Positions 1 through 64,000 of a stretch of DNA of 64,000 nt are shown piece after piece. The first letter of the stretch is position 1; the number at the start of each line of letters is the position of its first letter. Origin of the DNA: Heterodontus francisci. Its lineage: Eukaryota. A model generated the notes under the pieces. The model did not search any database. It was not told the DNA's origin and saw nothing but the letters and a program-made list of their open reading frames with translations. The translations under genes were made by a program, and so were the position numbers. Location of the stretch: positions 4,999,492 to 5,063,491 of the forward strand of contig NC_090418.1 of NCBI RefSeq assembly GCF_036365525.1, in the 5' to 3' direction.

Positions 1-943
1 GAAAAGCGCTTTGGGGCATTCCGAGGCCGTGAAAGGGGCTGTAGAAATGCAAGCTCTTTTACCGACAGCTGGCTGAAATCACTCAGTGAAGACCAAAGCT
101 TGGAGTGGAACTTTCTGTTCTGGGTCCATGCCAATATCAGCATTTGCAATTATCCACTGGCCCTGGGGACAATTCCTGACATGCTGACACAGATCTGTTA
201 CCATACACAATGCTGTCCAGCAAGACCATTGCCATTTACTTAGTGTAATGCTGTCACTGATTTGGCAATTATAACTGTGCAGTAATACTGTGGAAAGGTC
301 ATTGGACGAGTAATCAAGAGTTCGTTCACTGCGGTGGTACTGAGAATTTTAGTGATGTAGTCTTTCCTTCTTTGTGAAGTACTGTTTTTATATATTTATC
401 AACATCACTTAAAGAAAATTATGTGGTTATTAGCACATTCCTGTATGTGGGAGCTTGCTGTGTGCAAATTGGCTGCCACATTTACTACATTGCAACAGTG
501 AATACATTTCAAAAATACTTCATTGGCTATAAGGTGCTTTGGGGTATCCTGAGATTGTGAAAGGTGGTATATAAATGAAAGTCTTTCTTATTTTTACAGA
601 ATTTGTTTACTGAATTATTTTCTCCTGAATGCTAGATAACCACTTATAGTTTTTTTTCTCTCTCCTTCCAGCACTGGCAGACTAGCCACCCATCCACCAA
701 TACCTCTGCCACCAGGTCACATACCTACCGGAAGGCAACCTGGGTTCATTCGAGGCATTTTAATTCCTGCCCTATCTGCCTTTCAGGTTAAAATCTTCAA
801 ATGCAGGATTTATAAAACACATCCAGAAAAAAACATACAATTCTTATTTCAAACATTAAAACGGACAAGGAGAAAAGCACAAGAAGGATAATTCAGCTAA
901 ATCCATCAGGCTTTTTTTTTAACCGATTGATGCTGAGTCTTAC

Positions 944-986
944 CTTCAAACACCAAGGAGAGAATCAGGAGAAGTGGCAGGGCCAT
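944..986 (-). CDS. CHRNE: First coding (signal peptide) exon of a muscle nicotinic acetylcholine receptor subunit, Torpedo-gamma-like (epsilon/gamma)
   Basis: Minus strand reads CACCATGG (ideal Kozak), MALPLLLILSLVFE plus 1 nt, then GAAG|GTAAGA donor (43 nt, phase 1). Aligns without gaps to the recalled Torpedo gamma-subunit leader MVLTLLLIICLALE-V. A MEF2/E-box promoter lies upstream. CHRNE is preferred over CHRNG only because of linkage to TMEM95 (both human 17p13). Confidence 0.62.
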
Positions 987-1037
987 GGTGGTCAGTCACT
1001 GTCCTTTGTGAGTATGCTGCTCTGATTGCGAGGAGAG

Positions 1038-1188
1038 GCTATTTTTGGGTTACTGGGCAGTGCTGGGTTTCACCTCCCCTGTCGTCGAAGCCCCAGCTGT
1101 TGGATGGAACTCTAAAGGTTTCTGGGCCCGCCAGCTGGTGGATTAACGCTATCCGCTCTGGTAACTCTATCTGTCCAGGAAACAACTG
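1038..1188 (-). promoter_or_regulatory. Skeletal-muscle-type proximal promoter: MEF2-like site plus E-boxes
   Basis: GCTATTTTTGG at 1038-1048 (MEF2-like); CAGCTG at 1094-1099 (AACAGCTG on minus) and 1132-1137; CAACTG at 1183-1188; all 50-200 bp upstream of the AChR ATG. Confidence 0.55.
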
Positions 1189-1319
1189 GCCGTGGCCTCC
1201 CGTGGAAAGCAGTGGAACCAGAAGAGTGAGTTTACTCTTTGCCTGGCTCGCCGCAGCTACAGTGGTCCAACAGCCCCGAGAGCTTCCCTATCCATTTCAC
1301 CTCCGGTACAATTTTAAAG

Positions 1320-2030
1320 GGGTTTCAGGAACTGAGAGAACTTGGGGTTCACGTACACAGATTATTGAATGTGGTAGAGCACATCGATGAGACTGTTTAA
1401 AAAGCAAAGTGGATCCTGGGCTTTATTAATAGTGGCAGAGAGAACAAAAGCGAGGAAGTTATGTTAAACCTTTATGAAACACTGGTTAGGCTTCAACTGG
1501 AATATTGTGTCCCGTTCTGGGCACCACACTTTAGGAAGGATGTCAAGTCCTTGGAGAGAGTGCAGAAGAGATTTACCAGGATGGTACCAGGGATGAGGAC
1601 AGATTTAAGATAATTGCCCAAACAAAGTGAAGGAAACTAGGATTTTTTTTTCAGAGCAAATTGTTGTGATCTGGAACGCGGCGGAGAGGCACTGACAGAG
1701 GTTCCGTCTTTCAGGTGAGATGTGAAACTGATGAAAAGTAGGGGATTCTCCTTGGTGTGCTGTCCAGTATTTATCCCTCAATCAAAATCACCAAAAAACA
1801 GTTTATCTGGACATTATCTCTCTGTGGGAAGCAGATTCAAGTAAATTTCAAAAGGAAATTGGATAAATACTTGAAGGGGGAAAAATAGAAACACAGAAAG
1901 ATTTATGGCAGAGAAGGAGGTGATTCAGCTCATCGTGTCCGTGCCAGAAATAGGGACAGTGGGACTAATTTGGTTGCTCTTTAAAGAGGAGGCAAAGACA
2001 CGATGAGTTGATTGGCTTCCTTCTGTGCTG
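1320..2030 (+). mobile_element. Degenerate CR1 LINE 3' fragment interrupted by a SINE piece (1702-1829)
   Basis: CR1 ORF2 C-terminal signature (ctggaatattgtgtcccgttctgggcaccacactttaggaaggatgtc...gtgcagaagagatttaccagg) and a CR1-type 3' end. Confidence 0.7.
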
Positions 2031-2044
2031 TGCAACTCGGCAGG

Positions 2045-2690
2045 TCCCACAGAGAGATAATGTCCAGATAAATTGTTTTTTAGTGATTTTGATTGAGGGA
2101 TAAATACTGGACAGCACACCAGGGAGAATCCCCTGCTTTTCATCAGTTTCACATCTCATCTGAAAGATGGAAGTACTGCCCCTCTGACAGTGCAGCGCTC
2201 CCTCAGTACTGCCCCTCCGACAGTGCAGCACTCCCTCAGTACTGCCCCTCTGACACTGCAGCACTCCCTCAGTACTGACCCTCCAACAGTGCAGCACTCC
2301 CTCAATACTGCCCCTCTGACAGTGCAGCACTCCCTCAGTACTGCCCCTCTGACAGTGCAGCGCTCCCTCAGTACTGCCCCTCTGACAGTGCAGCACTCCC
2401 TCAGTACTGACCCTCCAACAGTGCAGCACTCTCTCAGTACTGCCCCTCTGCATGTGCAGCACTCCCTCAGTACCGACCCTCCAACAGTGCAGCACTCCCT
2501 CAGTACTGACCCTCCGACAGTGCAGCACTCCCTCAGTACTGACCCTCCGACAGTGCAGCAATCCTTCGGTACTGGCGCTGGGAGTGTCAGACTAGATTTT
2601 GTGCTGAAGTCTCTGGAGTGGAATCTGAACCCACGGCCTTCTGACTCAGAGGTTCGAAATGGCTCTCCACTGAGCCACAACTATGGTACT
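2045..2690 (-). mobile_element. Deu-domain SINE (SacSINE1/AmnSINE1-like) with an internal tandem expansion
   Basis: tRNA-like head near 2600-2690 and Deu-domain core (cagtactgagggagtgctgcactgtc...tctttcagatgag). Confidence 0.7.
2173..2560. repeat. 33-bp tandem repeat (about 11-12 copies) derived from the SINE core
   Basis: Unit cagtgcagcactccctcagtactgcccctctga; source of the repetitive ORFs 1965..2705. Confidence 0.9.
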
Positions 2691-3539
2691 CAGCCTGTAA
2701 ATTAGAAGGAGCCGTGTTCATTTCCCAGACTGTGCTGAGTCGGCTATCGCGTACGGGACGACAATTGCTACAGTGGCCTCCATGTTTGGGAGAGGAAAAT
2801 TCAACCAAGGTTCCCAACAATGCTAGAGAGCGTGCACGTGTGTGTAAACACTGGGTGAGTACAAGGTTGGGCTTGCCTAAGGTAACTATATAGCTTCACA
2901 ACACTCATAGTCAAGGCAACACGCAGAGATCGGGAGCTTGAAATTCTGCCACTTCCCTGAGGAAGCTAACCTTTTCACTCTTTCTGTGCCACAGGACCAT
3001 CTTGTGGCAATGGTGAGATACTGCAGCATCAAAATTAAATCTTAGGAAGTAGTTAACAACAAAAACTTGCATTTATGTAGCGCCTTTAGCAGAGTTAAAA
3101 ACATGTCAAGACTCTGCACAGGATCATTAAAATCATAGAGTCACACAGCACAGAAGGAAGTCCATTGGCCGCTGTCTGGCAGAGCTGTCTAATTAATCCT
3201 ACTCACCTGCTCTTGCCCCATCGCCCTGTAAATTTTTTACCGTCAAATATATATCTAATTCTGTTTGAATGTTACAATTGAATCTGCTTCCACTGCCCTT
3301 TCAGTCCAGAATTGGACATATTGCTCCAGCTGAGGTCTAACAAGTGCTTTATAAAGGTTTAGCATACCTTTGTTGCTTTTGTACTTTATCAATAAAGGAT
3401 CCCACATGCTTTTTTCACAGAATTCTCAACTTAGCCTACACTTTCAAAAATTTGTGCATACACACCTCCCAGGTCTCTCTGTTCTTGCACTCCCTTTAAA
3501 ATTGTACCATTTAGTTCATATCAAAATTAGACACTGAGA

Positions 3540-3965
3540 TATTAGGTCAGGTGACCAAAAGCTTGGTCAGGCGCATCCTAAAGAAGGAGAGAGAGGCAGA
3601 GAGGTTCAGAGAGGCAATTCCAGAGCTTCAGGCCTCGGCAGCTGATGGCGTGGCTGCCAATGATGGGGCGATGAAGATTGGGGATGCACAAGAGGCCAGA
3701 GTAGGAGCAGCGCAGAGACCTCGGAGGGTTGTAAGGTTATGGAGATAGGGAGGGGGCGAGGCCATGGAGGTATTTGAACACAAGGATGAGAATTTTAAAA
3801 TCGAGGTGTTGCCAGACTGGGAGCCAATGTGAGCAGAGGGACGAATGGGACTTTGTGTAAGTTAGGATACAGGCAGCAGAGTTTTTGCACGAGCTGAAGT
3901 TTACTGAGGGTGGAAAGTGGGTGGTCAAGCAGGAGACCATTGGAATAGTGCAATCTAGAAGTGAG
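3540..3965 (-). mobile_element. L2-clade LINE 3' fragment
   Basis: Translation HWLPVWQHLDFKILILVFKYLHGLAP, typical of the L2 ORF2 C-terminus. Confidence 0.7.
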
Positions 3966-4266
3966 AAAACAATCGAGTTTCTTTCCATTCCTACCCAAAT
4001 TGGCTGCTGCGTTTCCTAAATTACAACAGTGACTACAGTTCAGAAGTACTTTGTTGGCTGTAAAGTGCTTTGGGACATCCTGAGATTGTGCAGGTACTAT
4101 ATAAACACAAGACTTTTCTTCCTCATAAACCCAAAATCGCCCTTCAATCCCCCGAGGGTAGCAGGAGCCACTACTCTAACTCTCCATAGCGCATCCCCTC
4201 TCAATAGTCACACCCCCACTCTATATATCAAATAAACACTGCCAGTAAACATATTGTATCATTTCA

Positions 4267-4272
4267 TTTATT
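4267..4272 (-). terminator. Polyadenylation signal of TMEM95
   Basis: AATAAA on the minus strand about 315 nt after the stop codon, at the end of a non-repetitive 3' UTR. Confidence 0.6.
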
Positions 4273-4585
4273 GTGGAGTTTGAAGATTACAGTCAGTACA
4301 CGATAAGATGAGCAGAGGCATATTATCAGGCAATAGCAGATCTACGGCCACGTGCTCTTCACAATATCGATAATGTAATAACCTCTTGCTCGAGTTCCAC
4401 AACTGACCTGTGAATTGAGCCTAGATTCAAACAAGTCTAACGTTCCTACGAGTGTACTACGTGATTTAACAACAGTGAATTGGGATTTATTCAACGGAAC
4501 AGCATCGTAACCTGTTCGTATGTTGCACTTTTACGTTGCCACTTGATTCTGAGGCGCACAGCCTGTGTGTCTAAAACTCAGCCCT

Positions 4586-4628
4586 CTATCCATCCTCTTC
4601 ATCTGCCTGATCTCGTAACTTCCTTGAT
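4586..4628 (-). CDS. TMEM95: TMEM95 exon 7 (cytoplasmic tail, stop)
   Basis: ctcaacag| acceptor, phase 2, (E)SRKLRDQADEEDG*; followed by 3' UTR and AATAAA. Confidence 0.75.
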
Positions 4629-7600
4629 CTGTTGAGATAATTTTAGTAAAAATGGGAAGTTTATTATGAAACAAAGGAAAAACCTTGTGGGTGCTGGAAA
4701 TCTGAAATAAAAATATAAATGATGGAAAACACTGAGTGGGTCAGGCAGCAGCTGTGGAGAGAGAGAAATAGAGTTAACGTGGCAGGCTAATGACATTTGT
4801 CAGAAAGAAAGACTTGCATTTCTATAGCACCTTTCACAATCTCAATACGTCCCACAGTGCCTTACAGCCAGTGAAGCACTTTATTGAAGTGTAGTCACTG
4901 TTGTAATGTAGGAAACTTGGCAGCCATTTTGTGCACAGCAAGATCCCACAAACAGCAATGTCATAATGACCAGATAATCTGTTTTTAGTGATGTTGGTTG
5001 AGGGATAAATATTGGCCCCAGGACACTGGGGAGAACTCCCCTGCTCCTCCTTGAATAATGCCTTGGGATATTTTATGTTCACCTGAGAGGGCAGACTGAG
5101 CCCAAGTTTAATGTCTCATCCAAAAAGCAGTACCTCTGACAGTGTAGCATTCCCTCAGTGCTGTACTGGGATTATCAGCTTGGATTGTGCACTCAAGTCT
5201 CTGTTGCGGCACTTGACCCCATAACTTTCTGATTCGGAGGTGAGAATGTTACCTGTTGAGCCAAGGATGATACTAGAGATGATTAGTTTTTAAGTAGAGA
5301 GCCAGGGAAAAATTTGGAGGTGGGGCAAGAAAATAACAAAAAGGGGAAGGACTGTGATGTGATGGAGGACAGGAGGTTTACTATCTCACAGTGACTGCTC
5401 CCAGACTACAGTCAGCCTTTGAGCTGTGCTCCACACTCCTTTAAAAGATGAGACTGGTCGATGCATTAGCAAAGGGTTTGGATTGGAACTCACTTTCAAA
5501 TATATTGAGATTTATGCCAGAGTTAAATTCCCTTAAATGTGAAACACGGGACTGTTAAATACAGAGAAGTTTCAAGGACTCTGATGGGCTGTAAATGTTT
5601 TATGAGAGTAATTATTTTTCATTTCTTTTTCTATCAACATGAATCTTTTGTGCTCAAGGGGAACAGTGCTAGTGGTGGAAATTGAAAAAACATTCCCAGG
5701 ACAGGTACAGCACGGGGTTAGATACAGAGTAAAGCTCCCTCTACACTGTCCCATCAAACACTCCCAGGACAGGTACAGCACGGGGTTAGATACAGAGTAA
5801 ATCTCCCTCTACACTGTCCCCATCAAACACTCCCAGGACAGGTACAGCACGGGGTTAGATACAGAGTAAAGCTCCCTCTACACTGTCCCCATCAAACATT
5901 CCCAGGACAGATACAGCACAGGTTAGATACAGAGTAAAGCTCCCTCTACACTGTCCCCATCAAACATTCCCAGAACAGGGACAGCACGGGGTTAGATACA
6001 GAGTAAAGCTCCCTCTACATTGTCCCCATCAAAAAAAAAAACGGGGTTAGATACAGAGTAAAGCTCCCTCTACACTGTCCCATCAAACATTCCCAGAACA
6101 GATACAACACAGGTTAGATACAGAGTAAAGCTCCCTCTACACTGTCCCCATCAAACATTCCCAGAACAGGGACAGCACGGGGTTAGATACAGAGTAAAGC
6201 TCCCTCTACATTGGCCCCATCAAAAAAAAAAACGGGGTTAGATACAGAGTAAAGCTCCCTCTACACTGTCCCATCAAACATTCCCAGAACAGATACAACA
6301 CAGGTTAGATACAGAGTAAAGCTTCTTTTACACTGTCCCATCAAACATTCCCAGAACAGATGTTATATACAGAGTAAAAGCTCCCTGTACACTCTGCCCC
6401 AACCTTAGAGGAGCACCTCTATTCCACCAGCCTGACAGCCTTCCATGTCCCGCATCACCAGTACTGAAATGTTTGTGCCCATGAACAGTAAGGACTGAAT
6501 TGAGACTGGCTAAACTGATTCACATAGTACTGTTACAGCACTGGCCTACAATGTGCCTCCTGTCCCACTCTCAACCTGGTTGACTCTTAACCGCCCTCTG
6601 GGGTGGGCCAAGCAAAACACTCAATTGCATAAAATTGCTACCAGGAGTGTAAGAAGAAGCCCACTACCTTCTCAAGATAAACTAAGGGATGGGCAATAAA
6701 TGCCATCCTTGCCGGCGACAATAGCAACAATTCAGATTTATATAGCGCCTCTATATAGCCCAAGGGGCTTCAAAGGAACGTTATAAAACAAAATTTGATA
6801 CTGAGCTACATAAGGAGATATTAGGACAGGTGACCAAAAGCTTTGGTCAAAGAGGTCGGTTTTAAGAAGCGTCTGAAAGGAGGAGAGAGAGATAGAGAGG
6901 TTTAGGGAGAGAATTCCAGAGCTTAGGGCCCAGGCAACTGAAGGCACAGCCGACAATCATGCAGCGATTAAAATTGGGGTGCTCGTGAGGCCAGAATTGG
7001 AAGTGCTCAGTGATCTTGCAGACTTGTGGGCTGGAGAAGTTTACAGAGATAAGGAGAGGCAACGTCATGGGGGGATTTGAAAACAAGGATGGGATGAGCA
7101 TCTGAGAGATTTTTTTTTTAACTTACAGCATCCCAACTATTGGTTAAAATCAGTTAATTCAGCGCAGGCTGTGGATTGAACCTAGAGCCTTCCCAGTTTG
7201 TAGTGACAGTTTTAATTCACCTTCAAGAGGGCTGTGGATTTATTTGTGTCTGACCTCTTTGTCCCCTCCCTCATTTTTGTTGGGTTTAATCTGAACATGT
7301 TGTATATTATAGAGAGAAATGATTCAGAGGCAGTTAATCATAGATTGATTTAAGGGGAAGCTAGATAAACACACGAGAAAGGAATAGGAGGTTTTGTTGG
7401 AGGGTGAGATGAAGAGGAAGGTGGGAGGAGGCTCATGTAACACCAGCACAGACCAGTTGGGCTGAATGGCCTGTTTCTGCAAATTCTAGGTAATGCTATG
7501 GTAATCTTTTATTAACTTACTCGAAAATAAGCGTAATGCAACCAATCAAAATCGAACCTGTTGACAGACCGATAATCAGATAAATGGATTCATTCAGATC

Positions 7601-10600
7601 TAACCAGTCTGTTGAAAGAACAAGATGAATTATTAGAATCTTACAGCACAGATGGAGGTCGTTCGACCCATCTTGCCTGTGAAAGCTTTGAAAGAGCCTA
7701 TCCGATTAGTCCCATTCCCCCTGCCCACTCCCAGTAGCCCTGAGGCAAAGCATCTTGAGTACCTTGGCCTATTCGACTATTTGAGGTGGTGGGGGGAAAG
7801 GGGTTTGCAGGTATGGCCAATCCACCATATGCAGTGTTGGGTGGCAGGGAGCCCAGATGGTTAGCCTGAGGGCATTGAAACCTTCATTTCTGCCCGAACA
7901 CTACCGTAGCGCCTCCTATCCCGCGGCCTTCCCGCCATGAGCCTCCGATCTGCAATTCCAACCTAAGGAGTGATCATGTGGGTGGACCCGGGAGGGGGTG
8001 GGAGTCGGGGGTGTATCAATAGCTCTTCCATCAGGCGAACCCATCGGGAGATGGATCCTGGGCTAGAAGGTGAGTTTAGGTTTCTTTGTGCATCAGGGAT
8101 GCTCTTCCAGGCCTTGGGCAGCCATTGTATCAGGCCTCCCCCTCCTTCTCAGACCCTGCTCAGAACCATCTCCCCTATCCCGATACCTTCTGATAGTCTT
8201 CTCCACCCCCCAATCCCTTCTGATAGTCTTCTCCACCCCCCCAATCACTTCTGATAGTCTTCTCCATCCCCCCAATCCCTTCTGATAGTCTTCTCCGCCC
8301 CCCCAATCCCTTCTGATAGTCTTCTCCACCCCCCCAATCACTTCCGATAGTCTTCTCCACCCCCCCAATCCCTTCTGATAGTCTTCTCCGCCCCCCCAAT
8401 CACTTCCGATATTCTTCTCCATCCCCCCAATCCCTTCTGATAGTCTTCTCCACCCCCCCTAATCACTTCCGATAGTCTTCTCCACCCCCCAATCCCTTCT
8501 GATAGTCTTCTCCACCCCCCCAATCACTTCCGATAGTCTTCTCCACCCCCCAATCCCTTCTGATAGTCTTCTCCACCCCCCCAATCACTTCCGATAGTCT
8601 TCTCCATCCCCCCAATCCCTTCTGATAGTCTTCTCCACCCCCCCCAATCCCTTCCGATAGTCTTCTCCACCCCCCAATCCCTTCTGATAGTCTTCTCCAC
8701 CCCCCAATCACTTCCGATAGTCTTCTCCATCCCCCAATCCCTTCTGATAGTCTTCTCCACCCCCCCCCCAATCCCTTCCGATAGTCTTCTCCACCCCCCA
8801 ATCCCTTCTGATAGTCTTCTCCACCCCCCAATCACTTCCGATAGTCTTCTCCATCCCCCAATCCCTTCTGATAGTCTTCTCCACCCCCCCAATCACTTCC
8901 GATAGTCTTCTCCATCCCCCCAATCCCTTCTGATAGTCTTCTCCACCCCTCAATCACTTCCGATAGTCTTCTCCATCCCCCCAATCCCTTCTGATAGTCT
9001 TCTCCACCCCCCAATCACTTCTGATAGTCTTCTCCACCCCCAATCCCTTCCGATAGTCTTCTCCACCCCTCCAATCCCTTCCGATAGGCTTCTCCACCCC
9101 CCCAATACCTTCCGATAGTCTTCTCCACCCCTCCAATCACTTCCGATAGGCTTCTCCACCCCCAATCACTTCCGATAGGCTTCTCCACCCCCAATCCCTT
9201 CTGATAGTCTTCTCCACCCCCAATCCCTTCTGATAGTCTTCTCCATCCCGAATCCCTTCTGATAGTCTTCTCCACCCCCAATCCCTTCCGATAGTCTTCT
9301 CCACCCCCCAAATCCCTTCTGACAGTCTTCGCCACCCCCAATCCCTTCCGATAGTCTTCTCCACCCCCAATCCCTTCTGATAGTCTTCTCCACCCCCAAT
9401 CCCTTCCGATAGTCTTCTCCACCCCCAATCCCTTCCGATAGTCTTCTCCACCCCCCAATCCCTTCCGATAGTCTTCTCCACCCCCAATCCCTTCTGATAG
9501 TCTTCTCCACCCCCAATCCCTTCCGATAGTCTTCTCCACCCCCAATCCCTTCCGATAGTCTTCTCCACCCCCCAATCCCTTCCGATAGTCTTCTCCACCC
9601 CCAATCCCTTCCGATAGTCTTCTCCACCCCCAATCCCTTCCGATAGTCTTCTCCACCCCCCAATCCCTTCCGATAGTCTTCTCCACCCCCCAATCCCTTC
9701 CGATAGTCTTCTCCACCCCCAATCCCTTCCGATAGTCTTCTCCACCCCCCAATCCCTTCCGATAGTCTTCTCCACCCCCAATCCCTTCCGATAGTCTTCT
9801 CCACCCCCCAAATCCCTTCTGACAGTCTTCGCCGCCCCCAATCCCTTCCGATAGTCTTCTCCACCCCCAATCCCTTCTGATAGTCTTCTCCACCCCCCCA
9901 ATCCCTTCCGATAGTCTTCTCCACCCCCAATCCCTTCTGATAGTCTTCTCCACCCCCCAATCCCTTCCGATAATCTTCTCCACCCCCAATCCCTTCTGAC
10001 AGTCTTCTCCACCCCCAATCCCTTCCGATAGTCTTCTCCACCCCAATCCCTTCCGATAGTCTTCTCCACCCCAATCCCTTCCGATAGTCTTCTTCACCCC
10101 CAATCCCTTCCGATAGTCTTCTTCACCCCCCCATCCCTCAAAAAATCCCTTCTGATAGTCTTCTCCTTGCTCCAGATCATTCCAAAAGCTTCTCTTTCAC
10201 CCACCACCATCCCCTCCCCCACACCTCCCAACCTGGCTGGCATCCTTCCATCTGCAAAAGATGATGGACAGGCAGCAAACAATCCATTTAGGTGGGGTGT
10301 CTTCGCCTGGTGCACATTTTCTGATGGCCGTGAAGACCAATCCTTGAGAGGCAGGTTGTCACAAGTGCCACATGTGAAGCTGCCAAGTGACGTTTTTAAT
10401 GTTGACGCCTGTTGCCAAGCTGCTGAAGCTACTGGTTACCACAGTAGTGCATACCAGTCCACAGGATGTGTTGCCATTTCCCTCTTTCGCCAGCTAGTGT
10501 CTCCTAGATGCGATACTCGACATTTAGGGCCTTCATGTCACGCTTGCAAGCTTCCTTGAAGCGGAGCTTGGGTACTCCACTGGTCGTCTGGACCTGGCTA

Positions 10601-13600
10601 CCTCAGCATACAGAAGGTCCTTGGGTATGTGACCGTGTTCCATCCTATGTACGTGTCCGATCACCGAAGTTGCCTCAGTTTGATTAGTGCCAACACACTT
10701 GGGAGTTCTGCCTTTGAGAGGACTCCTACATTTGTGATTAGGTCCTGCCAGGTGTTATGACTGAGGTGGAAGGAGTGCACTGTCTTTTCTAGTCCCACTT
10801 CTCCGCAGGTCATAACATATTTTTAAAATGTTTACCCAGTTACCGATTCGGTCAATCATATACTCTACTCTTTATTCCAGAATAAAATACACCAACCAGG
10901 TTGCTTTAATAAACATCAGAATTAACAGTTTATTATCAACCAAGACTTATCCAGTAACAAAGCAAAGCATTAACACACAGATTGAAATACGAAAGTTCCC
11001 TTTTTAATTTCCCCACACAAAACACTCACACAAACACTGAAAAAACCCAGAAATTCTCTCTGCAGAGGTCTGTTACAAAAAAGGACCAAAAAAAATACTT
11101 TGGCCAAATACTTGCTAATTCTTGAAGAACCAAAGAGAAGATAGGGAAAGCAGTCAGTTGTCCCTTTTGGTCTGGCATCCGGGTACACGGAGACGGGCCA
11201 CTGGGATATTTTCAGAAGCAAATCGTTCTGGAGATGTCAAGAAATCGTCTGGTAGGCTTTCCAGGAGACATGTGGCATTAGGAGTTTCAGCCAACCCACA
11301 CTTGAATGGCAGTGTTTTTCCAAAGACAGGAGGAAAGGGGAACTGACACACTGGTCTTCTCAGGGTCTCTTAGAGAGGTGCAGGCAAAATGAGCTGCGGT
11401 TTCTTTCTCCTTGGCAGGCAAAACACCAACTGTCCTCAAAACGATATCTCAGAAGCAAAACCACAAACAGAAAGTCAACCTTCTGACCTCCATAAACCTT
11501 GACATGTGGCTTCTCTGTAAACATCTTCCCCAGGTCACCAAGGTTTCTGTTGTTTATTGAGCTTAAAGCACATGATTTCCAGCAAAGGTTGTTTTCAAAT
11601 GACATCTCGGCGTCCTTTCAGTGAACTGTCAACAACAAAACAAAGTCCAGCATTTATAAAATCTTCAGCCTTCCTATGAATCCATCTCCACAATTTAAAT
11701 ATGAGTCCTCAAAAAAAACTTAACAAAAAGTATAGAAGCACCTTCATAACACAGGATATACCCATAATGTGCCGCAGACAGTGAAGATGGAAATTATTGA
11801 GCTTCTTTTCCTGGTAGCTGTAAGTCACCCATGTTTCACAGCCATACAGCAAGGTGCTGAGAACACAGGCCTTATAAACCACCAGCTTGGTCCTAAGGGT
11901 CAGCTTGGTGTTATCCTATGTGCGTTTTGTGAGTTGGCCAAAGGTGGTAGCTGCTTTCCCTATGTCTGTACCCCTGAGAGCATTCACATGGGTCCCCAGT
12001 TGCAGTCGCTCACCTCTAGATGTCCACTCCTTCTGTCCCGCCTCCTCCCTCCCCCCACCCCCGCCAGTGAAAACCCAGGCCTCGCCATCTCCTCAGTATT
12101 TGGGGAAACTGCGGCTCTGTGTTTTGATCCACAACAAAGGGGTGGGGATGGGGTGGAGATTACTCACTCGGCCAGCAGGTCTTCATGCTCCAGCAGTTGA
12201 CATTCACCTCCAGACATGTGGTGCAGTTTATAACTGTCGTCGAATCCCCTGGATAGACACGGAATGCAGCACAAGATCAACAACAGCCAGAAACTGCAGG
12301 GGGGGGGGGGGGGGGGCGGGGGTTTCTGCTGTCGAATTGCCAGACACCTACCAGCCCCCAATGCCCCCTCCCCACCCTGACTGTCCGAGCGACAGTCTGC
12401 ACTGGACCACAGGACAGGAAATATAAGCTAGGCAGTGTTGGAGAAAAACACTCAGCAGCTCAGGAGGCAGCCAAGGAGAGGGAAAGAGGAGTTAACTGAG
12501 GTGGGGAGGGGGAGGTGCAGTTTTAACCCCAGTGGGGTTAGGTGCGACCCTGATTTTACACCCACCTGATTTTACCCTCCATTTGAAGTCAATATCAGGT
12601 AGGCTGTAAAACCGGGGTTCCACCCGATTCCATGGGACTCCTCCCCCTCCACCTTCCACTCCGCCCCCAGGCCATCTCTTGTTTCTCTCTCCACTGATGC
12701 TGCCTGACCAACTGAGTGTTTCCCATAGGGGTTTCCAACTCTGCTTTTATATTCCTGGAGGTTTCATCATATGGCCACCTGCCTTCAACCAACCCACTCA
12801 GTCAAACAGCCTTTTCAAGATTTTTATTTCTCGTCACATTTTTGCTCACAGCAGTGCCCAACAGATTAATCGTCAAGTCCTGGAGACTCTAGGGCAATCC
12901 TAGTTGGCAACTCTGGTTTCGCAGCGTTTGTTGTTTTTATTTCAGATTTTGCTTTAGTTCGACAGCAGAGTAACAATCGGATGCCCTTTCTCCCCTTGTG
13001 ATAAATCCCCTGGTTCTAAGTCAGGCCATGGGGGGAGCCTGGGATCAGGGACAAAGGGAGCAGGAGTCTGTCACTTCCGTCACATCCATCACACCCACCC
13101 CCCACTGCTTCCCGGCAAGTACACATGACAGGGTGCCACTGGAGGAGTTAAATGGCGGGGAACTGATCTTTGGCTCCTGGTTGTGGCCAATTACCTTGCA
13201 CTATTGGCTGGGGACGCTGACCATTACCGTGACTCAAGCTAGGATAAGAATCCTACAACATAGCAGGAGGCCATTCAGTCCATCGTACTTATGCCGGCTC
13301 TTTGAAAGTGCGATCTAATTAGTCCCACCCCCTTTTGCTCTTTCTTTATTGCCCTGCAATTTTTTCATTTTCGAGTATCTAACCTAACTGGGAAAGTGAG
13401 GCAATTCGAAAAAAAATAAGCTTTCACAAGGGAGCGAAGCTTCCATTTTCGCTCCATGGGAGTCGAAGGGTCAAAGGATCCCATTAAAACATTCCATACA
13501 GAGCAGGGATTAAACCTAGGGGACTTTAGCCCACAATGTGCACGAGGGGGTGGTGGCGTCAATTTTCTCCCACACTGTACTGTGAGGGGGTGGTGATGTC

Positions 13601-16600
13601 AATTTTAACTGAACTCACTGGGCAGGAATCCCACAGGATCAAGTTAAACACTGGGTTTTACCCCCCCCCCCCCCCCCCACTCCCCCCAATACCATTATTA
13701 GTCCCCGTTGATTCAAATTGGGCAGAGTGGAAACAAAATTGCCCTACGTGCATTGAATTTCCCATTGAATTCAGTTCGACATGTTTCCACAGCGGGGGTT
13801 TTAAATCATGACCTGCCGGACAAGCCACTCCATAACTGATGGGCTTTATTGAACACTAACAGCTACAGTTTTTAAGAGGTGGGTAGGTTGTACTCACTGC
13901 ATTTGGGGGCACACATGGCTGCAGAAAAAAGAAAGGAAGGTTTTATCAACAACAAGAGCTTGCATTTCTATATCAGCTTTAACATACTGAAATATCCTAA
14001 GGTGCTTCACAGGAGCATTAGCAAAACAAACCGAGTCACAGAAGGAGATGCCACAGGTGACTAAAAGTTTGGGCAAACAGATAGATTTTAAGGAGCGTTT
14101 TAAAGGAGGAGAGAGGTGGAGAGGTTTAGGGAGGGAGTTGCAGAGCTTAGGACCCAGGCAGTTGAAGGCACGGCCACCAATGGTGGAGCGAAGGAAATCA
14201 AGAATGCGCAGAGAGGCCAGAATTGGAGGGATCCAGAGATTTGTAGGGATTGATGAAGTTCCAGAGATAGGGAGGGTGAAGGCATCGGGGGATTTGGAAA
14301 CAAGGATGAGAATTTTAAAATTGAGGCATTTCTGGACTAGGAGCCAATGTAGGTCAGCCATGGGTAAACAAGTTGAGATATAGGCATCAGAGCTTTGAAT
14401 GAGCTCAGGTTTACTACCAGTGAGTTTGGTGCTGCCAGAACAGCATATGGGTAATTCAGGGAACATGTCTCCTGTAATTTTGCCACCATTCAACATGTGT
14501 GCCTGAAACAGCCTAGACCTATGCCCCCAAGAATTTTCATTGTCATAGAGAGATACAGCACTGAAACAGGCCCTTTGGCCCACCGAGTCTGTGCTGACCA
14601 ACAACCACCCATTTATACTAATCCTACATTAATCCCATATTCCCTACCACCTACCTACACTAGGGACAATTTATAATGGCCAATTTACCTGTTAACCTGC
14701 AAGTCTTTGGCGGTGGGAGGAAACCGGAGCACCCGGCAGAAACCCACACAGTCACAGGGAGAACTTGCAAACTCCACACAGGCAGTAACCAGAATTGAAC
14801 CCAGGTCGCTGGAGCTATGAGGCTGCGGTGCTAACCACTGCGCCACTGTGTCGCCCACTGTTTCCTTCCCTAAATTTGAGGACAGTCTTGCATTGATACC
14901 GCACCTTTCACAACTTCAGGATATCCCAAAATGCTTCGCAGATAATGAAGAACTTTGTGAAGTGCGGTCACTGTAGTAATGTAGGGAACTGCTGATTTGT
15001 ACACAGCAAGCTCCCACAAACAGCAATGAGATAAGTGACTAGATAATCTATTTTTGGTGGTGCTGGTTGAGGGACAAATGTTGTCCAGGACACCAAAGAG
15101 AACTCGCCTGCTCTTTAAAATAGTGGCCACGGGATCTTTTACATCCACCTGAGAGGGAAAACAGGGCCTCAGTTTAATGCCTCATCTAAAGGACAATACT
15201 TCCAACAATGTAGCACACTCTCTGTACTGTACTGGGAGTGTGGGCCTTGATTTTGTCTCTGAAGTGGGATTTGAACTCACAACCTTCTGAGTTGAGAGTA
15301 CTACCCAATGAGCCACAGCTGACACTGTTAATGCTAGGTTAACATCCAGTGGTGAGGGAATCAGTGTCCGGACAAGTGACCACCACCTCTGACGCTGCCC
15401 CAGCAAGCACATAATGTAGCACCGGCTCCCAATACTGGGTTGACGTCAGCGGTTTCATTTGGGTCTGATGAATGTCGATGGTTAAGCCCCCTCCGCCCCC
15501 GTAATGATTAGGAGAAGGTCTTTAGCTTTGGTTGATGCAAATGCAGAGAAGGTCCTCTGAAGCTTAAAAAGAAATGAGGAAGGCAACAGATACCACCTCA
15601 GTGATTCTTGTCTAGTGAATGGCTCATGTATGAGACTTGAATTAGGACATGCCCTCAGGGCAGCATTTAACCCATGAATGGACTACAATAATCATTAAAA
15701 AATAATAATAGCAAATGTCTTCTCACCCTCTTGGGTCAATTTTGGAAGCTTTACTTCATAGAGCCAGTTCCAAAAGATGGGCAGATCTGTCAGGGTCTGG
15801 TTGATCTCTGTGGAGATAGTTGCACATGGCAGAGGTTGTGACATTATTTAGTCCTTCTCTGGACTAGTAATATATTGTAATATACAGGCAGAAGAATAAA
15901 CGTGGCTACCTATAACTCGTAGAACCCGATGTACCTTTTCTGAGATCATGTCAACCAACACTTCATCTGGGCGGAAAAAGAAACAGTATTAGATGTGAAT
16001 GTGAATCCGTTCACTGCTAACTTGCCTTGTCCAAACATAGATTGCAGGGACAAATCTCTTCCCATTATATAAAATCTCAATGGATGACACCTTTTTCCTG
16101 CCATTATAGAGTGTCAATAGACTAAAAACATCCCATTCACTCCCACAGAATCCCAGTAAACTAAATCCCTTCTCATTCAATCCCATTGGATGCAACACAG
16201 TGGATTACCCTGTTCCACTCATTCCCATTGCTTAGAACTTCAATTGTCTAAACCCCTTCTCATTCACTTCCATTGGATAGAATCCCAACAGACCAAACTA
16301 CTTCCTTTTCACTGCCATTATACAAAATTCCAATAAACAAAACCCTTTCCCTCCTATTATATGGAATTTCAATGGAACCAAGTCCTTTCCCATTCCTTCC
16401 AATTGTATACTAGTCCAACGGATGGAACAAGTCTATGTGGCAGATAGAGCACAGACGTGGACAGGAGAATGGACTGTTTCTGTACTGTAATTTTTTTCTA
16501 ATTAATGTCCCCACAAAATGAAATACATTAATAACAATAATGACTTTTATTTAAGATAGCTTTATTTGTCTGGTTTACAGTTTAACCATTTGCACACAGT

Positions 16601-17109
16601 CTTTCCTAAAATGGACAGTGGTGATTCTAACAAATATATACGGGTGGGAAACGGGGAGGGGGACAGGAGAGAAAATATATTAACTGAGAGAAACAGAGTT
16701 AACGTTTCAGGCCTGATAGGGTAGTGGTAGCCTTCAAAAGGGAATTGGACAAATACCTGTAGGAGAAAAAAAAAATTGGAGAGTTATGGGGAAAGAGTGG
16801 GACCAACTGGATTTGCTCTTCACGTGTTGGCACAGACTTGATGGACCAAATGGCCTCCTTCTGTGCTGTACTATTCTATGATTCTGTTCTATAATAGATA
16901 ACCTCACCAAATAGAAATTTATTCAGGTCTGCATCTGTGTACATGGTGCAGTTTGTAGTCCCTGTCAGCACCTCGTACTCCCCGCACAGCTTCTGAAATC
17001 TGTCCCTTATTCTTTTATGTGGAAAAGCACAGAACATGCAACCTTCGGCCTTCAAGATGAGACCCAGCCAGAGGCCAGTCACCATCACAGTGCTGGCTGT
17101 CTTCTTCAT
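4586..17109 (-). CDS. TMEM95: TMEM95 (IZUMO-fold sperm-egg fusion protein), 7 coding exons, 190 aa: complement(join(4586..4628,7521..7608,12168..12248,13898..13918,15727..15807,15910..15966,16908..17109))
   Basis: All introns GT-AG with consistent phases (1,1,1,1,1,2); 573-nt open frame. Protein MKKTASTVMVTGLWLGLILKAEG-CMFCAFPHKRIRDRFQKLCGEYEVLTGTTNCTMYTDADLNKFLF-DEVLVDMISEKVHRVLRVI-EINQTLTDLPIFWNWLYEVKLPKLTQE-AMCAPKC-RDSTTVINCTTCLEVNVNCWSMKTCWP-NWLDLNESIYLIIGLSTGSILIGCITLIF-ESRKLRDQADEEDG. Matches recalled human TMEM95 blocks CVFC, DEV..EKTHRVLRVME, LPSYWSWL..KLP, ALCPPAC, STTLYNCSTC..CW...CFP, then the TM helix. Confidence 0.92.
4670..4804 (-). mobile_element. Penelope-derived short element (single arm, degenerate)
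   Basis: tgctggaaatctgaaataaaaa...cagcagctgtggagagagagaaatagagttaacg; same family as 23025 and 29636. Confidence 0.6.
4805..5270 (-). mobile_element. Deu-domain SINE (SacSINE1-like), near full length
   Basis: 3' tail aagaaagacttgcatt, Deu core and tRNA-like head. Confidence 0.75.
5688..6400. repeat. About 61-bp tandem repeat (about 11-12 copies), expanded from an LF-SINE-like segment
   Basis: Unit aaacattcccaggacaggtacagcacggggttagatacagagtaaagctccctctacactgtcccatc; dispersed monomers at about 23000-23230 and 60775-60835. Confidence 0.85.
6720..7100 (-). mobile_element. L2-clade LINE 3' end
   Basis: Translation AFSCLGPKLWNSLPKPL and tail aggcgctatataaat. Confidence 0.65.
7521..7608 (-). 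CDS. TMEM95: TMEM95 exon 6 (transmembrane helix)
   Basis: ttctttcaacag| ... TTCGA|gtaagt; NWLDLNESIYLIIGLSTGSILIGCITLIFE. Confidence 0.85.
8175..10165. repeat. About 30-bp minisatellite, about 2 kb (TMEM95 intron 5)
   Basis: Unit ccaatcccttcYgatagtcttctccacccc with variable C-run length. Confidence 0.95.
10230..11965 (-). mobile_element. RTE-clade LINE fragment split by a solo LTR
   Basis: 10230-10752 and 11752-11965 are continuous RTE sequence; same family as 24425-24970. Confidence 0.7.
10753..11751. mobile_element. Solo LTR (Ty3/Gypsy-type), 999 bp
   Basis: Starts TGTTATGA and ends TCATAACA (8-bp inverted termini, TG..CA); 4-bp TSD CAGG at 10749-10752 and 11752-11755. Confidence 0.85.
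12168..12248 (-). CDS. TMEM95: TMEM95 exon 5 (beta-hairpin, CxxC)
   Basis: tctatccag| ... CCGA|gtgagt; RDSTTVINCTTCLEVNVNCWSMKTCWP. Confidence 0.9.
13898..13918 (-). CDS. TMEM95: TMEM95 exon 4 (21-nt microexon)
   Basis: ctttcttttttctgcag| ... TGCA|gtgagt; AMCAPKC versus human ALCPPAC. Confidence 0.88.
13950..14410 (-). mobile_element. L2-clade LINE 3' fragment
   Basis: Translation DLHWLLVQKCLNFKILILVSK...GGRAFNCLGPKLCNSLP. Confidence 0.7.
14546..14856 (-). mobile_element. HE1-type shark tRNA-derived SINE
   Basis: tRNA head with A/B boxes (gtggcgcagtggttagc; ggttcaattc), core ctgtgtggagtttgcaagttctccc, CR1-like tail gcctgtttcagtgctgtatctct. Confidence 0.85.
14885..15325 (-). mobile_element. 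Deu-domain SINE (SacSINE1-like)
   Basis: Same family as 4805-5270. Confidence 0.7.
15727..15807 (-). CDS. TMEM95: TMEM95 exon 3
   Basis: ctccacag| ... GAGG|gtgaga; EINQTLTDLPIFWNWLYEVKLPKLTQE. Confidence 0.9.
15910..15966 (-). CDS. TMEM95: TMEM95 exon 2
   Basis: tttttccgcccag| ... ATAG|gtagcc; DEVLVDMISEKVHRVLRVI. Confidence 0.9.
16908..17109 (-). CDS. TMEM95: TMEM95 exon 1 (signal peptide, CxxC)
   Basis: acaATG start, hydrophobic leader ending AEG, then CMFC...KLC...NC; TTTG|gtgagg donor. Confidence 0.9.
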
Positions 17110-17641
17110 TGTCAAACTAGTGAAGGACAGTGCAATATTGAGTTTGCAAGCTAGTTTAACTGCTCAGTTTAACAGTTGCTAGTTGTGTGTGTTCAAATTA
17201 AATCAGTTAACTTTGGGTTTGCTAGGTGGTTGCTAGTGTTCCATCTTTTATGCTGTCATAAGGATAGCAAGTGAACCATTGATGTCAGCAATTCCAAATC
17301 TCTCAGCTGTTTCTCCTGTGATTCCATACAATGTTTTAGAATAGCCACTTCCCTCATTGGATATGAGGACATTGGATGAGTTGTCTATGGGAATCTGGCC
17401 AAGTTGATTGATGTGGAACTCAGTCAGAATAGGGGCATTGTTTTAGGTCATTAATTGAACTGTATGTTACCAAGGCCCGAGCACGTATTTGAGACTTAGA
17501 TGACTGGTGCCAAGTTGTGTCTTCGCATTACAGGAAAACCTCCCTATGCATTTGTGCTTTGTGATAGAGGATCTCTACAATGTTTAGTTCTGGTAAGAGG
17601 CTGGAACTTGGTTAACAAATTTGCTAAAAGTAAGACCTGCA

Positions 17642-17932
17642 TTTAGTTTAGTTTAGAGATACAGCACTGAAACAGGCCCTTCGGCCCACCGAGTCTGTGC
17701 CGACCATTAACCACCCATCCATACTCTTTTTTCTTTCTTTCTTTCTTTTGGGCCTCCTTATCTCTATCCTACACTAATTCCATATTCCTACCACATCCCT
17801 ATATTTCCCTACCACCTACCTATACTAGGGACAATTTATAACAGCCGATTAACCTATCAACCTGCAAGTCTTTTGGCATGTGGGAGGAAACCGGAACACC
17901 CGGAGGAAACCCATGCAGACACAGGGAGAACT
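17642..17932 (-). mobile_element. 5'-truncated HE1-type SINE
   Basis: Same sequence as the other HE1 copies; lacks the tRNA head and abuts a Deu-SINE. Confidence 0.8.
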
Positions 17933-18375
17933 TGTATTTATACAGTGTCTTTCCCAACCTCGGGTCATCCCAAAACATTTTGCAGCCAAAGTACTTTTGA
18001 AGTGCGGTCACCGTTGTAATGTAAGAAACGTGGTAGTCAAATTGCACAGGAAGCTCCCACAAACAGCAACATGGTAAATGATTAGATTTTTAGATTGGAT
18101 TAGTTTTTTCAGAGATGTTGATTGGCCCGTGACAGTGGAAAGGACTCCCCTGCTCTTCCTGGCATAGCACCGTGGGATGTTTCACATCCACCTGAGAGGG
18201 AAGACAGAACCTCGGGTTTAACGCTTTGTTCAAAAGAGCACACCTCCCACAATACAGAAGTCCCTCATTACTGCACTGGGTGTGTTGGCCTCGATTGTGC
18301 TCAAGTGTCAGGAGTGGAACTTAAACCCACTGCCTCAAGAGGCCAGACTGAGTGCCAGCCACTGAGCTGGGGTTG
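17930..18375 (-). mobile_element. Deu-domain SINE (SacSINE1-like)
   Basis: Same family as 4805-5270. Confidence 0.7.
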
Positions 18376-18419
18376 ACTATTGGTGCATTTGCCCCTCTTT
18401 TGCCCCCCTTTGGTTGCAA

Positions 18420-19150
18420 TGCCAACCTTGCCCTGCCCTCAACCAGTGCCCGTGACGTCATCGCCGCTGCGATTGTGCGTGTGTCAACGTGATGACGCAG
18501 TCGCCGCGCTGCCGGCCGCTTCAACCTGCGCGGAAGATGGCGGCGGGCGAGCGGCGCTGCGCATTCGGGCCTATGTTCCCAGAGCCTCCCACCGGCTTCG
18601 GGTCCCTCAGCTCGTCGCTGCTGTGCCGGAAACCGGTGTTCGTGTTGTCGGTGGAGAGATACCCGAGGGATCCGGAGAGCGGGAGAAGACTGTTGGAAGA
18701 TTCGGGCGGCGGTGGCGGCCCCGACCTGTACGACCTGAGCCTGACCGACGGCCACTGCCGCCTCCGGGCCACTCTGCGGCCCACGCTCAACCCCTTGGTC
18801 CGCCGCAACGAGTTGCACTGCGGCTGCGAGTTGAGGGAAATCCGCCTCGGGGTGGAGTACGACGAAAGGCGGCTTGGCGGTGGCGGCCGGCTCTTCGTCG
18901 TCCTGGAGGCCCAGGTGGTTAAGCGGGGCAGCGGTGCCCTGCCCCCAGCCATTAGGAGGCTGAAGGTGCAGAAGCTGCAGGTGTTCGGTAACGGGGCGGA
19001 GCAATGTCAGCGGCCAGAACTGCCACTCAAAGCCAAGAGGCGGTACTACCTGCCTCTGTGGGACAGTGCCAACTATTATGGGGAAGCTTGGCACCGACAG
19101 CCCCCTGGGCACCCTACCCATCGACTTGAAGGTGAAGTGGTACCGTCCTG
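18420..19150 (+). promoter_or_regulatory. CpG island promoter / exon 1 of the RADX-like gene
   Basis: CpG-dense island in a CpG-poor background; full CRE TGACGTCA at 18453-18460; ETS core CGGAAG at 18531-18536 overlapping the YY1 motif AAGATGGCGGC at the ATG. Confidence 0.75.
18537..19131 (+). CDS. RADX: RADX-like exon 1 (OB1)
   Basis: aagATGG Kozak (an in-frame upstream ATG at 18492 is possible); GAAG|gtgaag donor, phase 1. Confidence 0.85.
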
Positions 19151-22100
19151 AGCTTTTGTCCGGAACATTCCAAATTTCTAGCCCAGTTGCTAACATTTTT
19201 CCATCCCGGGCTCACCACAGAAGAAAATAAAGTTTGCATTTATACCACGCCGCAGCATGCCCAACAGACTGAACTGTGGTCATGCGGCCACCAATTTGCG
19301 CACAGCAAACTCCTGCAAACAGCAATGAGATATTGACCAAAATCGTCCTGTTTTCAGATGTGTGGGGTAAATGCTGGCCCGGACGTGCAAGAGAACACCC
19401 CTGCTTCTCTTTGAAATAGTGGCCTTAGCATCTTTTATGTCCATCTGAGAGGGCAGACGGGACCTTGGACTGACTTTTCATCCGAAAGATGGCATTTCCA
19501 ACAGTGCAGCAGTCCCTCAGTACTGCATTAAGAGTGTTGGTCTGGATTGTGCATGAACAATCCAAATTTAGAAGGACAGAGTCTGGACTATATTGCTTGG
19601 TTGAAGTGAACATAGTATGAAAATTTCTGCCACCTAACATTACACTGTTCCATTCTAGAGAGACTTAAGTCTGTAATGGTTACCACTAAATGCAGCCTGA
19701 CTGTAGCCCTTCACATCAACATAGAATGTTTAGGGAGATTAATGCTAAAGCTGATAATTGCAGACAATTATTAGTGAGTGGTCATTACTGTCAAATTGAA
19801 TTCTCATTTGACTGTATAAATTAAATCTCTCCCATCCTGTGCCTGCTGAGTTTCATTGTGCCATGCAATAGCTCATTTTCCTACTAGCCAGCTCCCAGGT
19901 CTCCATTGTTACTGCTTTGAAACTAGCAATTAGGAGTTGAGCACAAACCCTGGCTGGGCTAACTCCTGAAAGAAAGAATTTGTATTTACACAGCGTTACA
20001 TACAACCTCAGGACATATCAAAACACTATATAACCAGTGAAGTACTTTAGGTAGTGCTACACTGTTGGAGGTGCTGTCTTTCAGATGAGATGTTGAACCA
20101 AGGCCCTATCTGCCATCTCAGTCGGACATAAAAGATCCCATAGCACTATTCAAAGAAGAGCAGGGGTGTTACCAGTATCCTGGCCAATATTCTTCCAGCA
20201 ATCAACAACACAAATATAGATTATCTGATCTTTATCATATTGCTGTTTGTGGGAGCTTCCTGTGTGCAAATTGGCTGCTACATTACAACAGAGATTACAC
20301 CTCAAAAGTATTTAATTGATCGTAAAATGCTTTGTGATGCCCTGAGGTTGTGAAAGGTGCTAAAGGTGAAATGCAAGTCTGTCATTCTTTTAATTCTGCG
20401 CTGTGTGTCAGTCTGGATTTTGTGCTCATGCCTCTGGAGCAGGCTGTTAATTCACAACCTTCTGACTCTGAGGCAAGAAATCTGCCTGCTGAGCCATGGC
20501 TGATGGTGAAGGTCCATAGGCTGGATTCATAGCTTGACCAATCCTATTCTCACCCAGTAAGATCCATTTTATCTCACTCGTAAAGCTGCCATATTATGGA
20601 AACAGCGATTATTGACTCACTGTTTGAAAGCGGGCAGTGCAAACAAGTATGCAAAGCTCCACGGTTTAGCCAGGATTATCACTGTCCTGGCAGTGTCGGT
20701 ATTTACAGTAAGGCTATCAGATAAATATAACTGCCTATGTAAAGACAAAATCTTCCAGTGCTGTATTGACTCGTGGAAAGTGGAGGTTGGGGGAGACCAG
20801 GATTGGCCACAATGGTTGAGGAGCTCAGAAATTTAGGGATGGGAAGTGTCAAAAAGGAGGTTGCCTACCATCGCCAGTATTCACTGTCTAGACTTGCTTT
20901 GAGAAATAGTCATTTGATTGAGTTTTTTAACTCTATAAAGATTCAGCATCTTGAGTAATTAAGTGGAATCATGACTGAATAATGGGTTTGATTGCTCATG
21001 AGCAACTTGGGGATTGAGTTCAAATCCACTATAGGTCAATAATCCTGATAATTTGTGGATTGGCATCAGAAAATTGCTGGATTGTTGTAAAAACACAACC
21101 GGTTCATTAATGTCCTTCAAGAAAGGGAAGCTACCACCCTTGCCTCGTCTGGGCTTACATGTGACTGCAGTCCACACAATGTGGTTGACTCTTCATGCCC
21201 TCTGAAGTGGTTTAACAAGCCCTTCAGTAGTAAAAACAATCACTGGAATGTCCATCACCTGCTCAGACAAACTCGGGATGGACTATAAAAGTGTCTGGGT
21301 CACCCATGATGGACTTTTAAAAAATATACATTCTAATTATTCAAGAATGCCAGTGTATGTTGGTAGCTGGCCATGGAGATGTACAGGCTGAGGTATTGGT
21401 GTTCTTCCCAGTGGAGAGATCAGAGAAGGTTAAGGAAAGATTTAATAGAGCTGTTCAAAATCATGAGGGGATTTTTTCTTCGCAGTGAATACTTTTAAAG
21501 AAAAGATTTGCAGGCTATGGGGAACAAGCAGGGGTTAGTGGGACTAATTGGATAGCTTTTTCAAAGAGCCGGCACAGGCACGATGGACTGAATGTATGAT
21601 ACTATACTGTGCACAGGATGAGGGAGGGGAAACAGACTGGCATCTGATTTGTTTTTGCTGGATGTACGCAGGATCTCGTAGTATCGACCTGAGACAGCTG
21701 GAAGATTGCACCTTACAAAAGAAAAAGGACCATCTGCCAGTGATTGTCCGTATCCTCCGGAAGTGCAGACTTTATCATTTTGGACGGCCTGACAGATATT
21801 CAGAATGCCCATTCCAGGTAAATGCCATTATTTTTTGTTCCCCAGTTTACTCTTGCTGGGCTGCGGTTCCTTGGGCACTTGGAATCCTCCAATACCTCAA
21901 CCATGTGGCCATTCTCGTGCAAGACCCTAGATAGTGTGTCACGTAGACTGTTTGACAGTGAGGGACCTCAGGGCTGAGACCCAATCTGCTCTCAAAGGAT
22001 TGACCCAAGGAGTCACACTTTCTTGGTGAGTTTTTAACCATCTTACTTGCGCCAAGGTTGCACGTTCCCTCTGCACCATTCCTTATCGACCTTTCCCAGC

Positions 22101-25100
22101 TTCTCCTTGCTCTCTGGCAAATTGATTTGAATGCCCTTCACTTAATTTACAAGTTAGTCCATGGCTTCCCTATACCCTGCCTGAGCAAAGCACTCCAGTC
22201 ACCACCTCCAGTGTGCACCCATCTACTATTTGTGCTCCACTCTTTTCACTCCAGAACCTATCAACCTCTGGAACCTAGCTCAAATAACTTTAACTTGCCA
22301 CCTTCTTTCCTTTCTTCCACCAATCCTGTATTGGCCCTTTAAACGCCGCTCAGCGTCGGCTCTTTAACCGTCGCTCAGTGTAATTTTTCAGTCAGGCACA
22401 AGAAAGTTGTCTATTTTGCTCCTCCCTAGTCCAATAGCTCAGGAACTAATTCTGACCCCTATTGCTTCTCATGATCACTAGCCAGGGACTCCCGCTGAAA
22501 AATACATGCCTGCAAACCTCAGGACTGGGCTTTGCTATGATTGCCCCCAAGAATATTTGCTTCTTGAGATTCAGTCCAAGTTCACAATTGAAGTTCTCGA
22601 GAGGAGGGGAACAGATTGGAGAAATGAAACCTGCAGTCAAATGGTTACTGTGCACTCGCAAACTACTTTAAAATGGGAACATTTTTAGTTTGTGAACGTA
22701 TTCCTGATTTCTAACCCATAGGCCAAATTCCTAGTAGCAGATAAATCGGGGTCAGTGACAGTCGTGCTATGGAACTCCCTGTGTATGGACTGGTACAGAC
22801 ATCTGGAACCAGGGATGGTGATCCATCTGCACAACTACATTGTGAAGGAAAGTTATGCTTCACGATTGGGGCAAGATCCTGGAGTTACAAAGGAGCCTGT
22901 CCTAGGTACTGTAGCGTTGCAGCAAGTTATTAGAGTGAATGCGTGTGTCTTGTTTTACCTTTTCAAAATGTTGAAGTTGTCAGTTCTGCATTGGTACATT
23001 TAGATACAGAGTAAGGTTCCCTCTGATGAAAAGTCACAGACCTTAAACGTTAACTCTGCTTCTCTCTCCACAGATGCTGCCTGACCTGCTGAGTATTTCC
23101 AGCACTTTCTGTTTTTATTTCAGTTTTCCAGCATCTGCAGTATTTTGCTTTTAGTTTAAGGTTCCCTCTATACTGCCCCATCCAACTCTCCCAGGGCAGT
23201 TACAGCACAGTTTAGATACAGAGTAAAGTTCCTTCTGCTTTGCCCCAAAAATGTGTCTTGGGCAGTGGCACAGTGATTTACAAGGGAGTCAAGGGTTATG
23301 GGGGGGGCAGGCAGGACGGTGGAGTTAGGGCCACAATCAGATCAGCCATGACCTTATTAAATGGGGGAGCAGGCTCGAGGGGCCGAATGGCCTGCTTCTG
23401 TTACTCTTTCTTATATTCTAACCCTATTCTCAAAAAAGTGCCCCGTATTGTGTTAGTTCAGTGCTTTATTCCAGTCACCCTTGTGAGCTTTCAGAGTGAG
23501 AATGCTAGTTTTAGTTGAAGATTATGAGAGATTTGTGCTTTGGAGCTGCAGCTATTGGGGACTGCATTGAACTGACCCAGAGCTCATTTATCTAAAAACC
23601 CTTCATGGCTATCAGAGGAAGCCTTCATCCTGATTATTTGATTATGATCCATTGCCTGATCAGAATTGCTGCTCCTGACTGCTATCCAGTGACGCTTGTT
23701 GAACTGTACGTGTGTATGGTTATCGAGTGAAGAGAGGATTGGGCTTGGCTGTGATGCCTCTCATGGTTAAATAGCCGATGGATACTTGTCCCTTTGATTC
23801 ACACATGAATGCCCATTTGGGTGAGATACTAAAAGGCTGGCAGAACCATAACTGCAAATATCAGTGCTTTCAAAAGAGGAGAAACTGACAATACATACAT
23901 TAAAAATCGCACATCCGCATACTTCCCGGGTCACAATTTTGCCAGAATTTTGTGTTAACTATTTTCTTTATGAATCACTTTAAAGAAAGAAACAGTTTGC
24001 ATTTCTGTAGTGCCTTTTGACTCGGGTCACCCCAAAGCACATCACAGGCAATGAAGTACTTTTGAAGTGTAGCCACTGTTGTAATGTAGGAAACACTGCA
24101 GTGAATTTATGCATAGCAGGATCCCACAAATAACTATGTGATAGTGACCAGATAATTGATTTATGTGATGTTGATTGAGGGATAAATATTGATCAGGATA
24201 CCAGGGAGATCTCCACTGCTCTTCTTCGGGGTAGTAGTCATGGGATATTTTATGTCCACCTGAGAGGACAGACTGGGGTCTCGGTTTAAGATCCTATCTG
24301 AAAGACGGCACCGCCGACATTGCAGCAGTCCCTTAGTACTGCAGCGGAGTGCCAGCCTATATTGTGTCTCAAGTATCTGGAGAGGAGCCTGAACTCCTGT
24401 TAAAATGAGTTATTAAATGAATTACCCGGTTGGTTGGCATCCTTCCATCTACGAAAGATGATGGACAAGCAGCAAGCCATTCATTTAGGTGGGGTGTCTT
24501 CTCTTGATGCACCTTTGCTGATGGGTGTGAAGTTCAATCCTTGAGAGGCAGGTTCTGCCACAGGTGCTGCATGTGAAGCTGAGTTGGTGTTTTTGATGTT
24601 GGTGCCTGTTGCCAAGCTGCTGTAGCTACTGGTCGTCGTGGTAGTGCACACCAGTCCAGAGGATGTGTCGCCATTTCCCTCTTTTGCCAGCTAGTGACTC
24701 CCAGGTGCGATAGTCAATATTTAGGGCCTTCCTGTCACGCTTGCAAGCTTCCTTGAAGCGGAGCTTTGGCCGCCCCGCTGGTCGTCTGGCCCCGGCTACC
24801 TCACCATACAGAAGGTCCTTGGGTATGCGACTGTCTTCCATCGTGTGGACAGGTCCAATCCATCGAAGTTGCCTCTGTTTGATTAATGCCAACACGATTA
24901 GGAGCTCTGCCTTTGAGAGGACTGCTGCGTTTGTGATTTTTGTACTGCCATGATTTACCCATAATGCTGTAATTGCACCTTCCCGCCAGTGGTAGTACTG
25001 TAGCTCCTACGTTTTGCATCTCCAAGTTCCCCAGGCCTGCTTAGGAACATAGCACGAGAAGGCCATTCAGCCCATCGCCATTCAATATGATCATGGCTGA

Positions 25101-28100
25101 TCTTACTCTTTAATGACTTTTTCCCTCACTAACCTCATATGTCATTTGTATTTAGAAATTTGTCAATCTCAGCTTTAAACATACTCAATGACTGAGCTTC
25201 CACAGCTCTCTGGAGTAGAGAAATCCAAAGATTCACAACCCTCTGAGTAAAGAAATTTCTCCTCATCTCTGTCATAAGTGGCTCTCCCCTTACTTTGAAA
25301 TTGTGTCCCCAGGTTCTAGACTCTCCAACCAGGGGAAACATCTTACATAGAAAATAGGAGCAGGAGTAGGCCATTCGGCCCTTCGAACCTGCTCCGCCAT
25401 TCATTATGATCATGGCTGATCATCCAACTCAGTAACCTGTTCCAGCTTTTGCCCCATACCCTTTGATCCCTTTAGACCCAAGAGCTATAACTAACCCCTT
25501 CTTGAAAACATACAATGTTTTGACCTCAACTGCTTTCTGTGGTAGCAAATTCCACAGGCTCACCATTCTCTGGGTGAAGAAATTTCTCCTCATCTCAATC
25601 CTGAAAGGTTTACCCTGTATCCTTAGACTATGACCCCTGGTTCTGGACTCCCCCACCATCGGGAACATCCTTCCTGTATCTACCCTGTCAGGTCCTGTTA
25701 GAATTTTATAGGTTTCTATGAGATCCCCCCTCACTCTTCTGAACTCCATCGAATATAATGCGAACCGACTCAATCTTTCCTCATACGTCAGTCCCGCCAT
25801 CCCAGGAATCAGTCTGGTAAACCTTCGTTGCACTCCCTCTATAGCAAGAACATCCTTCCTCAGATAAGGAGACCAAAACTGCACACAATATTCCAGGTGT
25901 GGCCTCACCAAGGCCCTGTATAATTGCAGCAAGATGTCCCTGCTCCTGTACTCGAATTCTCTCGCTATGAAGGCCAACATACCATTTGCCTTTTTTACCG
26001 CCTGTTGCACCTGCGTGCTTAGCTTCAGTGACTGGTGTACGAGAACACCCAGGTCTCGCTGCATATTCCTCTCTCCCAGTTTATAGCCTTTCAGATAATC
26101 TGCCTTTCTGTTATTGCTACCAAAGTGGATAACCTCACATTTATCCACATTATTCTGCATCTGCCATGCATTAGCCCGCTCACTCAACTTGTCCAAATCA
26201 CCCTGAAGCCTCTGCATCCTCCTCACAACTCACTCTCCCTCCCAGTTTTGTGTCATCTGCAAATTTGGAGATATTACATTTAGTTCCCTCATCTAAATCA
26301 TTAATGTATATTGTGAATAGCTGGGGTCCTAGCACCAATCCCTGTGGTACCCCACTAGTCAGTGCCTGCCATTCGGAAAAAGACCCATTTATCCCTACTC
26401 TTTGTTTCCTGTCCAACAACCAATTTTCTATCCATCGCAATACACTACCCCCAATCCCATGCGCTTTAATTTTACATGCTAATCTCTTATGTGGGACTTC
26501 GTCGAAAGTCTTCTGAAAGTCCAAATAAACCACATCCACTGGCTCCCTCTCATCAACTCTACTAGTTACATCCTCGAAGAATTCTAGTAGATTTGTCAAG
26601 CATGATTTCCCTTTCATAAATCCATGCTGACTCTGCCCGATTCTACCACTGTTCTCCAAGTGCTCTGCTATAAAATCTTTGATAATGTACTCCAGAATAT
26701 TCCCCACTAACGACGTCAGGCTGACTGGTTTATAATTCCCTGCTTTCTCTCTATCTCCCTTTTTAAATAGTGGGGTTACATTAGCTACCCTCCAATCTGG
26801 AGGAACTGTTCCAGAGTCTATAGAATCTTGGAAGATGACCACCAATGCATCCACTATTTCTAGGGCCACTTCCTTAAGTACTCTGGGATGCATAACATCA
26901 GGCCATGGGAATTTATCGGCCTTCAATCCCATCAATTTCTCCAACACCATCTATTTACTAATACTGATTTCTTTCAGTTCCTCTCTTTCACCAAGCCCTA
27001 TGTTCCCCAACATTTCTGGTATGATATTTGTGTCCTCCTTTTTGAAGGCAGAACCAAAATATGCATTTAGTTGGTCAGCCATTTCTTTATTCTACATAAT
27101 AAGTTCCCCTGTTTCTGACTTTTTCACATACCTATAGATACTTTTACAGTCAGTTTTTACGTTCCCTGCAAGCTTGCTCACGTACACAGGGGCGGCACAG
27201 TGGCGCAGTGGGGCGGCACAGTGGCGCAGTGGTTAGCACCGCAGCCTCACAGCTCCAGGGACCCGGGTTCGATTCCGGGTACTGCCTGTGTGGAGTTTGC
27301 AAGTTCTCCCTGTGTCTGCGTGGGTTTTCTCCGGGTGCTCCGGTTTCCTCCCACAAGCCAAAAGACTTGCAGGTTGATAGGTAAATTGGCCATTATAAAT
27401 TGTCACTAGTATAGGTAGGTGGTAGGGAAATATAGGGATAGGTGGGGATGTTTGTTGGGAATATGGGATTAGTGTAGGATTAGTATAAATGGGTGGTTGC
27501 TGTTCGGCACAGACTCGGTGGGCCGAAGGGCCTGTTTCAGTGCTGTATCTCTAATCTAATCTAATCATAATCTACTCTATTTTCCCCTTCTTAATCAATC
27601 CCTTGGTCCTCCTTCGCTGAATTCTGAACTGTTCCCAATCCTCAGGTCTGTTGTTTTTCCTGGCAAATTTATATGCCTCTTCCTTGGATCTAATGCTATC
27701 TCTAATTTCCCTTGTAAGCCATTGTTTGGCTACCTTTCCCCTTTTACTTTTGCGCCAGACCGGGATAAACAATTGTTGCAGTTCATCCATGCGCTCTTTA
27801 AATGTTTGCCATTGCCTATCCACTGTCATCCCTTTAAGTAACGTTTTCCAATCCGTCATGGCCAACTCGCGCTTCATACCTTGGTAGTTTCCTTTACTAA
27901 GATTCAGGACTCTAGTCTCAGAATCAACTACGTCACTCTCCAGCTTGATGAAGAATTCTATCATATTATGGTCCCTCGTCCCCAAGGGGTCTCACACCAC
28001 TAGATTGTCAATTATTCCTCTCTCGTTACACAATACCCAGTCTAGGATGGCCTGTTCTCTAGTTGGTTCCTCAATGTATTGGTCCAGAAAACCATCCCGT

Positions 28101-31100
28101 ATACATTCCAAGAATTCCTCCTCTACGGTATTGTGACTAATTTGATTTGCCCAATCTATATGCAGATTAAGGTCACCCGTAATTACAGATGTTCCTTTAT
28201 CGCATGCATCTCTAACTTCCTGTTTAATGCCATTCCCAACATCACCACTACAGCTTGGGGGTCTATATACAACCGCCACTAATGTTTTTTGCTCCTTAGT
28301 GTTTCTCAGCTCTGCCCATACAGATTCCACATTGTCAGAGCTAATATCTTTCCTCACTATTGCGTTAATTTCCTCTTTAACCAGCAATGCAACTCCACTG
28401 CCTTTTGCTTTTTGTCTGTCCTTCCTAAATACTGAATATCCCTGGATGTTCATTTCCCATCCCTGGTCACCTTGCAGCCACATCTCCGTAATCCCGACTA
28501 TATCATGTACGTTTACATCTGTTGGCATGATTAATTCATCCACTTTATTGCGAATGCTCCGTGCGTTAAGGCATAAAGCCTTAAGGCTTATCTTTTTGAC
28601 ATTACTTGTCCTCTTCCCACTATTTTTCACTGTGGACCTGTTTGATTCTGGCCCTTGATTTCTCTGCCTATCACTTTTCTTATTCCCCTTCCTGTCTTTT
28701 GTTCTTGACTTTGATCCCCTCTCCTCTGACTCCTTGCAAAGGTTCCCATCCCCCTGCCATTTTAGTTTAAACCCTCCCCAACCACTCTAGCAAATACTCC
28801 CCCTAGGACATCAGTCCTGGTCCTGCCCAGGTGTAACCCGTCCAGTTTGTACTGGTCCCACCTCCCCCAGAACCGGTCCCAATGCCCCAGGAATCTAAAA
28901 CCTTCCCCCTCACACCATCTCTTCAACCACGTATTCATCCGATATATTCTGCTAATTCTACTCTGACTAGCACGTGGCACTGGTAGTAATCCTGAGATCA
29001 CTACCTTTGAGGTCCTACTTTTCAACTTACTTCCTAACTCCCTATATTCTGCTTTTAGGACCTCATCCTTTTTTTTTTTACCTGTGTCATTTGTGCCAAT
29101 GTGTACCACGACCACTGGCTGTTCACCTTCCCCCTTCAGAATGTCCTGTAAATGCTCTGAGACATCCTTCACCCGAGCACCAGGGAGGCAACATACCATC
29201 CTGGAGTCTCTTTCGCGGCTACAGAAACGCCTATCTATTCCCCTTACAATTGAATCCCCTATAACTTTTGCATTCCCACACTTTTTACTCCTCCCCTGTG
29301 CAGCAGAGCCAACCATGGTGCAACGAGTTGGGCTGTTGCTGCTTTCCCCTGAGAGGCCATTCCCCCCCGAACAGTATCCAAAGCAGTACACCTGTTTTGC
29401 AGGGGAATAGCCGCAGGAGATTCCTGCACTGCCTGTCCAGTCCTCTTGCTCTGCCTGGTGGTCACCCATTTGCCTCCTGCCTATGAGGTCTGAGCCTGCG
29501 GTGTGTCCACCTCTCTATACGTGCTATCCATGATACTCTCCAACTCGTGGATGCTCCACAGTGTCTCCAGTTGCCGCTCCAGCTCCGAAACCCGGGCTTC
29601 CATGAGCTGCAGCTGGACACACTTCCTACACACATATATAAAATAAAAGCAAAATACTGCGGATGCTGGAAATCTGAAATAAAAACAAGAAATGCTGGAA
29701 CCACTCAGCAGGTCTAGCAGCATCTGTGAAAAGAGAAGCAGAGTTAACATTTCGGGTCAGTGACCCGAAACACAGGACAGTGTTCCGAAGAAGGGTCACT
29801 GACCTGAAACGTTAACTCTGCTTCTCTTTTCACAGATGCTGCTAGACCTGCTGAGTGGTTCCAGCATTTCTTGTTTTTACTTCCTACACACATGTTGGTC
29901 CCAGGTACAAGAAGTGTTCCCGGCTTCCGACATGGAGCACGAGGAGCACACCACGGCTTTGAGCTCTCCTGCCATAACTTAAACCTTCTGGAAGATTTTC
30001 ATGTCCAGTAATACCAGTTACTCTGGGGCCCTTCTTCCCTGGTCCTCATCATTACAGAACTCCCTAAAAAAAAAAGCACTACTTACTGTATTTGAAAGAA
30101 CTTTTAAACTTCTAAACTTTTCTTACCTGAGATACTTACCCAGCTATTTAGAGCTATTCCCTAACAGCAGTGACTCACCAACCAATCACCTTCCAGCTCT
30201 CCTGTGACGTCACTGTTGGCTTTTTTCTTTTTTTCATCTTAGCTGCATCTACCCTGTCTATCCCTTTAAGTATTTTGTAGGTTTCAATGAGATCACCTCT
30301 CACTCTTCAAAATTCGAGAGAATTCCGGCCAAGTTTCCCCAATCTCTCTTCATAGGGCAGTCCCACCATCCCGGAACAAATCTGGTGAACCTTCGTTGCA
30401 CTCCCTCTGTGTCAATAATGTCCTTCCTAAGGTAAGGGGACCAAAACTGCACACCGTATTCCAGATGCGGTCTAACCAAGGTTCTATACAATTGAAGCAA
30501 GACTTCACTATTCCTGTACACAAATCCTTTTGCGATAAAGGTTACCATACCATTACCTTCTTAATTGCTTGCTGCACCTGCATGTTAGCTTTCAGTGACT
30601 TATTGACAAGGACACCCGGGTCCCTTTGTACACCTACGCTTTCTAATCTCTTACCATTTACGAAATACTCTGCACATCTATTCCTCCTACCAAAGTGGAT
30701 AACCTCACATTTTCCACATTATATTCCATCTGCCACGTTCTTACCCATCATTAAGTCTGCCCAAATCCCTTTGAAGCCAGTTTGCACCTTCCTCACGACG
30801 CACATTCCCACCTAGTTTTGTGTCATCCGCGAATTTGGAAATACTGCATTTGGTCCCCACATCCAGATCATTGATATATATTGTGAACAGCCGGGACCGA
30901 AACACTGATCCCTGCGGTACTCCATTGGACATAGGCTGCCAACACGAGAATAACCCATTTATTCCTACTCTCTACTTTCTGCCTTTTAACCAATCCTTAA
31001 TCCATGCCAGTATATTACCTCCTATCCCAGGTGCTTTAATTTTGCTAACCAACCTCCTGTGGGGGACTTTATCAAAAGCCTTCTGAAAATCCAAGTATAT

Positions 31101-34100
31101 CACGTCCACTGACTCCCTTTATCAATTCTGTTAGTAACATCCTCAAAAAATCTCCCAACAGGTTCGTCAAACATGATTTCCCATTCATAAATCCATGCTG
31201 ACTATGCCCAATCAGATCATTATTATCCAAGTGTCCATTTATCACATCCTTTAGAATAGATTCTAGCATTCTCCCAATGACTGTAAGGCTAACAGGTCTG
31301 TAATTCCCTGTTTTCCTCTCCCTTTTTAAACAGTGGGGTGACATTTGCTACCTTCCAATCTGTAGGAACTGCTCCAGAATCTATAGAATTTTGGAAGATG
31401 ATCACTTGGATTTCTAATTCTGGGAGATTTCTTGTATCTTCCTCAGTGAAGACAGACACAAAGTAATTATTTAGCTTCTCTCCCATTTCTCTATTCCAAA
31501 TTATAAATTCTCCTGACTTTCCCTGTAATGGACCCACGTTTGTCTTATCCAAATGTTTCCTTTTTACGTACCTATAGAAGCTTTTACAGTCCATTTTTAC
31601 GTTTTTTGTTAGCTTGCATTCAGTTTCTTCGTCCTCCTTTCCTGTGTTCTAAAATCCTCCCAATCCTCAGGTTTACTACTATTTCTGGCAACTTTACAGG
31701 TCTTTTCTTTTAATCTTTACAATCCTTAACTTCCTTTGTTATCCACGGTTGGCTGGCTTTACTTTTTGGGGTTTTTGTGCCTTGAAGGAATGTATAGTTG
31801 CCGTAAACTATGTAATATTTCTTTAAAGATTATCCATTGCCTATGTACTGTCATACCTTTTAATGTATTTTCCCAATCCACCTCAGCCGAAATGCCCCTC
31901 ATACCTTCATAATTTCCTTTGTTCAAATTTAGCACCCTGGCTTCAGATTGAACTACCTCACTTTCAAACATTATGCAAAATTCTATCATATTATGGTCAC
32001 TCATCCCTAAAGGTTCTTTTACAACAAGATTATTAATTATCCCTTTCTCATTACATAATACTAGATCTAAAATAGCCTGTACTCTAGTCTGTTCCTCAAT
32101 ATACTGCTCTAGAAAACCATCCCTAACATATTCCATATACTCGTCCTCCACTGCATTAGTACTCATGAGGTTTACCCAGTCTATATGCAAAAATAAGTCA
32201 CCCGTGTATTACCCATTCTACATGCTTCTCTAATCTCCTGATTAATGCCGTGGCCCTCACTACCACTACTGTTTGGTGGCCTATAAACAACTCCGACCAA
32301 TGTTTGCTGCCCCTTGCTGTTTCCTAGCTCCACCCAAACAGATTCCACATTTTGTTCTTCTGATCTGAGATCCTCCCTTACTAATGTACTGATCCCATCC
32401 CTTATTATCAGTGCAACAGCACCTCCTTTTCCTTTTTGCCTGTCTTTCCTAAATGTCAAATATCCTTGTTCCCAGTCTTAGTCACCCCATGGCCACGTTT
32501 CTGTTATGGTAATTAGATCGTACCTATTTACCTCTATTTGGGCCTTTAAATCATCTACCTTGTTGCGAATGCTGCATGCATTCAGGTAGAGTACCCTTAA
32601 CCTTGTCGTCTTGACATTCTGCATTCCAAGTCTAGTTGATGCTCGCCTTTATTTCGCCTACCTTCGAATGTCACTTGCTACTTTTCTACCTCCAGTTACC
32701 AGCTTTACCTCCTTCCAATTTGAGCTACCCCTCAGGTTCCCATCCCCCATACAAACTAGTTTAAACCCTCCCCAACAGCACTAGCAAATTTCCCTGCGAG
32801 GATGTTAGTTCCGGTTCTGTTAAGGTGTCGCCTGCCCATCTTGTACTGGTTCCACTTGCCCCAGAACCGATCCCAATGCCTCAGAAATCTGATGTCCTCT
32901 CTCCTACCTTCCCAAATTATAATAATTTTTATTGTTTAATCGTAAACAAAAATAGAAAATGACACTCTGGTACAATTATCTCCTGCCCTGTAATCCTGCT
33001 TCATCTGAAGGCTTCACTTCGTGTTGAGTCCAAATATGCTTATCCACAGGAGATAATTTTTTTAATTAAGGTACTGAGTAAAAGAGGTAGAAAAGGGGCA
33101 CTGTGTTGCCAGTGACCTTTTGTGTATCACTTCACATTTTGACCTTTGCTCTTTAACCTTTGCACTGTTTCCAGAGCTAAATTTAAATCCAAGGAATCCA
33201 GCGGCTGAACTTACGGTGATCAATGCCAGGAATATTAGAGAAGAGTGGCAGTTGCCAGCGCTGCAGTATTGCTTTGCCACCAGGTAGCACAATCTTCCTG
33301 CTTCGTGCCAACTAGCCCGAGTTAACGTAAGCAAAATAACAGCAATGAAGAAAATAATGGCACTAAAAAGTGACAAACCCCCAGGACCAAATGGTTTCCA
33401 TCTCAGGGTTTAAAGGAAGTAGGTGAGAACATTGCAGATGCCCTAACAATAATCTTCCAAATTTCTCTCGATTCTGGAACCATTCATTTAGATTGGAAAC
33501 TTTACATGTCACTCAGCTATTTAAGAAAGTTGAGAGAGGGAAACAAGGGAATTGTAGACCATTTAGCCTAACATCTGTTGTTAGGAAATTACTAGAGTCT
33601 ATAATTAAAAGATAGGGTGACTGAACATCTGATCAGCGAGAGCTAGCATGGATTTGTAAAGGATTGGTCATGCTTGATGAATCTGATTTAATTTTTTTAG
33701 GAGGTGACTAAAGTAGTGGTCAAGGGAATGTCTATGGATGTTATTTATAATGGACTTCCAGAAGGAATTTTATCAAGTCCCTTATAAGGGACTGTTAGCT
33801 AAAGTTGAAGTTCATGGAATTGAAAGCAAATTATTGATCTGGTTAGGAAATTGGCTGAGTCATAGGAGACAGAGTAGGGATAATGGACAGGTACTGTAAT
33901 TGTCAGAATGTGACTAGTGGTGGCCCACAAGGATCTGTATCGGGGCCTCAACTGTTCATATTTACTAGATAATGGAGTAGAAAGCCACCTATCCAAATTT
34001 GTCGTGCTGCAAAAATAGTAGCATTGTAAGATTGAAGCGTAACATTATGAAGAGATATTGATAGATTCAGTGAATGGGTAAAACTGGCAAATGATTTCGG

Positions 34101-37100
34101 TGTAGGCATATGTGAAGTCATCCACTTAGGATCTAAAAAGGATAGAGCAGAGTACTCTTCAAATGGTGAAAATCTAGGAACAGTGGAGGTTTAAAGAGAG
34201 TCCATTAAAATGTCTTGACAGTTATAGAATATAATCAAAAAGGCTAATGGAATTCTGCCCTTTAAATCTATAGGGATACAATACAAGGGGTAGAAGCCAT
34301 GCTTCAGCTATACAAAGCCCTGCTTAGACCACACTGGGGGTGTTGTCAGCCATTCTGAGCACTGCACCTTAGGAAGGATATATTAGCCTTGGAGGAAGTG
34401 AGCGTAAACTTACCAGAATGAAGCCTTGACGCCAAGGAATAAATTACATGGAGAAATTGCACAAACTAGGGTGTATGTCCTGGAATTTAGAAGGTTGATT
34501 TGATTGAAGTTTTCAAGAATTTAAGGGGAACAGATAGGGTAGATAGAGATAAACTATTGCCACTGCTTGGGGAGTCTAGGACTAGAGGGCCCAGCCTAAA
34601 AATTAGAGCCAAACCTTTCAGGAGTGAAATTAGGAAACAGTCCGACATGCAAAGGGTGGTAGAAGTTTGGAATTCTCTTCCACAAATGGCAATTGATGCT
34701 CGATCAGTTGTTAAATTTAAAACTGACATTTATAGATTCTTGTTCACCAAAGGTGTTAAGGGATATGGGGCAATGGCATGTATATGAAGTTAGGTTGCAG
34801 ATCAGCCATGATCTCATTGAATGGCAGGACAGGCTTCGGGGGCTGAATGACCTCCACCTGTTCCTGTGTTCTTTGTGTGTACACTTTGGACTTTCCTAAT
34901 AACTGACAAGGGGGATCACCTTGTGTATTGTACAGCAAGGCAAAAAGATCAAGTTACATAGTTCATTAACACAACAAAAAAAACTCATGAACATTAATGC
35001 TGTGAAGGACGAGTTTCTGGAGTAGGTTAGGGGATGGTTTTCTAGAGCAGTATGCTGAGGAACCGACTAGAGAAAAGGCTATTTTAGATCTAAAGGGAGT
35101 CAGTGGATGTGGTATACTTGGATTTTCAGAAGGCTTTTGATAAAGTCCCCTGCAGGAGGTTGGGATTGGTTAAAAGGCAGAAGGCTGCGTTTTCTGACAA
35201 CGCAGCCACTAGGTGGTGCAGTACTTACACATGCACAGATTCATTATTGTGATTCGTTTATATGACTGACCAGGGCTGATTTCACCGGAACGCAGCTACT
35301 AGCTCCCGCCCCACAGGCCTTTCCCCCCTCCTCCCTACTGGCTGCTTCCCCCCCTTCAAGCGTTCACTTGAGACCTTGCTGTCTCCCCCACTTCCCTGGC
35401 CGATTGTTCCCCACTCGCGCCACTCTGTCCTCCAGTCATTCATTCGCTCCCCAACCCCCGCCCCACCACCCCTCCAGCGCTAGCTCTAGGCTGCGCTGCT
35501 TCCCTCCTCTCAGCAACTCGCTGCCACGTTTGATCAGCTACCATGAGCCGCCCGAAGAAGCAAGGCGGGCTGCATGGAGTGACATAGGAGCAAGTGGCCG
35601 AGAGGAGGGAAGCAGTGCGGCCTAGAGTTAGCGGCTGGAGGGGGTGTGGGGAAGCGGGGAGCGAAAGGCCGGAGAGGGGGGGGGGTGCCGCAAAGCGAGA
35701 AACAATCGGCCGGTGGTGGGGGGAGAGCAGCAAGGTCTGGAGCGAGCGGCTGAGGGGAGCAAGCATCGAGGCCTGGATTGAGTTGCTGAGGGAGGAGAGC
35801 TCCAGCCTCAAAGTCTCCCATTCAGCCGCTTCCTCCAGCTGAGTGGGGTATGGATGCCTGATGACGCTTTAGCGTGCATGCGCGAGGATGGACCAGGTGT
35901 GGATACGCAATGACGTCACCCCGCGCATGCGCTACTTAGTCCTGGCCAGATGTAGCTGTGCACGTGCGCAGCTTGGCGCACTCTGATGACGTCTGCGGGC
36001 GGCTGCATTGTCAGGAATCACTTTGAAGGCAGAAGCAGAGAGTAGGAATAAACGGGTCATTCTTGCGTTGGCAAGCTGTGACTAGTGGGGTACTGCAGGG
36101 ATCAGTGCTTGGGCCCCAGCTGTTCACAATATATATCAATGATTTGGATGTGAGGACTAAATGTAGTATTTCCAAGTTCGAGGATTACACAAAACTAGGT
36201 GTGGAAGATGCAAAGCGGCTTCAAGGGGATTTGGACAGAATTAGTGAATGGACAAGAATGTGGCAGATGGAATATAATGTGGAAAAATGTGAGGTTATCC
36301 ACTTTGGTAGGAGGAACAGATGTGCAGAGTATTTCTTAAATGGTAAGAGATTAGAAAGTGTACAAAGGGACCTGGGTGTCCTTGTCAATAAGTCACTGAA
36401 AGCTGACATGCAGGTGCAGCAAGCAATTAAGAAGGCTGATGGTATGTTAACTTTTATCACAAGAGGATTTGAGTACAGGAGTAGTGAAGTCTTGCTTCAA
36501 TTGTATAGAACCTTGGTTAGACCGCATCAAGAGTACTGTGCAGTTTTGATCCCCTCACCTTCGGAAGGATATTATTGCCATAGAGGGAGTGCAACGAAGG
36601 TTCACCAGACTTGTTCCTGGGATGGCAGGACTGTCCTATGAAGAGAGATTGGGGAAACTGGGCCTGTAGAGTTTCGAAGAATGAGAGGTGATCTCATTGA
36701 AACCTACAAAATGCTTAAAGGGAGAGACAGGGTAGATTGCAGCTAAGAGGTTTCCCCTGGTTGGGGAATCTAGAACCAGGGGACATAATTTCAAAGTAAG
36801 GGGGAAGCCACTGAGGACAGAGAAGAGGAGAAATTTCTTTACTCTGAGGGTTGTGAATCTTTGGAATTCTCTACCCCAGAGGGCTGTGGAAGCTCAGTCA
36901 CTGAGTATGTTTAAAGCAAAGATTGACAGATTTCTAAGTTAACATACAGATCAGCCATGATCTAATTGAATGTCTCGAAGGGCTGCATGACCTACTCCTG
37001 TTCCTATGTAACATGTAGAATGGAGTTATGGGGTAGGGGGGCGGGGCGGTCGCGCAGGTGCCGGATGGATGAGGCACAATAGATGGAATAGTGTTTCTCA

Positions 37101-40100
37101 ACTAAACCTGTGATCTTTGAGGGACATTTTATTTCACAGTGATTAACATCAGCAACCGACACATTTCTATCACACTTCATTAGTCTCTCCTTCTCTCAGC
37201 CAATGTGAGATTCAAAGCCCTGTGCAGCACTTGACACACTGCAGTGAGTTAATCTCCGGCAGCTGTCTACCATGCTGTTTCCATGAAGTTAGTGTTGAGA
37301 AGTGGCAGCATTTCCGATGTATTGAAAAGAGAGAGATTTTCCCCTTTGCAGTGCTGAGGGCCCCTTTCTCTCTTTGCTTAAAAACATCCCCCATTTTTGT
37401 CCCATAGTTCTTGAGATGCTGTCTTTTGTTTGGATAGGCCACTTCAGACATAGTGATGGACAGAAAATGCCCCTCTGGTCCATCCCGCCTGGCCCACACA
37501 ACTGTAATGCCAATATTTACGGTCCTCTCCTCCCTAAAGTTATGTGATCTCCCAGGAGAGGTGAAAAACCAAATAACCCAGGCTAGTTAGGGGGTCACAA
37601 ATCTGGAACATTCCTCTCCCACCCCTTTGGGCAATCAAAACTCATCCAGGAGGCCACTTTGGCCCTGATGAAGGATATGCAATACCTGTTATACAAGGTG
37701 ATCTCCACCCCAGCCAGAAACAGACCCTGCTCTCACCAAGTATCTGCTTTTCATCTGTAGAATCCAAACAGTGAGTGTTGGCAGGTTAATTGACCATTGA
37801 CAGGAGTGGAATGGGGGGGCAGGATCTGTCAGAGCCATATCTGATCCTGCCCTAACTCAACATCCCCCCACACATGCAGTTTCCAGCAGGATTCACTGCG
37901 TAACAGTCTGGTGCAGGAAACCTGGATGATTTTAATCCCTCCTTCACAGCCTAGGGTCAATGAGACCCATTGAAACAGCTCAACTGCTGCCCCAGCTGAA
38001 ATCATCTCACTCGGCAGTGACAGAATCAAACCGGAATCTTCTGGTCTGAAAAGACTAGAATTTTCTCCTTTGTGTGAACTCTCATATAATTCTAAAATCT
38101 TTCCAAGCAATTACTTGGGTGGGGACAGAATCTCAACATTTGTGATACTTCCCGATGTACAGTTTTACCTCAATGAGAAGAACCACTTGTGAAATTATAT
38201 GAAATTCTCTCGGTTTCACTCAGCATAAATGTTCTCCAGATATTGAAGTTTGAAACATGTGTGCTGTGAAACCTTAGATATTCTTACTAAGTTGCACATA
38301 CTAATAGATTTGTAATTGGACCCTGTTTAATTGTTGGTGCAGGAAGGAATTGTCAGAGCTACGATCTGGAGATCTGTGTGACATCATTGGCCTTGTTACC
38401 TTTGTCGGTAGACAGGAGCGTATCCGCAACAAAGGTATGTACAGTAACTCTCCCAGCACCTGTCACCCTCTGTACCTCACTGCCAGTGGCGTGCAAGCCT
38501 CCGTACCTCACTGCCAGGCCCCTGTCACACCCTACGCGTCACCCTCCCAGGCACCTGTCACGCCCTGCTCCTCCCTCCCAGGCACCTGTCACCCCCTGCT
38601 CCTCCCTCCCGGGCACCTGTCACCCCCTGCTCTGCACCTCCCTCCCAGGGCACCTGTCACCCCCTGCTCCTCACCTGCCAGGCACCTGTCACCCCCTGCT
38701 CCTCACCTCCCAATAATCTGTCACCCCCTGCACTTCACTCCGAGGCACCTGTCACCCCCTGCACTTCACTCCCAGGCACCTGTCACCCCCTGCTCCTCAC
38801 CTCCCAGGCACCTGTCACCCCCCTGCTCCTCACCTCCCAGGCACCTGTCACCCCCCTGCTCCTCACCTGCCAGGCACCTGTCACCCCCTGCTCCTCACCT
38901 GCCAGGCACCTGTCACCCCCTGCTCCTCACCTCCCAATAATCTGTCACCCCTTGCACTTCACTCCCAGGCACCTGTCACCTCCTGCTCATCCCTCCCAGG
39001 CACCTGTCACCCCCTGCTCATCCCTCCCAGGCACCTGTCACCCCCTGCTCCTCACCTCCCAGGCACCTATCACCCCCTGCAGCTCCCTCCCAGGCACCTG
39101 TCACCCCCTGCTCCTCCCTCCCAGGCACCTGTCACCCCCCTGCTCCGCACCTCCCTCCCAGGCACCTGTCACCCCCCTGCTCCTCCCTCCCAGGCACCTG
39201 TCACCCCCCTGCTCCACACCTCCCTCCCAGGCACCTGTCACCCCCTGCTCCTCCCTCCCAGGCACCTGTCACCCCCTGCACATCACCCCCTGCTCCTCCC
39301 TCCCAGGCATCTTTCATCCCCTGCTCCTCCCTCCCAGGCACCTGTCACACCCTGCTCCTCCCTCCCAGGCACCTGTCACCCCCCTGCTCCTCACCTGCCA
39401 GGCACCTGTCACCCCCTGCTCCTCACCTGCCAGGCACCTGTCACCCCCTGCTCCTCACCTCCCAATAATCTGTCACCCCTTGCACTTCACTCCCAGGCAC
39501 CTGTCACCCCCTGCTCATCCCTCCCAGGCACCTGTCACCCCCTGCTCCTCACCTCCCAGGCACCTGTCACCCCCTGCAGCTCCCTCCCAGGCACCTGTCA
39601 CCCCCTGCTCCTCCCTCCCAGGCACCTGTCACCCCCCTGCTCCTCACCTGCCAGGCACCTGTCACCCCCTGCTCCTCACCTGCCAGGCACCTGTCACCCC
39701 CTGCTCCTCACCTCCCAATAATCTGTCACCCCTTGCACTTCACTCCCAGGCACCTGTCACCCCCTGCTCATCCCTCCCAGGCACCTGTCACCCCCTGCTC
39801 CTCACCTCCCAGGCACCTGTCACCCCCTGCTCCTCCCTCCCAGGCACCTGTCACCCCCCTGCTCCGCACCTCCCTCCCAGGCACCTGTCACCCCCCTGCT
39901 CCTCCCTCCCAGGCACCTGTCACCCCCCTGCTCCACACCTCCCTCCCAGGCACCTGTCACCCCCTGCTCCTCCCTCCCAGGCACCTGTCACCCCCTGCAC
40001 GTCACCCCCTGCTCCTCCCTCCCAGGCATCTTTCATCCCCTGCTCCTCCCTCCCAGGCACCTGTCACACCCTGCTCCTCCCTCCCAGGCACCTGTCACCA

Positions 40101-43100
40101 CCTGCTCCTCCCTCCCAGACACCTGTCACTCCCCTGCTCCACACCTCCCTCCCAGGCACCTGTCACCCCCTGCTCCTCCCTCCCAGGCACCTGTCACCCC
40201 CTGCACGTCACCCCCTGCTCCTCCCTCCCAGGCATCTTTCATCCCCTGCTCCTCCCTCCCAGGCACCTGTCACCCCCTGCACGTCACCCCCTGCTCCTCC
40301 CTCCCAGGCACCTGTCACCACCTGCTCCTCCCTCCCAGTCACCTGTCACCCCCTGCACCTCACTTCCAGGCACCTGTCACTCCCCTGCTCCGCACCTGTC
40401 ACTCCCAGGCACCTGTCACTCCCCTGCTCCGCACCTCCCTCCCATGCACCTGTCACCCCCTGCTCCTCCCTCCCAGGCACCTGTCACCCCCTGCTGCTCC
40501 CTCCCAGGCACCTGGCACCCCCTGCACGTCACCCCCTGCTCCTCCCTCCCAGGCACCTGTCACCCCCTGCTCCTCACCTCCCAGGCACCTGTCACCCCCT
40601 GCTCCTCACCTCCCAGGCACCTGTCACCCCCTGCTCCTCACCTCCCAGGCACCTGTCACCCCCTGCTCCTCACCTCCCAGGCACCTGTCACCCCCTGCTC
40701 CTCACCTCCCAGGCACCTGTCACCCCCTGCTCCTCACCTCCCAATAATCTGTCACCCCCTGCACTTCACTCCCAGGCACCTGTCACCCCCCTGCCCCTCA
40801 CCTCCCAGGCACCTGTCACCCCCCTACTCCTCACCTCCCAGGCACCTGTCACCCCCTGCTCCTCACCTGCCAGGCACCTGTCACCCCCTGCTCCTCACCT
40901 CCCAATAATCTGTCACCCCCTGCACTTCACTCCCAGGCACCTGTCACCCCCTGCACCTTACTCCCAGGCACCTGTCACCCCCTGCTCCTCCCTCCCAGGC
41001 ACCTGTCACCCCCCTGCTCCTCTCTCCCAGGCACCTGTCACCCCCCTGCTCCACACCTCACTCCCAGGCACCTGTCACCCCCTGCTCCTCACTCCCAGGC
41101 ACCTGTCACTCCCAGGTACCTGTCACTTATCTGCTCCGCACCTCCCTCCCAGGCACCTGTCACCCCTCTGCTCCGCTCCTCCCTCCCAGGCACCTGTCAC
41201 CCCCCTGCTCCTCCCTCCCAGGCACCTTTCACACCCTGCTCCTCCCTCCCAGGCACCTTTCACACCCTGCTCCTCCCTCCCAGGCACCTGTCACCCCCTG
41301 CTCCTCCCTCCCAGGCACCTTTCACACCCTGCTCCTCCCTCCCAGGCACCTGTCACCCCCTGCTCCTCCCTCCCAGGCACCTTTCACACCCTGCTCCTCC
41401 CTCCCAGGCACCTTTCACACCCTGCTCCTCCCTCCCAGGCACCTGTCACCCCCTGCTCCTCCCTCCCAGGCACCTTTCACACCCTGCTCCTCCCTCCCAG
41501 GCACCTGTCACACCCGCTCCTCCCTCCCAGGCACCTTTCACACCCTGCTCCTCCCTCCCAGACACCTGTCACCCCCTGCTCCTCCCTCCCAGGCACCTGT
41601 CACCCCCTGCTCCTCCCTCCCAGGCATCTTTCACCCCCTGCTCCTCCCTTCCAGGCATCTTTCACCCCCTGCTCTTCCCTCCCAGGCACCTGTCACCCCC
41701 CTGCTCCGCACCTGTCACTCCCAGGCACCTGTCACTCCCCTGCTCCGCTCCTCCCTCCCAGGCACCTGTCACCCCCTGCTCTTCCCTCCCAGGCACCTGT
41801 CACCCCCCTGCTCCGCACCTGTCACTCCCAGGCACCTGTCACTCCCCTGCTCCGCTCCTCACTCCCAGGCATCTGTCACTCCCCTGCTCCGCACCTGTCA
41901 CTCCCAGGCACCTGTCACTCCCCTGCTCCGCTCCTCCCTCCCAGGCACCTGTCACCCCCTGCTCCTCCCTCCCAGGCACCTGTCACCCCCTGCTCCTCCC
42001 TCCCAGGCACCTGTCACCACCTGCTCCTCCCTCCCAGACACCTGTCACTCCCCTGCTCCACACCTCCCTCCCAGTCACCTGTCACCCCCTGCACCTCACT
42101 TCCAGGCACCTGTCACTCCCCTGCTCCGCACCTGTCACTCCCAGGCACCTGTCACTCCCCTGCTCCGCATCTCCCTCCCAGGCACCTGTCACCCCCTGCT
42201 CCTCCCTCCCAGGCACCTGTCACCCCCTGCACCTCCCTCCCAGGCACCTGTCACCCCCTGCTGCTCCCTCCCAGGCACCTGGCACCCCCTGCTCCTCCCT
42301 CCCAGGCACCTTTCACCCCCTGCTCCTCCCTCCCAGGCACCTTTCACACCCTGCTCCTCCCTCCCAGGCACCTGTCACCCCCTGCTCCTCACCTACCAGG
42401 CACCTGTCACCCCCTGCTCCTCACCTCCCAATAATCTGTCACCCCCTGCACTTCACTCCCAGGCACCTGTCACCCCCTGCACTTTACTCCCAGGCACCTG
42501 TCACCCCCCTGCACCTCCCTCCCAGGCACCTGTCACCCCCTGCTCCTCCCTCCCAGGCACCTGTCACCTCCTGCTCCTCCCTCCCAGGCACCTGTCACCC
42601 CCTGCTCCTCCCTCCCAGTCACCTGTCACCCCCTGCACCTCACTCCCAGGCACCTGTCACCACCTGCTCATCCCTCCCAGACACCTGTCACTCCCCTGCT
42701 CCACACCTCCCTCCCAGTCACCTGTCACCCCCTGCACCTCACTCCCAGGCACCTGTCACTCCCCTGCTCCGCACCTGTCACTCCCAGGCACCTGTCACTC
42801 CCCTGCTCCGCACCTCCCTCCCAGGCACCTTTCACCCCCTGCTCCGCCCTCCCAGGCACCTGTCACCCCCTGCTCCTCCCTCCCAGGCACCTGTCACCCC
42901 CTACTGCTCCCTCCCAGGCACCTGGCACCCCCTGCACGTCACCCCCTGCTCCTCCCTCCCAGGCACCTGTCACCCCCCTGCTCCACACCTCCCTCCCAGG
43001 CACCTGTCACCCCCTGCACCTCCCTCCCAGGCACCTGTCTCCCCCTGCTCCTCCCTCCCAGGCACCTGTCACCCCCTGCTCCTCCCTCCCAGGCACCTGT

Positions 43101-46100
43101 CACCCCCTGCTCCTCCCTCCCAGGCACCTGTCACCCCCTGCTCCTCCCTCCCAGGCACCTGTCACCCCCTGCTCCTCCCTCCCAGGCACCTGTCACCCCC
43201 TGCTCCTCCCTCCCAGGCACCTGTCACCCCCTGCTCCTCCCTCCCAGGCACCTGTCACCCCCTGCTCCTCCCTCCCAGGCACCTGTCACCCCCTGCTCCT
43301 CCCTCCCAGGCACCTGTCACCCCCTGCTCCTCCCTCCCAGGCACCTGTCACCCCCTACTGCTCCCTCCCAGGCACCTGGCACCCCCTGCACGTCTCCCCC
43401 TGCTCCTCCCTCCCAGGCACCTGTCACCCCCTGCTCCTCCCTCCCAGGCACCTGTCACCCCCTGCTCCTCCCTCCCAGGCACCTGTCACCACCTGCTCCT
43501 CCCTCCCAGGCACCTGTCACTCCCTGCTGCTCCCTCCCAGGCACCTGTCACCCCCTGCTCCTCCCTCCCAGGCACCTGTCACCACCTGCTCCTCCCTCCC
43601 AGGCACCTGTCACCCCCTGCTCCTCCCTCCCAGGCACCTGTCACCCCCTGCTCCTCCCTCCCAGGCACCTGTCACCCCCTGCTCCTCCCTCCCAGGCACC
43701 TTTCACACCCTGCTCCTCCCTCCCAGGCACCTGTCACCCCCTGCACTTCACTCCCAGGCACCTGTCACCCCCTGCTCCGCCCTCCCAGGCACCTCATTCC
43801 CAAACTTTTAAAAGGAAATTTGATAAATACTTGGAGAGGAAATATTTGCAGTGCACTGGGGAAAGACCAGTGGAGAGAGACGATTGATCCCCTACTATGC
43901 CGTAAGATTCCGTGATTCTGCTCAAATAAATGGTCTTCCTTTCTAACTGATTCCACCAGCCTACGCTGTTTGATTAGATTTAGATTAGAGATACAGCACT
44001 GAAGCAGGCCCTTCGGCCCACCGAGTCTGTGCCGAACGTCAACCACCCATTTATACTAATCCTATACTAATCCCATATTCCTACCACATCCCCACCTGTC
44101 CCTCTATTTCCCTACCACCTACCTATACTAGTGACAATTTATAATGGCCAATTTACCTATCAACCTGCAAGTCTTTGGCATGTGGGAGGAAACCGGAGCA
44201 CCCGGAGAAAACCCACGCAGACACAGGGAGAACTTGCAAACTCCACACAGGCAGTACCCGGAATCGAACCCGGGTCCCTGGAGCTGCGAGGCTGCGGTGC
44301 TAACCACTGCGCCACTGTGCCGCCAAGTTCACTGTGCGAACTTTCTTGCATTAAGAAAGTTCACTTCAGCTTCTCTTCTCTTCCATGTCAATTTCATTTT
44401 TGCAGAGCGCTCTGAGGAATTCCTGGTCTACCGCTGGGTGCACCTGATTGATGGGACGGCATCCGAACCTTTTGTCCTGAAGCTTTTCTCAACCTCCCAG
44501 CCTGAGATCCAGGCACAGTTATCCCCATGCAGCATGGCGGATAATACCGGTAAGAGTTTTCACATCTTTGCATTGTTTGCAATCTTTGTTGAAAGTCTTG
44601 GTCCCATAATTTATTCTGTTGCTTGACATGGTACTAGGAAGGAAGGAGAATTTGCATTTCTATAGTGCCTTTCAGGACTTCAGGATGCCCAAAAATGCTT
44701 TACAACCATGGAAGTACTTTTGAAATGTAGTCACCGGTGTAATGTTGGAAACGTGGCAGCCAATTTGTCCACAGCAAGATCCTACAAACAGCAGTTTAAT
44801 AATGACCACTGAGCCATAGCTACTACCTACTAAGCCATGCAGATCAGGTTTCACTCCACCCCCATTTTTTCAGTGTTAGCTACTCGATGGTGGGTCTCCT
44901 ATCTTCACTGGACACTCTCACCTGCATGCAATCCGATAACAGTCACTGCCTTAGTTCAAACTTGCTAACTGGGAACAAATTGGCAAATGGCAATGGCTAA
45001 TATTTAAAGAACTAATACATAGTTAACAACAAAAATACATTCCTTTAATGCATGAAAACTCAGCAAGGAAAATGTTCCAACAGTGGCTAATGAAAGGATT
45101 GTATTAGATCAAAGGAAGAGGCGTATAAAGTTGCCAAAAAAATGGTAAGCCCAAGGATTGGGAGCATTTTAGAATTCTGCAAAGGAGGACCAAGAAAAAG
45201 ATTAAGAAGGGGAAAATAGAATGAGAGTAAACTAACGAAAAATATAAAAATGGTCTGTAAAAGCTTCTATAGGTATGTAAAAAGCGTTACGACGAGGATG
45301 GAGGAGTGCACTGTCTTTCTCTAGTTCCACTTCTCCACGGGTCACAGCATATGTTTAAATGTTTTACCCAGTTACCGATACTGCCAATTATGTACTTTAT
45401 TCTAGTTTCAGAATAAAAGTCCGCCAACCAGGTTTCTTTACTAAACAACAAAATTATTAATTTATTATAAAACAAGACTCATTCAATAACGATGCAAAGC
45501 TTATTAACGCACAGGTTGAAATATGAAAGTATAAATATATTCCCATCTAAATAACCCAAACACGCACGCACACACTGGTTAAAGGAAAAATAAAGAAGCT
45601 TTATCTGCAGAGATCTACTTTACAAAAAACAAAATAATACTTTGGCCAAGTACTTGTTAATTCTTGAAGAAAAAGAATAAGTTCCAGCTGGTCTGGCGTG
45701 TGGATACACATAAATAGGTGTCGCTAGACAGATGCAGTTGTCACTGGGATCTTTTCAGAAGCAGTTCGTTCAGGAGACGCCAAGAGAAAGTCTTCCAGAA
45801 GCTGCTCAGGAGAAATGCTGTATCGGTTTTCCAGTTCTCACACTGGATTCTCAGGATTTCTCAAAGAGGTGGAACAGGATGAGCTGGTAGCCTCTCTCTC
45901 TGAGCAGGCTTACACCCCAACTGAACTCCAAACAAATAGTTCAAAAATGAAACCAGCTCTTCACCATAAATCTAGACACGTCATTTGTCTGTAAACAACT
46001 CCAATAGTCAGAAAGGCTCCTGCTGTTAACTTAGCTTAAGACATGTGACTTCCAGTCAGTGTTTTTAAACAAAGTCCCAAGTGTCCTTCCAGTGACCCTT

Positions 46101-49100
46101 TTTTAAAAAAAAAGTTCAGCATCTCCTCAAATATTTCCACAGTCTTTAGAACACAAGTCCTCAAAAAATATTAAAAATGAAAACACCTTCATAACAAAAG
46201 GAAAAAATTAGCAAAAACAAATGTGGGTCCATTACAAGCGGAGTCAGGAGAATTTATAATGGGGAATAAGGAAATGGCAGAGAAACTAAATCAGTACTTT
46301 TGTGACTGCCTTTACAGAGGAAAATACTAAAAAACCTCCCAGAAATAATGGAGAATTAAGGGACTAATGTAAACAAGGAATTGCAAGATAATAGTTTTTA
46401 AAAAAAGTACTAGAGAAATTAAAGGGACTTAAAGTAGATCATCCCCAGAGTGTTGAAAGAGGTGGCTGTAGAGATAGTAGATGCATTGGTGGCCATCTTT
46501 CAAAATTCTATAGACCCTGGAACGGTTCCTGCAGATTGGAAGGTGGCAATTGTAACCCCACTATTTCAGAAAGGAGGGAGAGAGTAAATAGGGAACTATA
46601 GACCTGTTAGTCTAACATCAGTCGTAGGGAAGATGCTAGAATCTATAATAAAGGATGTGATAACAGGACACTTAGAAAATAATGATAGGATTGAACGGAG
46701 ACAAATTGGATTTATGAAAGGGAAATCATGTTTAACAAACCTGGTGGAGTTTTTTGAGGATGTAACTAGCAGAATGGATCAGGGGGAGCTGGTGGATATG
46801 GTATATTTACATTTTCAGAAAGCTTTTGATAAGATCCCACACAAGAGGTTAGTAAACAAAATTAGAGCACATGGGAATGGGGGGAATAAACTGGCATGGA
46901 TTGAGAACTGGTTAACGGACAGAAAACAGAGAGTAGGAATAAGTGGGTCATTTTCAGGTTGGCAGGCTGTGATGAGTGGGGTACAGCGAGGATCGGTACT
47001 TGGGCCCCAGCTGTTCACAATATATGTCAATGATTTGGATGTGGGGACCAAATGTACTATTTCCAAGTTTGCAGATGACACAAAACTCGGTGGGAATGTG
47101 AGGTGTGAGGAAGATGCAAAGACGCTTCAAGGGGATTTGGAGAAGCTAAGCGAGTGTGCAAAAATTTGACGGAGGGAAAACAATATGGAGAAATGTGATG
47201 TCACCCACTTTGGTAGGAAAAACAGAAATAGAGTATTCCTTAAATGGTGAGAGGCTGGGAAGTGTTGAACTTCATCGGGACTTGGGTGTCCTTGTTCATG
47301 AGTCACTGAAAGCGAACATGCAGGTGCAGCAAGCGGTTAAGAAGGCAAATGGCCTTTATTACAAGAAGATTTGACTAAAGATGTCTTACTGCAATTATAT
47401 AGAGCCTTGGTGAGACCGCACCTGGAGTATTGTGTGCAGTTTTGGTCTTCTTACCTAAGGAAAGATATACTTGCCATAGAGGGAGTGCAACGAAGGTTCA
47501 CCAAACTAATTCCTGGGATGGAGGGATTGTCCTATGAGAAAAGATTAAATAGACTGGGCCTTTATTCTCTAGTGTTCAGAAGAATGAGAGGTGATGTCAT
47601 TGAGGCATACAAAATTCTTACAGAGCTCGACAGGGTAGATGCAGGAAGGATGTTTCCCCTGGCTGGGTAGTCTAGAACCAGGGAACACAGCCTCAGAATA
47701 AGGGGTAGGCCATTTAGGACTGAGATGAGGAGGAATTTCTTCACTCGGGATGATGAATCTTTGGAATTCTCTACTGCAGAGGGCTGTGGAGGCTCAGTCG
47801 TCGAGTATGTTCAAGACTGAGATCAATAGATTTCTACATATTAAAAACATCAAGGGATACGGGTATAGTGCAGGAAAATGGTGTTGAAGTAGATCAGCCA
47901 TGATCTCATTGAATGGCGGAGTGGGCTCGAAGGGCTGAATGGCCTACTCCTGCTCCTATTTCTTATGTTCTTAGACCAATCCTGGGAACTTTCCAGTAAC
48001 TGTCCTGTTAATTTTAACTAGGTGTCTGAAAGTGTTTATGTAAACCACCATAATGCATCAAATTGAAAGTAATATACATGGATGGTCTTTGTCAATTCCG
48101 ATTGTCTCGTCACCGTACTTTGAAGTGTAATAACTGTTATTGTATAAGCTAATGCAGCAGTAACTGCTGTAAAATGAACAGCTGTGTGGCTCAAGGGAGG
48201 AATATTGGGAGAACCTGGTCTTTTTTTGTATATAACCATGGACTCCTTAACTTCCAGAAAGGCAGATGGGGCCTCGGTTTACCACGATGTGAAAGCGAGC
48301 CTTTGTAGCCTTCAAAGTACAAGCAAGTGTTAAATATGACTCCATCCTATCTACAGATTATTCTATTGTCCGCTACATGCTATGACATATATTAGCAAAC
48401 AGCACAGTATCTAACATGCTGTCAGCAGTGTCACAGGAGATTAGTTAGTATGGTATAAATGTCTTGGGCCTGGCACTTGTCTGTCACACTTCAGACGTCA
48501 CTGCCCACCACGTAACATTTTGTTACGGATGCAGAGCCATTTTAAAGAGAAGGAAAGCCGAGTGGAAGCCTGAAATTTTCAGTAGTTAGAAATGCCTTCT
48601 GATTGACTCCTGCAGATTACAGGTGGCTAAAGTGACTGGGATTTGCCTGTTTAAACCACTTCCCCACAAGGAATACTTGAACAGCATCTTTAAAGAGACA
48701 GGCCAGCTTGTCAGTTGCACATCGCCACCCTGCTCCAGACACAAACAATCCAGGAGCATCACCATGGGAGCTCCTCAACTTCATAGTAAATATGATACAA
48801 AGCTAAATAAAGCAATTCCGAAAAAATAAAAACACGTGCTCTAAAGTGTTTTCCTTTTTTTCATTTAAGTGACCTTTCTTGTGTGTACGAATGTCAGGGT
48901 GGAATGCAAAGTGATCGATCCCTGTGGACAGACAACATTCCCTTACCTGCTCACCACTGAGTACAGCCAGGTATATGTCAATGGTACGTACACAGGTGAG
49001 AGGACTGCTAGGTGGGCACTGTGATGTATATGGTGTTGAGAAACAACAAGGCACAAGTTGAGACTGCGCAAAGGAGAGGCCCTGCTCTCAAGTGATTCAT

Positions 49101-52100
49101 CATGGCTGGAGAGGTGGGGGTGGCATCGTGCCTGATTTGAATAGAGGATGCGAAACTGAATGTGAAGGAGGTGGAAGAAACTACAAAATGTCAACAATCA
49201 ATAGATTTTTGTTGGGTAAACGTATTAAGGGTTATGAACCAAAGTGTGTTGATGGAGTTAAGATACAGATCAGCCATGATGTAATTGAATGGCAGAACAG
49301 GCTGGAGGGGCTGAATGGACGACTCCTGTTCCTGTGTCACTCTCTTGATGTAGGTTTATTCAGTGAGTAGCTGTACCAGAGAAGGTGGTTGAATCTGGAT
49401 TAATTAACACCTTTAAAAGGAAGCCTGATCAGGATAGGTGAGAAGATGACACTTTTTTTCAGGGGAGGGGTTTGAGTTGTGGATTGACAGGTGGAGTGGG
49501 AAGGCCCCATAACAGAATTATTCACAAACTGCTAATGAAGGACGCCTGATACTCTGCAATATCTTTTTTCCTTTAAGATTCTTTCCCTCTTCCCCAGGAG
49601 TTGCAAACTTGTCTCAATGGTGGCATCGCCATGGCAGTCAGATCCCACGTATCAGCCCAGACAGTGAGTACAGCAGGCTGTTCGACTGTTAAAAGCATAC
49701 AAGTCAACCCCAAACCTGTCTTCAGAGGCCTAAATATATCCTGGGGGGCCATAGGACAGCTAGGGAGCTTGTCTCTGGTTTTAGACCAATTGAAATAACA
49801 AGTAGGCAACTGCTGCCTTGATTTGAGATCAGCAAAGAGCACAGAATGGCAAATGAACCTGCGACTTAGTGGGCTGACTACTGCACCAGGCATTACAATA
49901 ATCCACCTAGCAGCAAGGAAACTAAACATGAAGTGTGACCACAATGAGCAGTTCCCTTGGCCTCTGAGCATAGAAGTCATTCACTCCCTTAAAACCTGAC
50001 TTTTGGACTTAATACATTTTTATCTTCCCCTGCCCCCTTTAGGGTATCATCAAGGGAAGCTGTATGTGAAAAACCCAAAGGTGAAAGAGTTTATTCAGTG
50101 GATACAATCTGCCAAGGACCAGGAGAAGAACAGACTGAGCCACACTCAGATTGGTGGATGTTACAGCTTTCCTCCCCTCCCTTCCAGTGAGCGGGATTAT
50201 CAACATGAAATACTAGGTGAGGAATCCGGAACCGTTGACTTGCTTAACATCTGGTGTTTTATTTATTTTATCTTCTGCAGCTTGCCCTAGTCTGCTGCTG
50301 GCTGCCTTGCCTCTGAATCAGAAGGTTGTGGACTCGATCTCCACTGCAGAAACTTGAGCACATAATCCAGGCTACACTCCTACTGAAGGAGTGCTGCACT
50401 GTCGGAGATGCTGTCTTTCGAATGAGACATTAAACTGAGGCCCCCTCTCAGTAAAAGTTCCCACTATTCAGAGAAGAGCAGGGGAGTTCTCCCTGGCGTC
50501 CTAGCCAACATTTATCCCTCAACCAAAATGACTATAAAAACAGATTATCTTGTCAATTATTTTCTGGCTGTTTGAAAGCGCAATATAAATACAATTCCTT
50601 CTTTCCTCCCTCCTTGAGTAAAAAGGAATAATTCATTCCCAACTGACTCTTTTGTCTCTCTGTCAGCTCCTGTTCATGTACAATACAGTACAAAGTGGCA
50701 GGTTGCATCCAAAATTGCCTCAGAGGCAGGAACCAAAGGGTAATGGTCAGTGGATATTTTTGTGACTGGAAGGGTGCTTCCATGGGGGTTTCACAGGGCT
50801 CACTACTGGGTCCTTTGATGTCCATGGTATAGATCAATGGTTCATACTTAAATGGGCATGATTAAGTAGTTTGCAGATGATAAGAAAATTGGCTGTGAAT
50901 TTGATCGTGAGGAAGAAAGCTGTCGACTGCAGGAAGAGATCAGTGGACTGGTCAGGTGGGCAGAAAAGTAGCAAATGATGTTCTGTTGGAGAATTGTGAG
51001 GTAATGCATTTGGGAGGATAAATAAGGCATGTGAATATACAGTTAATGGTAGGATACTGAGAAGTGTACAAAAATAGAGGGACCTTGAAGTACATGCTTT
51101 CAGATCCCTGAAGGTAGCAGGACAGGTAGATAATGTGGTTAAAAAGGATACAGGATACTTAACTTTATTGGCCGAGGCATGGGGTATAAGAGCAGAGAAG
51201 TTATGCTAGAACTGTATGAAACACTACTTAGACTGCAGCTAGAGTACTATGTACAGTTCTGGTCACTGCATTACAGGAAGGATATGATTGTATTAGAGAG
51301 GGTACAGAGGAGATTTACAAGAATGCTGGGAATGGAGAATTTTAGCCAAGAGGAAATATTGGATAGGCTGGCATTGTTTTCTTTGGAACAGAGGAGACTG
51401 TGTTGGAGATTTAATTGAGGTGTATAATATTAGGAGAGGCCTAGATACAGTGGGTAGGAAGGACTTGTTTTCATTAGCAGTGAGGTCAATAACCAGGGGG
51501 CATAGATTGAAAGTAATTGGTAGAAGGAATTAGAGGGGAGTTGAGGAGAAATCTTTTTTCATTCAGAGAGTGGTGGGAGTCTGGAACTCATTGCCTGAAA
51601 GAGTGGTAGAGACATAGCATTTAAAAATTACTTGAATATACACTTGAAGTGCCGTATCCTACAGGACTACAGCTGGAATTACATCTGGGCTAGCTATTTT
51701 TCGGCTTGTACAGACGATGGGCCAAATATCCTGCACCGTAAATGTTTTATGTTTTTACACTGTGTAAAAGGGTTACAATTCACTCTAGTCTGGTGATGTT
51801 TGCTGATATGTGTACTGGCAGTGCCTTCAGGAAAGGAGCAGGGAAATTTGGGAGAGAAGTTTTTTTTAAAAAGCAAAAACATGTTTGTTTCTCAGGTGGA
51901 TCTCCCTTGACCAGCATGTCTGAACTGAAGCAGATTCTGAATCAGCTGGAGTACCGAGAGTATAGGCAGGTCACTGTGCAGGGACGGATCACATCTGTGA
52001 AATACAGGTCACTGGGTGAAGTGGATGAGGTAATGGAGCTGTCTAAATAGTTGTTTGGCAATGGGGTTAGTGGTTACGGGAATGGACTGAGAATGGAAAA

Positions 52101-55100
52101 TTGTACAAAGCCCATAGACTCAAGTGGTGTGGGTGAGGAGAGAAATTGTGTGTGTGTGTGCGCTTTATGTAAAGCGGAAACATTAAGGCAGGAATACCCA
52201 ACGCAAAGACATCTGGTGGTTAACACACTCTCGTCTTTGATTCATAAGGTCTGTGGGTTCCAGTCCCACTGCAGAAACTTGAGCACAAAATCCAGTCTGA
52301 CACTCAGTGCAAGACTGAGGGAGTGCTGCACTGTTGGAAATTAAACCCCGTCTGCCATCTCAGATGGACATAGAAGATCCACAGTACTATTTCGAAGAAG
52401 AGCAGGGGAGTTCTGCCTCATGTCCTGGCCAATATTTATTCCTCAACCAATATCGCTGGAAAACAGTTGTTCTGGTCATTATCACATTGCTGTTTTTGGG
52501 AGCTTGCTGTGCTCAAGTTGGCTGCCGTGCTTCCTACATCATAATAGTGACTTAATTTCAAATGTGCTTAATTGGCTGTAAAGCATTTTGGGACATCCCA
52601 AAGTTATTAAAGGTGCTATATAAATATGATCTATTTTTCTGTTTTATATGAGTACACCAGAACCATAAGATACCCTATTTTACAAGGCGACGAGACTGGC
52701 AATGCCAACTTTGACCAGATCAGAGTCTTGTGCTGGGTAAAGGATGCGCTGACGTAGGCTTTTATGGAGTTGCTTCCTGACGATAGAAAGGAAGTTGCTG
52801 ACACAGATCAGGTTTCTAGCCTATCAGGTAGCCAATTGCTTTTTTTTCCAGGAAGTTCCTGTCTTACAGTCCGCTGATGCCTGTTGCACAGGCGAGCCAG
52901 CGGTTGAAGGAATCATGGAGTTTGAAGAATTGTTTGATGCTGACCTTCCATTCCTGGGCATGAGAGGAAACAAAAGTCCTGTGATCCCTGTCCTGAGGTG
53001 AGATTTATTTGCCTTGTGTGGAGAAGGTAGAATTTTTTTGTTGGATATTTGTATTTGTGAAAGCGAGGTATATTTGTTGACAGGAATAGAAAATTCCTCC
53101 ACTCGGGATCCTCATTGAGCGCTCCTAAGTCAGGTATATCGCTGGTTAAAGAAGTCAGTCACTGAATTACTTTGTGCTAGAGATCTCCTGATTTCCAGTG
53201 AAGGTAATGACCAGCTTTTGGGGTCCAGATTCAATGCTGCATGTTGACACTAAGCTTGGCTTTTAAGCCACTGGGTTGTAGGAGGAAGGGACGTAGCTGA
53301 GGGTGGTCTTGGGGAAGGAATGAGTCAGAGTAGGAGACAGTACAGTGAGTCTTGACCTCAGCAGAAGACCTAGCTTTGGGACAAGGGGTGGAAGGACATG
53401 AATCAAAGCTAGAAGCTTATCTGTGTTGGAGATCTGATTGAATTAATAAACTGGAACTTGTGTTTCACCAGTAGAACTCCTCTGGGAACAGAAGCAGGCT
53501 TGTCGTCACAGAAAAGAAAACGAAAATGCGTAACCCACGGTAAAAAACAGGCTGCATCAAGGTAACAGGAGCTTTCTCTCACCCTGTCTGTTCTACCAAT
53601 CAGCACTGTGCTTCTAACAAATAAATTCCAATTCCTGAGCAAGCTGTCTACTTAATGAGGTGCAGGTGACTCTGGTCCATTCACCCACGGATCCATTCTT
53701 CAGGAATGAGCCAGTTGGGCGTTGGTTGGCTACTTTTGACCACGTTGGTTGGTGGGGGGGAGGGGGGGGGGTCAGTGGGTTTTGGGCATCCAGAATTGTA
53801 CCCGATACTGTCTTTCTCTGCCTCCAAGTGTGAGTACTTTCCATCAGTATTATACTCCAGAAAGCCAGTTGGTGAAGGATAGAACTGGAGCCAATCTTTA
53901 GTTATAGAAGCATTTATTTACAGAGTTACACATTATAAGCATACACCTCCGAACTCAAAACACCACAGTTTCAGTCTCAGTCTATTTATAGGGGCACAAG
54001 TGAATGCCTGCAACAGATCTTAGCACTGGCAGTGGTAAAACAAGGCGCCCTCCCTGCGGGCTTGGGGGGAGGGGTCTTTCCATCCTGGGTAATGTGTGGC
54101 CCACGGAGGACAACTGTACCCCCAGGGTCCCTCTTCTCCTGGACTGAACGCCCAACCCCCTCGACAGGGCTCTCTGGACTGGCCCTGGCGACCCCTCCTC
54201 ACCTACCTCTTTTCCAGGGTTCTATTGCTGGGCCTGGGTCCGAGGCCTCTGCAGTACTGGCAGTGGCTACCGCTCCCAGGATCCCACCTCCTTAAACTTT
54301 GACCTCAAAAGACCAGAATATGGCTCCAGGAGGCTGAAAAAAATGCAGAGCTCTGCCTCCTGCACAAAATCCAACCATGGTGACAGTGCCTTTCGATATT
54401 ATGTCCCTGCACTTTGAAATTGTAGTAAACATTTTTTCTTAATGATATCTCTGTCCTCAAAAACACATTGACAAAGCTGTTTCAAAAAGCATACAGGATC
54501 CTGGGCTGTATAAACAGAGGCACAGAGTACAAAACCAAGGAAGCTGTGCTAACTCTTCATAAATCACTGGCTGGGTTCCAGCTGGAGCATAGTCTCCAAA
54601 TCTGGGCATCACACTTCGTCAAGGCCTTGGAGAGGAGATTTACTAGAATGGTACCAGGGTTGTGGGACTTCAGTTATGTGGAGAGACTGGAGAAGCTGGA
54701 TTGTTCTCCTCAGAGCAGAAAAGGTTGAGGGGAAATTTAATAAAGTTCTTTTTAAAAATGAGGAATTTTGATAGAGTAAGAAAGGAGAAACAGTTTTCAG
54801 TGGCAGGAGGGTCAGTAACCAGAGGGGGGACACAGATTTAAAATAATTTGCAAAAGAGTTGGAGGAGGAGATGACAAATGTTTTTACACAGCGAGTTGTG
54901 ATTTGGAGCACGCTGCCTGAAAGGGCGGTGGAAGCAGATTCAATAATAACTTTCAAAAGGGAATTGGAGAAATACTTAAAATGAAAATATTTGCAGGGCT
55001 ATGGGGAAAGGGCAGGAGGAGTGGGACTAATTGGATAGCTCTTTCAAAGAGCCGGCACAGGCACAATGGGCTGAATGGCCTCTTTCTGTGCTTTATCATT

Positions 55101-58100
55101 CTGCAACTCTGACTGTGACTTCTGGCACCTCACCTAACCTCTCCCCTTTGAAGCATTTAGCATGTGAAAAGCACAATTTCTTTTTTGATCTAGACTCAGT
55201 AAAGGTACAGAATCAAGTGGCGAAGAAGAGACTACGGCACACCATCCGCGAACGCATACAAAGGATATTAACAGTGGTGGAAGTCCTGGACAAGGTTTGA
55301 ATACACAACTGCCTCCTCACAACACTCAGTTGTTATCCTACAACCGTGACTTTGTGGGTAGCACTCTCGCCTCTGAGTCAGAAGGTCTGGGGTTTGAGAC
55401 CTACTCCGGAGACTTGAGCAAAAATCTAGGTTAATACTTTCAGTGTCAGTACTGAGGGAATGCTGTCAGTCAGTCTGTTGTGATGGCAGTAATGGCACAG
55501 TAAATGACCTCAACAATCCCCAGGCTAAGGAGAGTGGAAGATCACTATGCCCTCCGCTCCTGATCTCTATGCAGTGACTCATGCTGGAAAGAACCTCAAA
55601 AGTGATAACTGCGGAGGTCCGAATCGGATTGGGCTGTCACCCCTTCCCCCTATTGTCCTCAACGGCTAAAGACCTGGCTGTGCTCCCCGTCTAGGTTCAC
55701 ACATGTCGCATGGCAACTTGGGTGAGATGCCAGAGGCCAGCCAGTACCTGCCAAACCCCAAGCCAGTGCTTTTATTGTGGCTGGTTAGATTGCTTAACTG
55801 GAACCATCTCAGCTCTGCTATGATCATCTGTGCTGAGTTTGGGCAGGAATTAACCCACCCCTCCGCTATCCCAAAAAGGGATTTGGCAGGTTATTGTTAT
55901 TACTCTTAGTGATATCATCCATTGGCACAAATGCCCCTCCCTCAGGAGCCTGGGTTCTGTATTATTTCCAACCAGATAGTTTGTGAATGACCCAGCAGTC
56001 TGAAACAGTAATCATGGGAAACAAGTAGAGAAACTGGGATTAGTTTGGGATTGATACAGGACTATGGGGAGAAAATGGAACAGTGGGATTAGTTTTGGAT
56101 TGATCTTGCGAAGAGGTGGCAGATACAATGAGCAGAATAACCACATCCTGAGCTCTAAATTTCAATGGTTCTAGTCTTGTGGGTTCAAACTGTATTCAAA
56201 GATTAAGCTAGGCTCAAATACCAATGCAGTACTGAGCAGTGAGATGTTAAATATTGGTGCTGTCCACCTGTTCAAATCGAAAAATTCTATGTAGTAGTTG
56301 AGGAAGAACAGGGACTTTTCCTGGTCCCCTGCTCAGCATTCCTTCCTCAACCAATACTGTTGCTGCATGTTGGATTGTACTGTGCACAAAATGGCTGCTG
56401 CATTCACTTGTACAACAGTGACTGCACTGCTAAAATAAATTTTAAGAACTTGTACATGAAACACTCTGAGATGTGAAATGTGAAGTGGTCTTAATGGAGT
56501 ACAGTCTTTCTTCCTTCTTTAAAGACCTCAGCTTCATCAAGGCTTGCCAAGAGTTCGACACAGACTCAGACGATGTGGAGGCGACAGCTAGTGCAGTGAA
56601 CCCCTGCTCAGCCCAGCCCATCTTCTCCTGGACCGACTGCCCTTCGCAGCTGGAGCACCTCCCTCACCACGGCAACGTCTCGCAGATGGTGGCTCGCAGC
56701 TTCCGCTTCAGAGACAAGGCCTTGCTCCTCCAAACCTTTAGTCTCCAGCCCTCGAGCTTTGCTGGAATCCCGGCTGATCAGAAGAAGGATCTAGAACACT
56801 GCAAACCAGCATGTTGTGCTGGATACTACATCGTGACCATTTTAGGTAAAGCGAGCTTGGGTAACAAGTTCTGGAAAGCTGTTGGGATTTTGCTGCTGTT
56901 ATCAGCACATGTTAGCAGGTTTTGTGGGAGTTCCTGAATCCTAATCAGACTAGTCTGCACAAACAAATTTTTGGATTGATACAGGGCTATGGGGAGAGAG
57001 TGGAGCAGGGGGATTAGTTTGTGATTGATAGAGGCTGTGGGAAGAGAGCAGGGCAGTAGGATTAGTTTGGGACTGATCCTTCAACAGCACCTTCCAAACC
57101 TGTGACCTGTACCACCTAGAAGGACAAGGGCAGCAAATACATGGGGACACCACCACCTGCAAGTTCCCCTCTAAGTCACACACCATCCTGACTTGGAAAT
57201 ATATCGCCGTTCTTTCATCGTCCTTGGTTCAAAATCCTGGAGCTCCCTCCCTAACCGTACTGCGGGGGTACCTACACCACAGGAACTGCAGCAGTTCAAG
57301 GCAGCTCACCACCACCTTCACAAGGGCGGTTGGGCGTAGATGTTAAATTCTGGCCTTGCCAGCGATGCTCACATCTCAAGAATGAATTGAAAAAGCAGGG
57401 TAATAGGGTGAGAGCAGAGCAGTGGAATTAGTATTGGATTGCTCTTGCAAAGAGTTGGCGGATACGATGGACCAAGACCAGAGCCTTGAGCTCTGACCTT
57501 CTATGGTTCTAGTGTTGTGGATTCCAACTTTGGTTCCTCTCATCTCCTGAAGATGCTGCGTATTGCCGGGGTACAATTCCACAGATAGTATGACACAAAA
57601 CTGGGTGGGAGGGTGAGTTATGAGGATGCAGAGAGGCTTCAGGGTGATTTGGACAAGTTGAGTGAGTGGGCTAATGCATGGCAGATGCAGTATAATGTGG
57701 ATAAATGTGAGGGCCTTGGTGAGGCCACACCTGGAATATTGTGTGCAGTTTTGGTCTCCTTATCTGAGGATGTTCTTGCTATAGAGGGAGTGCAGCGAAG
57801 GTTTACCAGACTGATTCCTGGGATAGCAGGACGGACGTATGAGGAGAGATTGAGTTGGTTAGGATTATATTCGCTGGAGTTCAGAAGAGTGAGTGGGGAT
57901 TTCATAGAAACATATAAAATTCTAATAGGACTTGACAGGGTAGATGCAGGAAGGATGTTCCCGATGATGGGTGAGTCCAGAACCAGGGGTCATAGTCTAA
58001 GCATACGGGGTAAACCTTTCAGGACTGAGATGAGGAGAAATTTCTTCACCCAGAGAGTGGTGAGCCTGTGGAATTCGCGACTACAGAAGGCAGTTGAGGC

Positions 58101-60540
58101 CAAAACATTGTATGTTTTCAAGGAGTTAGATATAGCTCTTGGATCTAAAGGGATCAAAGGGTATGGGGCGAAAGTGGGAACAGGCTACTGAGTTGGATGA
58201 TCAGCCATGATCATAATGAATGGCGGAGCAGGGCCGAATGGCCTACTCCTGCTCCTATTTTCTATGTTTCTAGTAGCAGCCCTCCTGCAGGCTCCAATAA
58301 GAGCTGTTCATTGTGACCTATGTGTCAGCTCCTTGAGTGTTACTGGAACATTGAATTCTCCCAGAGATCATCTGCACAGCAATCAAGTAAAAGTTTTCTG
58401 TTCAAATCATTCTCAGGATGTGGGTGCTGCTGGCAAAACTGGCATTTATTGTCCATCCCAGTTGCCCTGAGGTGGTTGTGGGCCTTCTGTTTGAACTGAG
58501 CTTATCTCTGTCCTATCCAACACTCGCTGTCATGGTTTGAGGGGAGGGATTTGGTCAGTGATCAGGAGCAGGACCCCTGGTCGATCTGTCTTCCCCAATC
58601 CAAGGGTGCTAATATCCAACCTCCAGTTGGAGCCCACCTTAAACAGCTGTATCTTGAGATGCGGGAAAAGGGGACAGTTGAATCGGAATCTTACTTGTTT
58701 TTTCCTCTTTCACCTTCCAGGACTAAATGAAGAGCTGTCTTTAGACACGATCTTTCTGCCCATCGTTTCTAGGTTGGATCACCGAGCTATGTACCCTGCC
58801 AAGCACAACAACACACTGGTCTCCATTTTGGCTCATGGAGGACTATCATCCAGACAGCTCTCCCAAGTTAACACGGACAGTGCAGATAGCTCCTCGCCTT
58901 CTCCTGGTAAATGTTCCTTCCAGCTCTCTTCCCTCCTCCTTCTCCTCTCCTGAAGGCGCCAACTCTCACTTGGTACCTCATTTCAGTCTCCAATCTTCAT
59001 TTGTTAGCCTAGAACTCCAAAGAATGTACAGCACAGAAAAAGGCTATTTGGCCCAACTGGTCTATGCCATTGTTTATGCCATGAGCCTCCTCCCACTCGA
59101 CTTCATCTCGCCCTATCAGCATATCCTCTATTCCTTTCTCCCTCATGTGTTTTTCCAGCTTCCCCTTCAATGCATCTATGCTATTCAGCTCAGCCATTCC
59201 TTGTGGTAGTGAGTTCCACATTCTTCCTACTTTCTGGGTAAAGAAGTTTCTCCTGAATTTCCTATTGGATTTATTAGTGACTGTCTTATATTGATGGCCC
59301 CTAGTTCTGGTTTCCCCCAGAAGTGGAAACATCTGTCTTCCCCATTGAACTCCTTCATAATTTTAAAGACCTCTATCAGGGCACCACTCATCCTTCTCTT
59401 ATCCAGAATAAAGAGCCCCAGTCTGTTTAGTTGAGAGATTAAGTGAGGTAGAAAGGGACTGAATTGGATCAGTCATACTTCCAGCCAGGGGAGTTAAATA
59501 GAGACTGCAATTCATTGCTGGCCAAGCTTTTCCACAATGCCTTAGTGAGTTTAACTTGTAAATTGCTGAGGCCGGGAAAGTTGCAAGTCTGATTCCTGGT
59601 CGGTGCAGAGTCAACTGAGGCAGTGGCAGGAGCATGGAATTGGTCTCAGTAAACTTGAGCTCATCCAAAACTCTGCAGCCCGTATACTAACTCATTATCA
59701 AGTCCTTTTCACCCATCAGCCCTGTGCTTGCTGATCTACGTTGGCTCCCCGTCCAGCAATGCCTAATAATTTAAAACTGTCATCATTGTGTTCAAATTCC
59801 TCCATGGCCTCGCCCTTCCCGATCTCTCTCCAGTCTTGCAACTCCTGAGATCTCTGCACTCGTCCAATTTTGGCCTTTTCATTGGTGGTCATGAGCTCTG
59901 CAATTCCCTCCCTAAACCTCTGCCTCTTAGTCCTCCTTAAAAACCTAGCTGTTCAATCAAGCTTTTGATCACCTGTCCTAATACTTTCCTATGCGGCTCG
60001 TTGTCCAATTTTGTCCGATAACCCCTCTGAAGTGCCTTGGGATGTTTTGGTATGTTAAAGGCGCTAAATAAATGTAAGCTGGTGTTGCTAAGAGCATGCA
60101 ATTGTCCTTAGCAGATCTGGGCTAGAGCAGAAAATCACTGCCACCTTTTTATTTATTCATGGGTTTGAACATTGCTGGCAAGGCCAGCATTTATCGCACA
60201 TTCCTAATTGTCCTTGAAAAGGTGGTGGTGAGCCGCCTTCTTGAACCATTGAAGTTCGTGTGGTGTGGGTACACCCACAGTGCTGTTAGGGTGGGAGGTC
60301 TGGGATTTTGACGCAGCGACAGTGAAAACTAAACCAACAATACAAAGAAAGGAAAATAGATTCAACAGTTTTTATTTAAAGTACAAATTATTGATTTGCT
60401 TATTGGTAGATGACATTCTCAGATCTGCGGCAGGCCTGGAGGAAATGCTGTTCATCTTTGTCCTTGACATCTGCAACCAAGGAGGTACCAGTGTTGAAGT
60501 TGCTCTCAATCGTGCCTACGTCCAGCACACAACTCTCTGA
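18537..60540 (+). CDS. RADX: RADX-like (RPA-related OB-fold ssDNA-binding protein, CXorf57 family), 15 coding exons, about 888 aa: join(18537..19131,21672..21817,22722..22905,33175..33283,38343..38434,44406..44549,48870..48983,50043..50216,51896..52029,52852..52997,53472..53561,55194..55294,56525..56845,58721..58906,60410..60540)
   Basis: GT-AG introns with consistent phases giving a 2667-nt open frame. Blocks match recalled human RADX: PVFVLSVERY, YDLSLTDG, YYLPLW..YGEAW, VRILRK..FGRPD, VADKSGSVTVVLWNSLC.DWY, CDIIGLVTFVGR, YRWVHLIDGT..PFVLKLFSTSQPEI, KVKEFIQWI, IGGCYSFPPLP, LEYRE...VQGRIT, VTILGLN, LDICNQG...VEVALNRAY. Confidence 0.88.
21672..21817 (+). CDS. RADX: RADX-like exon 2
   Basis: tacgcag| GSRSIDLRQLE...VIVRILRKCRLYHFGRPDRYSECPFQ |gtaaat. 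Confidence 0.88.
22722..22905 (+). CDS. RADX: RADX-like exon 3
   Basis: cccatag| AKFLVADKSGSVTVVLWNSLCMDWY...KEPVL |gtactg. Confidence 0.88.
23025..23156 (+). mobile_element. Penelope-derived short element with 13-bp TSD
   Basis: TSD taaggttccctct at 23012-23024 and 23157-23169; begins at a degenerate hammerhead core CTGATGA..(T)AAACGTT. Confidence 0.7.
23985..24400 (-). mobile_element. Deu-domain SINE (SacSINE1-like)
   Basis: Same family as 4805-5270. Confidence 0.72.
24425..24970 (-). mobile_element. RTE-clade LINE 3' fragment
   Basis: Translation QRQLRWIGPVHTMEDSRIPKDLLYGEV.GARRPAGRPKLRFKE, the RTE/BovB ORF C-terminus. Confidence 0.8.
27189..27572 (+). mobile_element. Young full-length HE1-type SINE inserted in CR1 ORF2
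   Basis: Intact A box and B box (ggttcgattcc), duplicated 21-nt 5' end, (ctaat)n tail. Confidence 0.9.
29636..29878. mobile_element. Palindromic Penelope-derived insertion with 15-bp TSD, inside CR1 ORF1
   Basis: 87-bp inverted arms 29680-29766 and 29793-29879 with 2 mismatches; TSD acttcctacacacat at 29621-29635 and 29879-29893. Confidence 0.85.
29778..29820 (+). ncRNA. Minimal type I hammerhead ribozyme-like motif (U4C variant)
   Basis: cagtgtt-CCGAAGA-agggtc.act.gacct-GAAA-CGTT-aactctg: stem I 6/7 paired, stem II hairpin, palindromic ACGT stem III as in Penelope-type minimal hammerheads. Confidence 0.45.
33175..33283 (+). CDS. RADX: RADX-like exon 4
   Basis: gtttccag| ELNLNPRNPAAELTVINARNIREEWQLPALQYCFATR |gtagca; recalled human [37 protein letters not shown]. 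Absent from the ORF track. Confidence 0.88.
33345..34870 (+). mobile_element. Degenerate CR1 LINE (RT to 3' end)
   Basis: Decayed RT motifs; C-terminal LIEVFK..RG.DRVD..KL.PL.GESRTRG. Confidence 0.8.
34975..37010 (+). mobile_element. Internally deleted CR1 LINE interrupted by the 35184-36025 insertion
   Basis: VTSGVLQGSVLGPQLFTIYINDL; same subfamily as the minus-strand CR1 at 30235-32905. Confidence 0.8.
35184..36025. mobile_element. Unclassified GC/CpG-rich non-coding insertion, 842 bp, 10-bp TSD
   Basis: TSD aaggcagaag at 35174-35183 and 36026-36035; subterminal 17-bp inverted repeats 35191-35207 and 36001-36017 with 2 mismatches. Confidence 0.7.
38343..38434 (+). CDS. RADX: RADX-like exon 5
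   Basis: ggtgcag| KELSELRSGDLCDIIGLVTFVGRQERIRNK |gtatgt. Confidence 0.9.
38452..43795. repeat. About 31-bp C-rich minisatellite, about 5.3 kb (RADX-like intron 5)
   Basis: Unit ccaggcacctgtcaccccctgctcctccctc with recurring variants; source of the 1160-aa spurious ORF. Confidence 0.95.
43972..44324 (-). mobile_element. Young full-length HE1-type SINE
   Basis: Near-identical reverse complement of 27210-27566. Confidence 0.9.
44406..44549 (+). CDS. RADX: RADX-like exon 6
   Basis: ttttgcag| ERSEEFLVYRWVHLIDGTASEPFVLKLFSTSQPEIQAQLSPCSMADNT |gtaaga; the 3' boundary may be 21 nt earlier. Confidence 0.85.
45040..47975 (+). mobile_element. CR1 LINE (5'-truncated ORF2) split by a solo LTR
   Basis: GFMKGKSCLTNL, KFADDTKLGG and LVRPHLEYCVQFWS motifs; CR1 3' tail. 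Confidence 0.85.
45285..46196. mobile_element. Solo LTR, same family as 10753-11751
   Basis: (C)GTTACGA...TCATAACA termini; 4-bp TSD AAAG at 45281-45284 and 46197-46200; shared blocks ggagtgcactgtcttt and atactttggccaa. Confidence 0.8.
48870..48983 (+). CDS. RADX: RADX-like exon 7
   Basis: catttaag| VTFLVCTNVRVECKVIDPCGQTTFPYLLTTEYSQVYVN |gtacgt; an alternative in-frame donor lies at 48995. Confidence 0.82.
50043..50216 (+). CDS. RADX: RADX-like exon 8
   Basis: cctttag| GYHQGKLYVKNPKVKEFIQWI...IGGCYSFPPLP...HEIL |gtgagg. Confidence 0.88.
50680..51730 (+). mobile_element. Degenerate CR1 LINE fragment
   Basis: YKSREVMLELYETLLRLQLEYYVQFWS motif. Confidence 0.75.
51896..52029 (+). CDS. RADX: RADX-like exon 9
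   Basis: tttctcag| GGSPLTSMSELKQILNQLEYREYRQVTVQGRITSVKYRSLGEVDE |gtaatg. Confidence 0.88.
52225..52630 (+). mobile_element. Deu-domain SINE (SacSINE1-like)
   Basis: Same family; further copies near 395-590, 19230-19560, 20055-20390, 44645-44810, 50300-50560 and 62060-62445. Confidence 0.7.
52852..52997 (+). CDS. RADX: RADX-like exon 10 (poorly conserved linker)
   Basis: tttttccag| EVPVLQSADACC...PVIPVL |gtgaga; supported by splice sites and phase only. Confidence 0.7.
53472..53561 (+). CDS. RADX: RADX-like exon 11 (basic NLS-like QKRKRK)
   Basis: tttcaccag| SRTPLGTEAGLSSQKRKRKCVTHGKKQAAS |gtaaca; phase 2-2; NAGNAG acceptor. Confidence 0.6.
54465..55100 (+). mobile_element. CR1 LINE 3' fragment
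   Basis: KAYRILGCINRGTEYK...RRFTRMVPGL motif and CR1 3' end. Confidence 0.7.
55194..55294 (+). CDS. RADX: RADX-like exon 12 (linker)
   Basis: tttgatctag| RLSKGTESSGEEETTAHHPRTHTKDINSGGSPGQ |gtttga; needed to convert phase 2 to phase 1. Confidence 0.6.
56525..56845 (+). CDS. RADX: RADX-like exon 13
   Basis: ttctttaaag| DLSFIKAC...VARSFRF...LQPSSF...GYYIVTIL |gtaaag. Confidence 0.85.
57590..58270 (+). mobile_element. CR1 LINE 3' fragment (same subfamily as 25346-30234)
   Basis: EGVQRRFTRLIPG...ESRTRGHSL; near-identical 3' UTR. Confidence 0.8.
58721..58906 (+). CDS. RADX: RADX-like exon 14
   Basis: ccttccag| GLNEELSLDTIFLP...SSSPSP |gtaaat; recalled human GLNHEIAIDVAFLP. Confidence 0.85.
59010..59430 (-). 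mobile_element. CR1 LINE 3' fragment
   Basis: FPLLGETRTRGH...RRNFFTQKV.RMWNSLP. Confidence 0.75.
59670..60085 (+). mobile_element. L2-clade LINE 3' fragment
   Basis: cccatcagccctgtgcttgctgatctacgttggctccccgtc... and tail aaaggcgctaaataaatg. Confidence 0.65.
60410..60540 (+). CDS. RADX: RADX-like exon 15 (stop)
   Basis: ttggtag| DDILRSAAGLEEMLFIFVLDICNQGGTSVEVALNRAYVQHTTL*; recalled human [37 protein letters not shown]. Confidence 0.88.
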
Positions 60541-63500
60541 ACGATTCAGGCCTTTTATTGTTTTCCCAGCTGTATTCGCCCGGACTGGATCAGATGGAGT
60601 TCTGGATCACAATGGAATTTTAAATTATGTTAATGCTGTTTTCTTTCTGGACTTCTAAAAAGAAAAATTATGTTTCTGTTCCTATGGAACTGTATCAGTC
60701 TCTGTCATCTCTTCCCAATAGAAATGTGAATAGAGACACTTACTCCCACCCACCCTTTCCTGGAAAACTGAGACTTGGGTGTTTGATGGGACCGTGTAGA
60801 GGGAGCTTTACTCTGTATCTAACCCATGCTGTATTTGGCCCTCACTTGCCTGGAGAGAGGTGTTCATTCCGCAGCATTACCTCAGTAGGGCAAAATTTGA
60901 TAAGTTTTTCATAATCTCTCTGCCAGAGGCCTGATGAGTGAAGAGACTGTACTGACACATAACTGAGTGAAAGCCCAGGTTTCATTCCTGGCATGTGCTG
61001 AGTTGGCTGATCTGACCAACTGACTCAGGATAGGTCCAGTATCACAGTGGTAGAGACTCCAGAGGAGAAAAATTATGTATTTTTTAAGAAACTTGTTTAT
61101 CTTGGACAAATTGAGGCTCCTTGTAGCAAATGTGTTTGGTTTATATTTATTATTTGTTTCACAACCAGCTCAAACAACTTGGAAGAAAAAAATTATGTTG
61201 AGAAAGTTAAATCTAATTTAATTTTAATGGGGGGGGGAGCAGAATGTTTGTTTTGAAGTCTGTATTTTGCTCCAACCAGAGAATTGAGTCATTTGCTTAT
61301 GTAAATCAACTATTTTTTACGCTGACTGGTTAGATTGTAAAATAATTGGAACAGAGATCAGGTGGTCTGATTGGTTAGAGAAAATAATCAAGTTGGGTGG
61401 CAGGTGGGTTATTAAGTTGAGCAGCAGGTCAACACCTGTCTATCAGGCTGGTAAGTTCACCAATTGGTGGTGTCTTGTCAGACTGTGGAGTCTTGCTGTG
61501 CAGTGTTTATATGTGGGTGGGGGGAGCGCAGGGAGCGGGACTGTGTTTTCTGCTGGGAGCTTGCCGTTTAGATTTGTTTTTTCCTGATTTTTCTGCCTGT
61601 TTCATAACCATCTGATTATAAATCCAGTTTTCAAAGTTGCTATTGGTATGTTTCAGCCCCAAGTGCTCCATCTGGTCTCCCCGCCCCCATCTCTGAGGTC
61701 CGGTGGAAAACTCTTACATGCTCTCAAGTACAGAAAATACACTGAGTGCGCAAAAGGTCAACTTGCTGCATTTTTTTTGGAGCGGGTGTTTGTTGGTGTT
61801 GCTTTATTGCACTTCTCCTGAGTTGTGCCCAAGTCTGATTTCCTGAGGGGCTATGCAGTATGGAGGGCCGCATGCTGAGGTTGATGCTGTTCCCACACAA
61901 AATTGAGTAATGCTAAACTCTTCCCATGCCCCCTCCTTACTTTATGGAACGATTTGTATCCCTCCTTAATTGCTGCCTGAATTGCAATCACCAACCCAGA
62001 AATACAAGAGATCAAGAGGGGGTGGGCTGGGGCTTCTGTGTTGCTGGCCATAGCCTACTGGGTAGTACTCGTACCTTAGAGTCAGACGGTTGTGGGTTCA
62101 AGTCCCACTCCAGAGAACTGAGCACAAAATGGCTGACACTCCCAGTGCAGTATTGATGGAGTGCTACACTGGCAAAACTGAGGCCCAGGCTGCCCTGTCA
62201 GATGGATGTAAAAGATCCTGTGGAATAGGGATGTTCTCCCAAGTGTCATGGCCAGTACTTATTTCTCCCCAACATTGCTTATGAAAAATATTATCTGGTC
62301 TTTATTTCATTGCTGTGTGTGGGAGCTTGCTGTGTGTAAATTGCCTGTTTCCTATGTTACAACAGTGATTACATTTCAAAAGTACGTTGTTGACGGAGAA
62401 GTGCTTTGGGAATGGCCTGAGGTCATGAAAGATGGTGGCTGAGTGCATGGTCTTGCCTTTTCCAATGGATTAGCCTGTGCTCCATCCTTGGTAGTTTACC
62501 TGAGGAAGGAGAGTTTGCTGCCTTCTGGCATCATAGCAGAGTTTCTGGAGTCCGCTATTCCTGGTGAGAGTATTAACGAATTGGTATAGAATCATTCTGA
62601 CTTTAAAAAAAGACTGTACATTGAAAGGTTACTTAAACAAGAAACTATTTTGATAAAAGTTTGTACATCTTGACCCAAGTTAATCCTTCATTGTTTAGTT
62701 CCAGACTGAGTGAAGCAGATCCAAATGAAGCAGTGCAAAAATTAATGAGCATCAATCTGCGAAAAGTGAGAATAGAAAGAGAAATGGGGACTGGTGCTGG
62801 GTGATCGCAGTGTCCCACAAGGTTCCTTCTTTGATTGTTATAAACTGGCTCATGCTGGAAGGTTTGCAGGTGTTGGCAGCGAGTGTGGACAGGGCTGTGA
62901 CCAAACAGACCTGACAACATTGTCATTGACCAACCATTAACTATATTGACAGCTGTGGCTCAGTGGGTAGTACTCTCACCTTAGAGTCTGAAGTTGTAGC
63001 TTTAAGTCCTGCTCCAGAGACTTGATCACAAAATGCAGGTTATCAGTCAGTGCATTCAGTACTGAGGGAGTGTTTTGCACTAGTGAAGGGGCAGAAAGAT
63101 GATTGGCTTAAAGCAAGGAATCTGTATTGCCTCTGTTGCTGCATCTACTGACCTTCACTCCACACCTTGTGCTATTAACAAATGCCCCATCAGCACACAA
63201 GTAGATGCTTGTGAAAGGACATTTCCCAGCACTATGCTTCAGGTTTGTGGTGAAATTCCTCTTTTTGTTGCAGATATTAATCACTTGCACTCCTAAGAGA
63301 CATCCTAATGAATTCTCTTCATTCTTGACTTTATTCTCCCAATGGCTGGGAATGAGCAGCAATGTAATGGCTCTGCTAATCCCTGGCTCTGAGGGGGTGG
63401 GAGAGAGAGATTGGGCTGGACTGGAGGTGGAGCAGAAGAGAGTGGCGAGACAGAGAGGGAGAGACTGGGGAAGAGAATGGGAAAAGAAGTGGGGTAGAGT

Positions 63501-64000
63501 GTGTAGGGAAGAGGAAGAGCTAGGGTGAGGAAATGGGGCAAGTGGGGGAGAGTGTGGGGCGGAGAGGCATTGGGGAGAGAGTAAGGGGAGAAAATGAGTG
63601 GGGAAGCAGAGGGGTGAATGGAGGTGAAAGGAAAGAGTGGGAAGAGGGAGAGCACAAAGGGCTGAAGTTGTTGGGGGAGAGTGTGTAAGCAGGGGAGTGT
63701 GTGCAGAGAGAGGGGTCGAAAAGTTTGAGAGTGTGGGGAGAGAGAGTGCAGTAGAAATGGAGTGGGGGAAGAGTGTGGAGGCAAGGAGAGACCATGAGGG
63801 GCCTGGGAATCTCTCTCCATACTTGTGAATATTTAGCAGAGAAGCAACATACTGCGGCCACTAGAAATCAGAAGTAAAAATAGAAAACACTCAGGTCAGG
63901 CAGCATCTGTGGAGGCACAAAGAGTATGTTGCATCTGGGTATATATCTTATAATATATCTAACATAACAGTTCACTATGTTAATAAAACCCAGGAACAAG

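Follow-up and report, generated by a model that had tools for sequence, protein, structure and literature searches.

Exon structure and encoded protein

The window, a 64,000-nucleotide stretch of the Heterodontus francisci genome, carries a candidate gene of seven minus-strand exons of 202, 57, 81, 21, 81, 88 and 43 nt, in that order (the last including the TAG), with GT-AG boundaries at all six introns. Exon 1 (16908..17109) encodes the ATG, a predicted signal peptide, a CxxC motif, helix 1, C42 and C54, and matches positions 1-35 of the TMEM95 profile PF15203 (E 0.0034). Exon 2 (15910..15966) encodes helix 3 with an EKVHRVLRV patch (by alignment, human K67, R70, V71, R73 and V74) and carries M74. 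Exon 3 (15727..15807; PF15203 61-86) supplies helix 4, where human Y87 corresponds to F98 and W90 to W101. Exon 4 (13898..13918) is a 21-nt micro-exon with C116 and C120 that several database isoforms omit; exon 5 (12168..12248; PF15203 96-120, E 4.5e-06) encodes the beta-hairpin hinge, with the second CxxC (C129, C132), C139, C145 and a sequon at N128; and exon 6 (7521..7608) encodes the stalk and transmembrane helix. Exon 7 (4257..4628) comprises a coding part (4628-4586), which gives a 13-aa tail and the stop at 4588-4586, and the 3' UTR.

Joining the exons gave 573 nt encoding 190 aa with no internal stops, confirming the canonically spliced, seven-exon type I protein with 10 ectodomain cysteines that the first-pass annotation had proposed. 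The cysteines are at residues 24, 27, 42, 54, 116, 120, 129, 132, 139 and 145; a further cysteine, C171, lies inside the membrane helix, which is marked by the hydropathy maximum (2.06, residues ~157-175). The N-terminal hydropathy peak is lower (1.42) and the signal peptide is predicted from its position. Hydropathy and a model of the catshark ortholog together indicate a type I topology, with a predicted signal peptide, one membrane helix, a short tail and no Ig domain.

We took the ATG at 17109 as the start because the frame upstream holds four stops in 45 codons. These fall in a noncoding minus-strand stretch (17110..17244) that is similar in other sharks, aligns with the N-terminal extensions of two database models and is likely promoter or 5' UTR. 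At the other end, the polyA signal noted at first pass is present, but as two AATAAA copies (4491 and 4272) rather than one; RNA-contig arithmetic favours 4272 and would place the 3' end of exon 7 near 4257, past that copy.

Family, orthologs and genomic context

In the Pfam search, exons 1, 3 and 5 each matched only PF15203, collinearly, with scores (17.4, 21.5 and 26.8 bits) that all lie below the cut-off of 27. The piece identical to residues 74-190 scored 123.6 bits against the same cut-off. With that piece, the IZUMO profile PF15005 gave 10.5 bits against a cut-off of 25 (E 0.96), and membership of IZUMO1-4 was rejected on this sub-threshold score. Human TMEM95 (7UX0) was the sole significant PDB sequence match (residues 75-148 of the shark protein, E 7e-25) and was found at E 2e-35 by a profile search of the PDB. 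A profile search of 1.84 billion proteins returned 50 matches; of ten looked up, eight were named TMEM95 and two were uncharacterised.

The structural comparison with the human ectodomain suggested at first pass was made using the Scyliorhinus canicula (catshark) ortholog, which is identical at 150/190 residues. Its model is of middling quality (pLDDT 68.5, pTM 0.46) and has a helical bundle and beta-hairpin like those of 7UX0, which was the top fold match (E 7.7e-08, prob 1.00, rmsd 7.0 A) and the only one with E <0.001; IZUMO1 chains ranked next but were not significant (E >=0.47). The ten cysteines comprise two CxxC motifs plus, as judged by alignment, pairs matching human C35-C45, C105-C134 and C109-C128. 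In a tree of 23 aligned rows, the protein falls inside the chondrichthyan clade with support of 100/100. The Pfam results, the 7UX0 match and the tree placement thus all bear out the proposed TMEM95 identity.

The gene had been annotated before. RefSeq XP_067880145.1-XP_067880148.1, 'sperm-egg fusion protein TMEM95-like' of H. francisci, match residues 74-190 without a difference (117/117) and in all likelihood model the present locus; RefSeq likewise gives the name TMEM95 or TMEM95-like to the orthologs of many sharks and rays. The novelty implied by the first-pass annotation therefore does not stand. RefSeq extends the name to bowfin, amphibians and a snake, and the literature already places TMEM81 in cartilaginous fishes and IST-superfamily members in sharks. 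The RefSeq Heterodontus model (117 aa) differs from ours in starting at M74, and so lacks exon 1 with its signal peptide, helix 1 and four cysteines. What we add is this exon, which annotation had missed, and a putative further transcript that lacks it and is probably not reproductive.

Conservation extends across sharks, rays and skates. All seven full-length elasmobranch orthologs compared (S. canicula XP_038642792.1, Amblyraja radiata XP_032872203.1, Hypanus sabinus XP_059831209.1, Narcine bancroftii XP_069776084.1, Leucoraja XP_055486949.1, Rhinoraja XP_078284377.1 and Hemitrygon XP_072903793.1) are 190 aa, align without gaps, share 121-150/190 residues and keep all 10 cysteines. For exon 1 alone, identity with the orthologs of sharks and rays is 65-81%. 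The divergence is of an ordinary kind: sequon N89 is retained in 7/7, whilst the claimed NC(S/T) hinge sequon, although present here at N128, is kept in just 2/7 and gone in the other five.

With these gapless orthologs and the 117/117 identity, the locus is not a chance chain of exons. A decaying pseudogene or such a chain is, at this point, barely credible and already largely refuted: the exon 1 splice was not seen among the RNA contigs listed and a whole-genome Pfam search missed the gene, but the frame is open, the splice sites are canonical and the ten cysteines persist in every ortholog. The Pfam search made no TMEM95 detection because the exons are small; a protein query of the genome did find them, as four exon matches at a single locus (next best E 1.9), and shark TMEM95 is single-copy.

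The immediate neighbours are RADX, arranged head-to-head, and a gamma/epsilon-type acetylcholine receptor subunit, and differ from the KCTD11 and TNK1 that flank mammalian TMEM95. The shark contig also carries KCTD11-like and GPS2, though at distances of 5.4 and 6.2 Mb from TMEM95; in cattle, KCTD11 and GPS2 lie within 35 kb of TMEM95. The human gene has seven exons, and the cattle gene encodes the membrane helix in exon 6. The local gene order, together with a tree that has no outgroup and a long chondrichthyan stem (0.85), could be read as the mark of an out-paralog from the vertebrate genome duplications. We consider this very improbable given the single copy, the contig shared with KCTD11-like and GPS2, the same exon count as human and the lack of any evident second TMEM95-like clade among the 23 rows.

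Transcripts and the first exon

The RNA data comprised three runs of one sample of unstated tissue. Among the contigs listed from these runs, none contained a spliced exon 1-exon 2 joint, and the sole long contig over exon 1 was unspliced and shallow (X1:5, depth 6.57). Contigs with depths of 42-104 imply instead a minus-strand first exon within RADX exon 1, joined, as we infer, to exons 2-7. This putative alternative exon (18593..18933; contigs X2:14 and X3:24) has a GT donor at 18592-18591 and a 5' end at 18933 or beyond. Its sequence has no stop in the TMEM95 frame, which also has an ATG at 19121; a transcript starting upstream of that ATG could encode a 299-aa signal-less protein. The exon is antisense to the plus-strand RADX exon 1 reading frame (18456..19131; PF17659, E 1.4e-12; donor at 19132), which is in a CpG island; other RADX exons are near 21.7, 38.4, 44.5 and 56.7 kb of the window. 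Besides Heterodontus, exon 1 is missing from database models of Heptranchias, Stegostoma, Rhincodon, Chiloscyllium and Hemiscyllium.

These observations could be explained by a true TMEM95 ortholog with another job in sharks, for example as a somatic protein without a signal peptide, translated from the RADX-promoter transcript: the only spliced RNA deduced lacks exon 1, six genera have models without it, and the alternative exon is open in frame. We regard this as unlikely, since exon 1 is intact and conserved (across the shark protein and seven orthologs, 18/44 of residues 24-67 are invariant, including four cysteines), the second CxxC would lose its expected partners without it, and the alternative N-termini of the database models vary among species, arguing against a conserved protein.

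Our favoured explanation, which we hold with considerable confidence, is that the seven exons are the single-copy shark TMEM95 ortholog, likely on the sperm membrane and likely aiding sperm-egg fusion as in mammals. A spermatid promoter beside exon 1 would produce the full-length mRNA; the signal peptide (~1-23) would be cleaved off and five disulfides would stabilise the helical bundle and beta-hairpin. A basic groove on helices 3-4 (K78, R81, V82, R84, V85, F98 and W101) may then bind a partner in the sperm fusion complex, either a protein on the egg surface or a sperm peptide resembling FIMP. Separately, the RADX CpG island would hold another promoter, whose minus-strand RNA would join a donor within RADX exon 1 to exon 2. 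Such an RNA would be unable to code for the signal peptide, and the truncated 117-aa model probably derives from it. Four observations were counted against the main explanation: neighbours unlike those of mammals, zebrafish lacking TMEM95, the middling fold model and the unseen exon 1-2 joint. The need for TMEM95 in sperm-egg fusion, and its binding to egg and FIMP, have been shown only in mammals; a fusion role in sharks is suggested by analogy.

Origin, binding groove and known systems

The Pfam results, the human 7UX0 match, the chondrichthyan orthologs and the tree uphold the first-pass proposal that TMEM95 predates the split of cartilaginous and bony fishes, and sequence comparison thus supports that date. 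The shark gene dates TMEM95 to the last common ancestor of jawed vertebrates or earlier, a deeper origin than PMC9482655 gives ('as far back as amphibians'); such an origin is already implicit in RefSeq, and the practical gain is a corrected shark gene model. Zebrafish fertilise with a seven-subunit complex without TMEM95 (PMC13192892), so that some vertebrates can do without the gene. Given the early origin, this absence is a loss.

The EK.HRVLR egg-binding patch singled out at first pass is present in exon 2. K78, R81, R84 and W101 (human K67, R70, R73 and W90) occur in the shark protein and all seven; in human numbering, R70, V71 and W90 are invariant in 23/23 aligned rows and K67 and R73 in 22/23. 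Substitutions at R70/R73 of human TMEM95 abolish egg binding (PMC9546558). In the FIMP pocket (TMEM95-FIMP complex, PMC13192804), five of six residues are identical between shark and human and the sixth is a Tyr-to-Phe change (human Y87, shark F98). An insensitive search of the H. francisci genome found no FIMP.

Tentatively, these results may be read together: the FIMP pocket has hardly changed since the shark/bony split though sharks appear to lack FIMP, and would therefore have served an older ligand; a conserved antisense promoter in RADX exon 1 would also have hidden the signal-peptide exon in several sharks. If so, the older ligand could be the long-sought TMEM95 egg receptor or an unrecognised sperm peptide with an aromatic motif, and the shark protein could be used as a clean bait to identify it. 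That the groove hardly varies even where FIMP is apparently missing bears on the question, raised in PMC13192804, of whether its first ligand is on the egg.

Compared with human TMEM95 (7UX0), the shark protein shares the cysteine pattern, the helical bundle plus hairpin, the lack of an Ig domain and the seven exons, and human K67, R70, V71, R73, V74, I77 and W90 are identical; it differs in a loop between helices 1 and 3 that is four residues longer and in sequon N89, which sits where human TMEM95 has K78. With IZUMO1 and SPACA6 of the IST superfamily it has in common a related helical bundle, the CxxC pair and the hinge, but it lacks their Ig domain and falls outside the Pfam IZUMO family.

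Gene model and identity

Joining the coordinates of seven minus-strand exons (exon 1, 17109-16908; exon 2, 15966-15910; exon 3, 15807-15727; exon 4, 13918-13898; exon 5, 12248-12168; exon 6, 7608-7521; exon 7, 4628-4586) gave 573 nt with an open frame for a 190-aa protein (the window protein). The exon sizes agree exactly with those of the first-pass annotation, which had also described canonical splicing into 190 aa, 10 cysteines and a membrane helix; all six introns are GT-AG, the frame is open, and 10 cysteines precede a hydrophobic helix at ~157-175, with an eleventh inside it. Four stops in the 45 in-frame codons preceding the ATG led us to place the start at 17109. That this gene is a pseudogene we regard as scarcely credible. 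Large minisatellite arrays lie within intron 5 (8170-10150) and intron 6 (5700-6400).

Exons 1, 3, 5 and 6 were scanned one by one against 24,736 Pfam models. Exons 1, 3 and 5 matched PF15203 TMEM95 alone, spanning positions 1-35, 61-86 and 96-120 of the model, respectively; exon 6 matched none of the 24,736. Used as a query, exon 1 matched 8 proteins among 11 candidates (all shark or ray, all with PF15203), and catshark TMEM95 matched 23 among 97. Residues 74-190 are identical (117/117) to the Heterodontus francisci RefSeq protein P0023 (XP_067880145-148, 'sperm-egg fusion protein TMEM95-like'); judged by this identity, therefore, the locus is already annotated in RefSeq, without exon 1. P0023 scored 123.6 bits on PF15203 (cut-off 27) versus 10.5 bits on Pfam IZUMO, and matched human TMEM95 (PDB 7UX0) with E 7e-25 and about half of residues identical (38/74 by hand count), bearing out the identity first proposed from sequence. 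The window TMEM95 is real, correctly identified and known already at the database level; the value of the work lies in a corrected gene model, an inferred antisense first exon and a conserved pocket.

Taxonomic range, conservation and putative binding groove

A profile of 12 chondrichthyan TMEM95 sequences, run against 1.84 billion proteins, matched 50 at the threshold of E <= 0.001. Names were checked for 10 of the 50, all of them from tetrapods apart from bowfin: those of snake, caecilian, platypus, a cat, bear, bowfin, frog and rat are called TMEM95, and those of newt and lizard are uncharacterised. In a 23-row tree with no outgroup and weak deeper branches, the window protein fell inside a chondrichthyan clade (100/100). 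A genome search gave one TMEM95 locus, with four exon matches in the window and the next best match at E 1.9; that the gene is an out-paralog of TMEM95 is very improbable. Tmem81 is present in lampreys, hagfishes and cartilaginous fishes (bioRxiv 2023.07.27.550750), and TMEM95 distribution has been called 'more limited and scattered' (PMC13192892). The published text searched, which includes PMC7295574, PMC8406655, PMC6354393 and PMC10267171, does not name shark TMEM95; the distribution figures of three papers, resting on NCBI searches later than the shark RefSeq entries, may well show it.

Seven full-length orthologs picked for their 190-aa length (one catshark, six batoids) aligned without gaps and kept 10/10 cysteines. 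Invariant positions numbered 5/23 in the leader, 18/44 in residues 24-67, 31/47 in residues 68-114, 22/34 in the hinge, 13/29 in the stalk and membrane helix and 1/13 in the tail, the pattern that purifying selection on the ectodomain would be expected to give. A structural model of the catshark ortholog, built from 42 sequences (pLDDT 68.5, pTM 0.46), has a hairpin and three long helices. Comparison with the human fold, proposed in the first-pass annotation, was made on this catshark model: in a PDB fold search 7UX0 was the best and sole significant match (E 7.7e-08), with IZUMO1 chains next and non-significant.

Human numbering was carried over by alignments to human TMEM95 (7UX0 chain start 17). 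The pocket for FIMP, a mammalian sperm partner, comprises K67, R70, V71, V74, Y87 and W90 (PMC13192804), equivalent to K78, R81, V82, V85, F98 and W101 in the window protein; egg binding needs R73 along with R70 (PMC9546558), and R73 corresponds to R84. All of these shark residues, R84 included, are unchanged in 7/7 elasmobranch orthologs. In bowfin, a ray-finned fish, TMEM95 (P0048) has altered pocket residues K67, V74 and I77 and a long branch (1.33), which suggests relaxed selection.

The shark data establish the structure of the gene, its family and its conservation; what is proposed for its expression in testis, its localisation, its ligand and its requirement is carried over from mouse, cattle and human. 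On this analogy it is likely that spermatids would produce the full-length protein, that it would act on the surface of sperm, as mammalian TMEM95 does, and that the helix 3-4 groove would hold a partner during fusion. TMEM95 is older than FIMP (PMC13192804). Searching the shark genome with a FIMP profile gave no significant match, but the same kind of search overlooked TMEM95 and so is insensitive. That shark TMEM95 has another function is unlikely.

RADX and a proposed alternative first exon

One direct neighbour of TMEM95 is RADX, head-to-head, a multi-exon gene at 18456-57000 (plus strand) with four further frames matching PF17659 in order. CpG observed/expected is 0.87 at 18400-19150 versus 0.29 window-wide. 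Between the two genes lies a full CRE palindrome, TGACGTCA, at 18453-18460, one of four in the window; CREs are bound by CREB/CREM. A large minisatellite array (38400-43900) occupies a RADX intron, and LINE reverse-transcriptase-like fragments were recognised by eye at 25.4-29.5 kb and elsewhere.

One sample, presumed RNA, covers the region in three runs (X1-X3). For exon 1, the sole long contig listed is unspliced (X1:5, 16856-17669, depth 6.57). Two further contigs, X2:14 (1041 nt, depth 103.7) and X3:24 (1317 nt, depth 42.1), fit the window up to 18593, with 700 and 311 letters left over, respectively; at this boundary the minus strand has a GT donor, and the plus strand has no AG acceptor. 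For exons 2 and 3, X2 shows bin depths of 19.0 and 27.7, and X3 of 7.71 and 11; coverage of exactly 57 and 81 nt by these two contigs would give 19.01 and 27.68, and 7.72 and 10.96 (the arithmetic resolves X2 and X3). The 700 letters of X2:14 equal exons 2-6 (328) plus an exon 7 of 372 nt ending at 4257, just beyond AATAAA at 4272. From the donor, the depths and this sum we infer, in one sample, a spliced minus-strand RNA whose start lies within RADX exon 1 and which lacks the signal-peptide exon; such an RNA would explain the 117-aa RefSeq model. Antisense to RADX exon 1 (18593-19131, minus) there is an open frame that contains an ATG at 19121 and is in phase with TMEM95 exon 2; GC-rich exons often have open antisense frames. 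The N-terminus of a Chiloscyllium punctatum model runs antisense into RADX exon 1 (18949-18890, 55% over 20 aa, E 0.013), a weak hint that this species may share the arrangement.

Chromosomal setting

The neighbour scan covered 147/302 candidate frames in 150 kb of flank and the first 4.6 kb of the window. The other direct neighbour, about 9 kb beyond the TMEM95 stop, is an acetylcholine receptor gene (L017-L020, G000:C48:4.961-4.995 Mb, minus), a muscle nicotinic subunit of gamma/epsilon type (CHRNE or CHRNG) whose best matches are chains named gamma subunit. At L022:829-1374 (plus), eIF4E-family exons (PF01652) are, by motif, presumably of the eIF4E2 class. The TMEM95 contig, C48, also bears a KCTD11/21-family gene at 10.42 Mb and GPS2 at 11.23 Mb. 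Contig C6 holds a closer match to the KCTD11/21 family; because of its divergence and place, we take the C48 copy for KCTD11. The C-terminal domain of this KCTD11-like gene (L010:1212-2487, minus) is spread over two reading frames, reflecting either a genuine frameshift or misassembly of GC-rich DNA. P0071, a database model without a name, joins a BTB domain to TMEM95 pieces and probably stems from read-through between neighbouring KCTD11 and TMEM95 genes of a tetrapod.

A 35-kb stretch of the cattle genome contains GPS2, KCTD11 and TMEM95; CHRNE is 570 kb away (PMC3879157, supplementary Table S1). The shark gene has the same number of exons as human TMEM95, seven, and carries its membrane helix in exon 6, as cattle TMEM95 does (PMC3879157).

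Follow-up and report, generated by a model that had tools for sequence, protein, structure and literature searches.

The locus analysed here, a stretch of 64,000 nucleotides of the horn shark (Heterodontus francisci) genome referred to as the window, contains a gene resembling RADX, whose human product restrains the DNA-repair enzyme RAD51. It raises the question of whether this is the RADX of the shark in unfamiliar surroundings or a separate and older gene and, if the latter, whether its product would still act on RAD51. Splice-aware reconstruction reproduced the frame given in a preliminary description of the sequence: 888 amino acids in 15 exons from an ATG at 18537 to a stop at 60540 on the plus strand (Table 1), with GT..AG borders at all 14 introns. 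The product is identical to P0233, the NCBI 'RADX-like isoform X1 [Heterodontus francisci]', and exon 1, used as a query, retrieved an identical 887-residue horn shark protein, 'RADX-like isoform X2' (P0001), which places onto the window as 15 segments from 18537 to 60537 and uses a tandem acceptor of exon 11 lying 3 nt downstream of the X1 acceptor. The gene has therefore already been annotated by NCBI, automatically, as 'RADX-like'. The protein scores 425 bits on the Pfam RADX profile PF17659 (cut-off 33.4; E 5e-127) and matches human RADX in the structure 8u5y far beyond chance (E 3.7e-110), and the gene is an intact, spliced member of the RADX family.

Table 1. Features located in the window (positions counted from its first letter).
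Feature	Position	Strand	Basis
Acetylcholine receptor gamma/epsilon-type gene, probable signal-peptide first exon; rest upstream of the window	~944..987	-	
TMEM95-like gene, three exons near 16900-17112, 15900-15970 and 12163-12249	12163..17112	-	Pfam PF15203, each exon below cut-off
Exon 1 (ATG; OB1; inside CpG-rich stretch)	18537..19131	+	Reconstruction; spliced to exon 2 in run X3
Exon 2 (OB2 start; Y233, F235 = human R248, Y250; Q247 = Q262)	21672..21817	+	Reconstruction, contigs
Exon 3 (OB2; K249 replaces human F264; W264, Y286, K289, Y292 conserved)	22722..22905	+	Reconstruction, contigs
Exon 4 (OB2 end; N313, R315 = human N331, R333)	33175..33283	+	Reconstruction
Exon 5 (OB3 start)	38343..38434	+	Reconstruction
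Exon 6 (OB3; L382 replaces conserved W400; 7-residue insertion in elasmobranch members)	44406..44549	+	
Exon 7 (OB3; loop aligned to human QVPK 451-454)	48870..48983	+	Reconstruction, alignment
Exon 8	50043..50216	+	Reconstruction, contigs
Exon 9 (OB4, first half)	51896..52029	+	Reconstruction
Exon 10 (OB4 insertion, predicted disordered)	52852..52997	+	Reconstruction, contigs, structure model
Exon 11 (disordered insertion; tandem acceptors 53472/53475 giving 888/887 aa)	53472..53561	+	
Exon 12 (disordered insertion)	55194..55294	+	Reconstruction
Exon 13 (insertion end, OB3-4 interdomain region, OB4)	56525..56845	+	Reconstruction, contigs
Exon 14 (OB4; N786, E788 = human N759, E761)	58721..58906	+	Reconstruction, alignment, contigs
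Exon 15, coding part and stop; contigs continue to at least 60700	60410..60540	+	Reconstruction, contigs

Spliced contigs of the window gene were found in all six distinct runs examined, from three samples of three studies. Exons 13, 14 and 15 are joined by contigs in four of four runs (one sample), exons 1, 2 and 3 in run X3, and exons 2 and 3 in X5 and X8, which represent a related organism and two further studies; the direct contig evidence covers junctions outside exons 3-8. Tissue origin is absent from the run records, and the runs were read as RNA from the behaviour of the contigs, because exact skipping of introns is hard to explain as DNA. The gene is real and expressed, and the offsets within two contigs fit an 87-nt exon 11, i.e. 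the 887-residue form. The 14 introns, the open frame and the spliced contigs speak against a processed copy or pseudogene. In X1 and X3 a deep exon-1 contig begins only at 18593, which is codon 19, and the letters upstream of this point, 311 of them in X3, are unexplained. No splice acceptor (AG) was found ahead of 18593, nor a second genomic copy or local repeat that accounts for the break, while contigs of X5 and X8 read through the position and the N-terminus of the window gene is conserved in other sharks; an allele, a library chimera and an alternative 5' end are the candidates.

That the window gene is a decaying copy, or else the sole RADX orthologue of the shark displaced by translocation, is extremely improbable. 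Decay would fit the 19 coding differences from the related organism in exons 1-3, for which pN/pS is 0.56 and not significantly below 1 (p 0.17). Nevertheless, the frame is intact and spliced, and full-length relatives occur across sharks, rays and bony fish; between horn shark and skate the folded domains are 66% identical for the window gene and 70% for the orthologue. Translocation is addressed by the remainder of the genome. A Pfam profile search of the whole assembly gave 19 matches at three places: the window itself on chromosome C48, 69.10-69.14 Mb on C6 and, with the best scores, 15.64-15.71 Mb on C15. Two single-exon searches returned the same three loci and nothing else. The horn shark genome carries three RADX genes. 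The C15 gene, modelled from nine N-terminal and three C-terminal exons with the disordered middle left out, has bird, gar and lizard RADX as its best matches, and the C6 gene (C6:69095646-69146841), which is intact with 14 exons and 795 residues, has a separate set of shark 'RADX-like' proteins; its product has a shortened OB1 without the YNEKR-type interface motif. Intron positions and phases of the window gene match those of the C15 gene at all ten positions compared and those of the C6 gene at ten of ten folded-domain positions, one of them a column off, and the three are therefore duplicates at the DNA level. The window protein is 36% identical to the C15 protein and 32% to the C6 protein, which are 44% identical to each other; to a mammalian RADX the window protein is about 29% identical and the C15 protein 44%.

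The gene order on C15, a CNH kinase (15.52-15.56 Mb), RADX, PA-domain genes and a double-GRAM gene (15.95-15.97 Mb), fits the order NRK-RADX-RNF128-TBC1D8B, which is taken to be that of human. Two tandem PA-domain (RNF128-type) genes follow the canonical RADX there, at 15.73 and 15.80 Mb. On C6 a CNH kinase (68.53-68.58 Mb), the RADX-like gene (69.10-69.15 Mb), a PA-domain gene (69.36 Mb) and a GRAM gene (69.65 Mb) form a block that fits MAP4K4-RNF149-TBC1D8, presumably the arrangement at human 2q11. The C15 gene, lying between an NRK-type kinase and RNF128-/TBC1D8B-type genes, is the true RADX orthologue; the closer copy beside RNF128 and TBC1D8B, for which the preliminary description had proposed a search, is thus present with the expected neighbours. 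The window gene as a translocated sole RADX is ruled out by this syntenic orthologue, together with the rejection of nesting described below.

In a FastTree phylogeny of 161 sequences, chosen from 225 by a minimum coverage of 400 profile positions in the N-terminal part, the C15 and C6 clades are sisters, the window clade branches outside them, cyclostomes come next and invertebrates lie outside. Supports were taken from an IQ-TREE analysis of a subset of 28 chosen taxa over 672 columns, with the disordered loop removed, and are 99.9/100 for the window clade, 99.2/98 for the C15 clade, 99.3/100 for the C6 clade and 98.4/98 for C15 with C6. Given that the vertebrate sequences group together to the exclusion of amphioxus, acorn worm, annelid and brachiopod (100/100) and that each of the three clades includes cartilaginous and bony fish, the duplication falls after the invertebrate-chordate split and before the split of sharks and bony fish. 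AU tests of eight fixed, hand-written topologies kept three, which differ only in the position of the cyclostomes, and rejected a pairing of the window gene with C15 (p 0.0014) or with C6 (p 0.018). A shark-specific origin of the window gene was also rejected (p 8.6e-6 and 7e-64), as was its nesting within the orthologous RADX clade (p 3.7e-12); the topology at p 8.6e-6 is likewise a nested one. The gene is neither the only RADX of the genome nor, in trees with invertebrate outgroups, nested among the orthologues. The term 'second RADX paralog', used beforehand, stands in so far as the gene is a separate old paralogue, but the copies number three, and of these the one in the window is the remoter, 1R-type sister.

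Around the window gene the block of kinase, RADX, PA ring finger and GRAM/TBC genes shared by C15 and C6 was not found. Among the candidates scored, PA and GRAM matches are absent from C48, their partners lying on C1 and C12 and not on C48 or C11, and the CNH kinase of C48 (13.8 Mb) is 8.8 Mb from the window gene, so that the local order of C15 is not kept at C48. At the level of the chromosome, C48 carries, beside this kinase, an FMR1/FXR gene (3.68 Mb) and a DLG gene (2.4 Mb), and C11 also has one member of each of these families. CNH kinases occur on C15, C6, C48 and C11, FMR1/FXR genes on C15, C48 and C11, and the DLG family on C15, C6, C48 and C11 and also on C39, where a fifth DLG-type N-terminal domain match lies at C39:21179585-21179761. 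By their exon signatures the kinases would be MINK1 on C48, MAP4K4 on C6 and TNIK on C11. Because these three families recur on them, C15, C6, C48 and C11 are read as a quartet. The earlier proposal that the gene sits on a 17p13-like chromosome as a separate old paralogue is supported. A search for Ripply genes gave C31, C10 and C15 (63.9 Mb), none of them adjacent to a RADX locus, and is uninformative.

Given its separate clade, its place on a quartet chromosome and the rejection of nesting, the window gene is very probably a whole-genome-duplication ohnologue, as had been suspected, and its origin at 1R is, to a slightly lesser degree, also likely. Alpha-beta chromosome pairs are reported to share fusions (PMC7269912), and C15 and C6 are read as a 2R pair because their shared gene order resembles such shared fusions. 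By this analogy the younger, 2R pair would be C15 with C6, leaving C48 and C11 as partners. A single ancestral RADX would then have doubled at 1R; one copy would have doubled again at 2R to give the canonical RADX on C15 and the C6 gene, and the other would have given the window gene and a 2R sister on C11, since lost. The C6 gene, kept by cartilaginous fish and sturgeon, would be the 2R sister of canonical RADX. Neither the profile search, with its stricter first look, nor the two single-exon searches found a fourth copy on C11. A duplicate of small scale or of 2R age might instead have moved to the 17p13-like chromosome, in line with a local gene order that, chromosome-level paralogy aside, has nothing in common with C15, and with the cyclostomes, whose placement is weak in the tree (33.2/56) and is left among three positions by the AU tests; the tree alone therefore gives no 1R date. 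However, this is improbable for three reasons: the window gene branches outside the C15 and C6 pair, which share gene order; its pairing with either is rejected; and C48 belongs to the same chromosome quartet.

The distribution of the three clades extends well beyond the horn shark. The window clade comprises sharks, rays, coelacanth, sturgeons, paddlefish, gar, bowfin and many teleosts, and the C6 clade sharks, rays, elephant shark and sturgeon. An orthologue and a window-clade protein are both present in Latimeria, Amia, Lepisosteus, Megalops and Rhinoraja, and Acipenser has proteins in all three clades. The bowfin, sturgeon and coelacanth members of the window clade are 40-47% identical to the window protein over the folded domains. 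Teleost proteins labelled si:ch73-71d17.2 and the coelacanth, bowfin and gar proteins named 'RADX' (P0024, P0033, P0019, P0018 and P0253) fall in the window clade and are orthologues of the window gene, often plain 'RADX' in databases; the name si:ch73-71d17.2 was not found in the literature searched. None of the 36 named tetrapod proteins among the matches listed in the protein searches (24 mammals, six amphibians, four lizards and two birds) belongs to the window clade, and all 36, among them those retrieved with the coelacanth paralogue as query, have their best scores with C15-clade members from outside the tetrapods; no lungfish protein appears among the matches listed. The supposed loss in mammals is accordingly correct as to mammals but too narrow, as the absence spans all tetrapods sampled, and the window clade was likely lost in tetrapods generally, a step that would follow the duplications.

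Whether the product could act as human RADX does was considered from its predicted fold. An AlphaFold2 model built with 87 sequences has a pLDDT of 79.2 and a pTM of 0.82, with a low-confidence loop at 572-716, and human RADX has its disordered OB4 insertion at this position (PMC10962997). The model is consistent with four OB folds and a disordered insertion in OB4, the layout of human RADX (CXorf57; PF17659; PDB 8U5Y, 8U61). In a Foldseek search three human RADX chains rank first (E 1.4e-56, TM 0.85 by target), with RPA far below them. RPA70 (RPA1) shares tandem OB folds with the window protein, but its matches are weak in sequence (OB1, E 0.06 or worse) and in fold (TM at most 0.24 by query), and the RADX-specific architecture differs. 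Human positions were mapped through the 8u5y alignment and a tarsier protein, whose numbering is the same up to residue 553. Of the 13 residues of human RADX that contact single-stranded DNA (ssDNA), as given in Table 1 of PMC10962997, seven are identical in the window protein (Q262, W279, Y301, K304, Y307, N331 and R333), two are conservatively replaced (R232K and Y250F) and four are changed (R248, F264, F309 and R396); for the C15 protein the figures are nine, one and three. F309 and R396 vary among RADX orthologues too. According to the same source, joint mutation of five residues abolishes ssDNA binding by human RADX (PMC10962997); two of these five differ in the window protein, R248 to Y and R396 to S, although most non-mammalian orthologues lack R396 too. 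At the OB1-OB4 interface, compared residue by residue, seven of ten residues are identical, one is conservative and two are changed, and in ray-finned members of the window clade the OB1 interface motif is largely gone. AlphaFold is reported to fail on RADX oligomers (PMC10962997).

The window protein is predicted still to bind ssDNA. Nine of the 13 contacts are identical or conservative, and the clade-specific change lies in the ssDNA-binding face, at F264. An aromatic residue stands at position 264 in each of the 34 sequences not belonging to the window clade and in none of the 21 inside, W400 (L in the window protein) is retained in 32 of 34 outside and two of 21 inside, and R248 in two of 21 inside. 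Without the aromatic F264 and without R248, the affinity for ssDNA is probably lower or retuned, although in horn shark R248 and F264 have become Y and K, a swap of basic and aromatic residues in which compensation is possible.

The loop implicated in RAD51 binding was considered separately. According to PMC10962997, Q451-K454 of human RADX is a surface loop, the alanine mutant of which fails to bind RAD51. The peptide quoted in the preliminary description, at 48902 on the plus strand in exon 7, indeed aligns with this loop, but the argument built on it for an altered RAD51 interaction fails, as the motif is absent from non-mammalian orthologues too. Exact QVPK occurs in 16 of 24 mammalian proteins and in none of the 16 non-mammalian orthologues with sequence at this position, the shark C15 gene included, and it is also absent from the C6 clade, the cyclostomes and the invertebrates; the loop varies in length and sequence across the family. 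Its absence is therefore not specific to the window paralogue, and QVPK, a mammalian feature, is ruled out as a sign of altered RAD51 binding; from the sequences compared it appears to be no marker of RAD51 binding outside mammals. Four human residues of the OB3-4 interdomain region, S705, E713, D741 and K743, given in a preprint (bioRxiv 10.1101/2023.06.19.545603), correspond to M, R, H and K in the window protein and S, K, S and A in the C15 orthologue, and only S705 separates the two.

The alternatives to the account favoured here bear on function (a new partner, or a germline role) or on history (an origin other than 1R, or translocation and decay), and the likelihoods attached to them do not sum to one. 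Taken as a whole, it is reasonably likely that the window gene is a 1R copy whose product is predicted to form an ssDNA-bound oligomer tempering RAD51 filaments, in partial overlap with canonical RADX. The mechanism by itself is leant towards only on balance and by analogy: OB2 domains of neighbouring subunits would bind ssDNA, OB1-OB4 contacts would link the subunits, and the oligomer would cap RAD51 filaments in the manner of human RADX, so that the protein may temper RAD51 at replication forks in partial overlap with canonical RADX. A more tentative possibility, and a rather doubtful one, is that the gene took on a distinct job through its remodelled ssDNA face, by acting on another substrate or as a weakly binding subunit which would join canonical RADX oligomers via the kept OB1-OB4 surface and tune RAD51 capping. 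Jawed vertebrates would then have started with three RADX genes, the 1R copy would have been kept for more than 400 million years, and the QVPK loop of mammals would have come late, refining the one gene that survived. It is unlikely, by a shade more, that a gene of the same origin abandoned RAD51 control for another nucleic-acid substrate or a partner at forks, telomeres or R-loops. The clade-wide changes at the otherwise fixed positions 264, 400 and 248 speak for such a departure, as does the longer branch from mammalian RADX implied by 29% identity against 44% for C15. Against it, most DNA contacts and the fold are retained, and the C6 clade has lost a similar number of otherwise conserved sites (seven, against eight in the window clade and two in the C15 clade), so that such losses are not special to the window clade.

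The immediate surroundings of the gene raise one further possibility. The neighbours had been described as TMEM95 and an acetylcholine receptor gene; three TMEM95-like exons were seen, each below the Pfam cut-off, and the receptor gene, of the muscle gamma/epsilon type, is real, but only its probable first exon lies inside the window. The receptor exons upstream match gamma chains best and then epsilon, with 97 bits for a structure-database gamma chain, 86.5 for mammalian epsilon and 81 for mammalian gamma. The structure-database gamma entries are presumably from the well-studied electric ray, whose 'gamma' may be the epsilon orthologue by position. The TMEM95-like gene stands head to head with the window gene, the start codons being 1.4 kb apart, and between them, upstream of the ATG, lie a palindromic octamer at 18453-18460, taken to be a CRE-like motif, and a similar half-match at 18493-18499. 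This arrangement, octamer included, would suit a germline-restricted RADX of meiosis or sperm development that shares a promoter region with the TMEM95-like gene, as would the description of TMEM95 as a mammalian sperm fusion factor in a recent preprint (PMC13192892), where its distribution is given as limited and scattered; TMEM95 is also treated in PMC13192804. However, restriction to the germline is improbable, given that exon 1 lies within a CpG-rich stretch, like broadly expressed genes, and that every run examined contained spliced contigs of the window gene, a point of little weight as the tissues are not given. A spliced contig of the TMEM95-like gene was not found among the matches listed.

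Several other features of the locus were recorded. At 11155-11396, between the TMEM95-like and receptor genes, exact-match contigs occur in X1 and X3; the frame tested there had no Pfam match, and the segment is possibly a repeat or a last exon. A search for a downstream gene on C48 covered 140 kb with 924 candidate frames, of which the 150 longest gave no Pfam match. Intron 5 holds a minisatellite with a 31-nt unit in a 5.3-kb array (38506-43794), further minisatellites lie upstream of the gene at 8179-10138, 2172-2574 and 5688-6359 (units of 29, 33 and about 69 nt), and LINE-like reverse-transcriptase fragments were seen by eye in several introns.

In summary, the window gene is an ancient RADX paralogue, one of three in the horn shark, of a family that was already known. 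It differs from human RADX in clade and chromosome and lacks QVPK, as do the non-mammalian orthologues, whereas eight of the ten OB1-OB4 interface residues are identical or conservative; with the C15 and C6 genes it shares family and introns. RADX is said in PMC10962997 to have no significant sequence relatives beyond its orthologues; none of six taxon terms occurs in the text of its supplement, where the orthologue table or alignment may be pictures. No description of RADX paralogues was found in the literature searched, which lay mostly outside subscription journals. Ohnologues kept by cartilaginous fish form a class already known, and the surprise is moderate. With three RADX clades in sharks and sturgeon and at least two in coelacanth, gar, bowfin and teleosts, fish radx knockouts may be masked by a second gene, and the many database 'RADX' entries that are this paralogue can blur conservation analyses. 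As the RAD51-contact loop that has been mapped, QVPK, is mammalian in sequence, antagonism of RAD51 either works with other loops too or arose later than the RADX protein, and the three shark RADX proteins provide natural variants with which this question may be tested.
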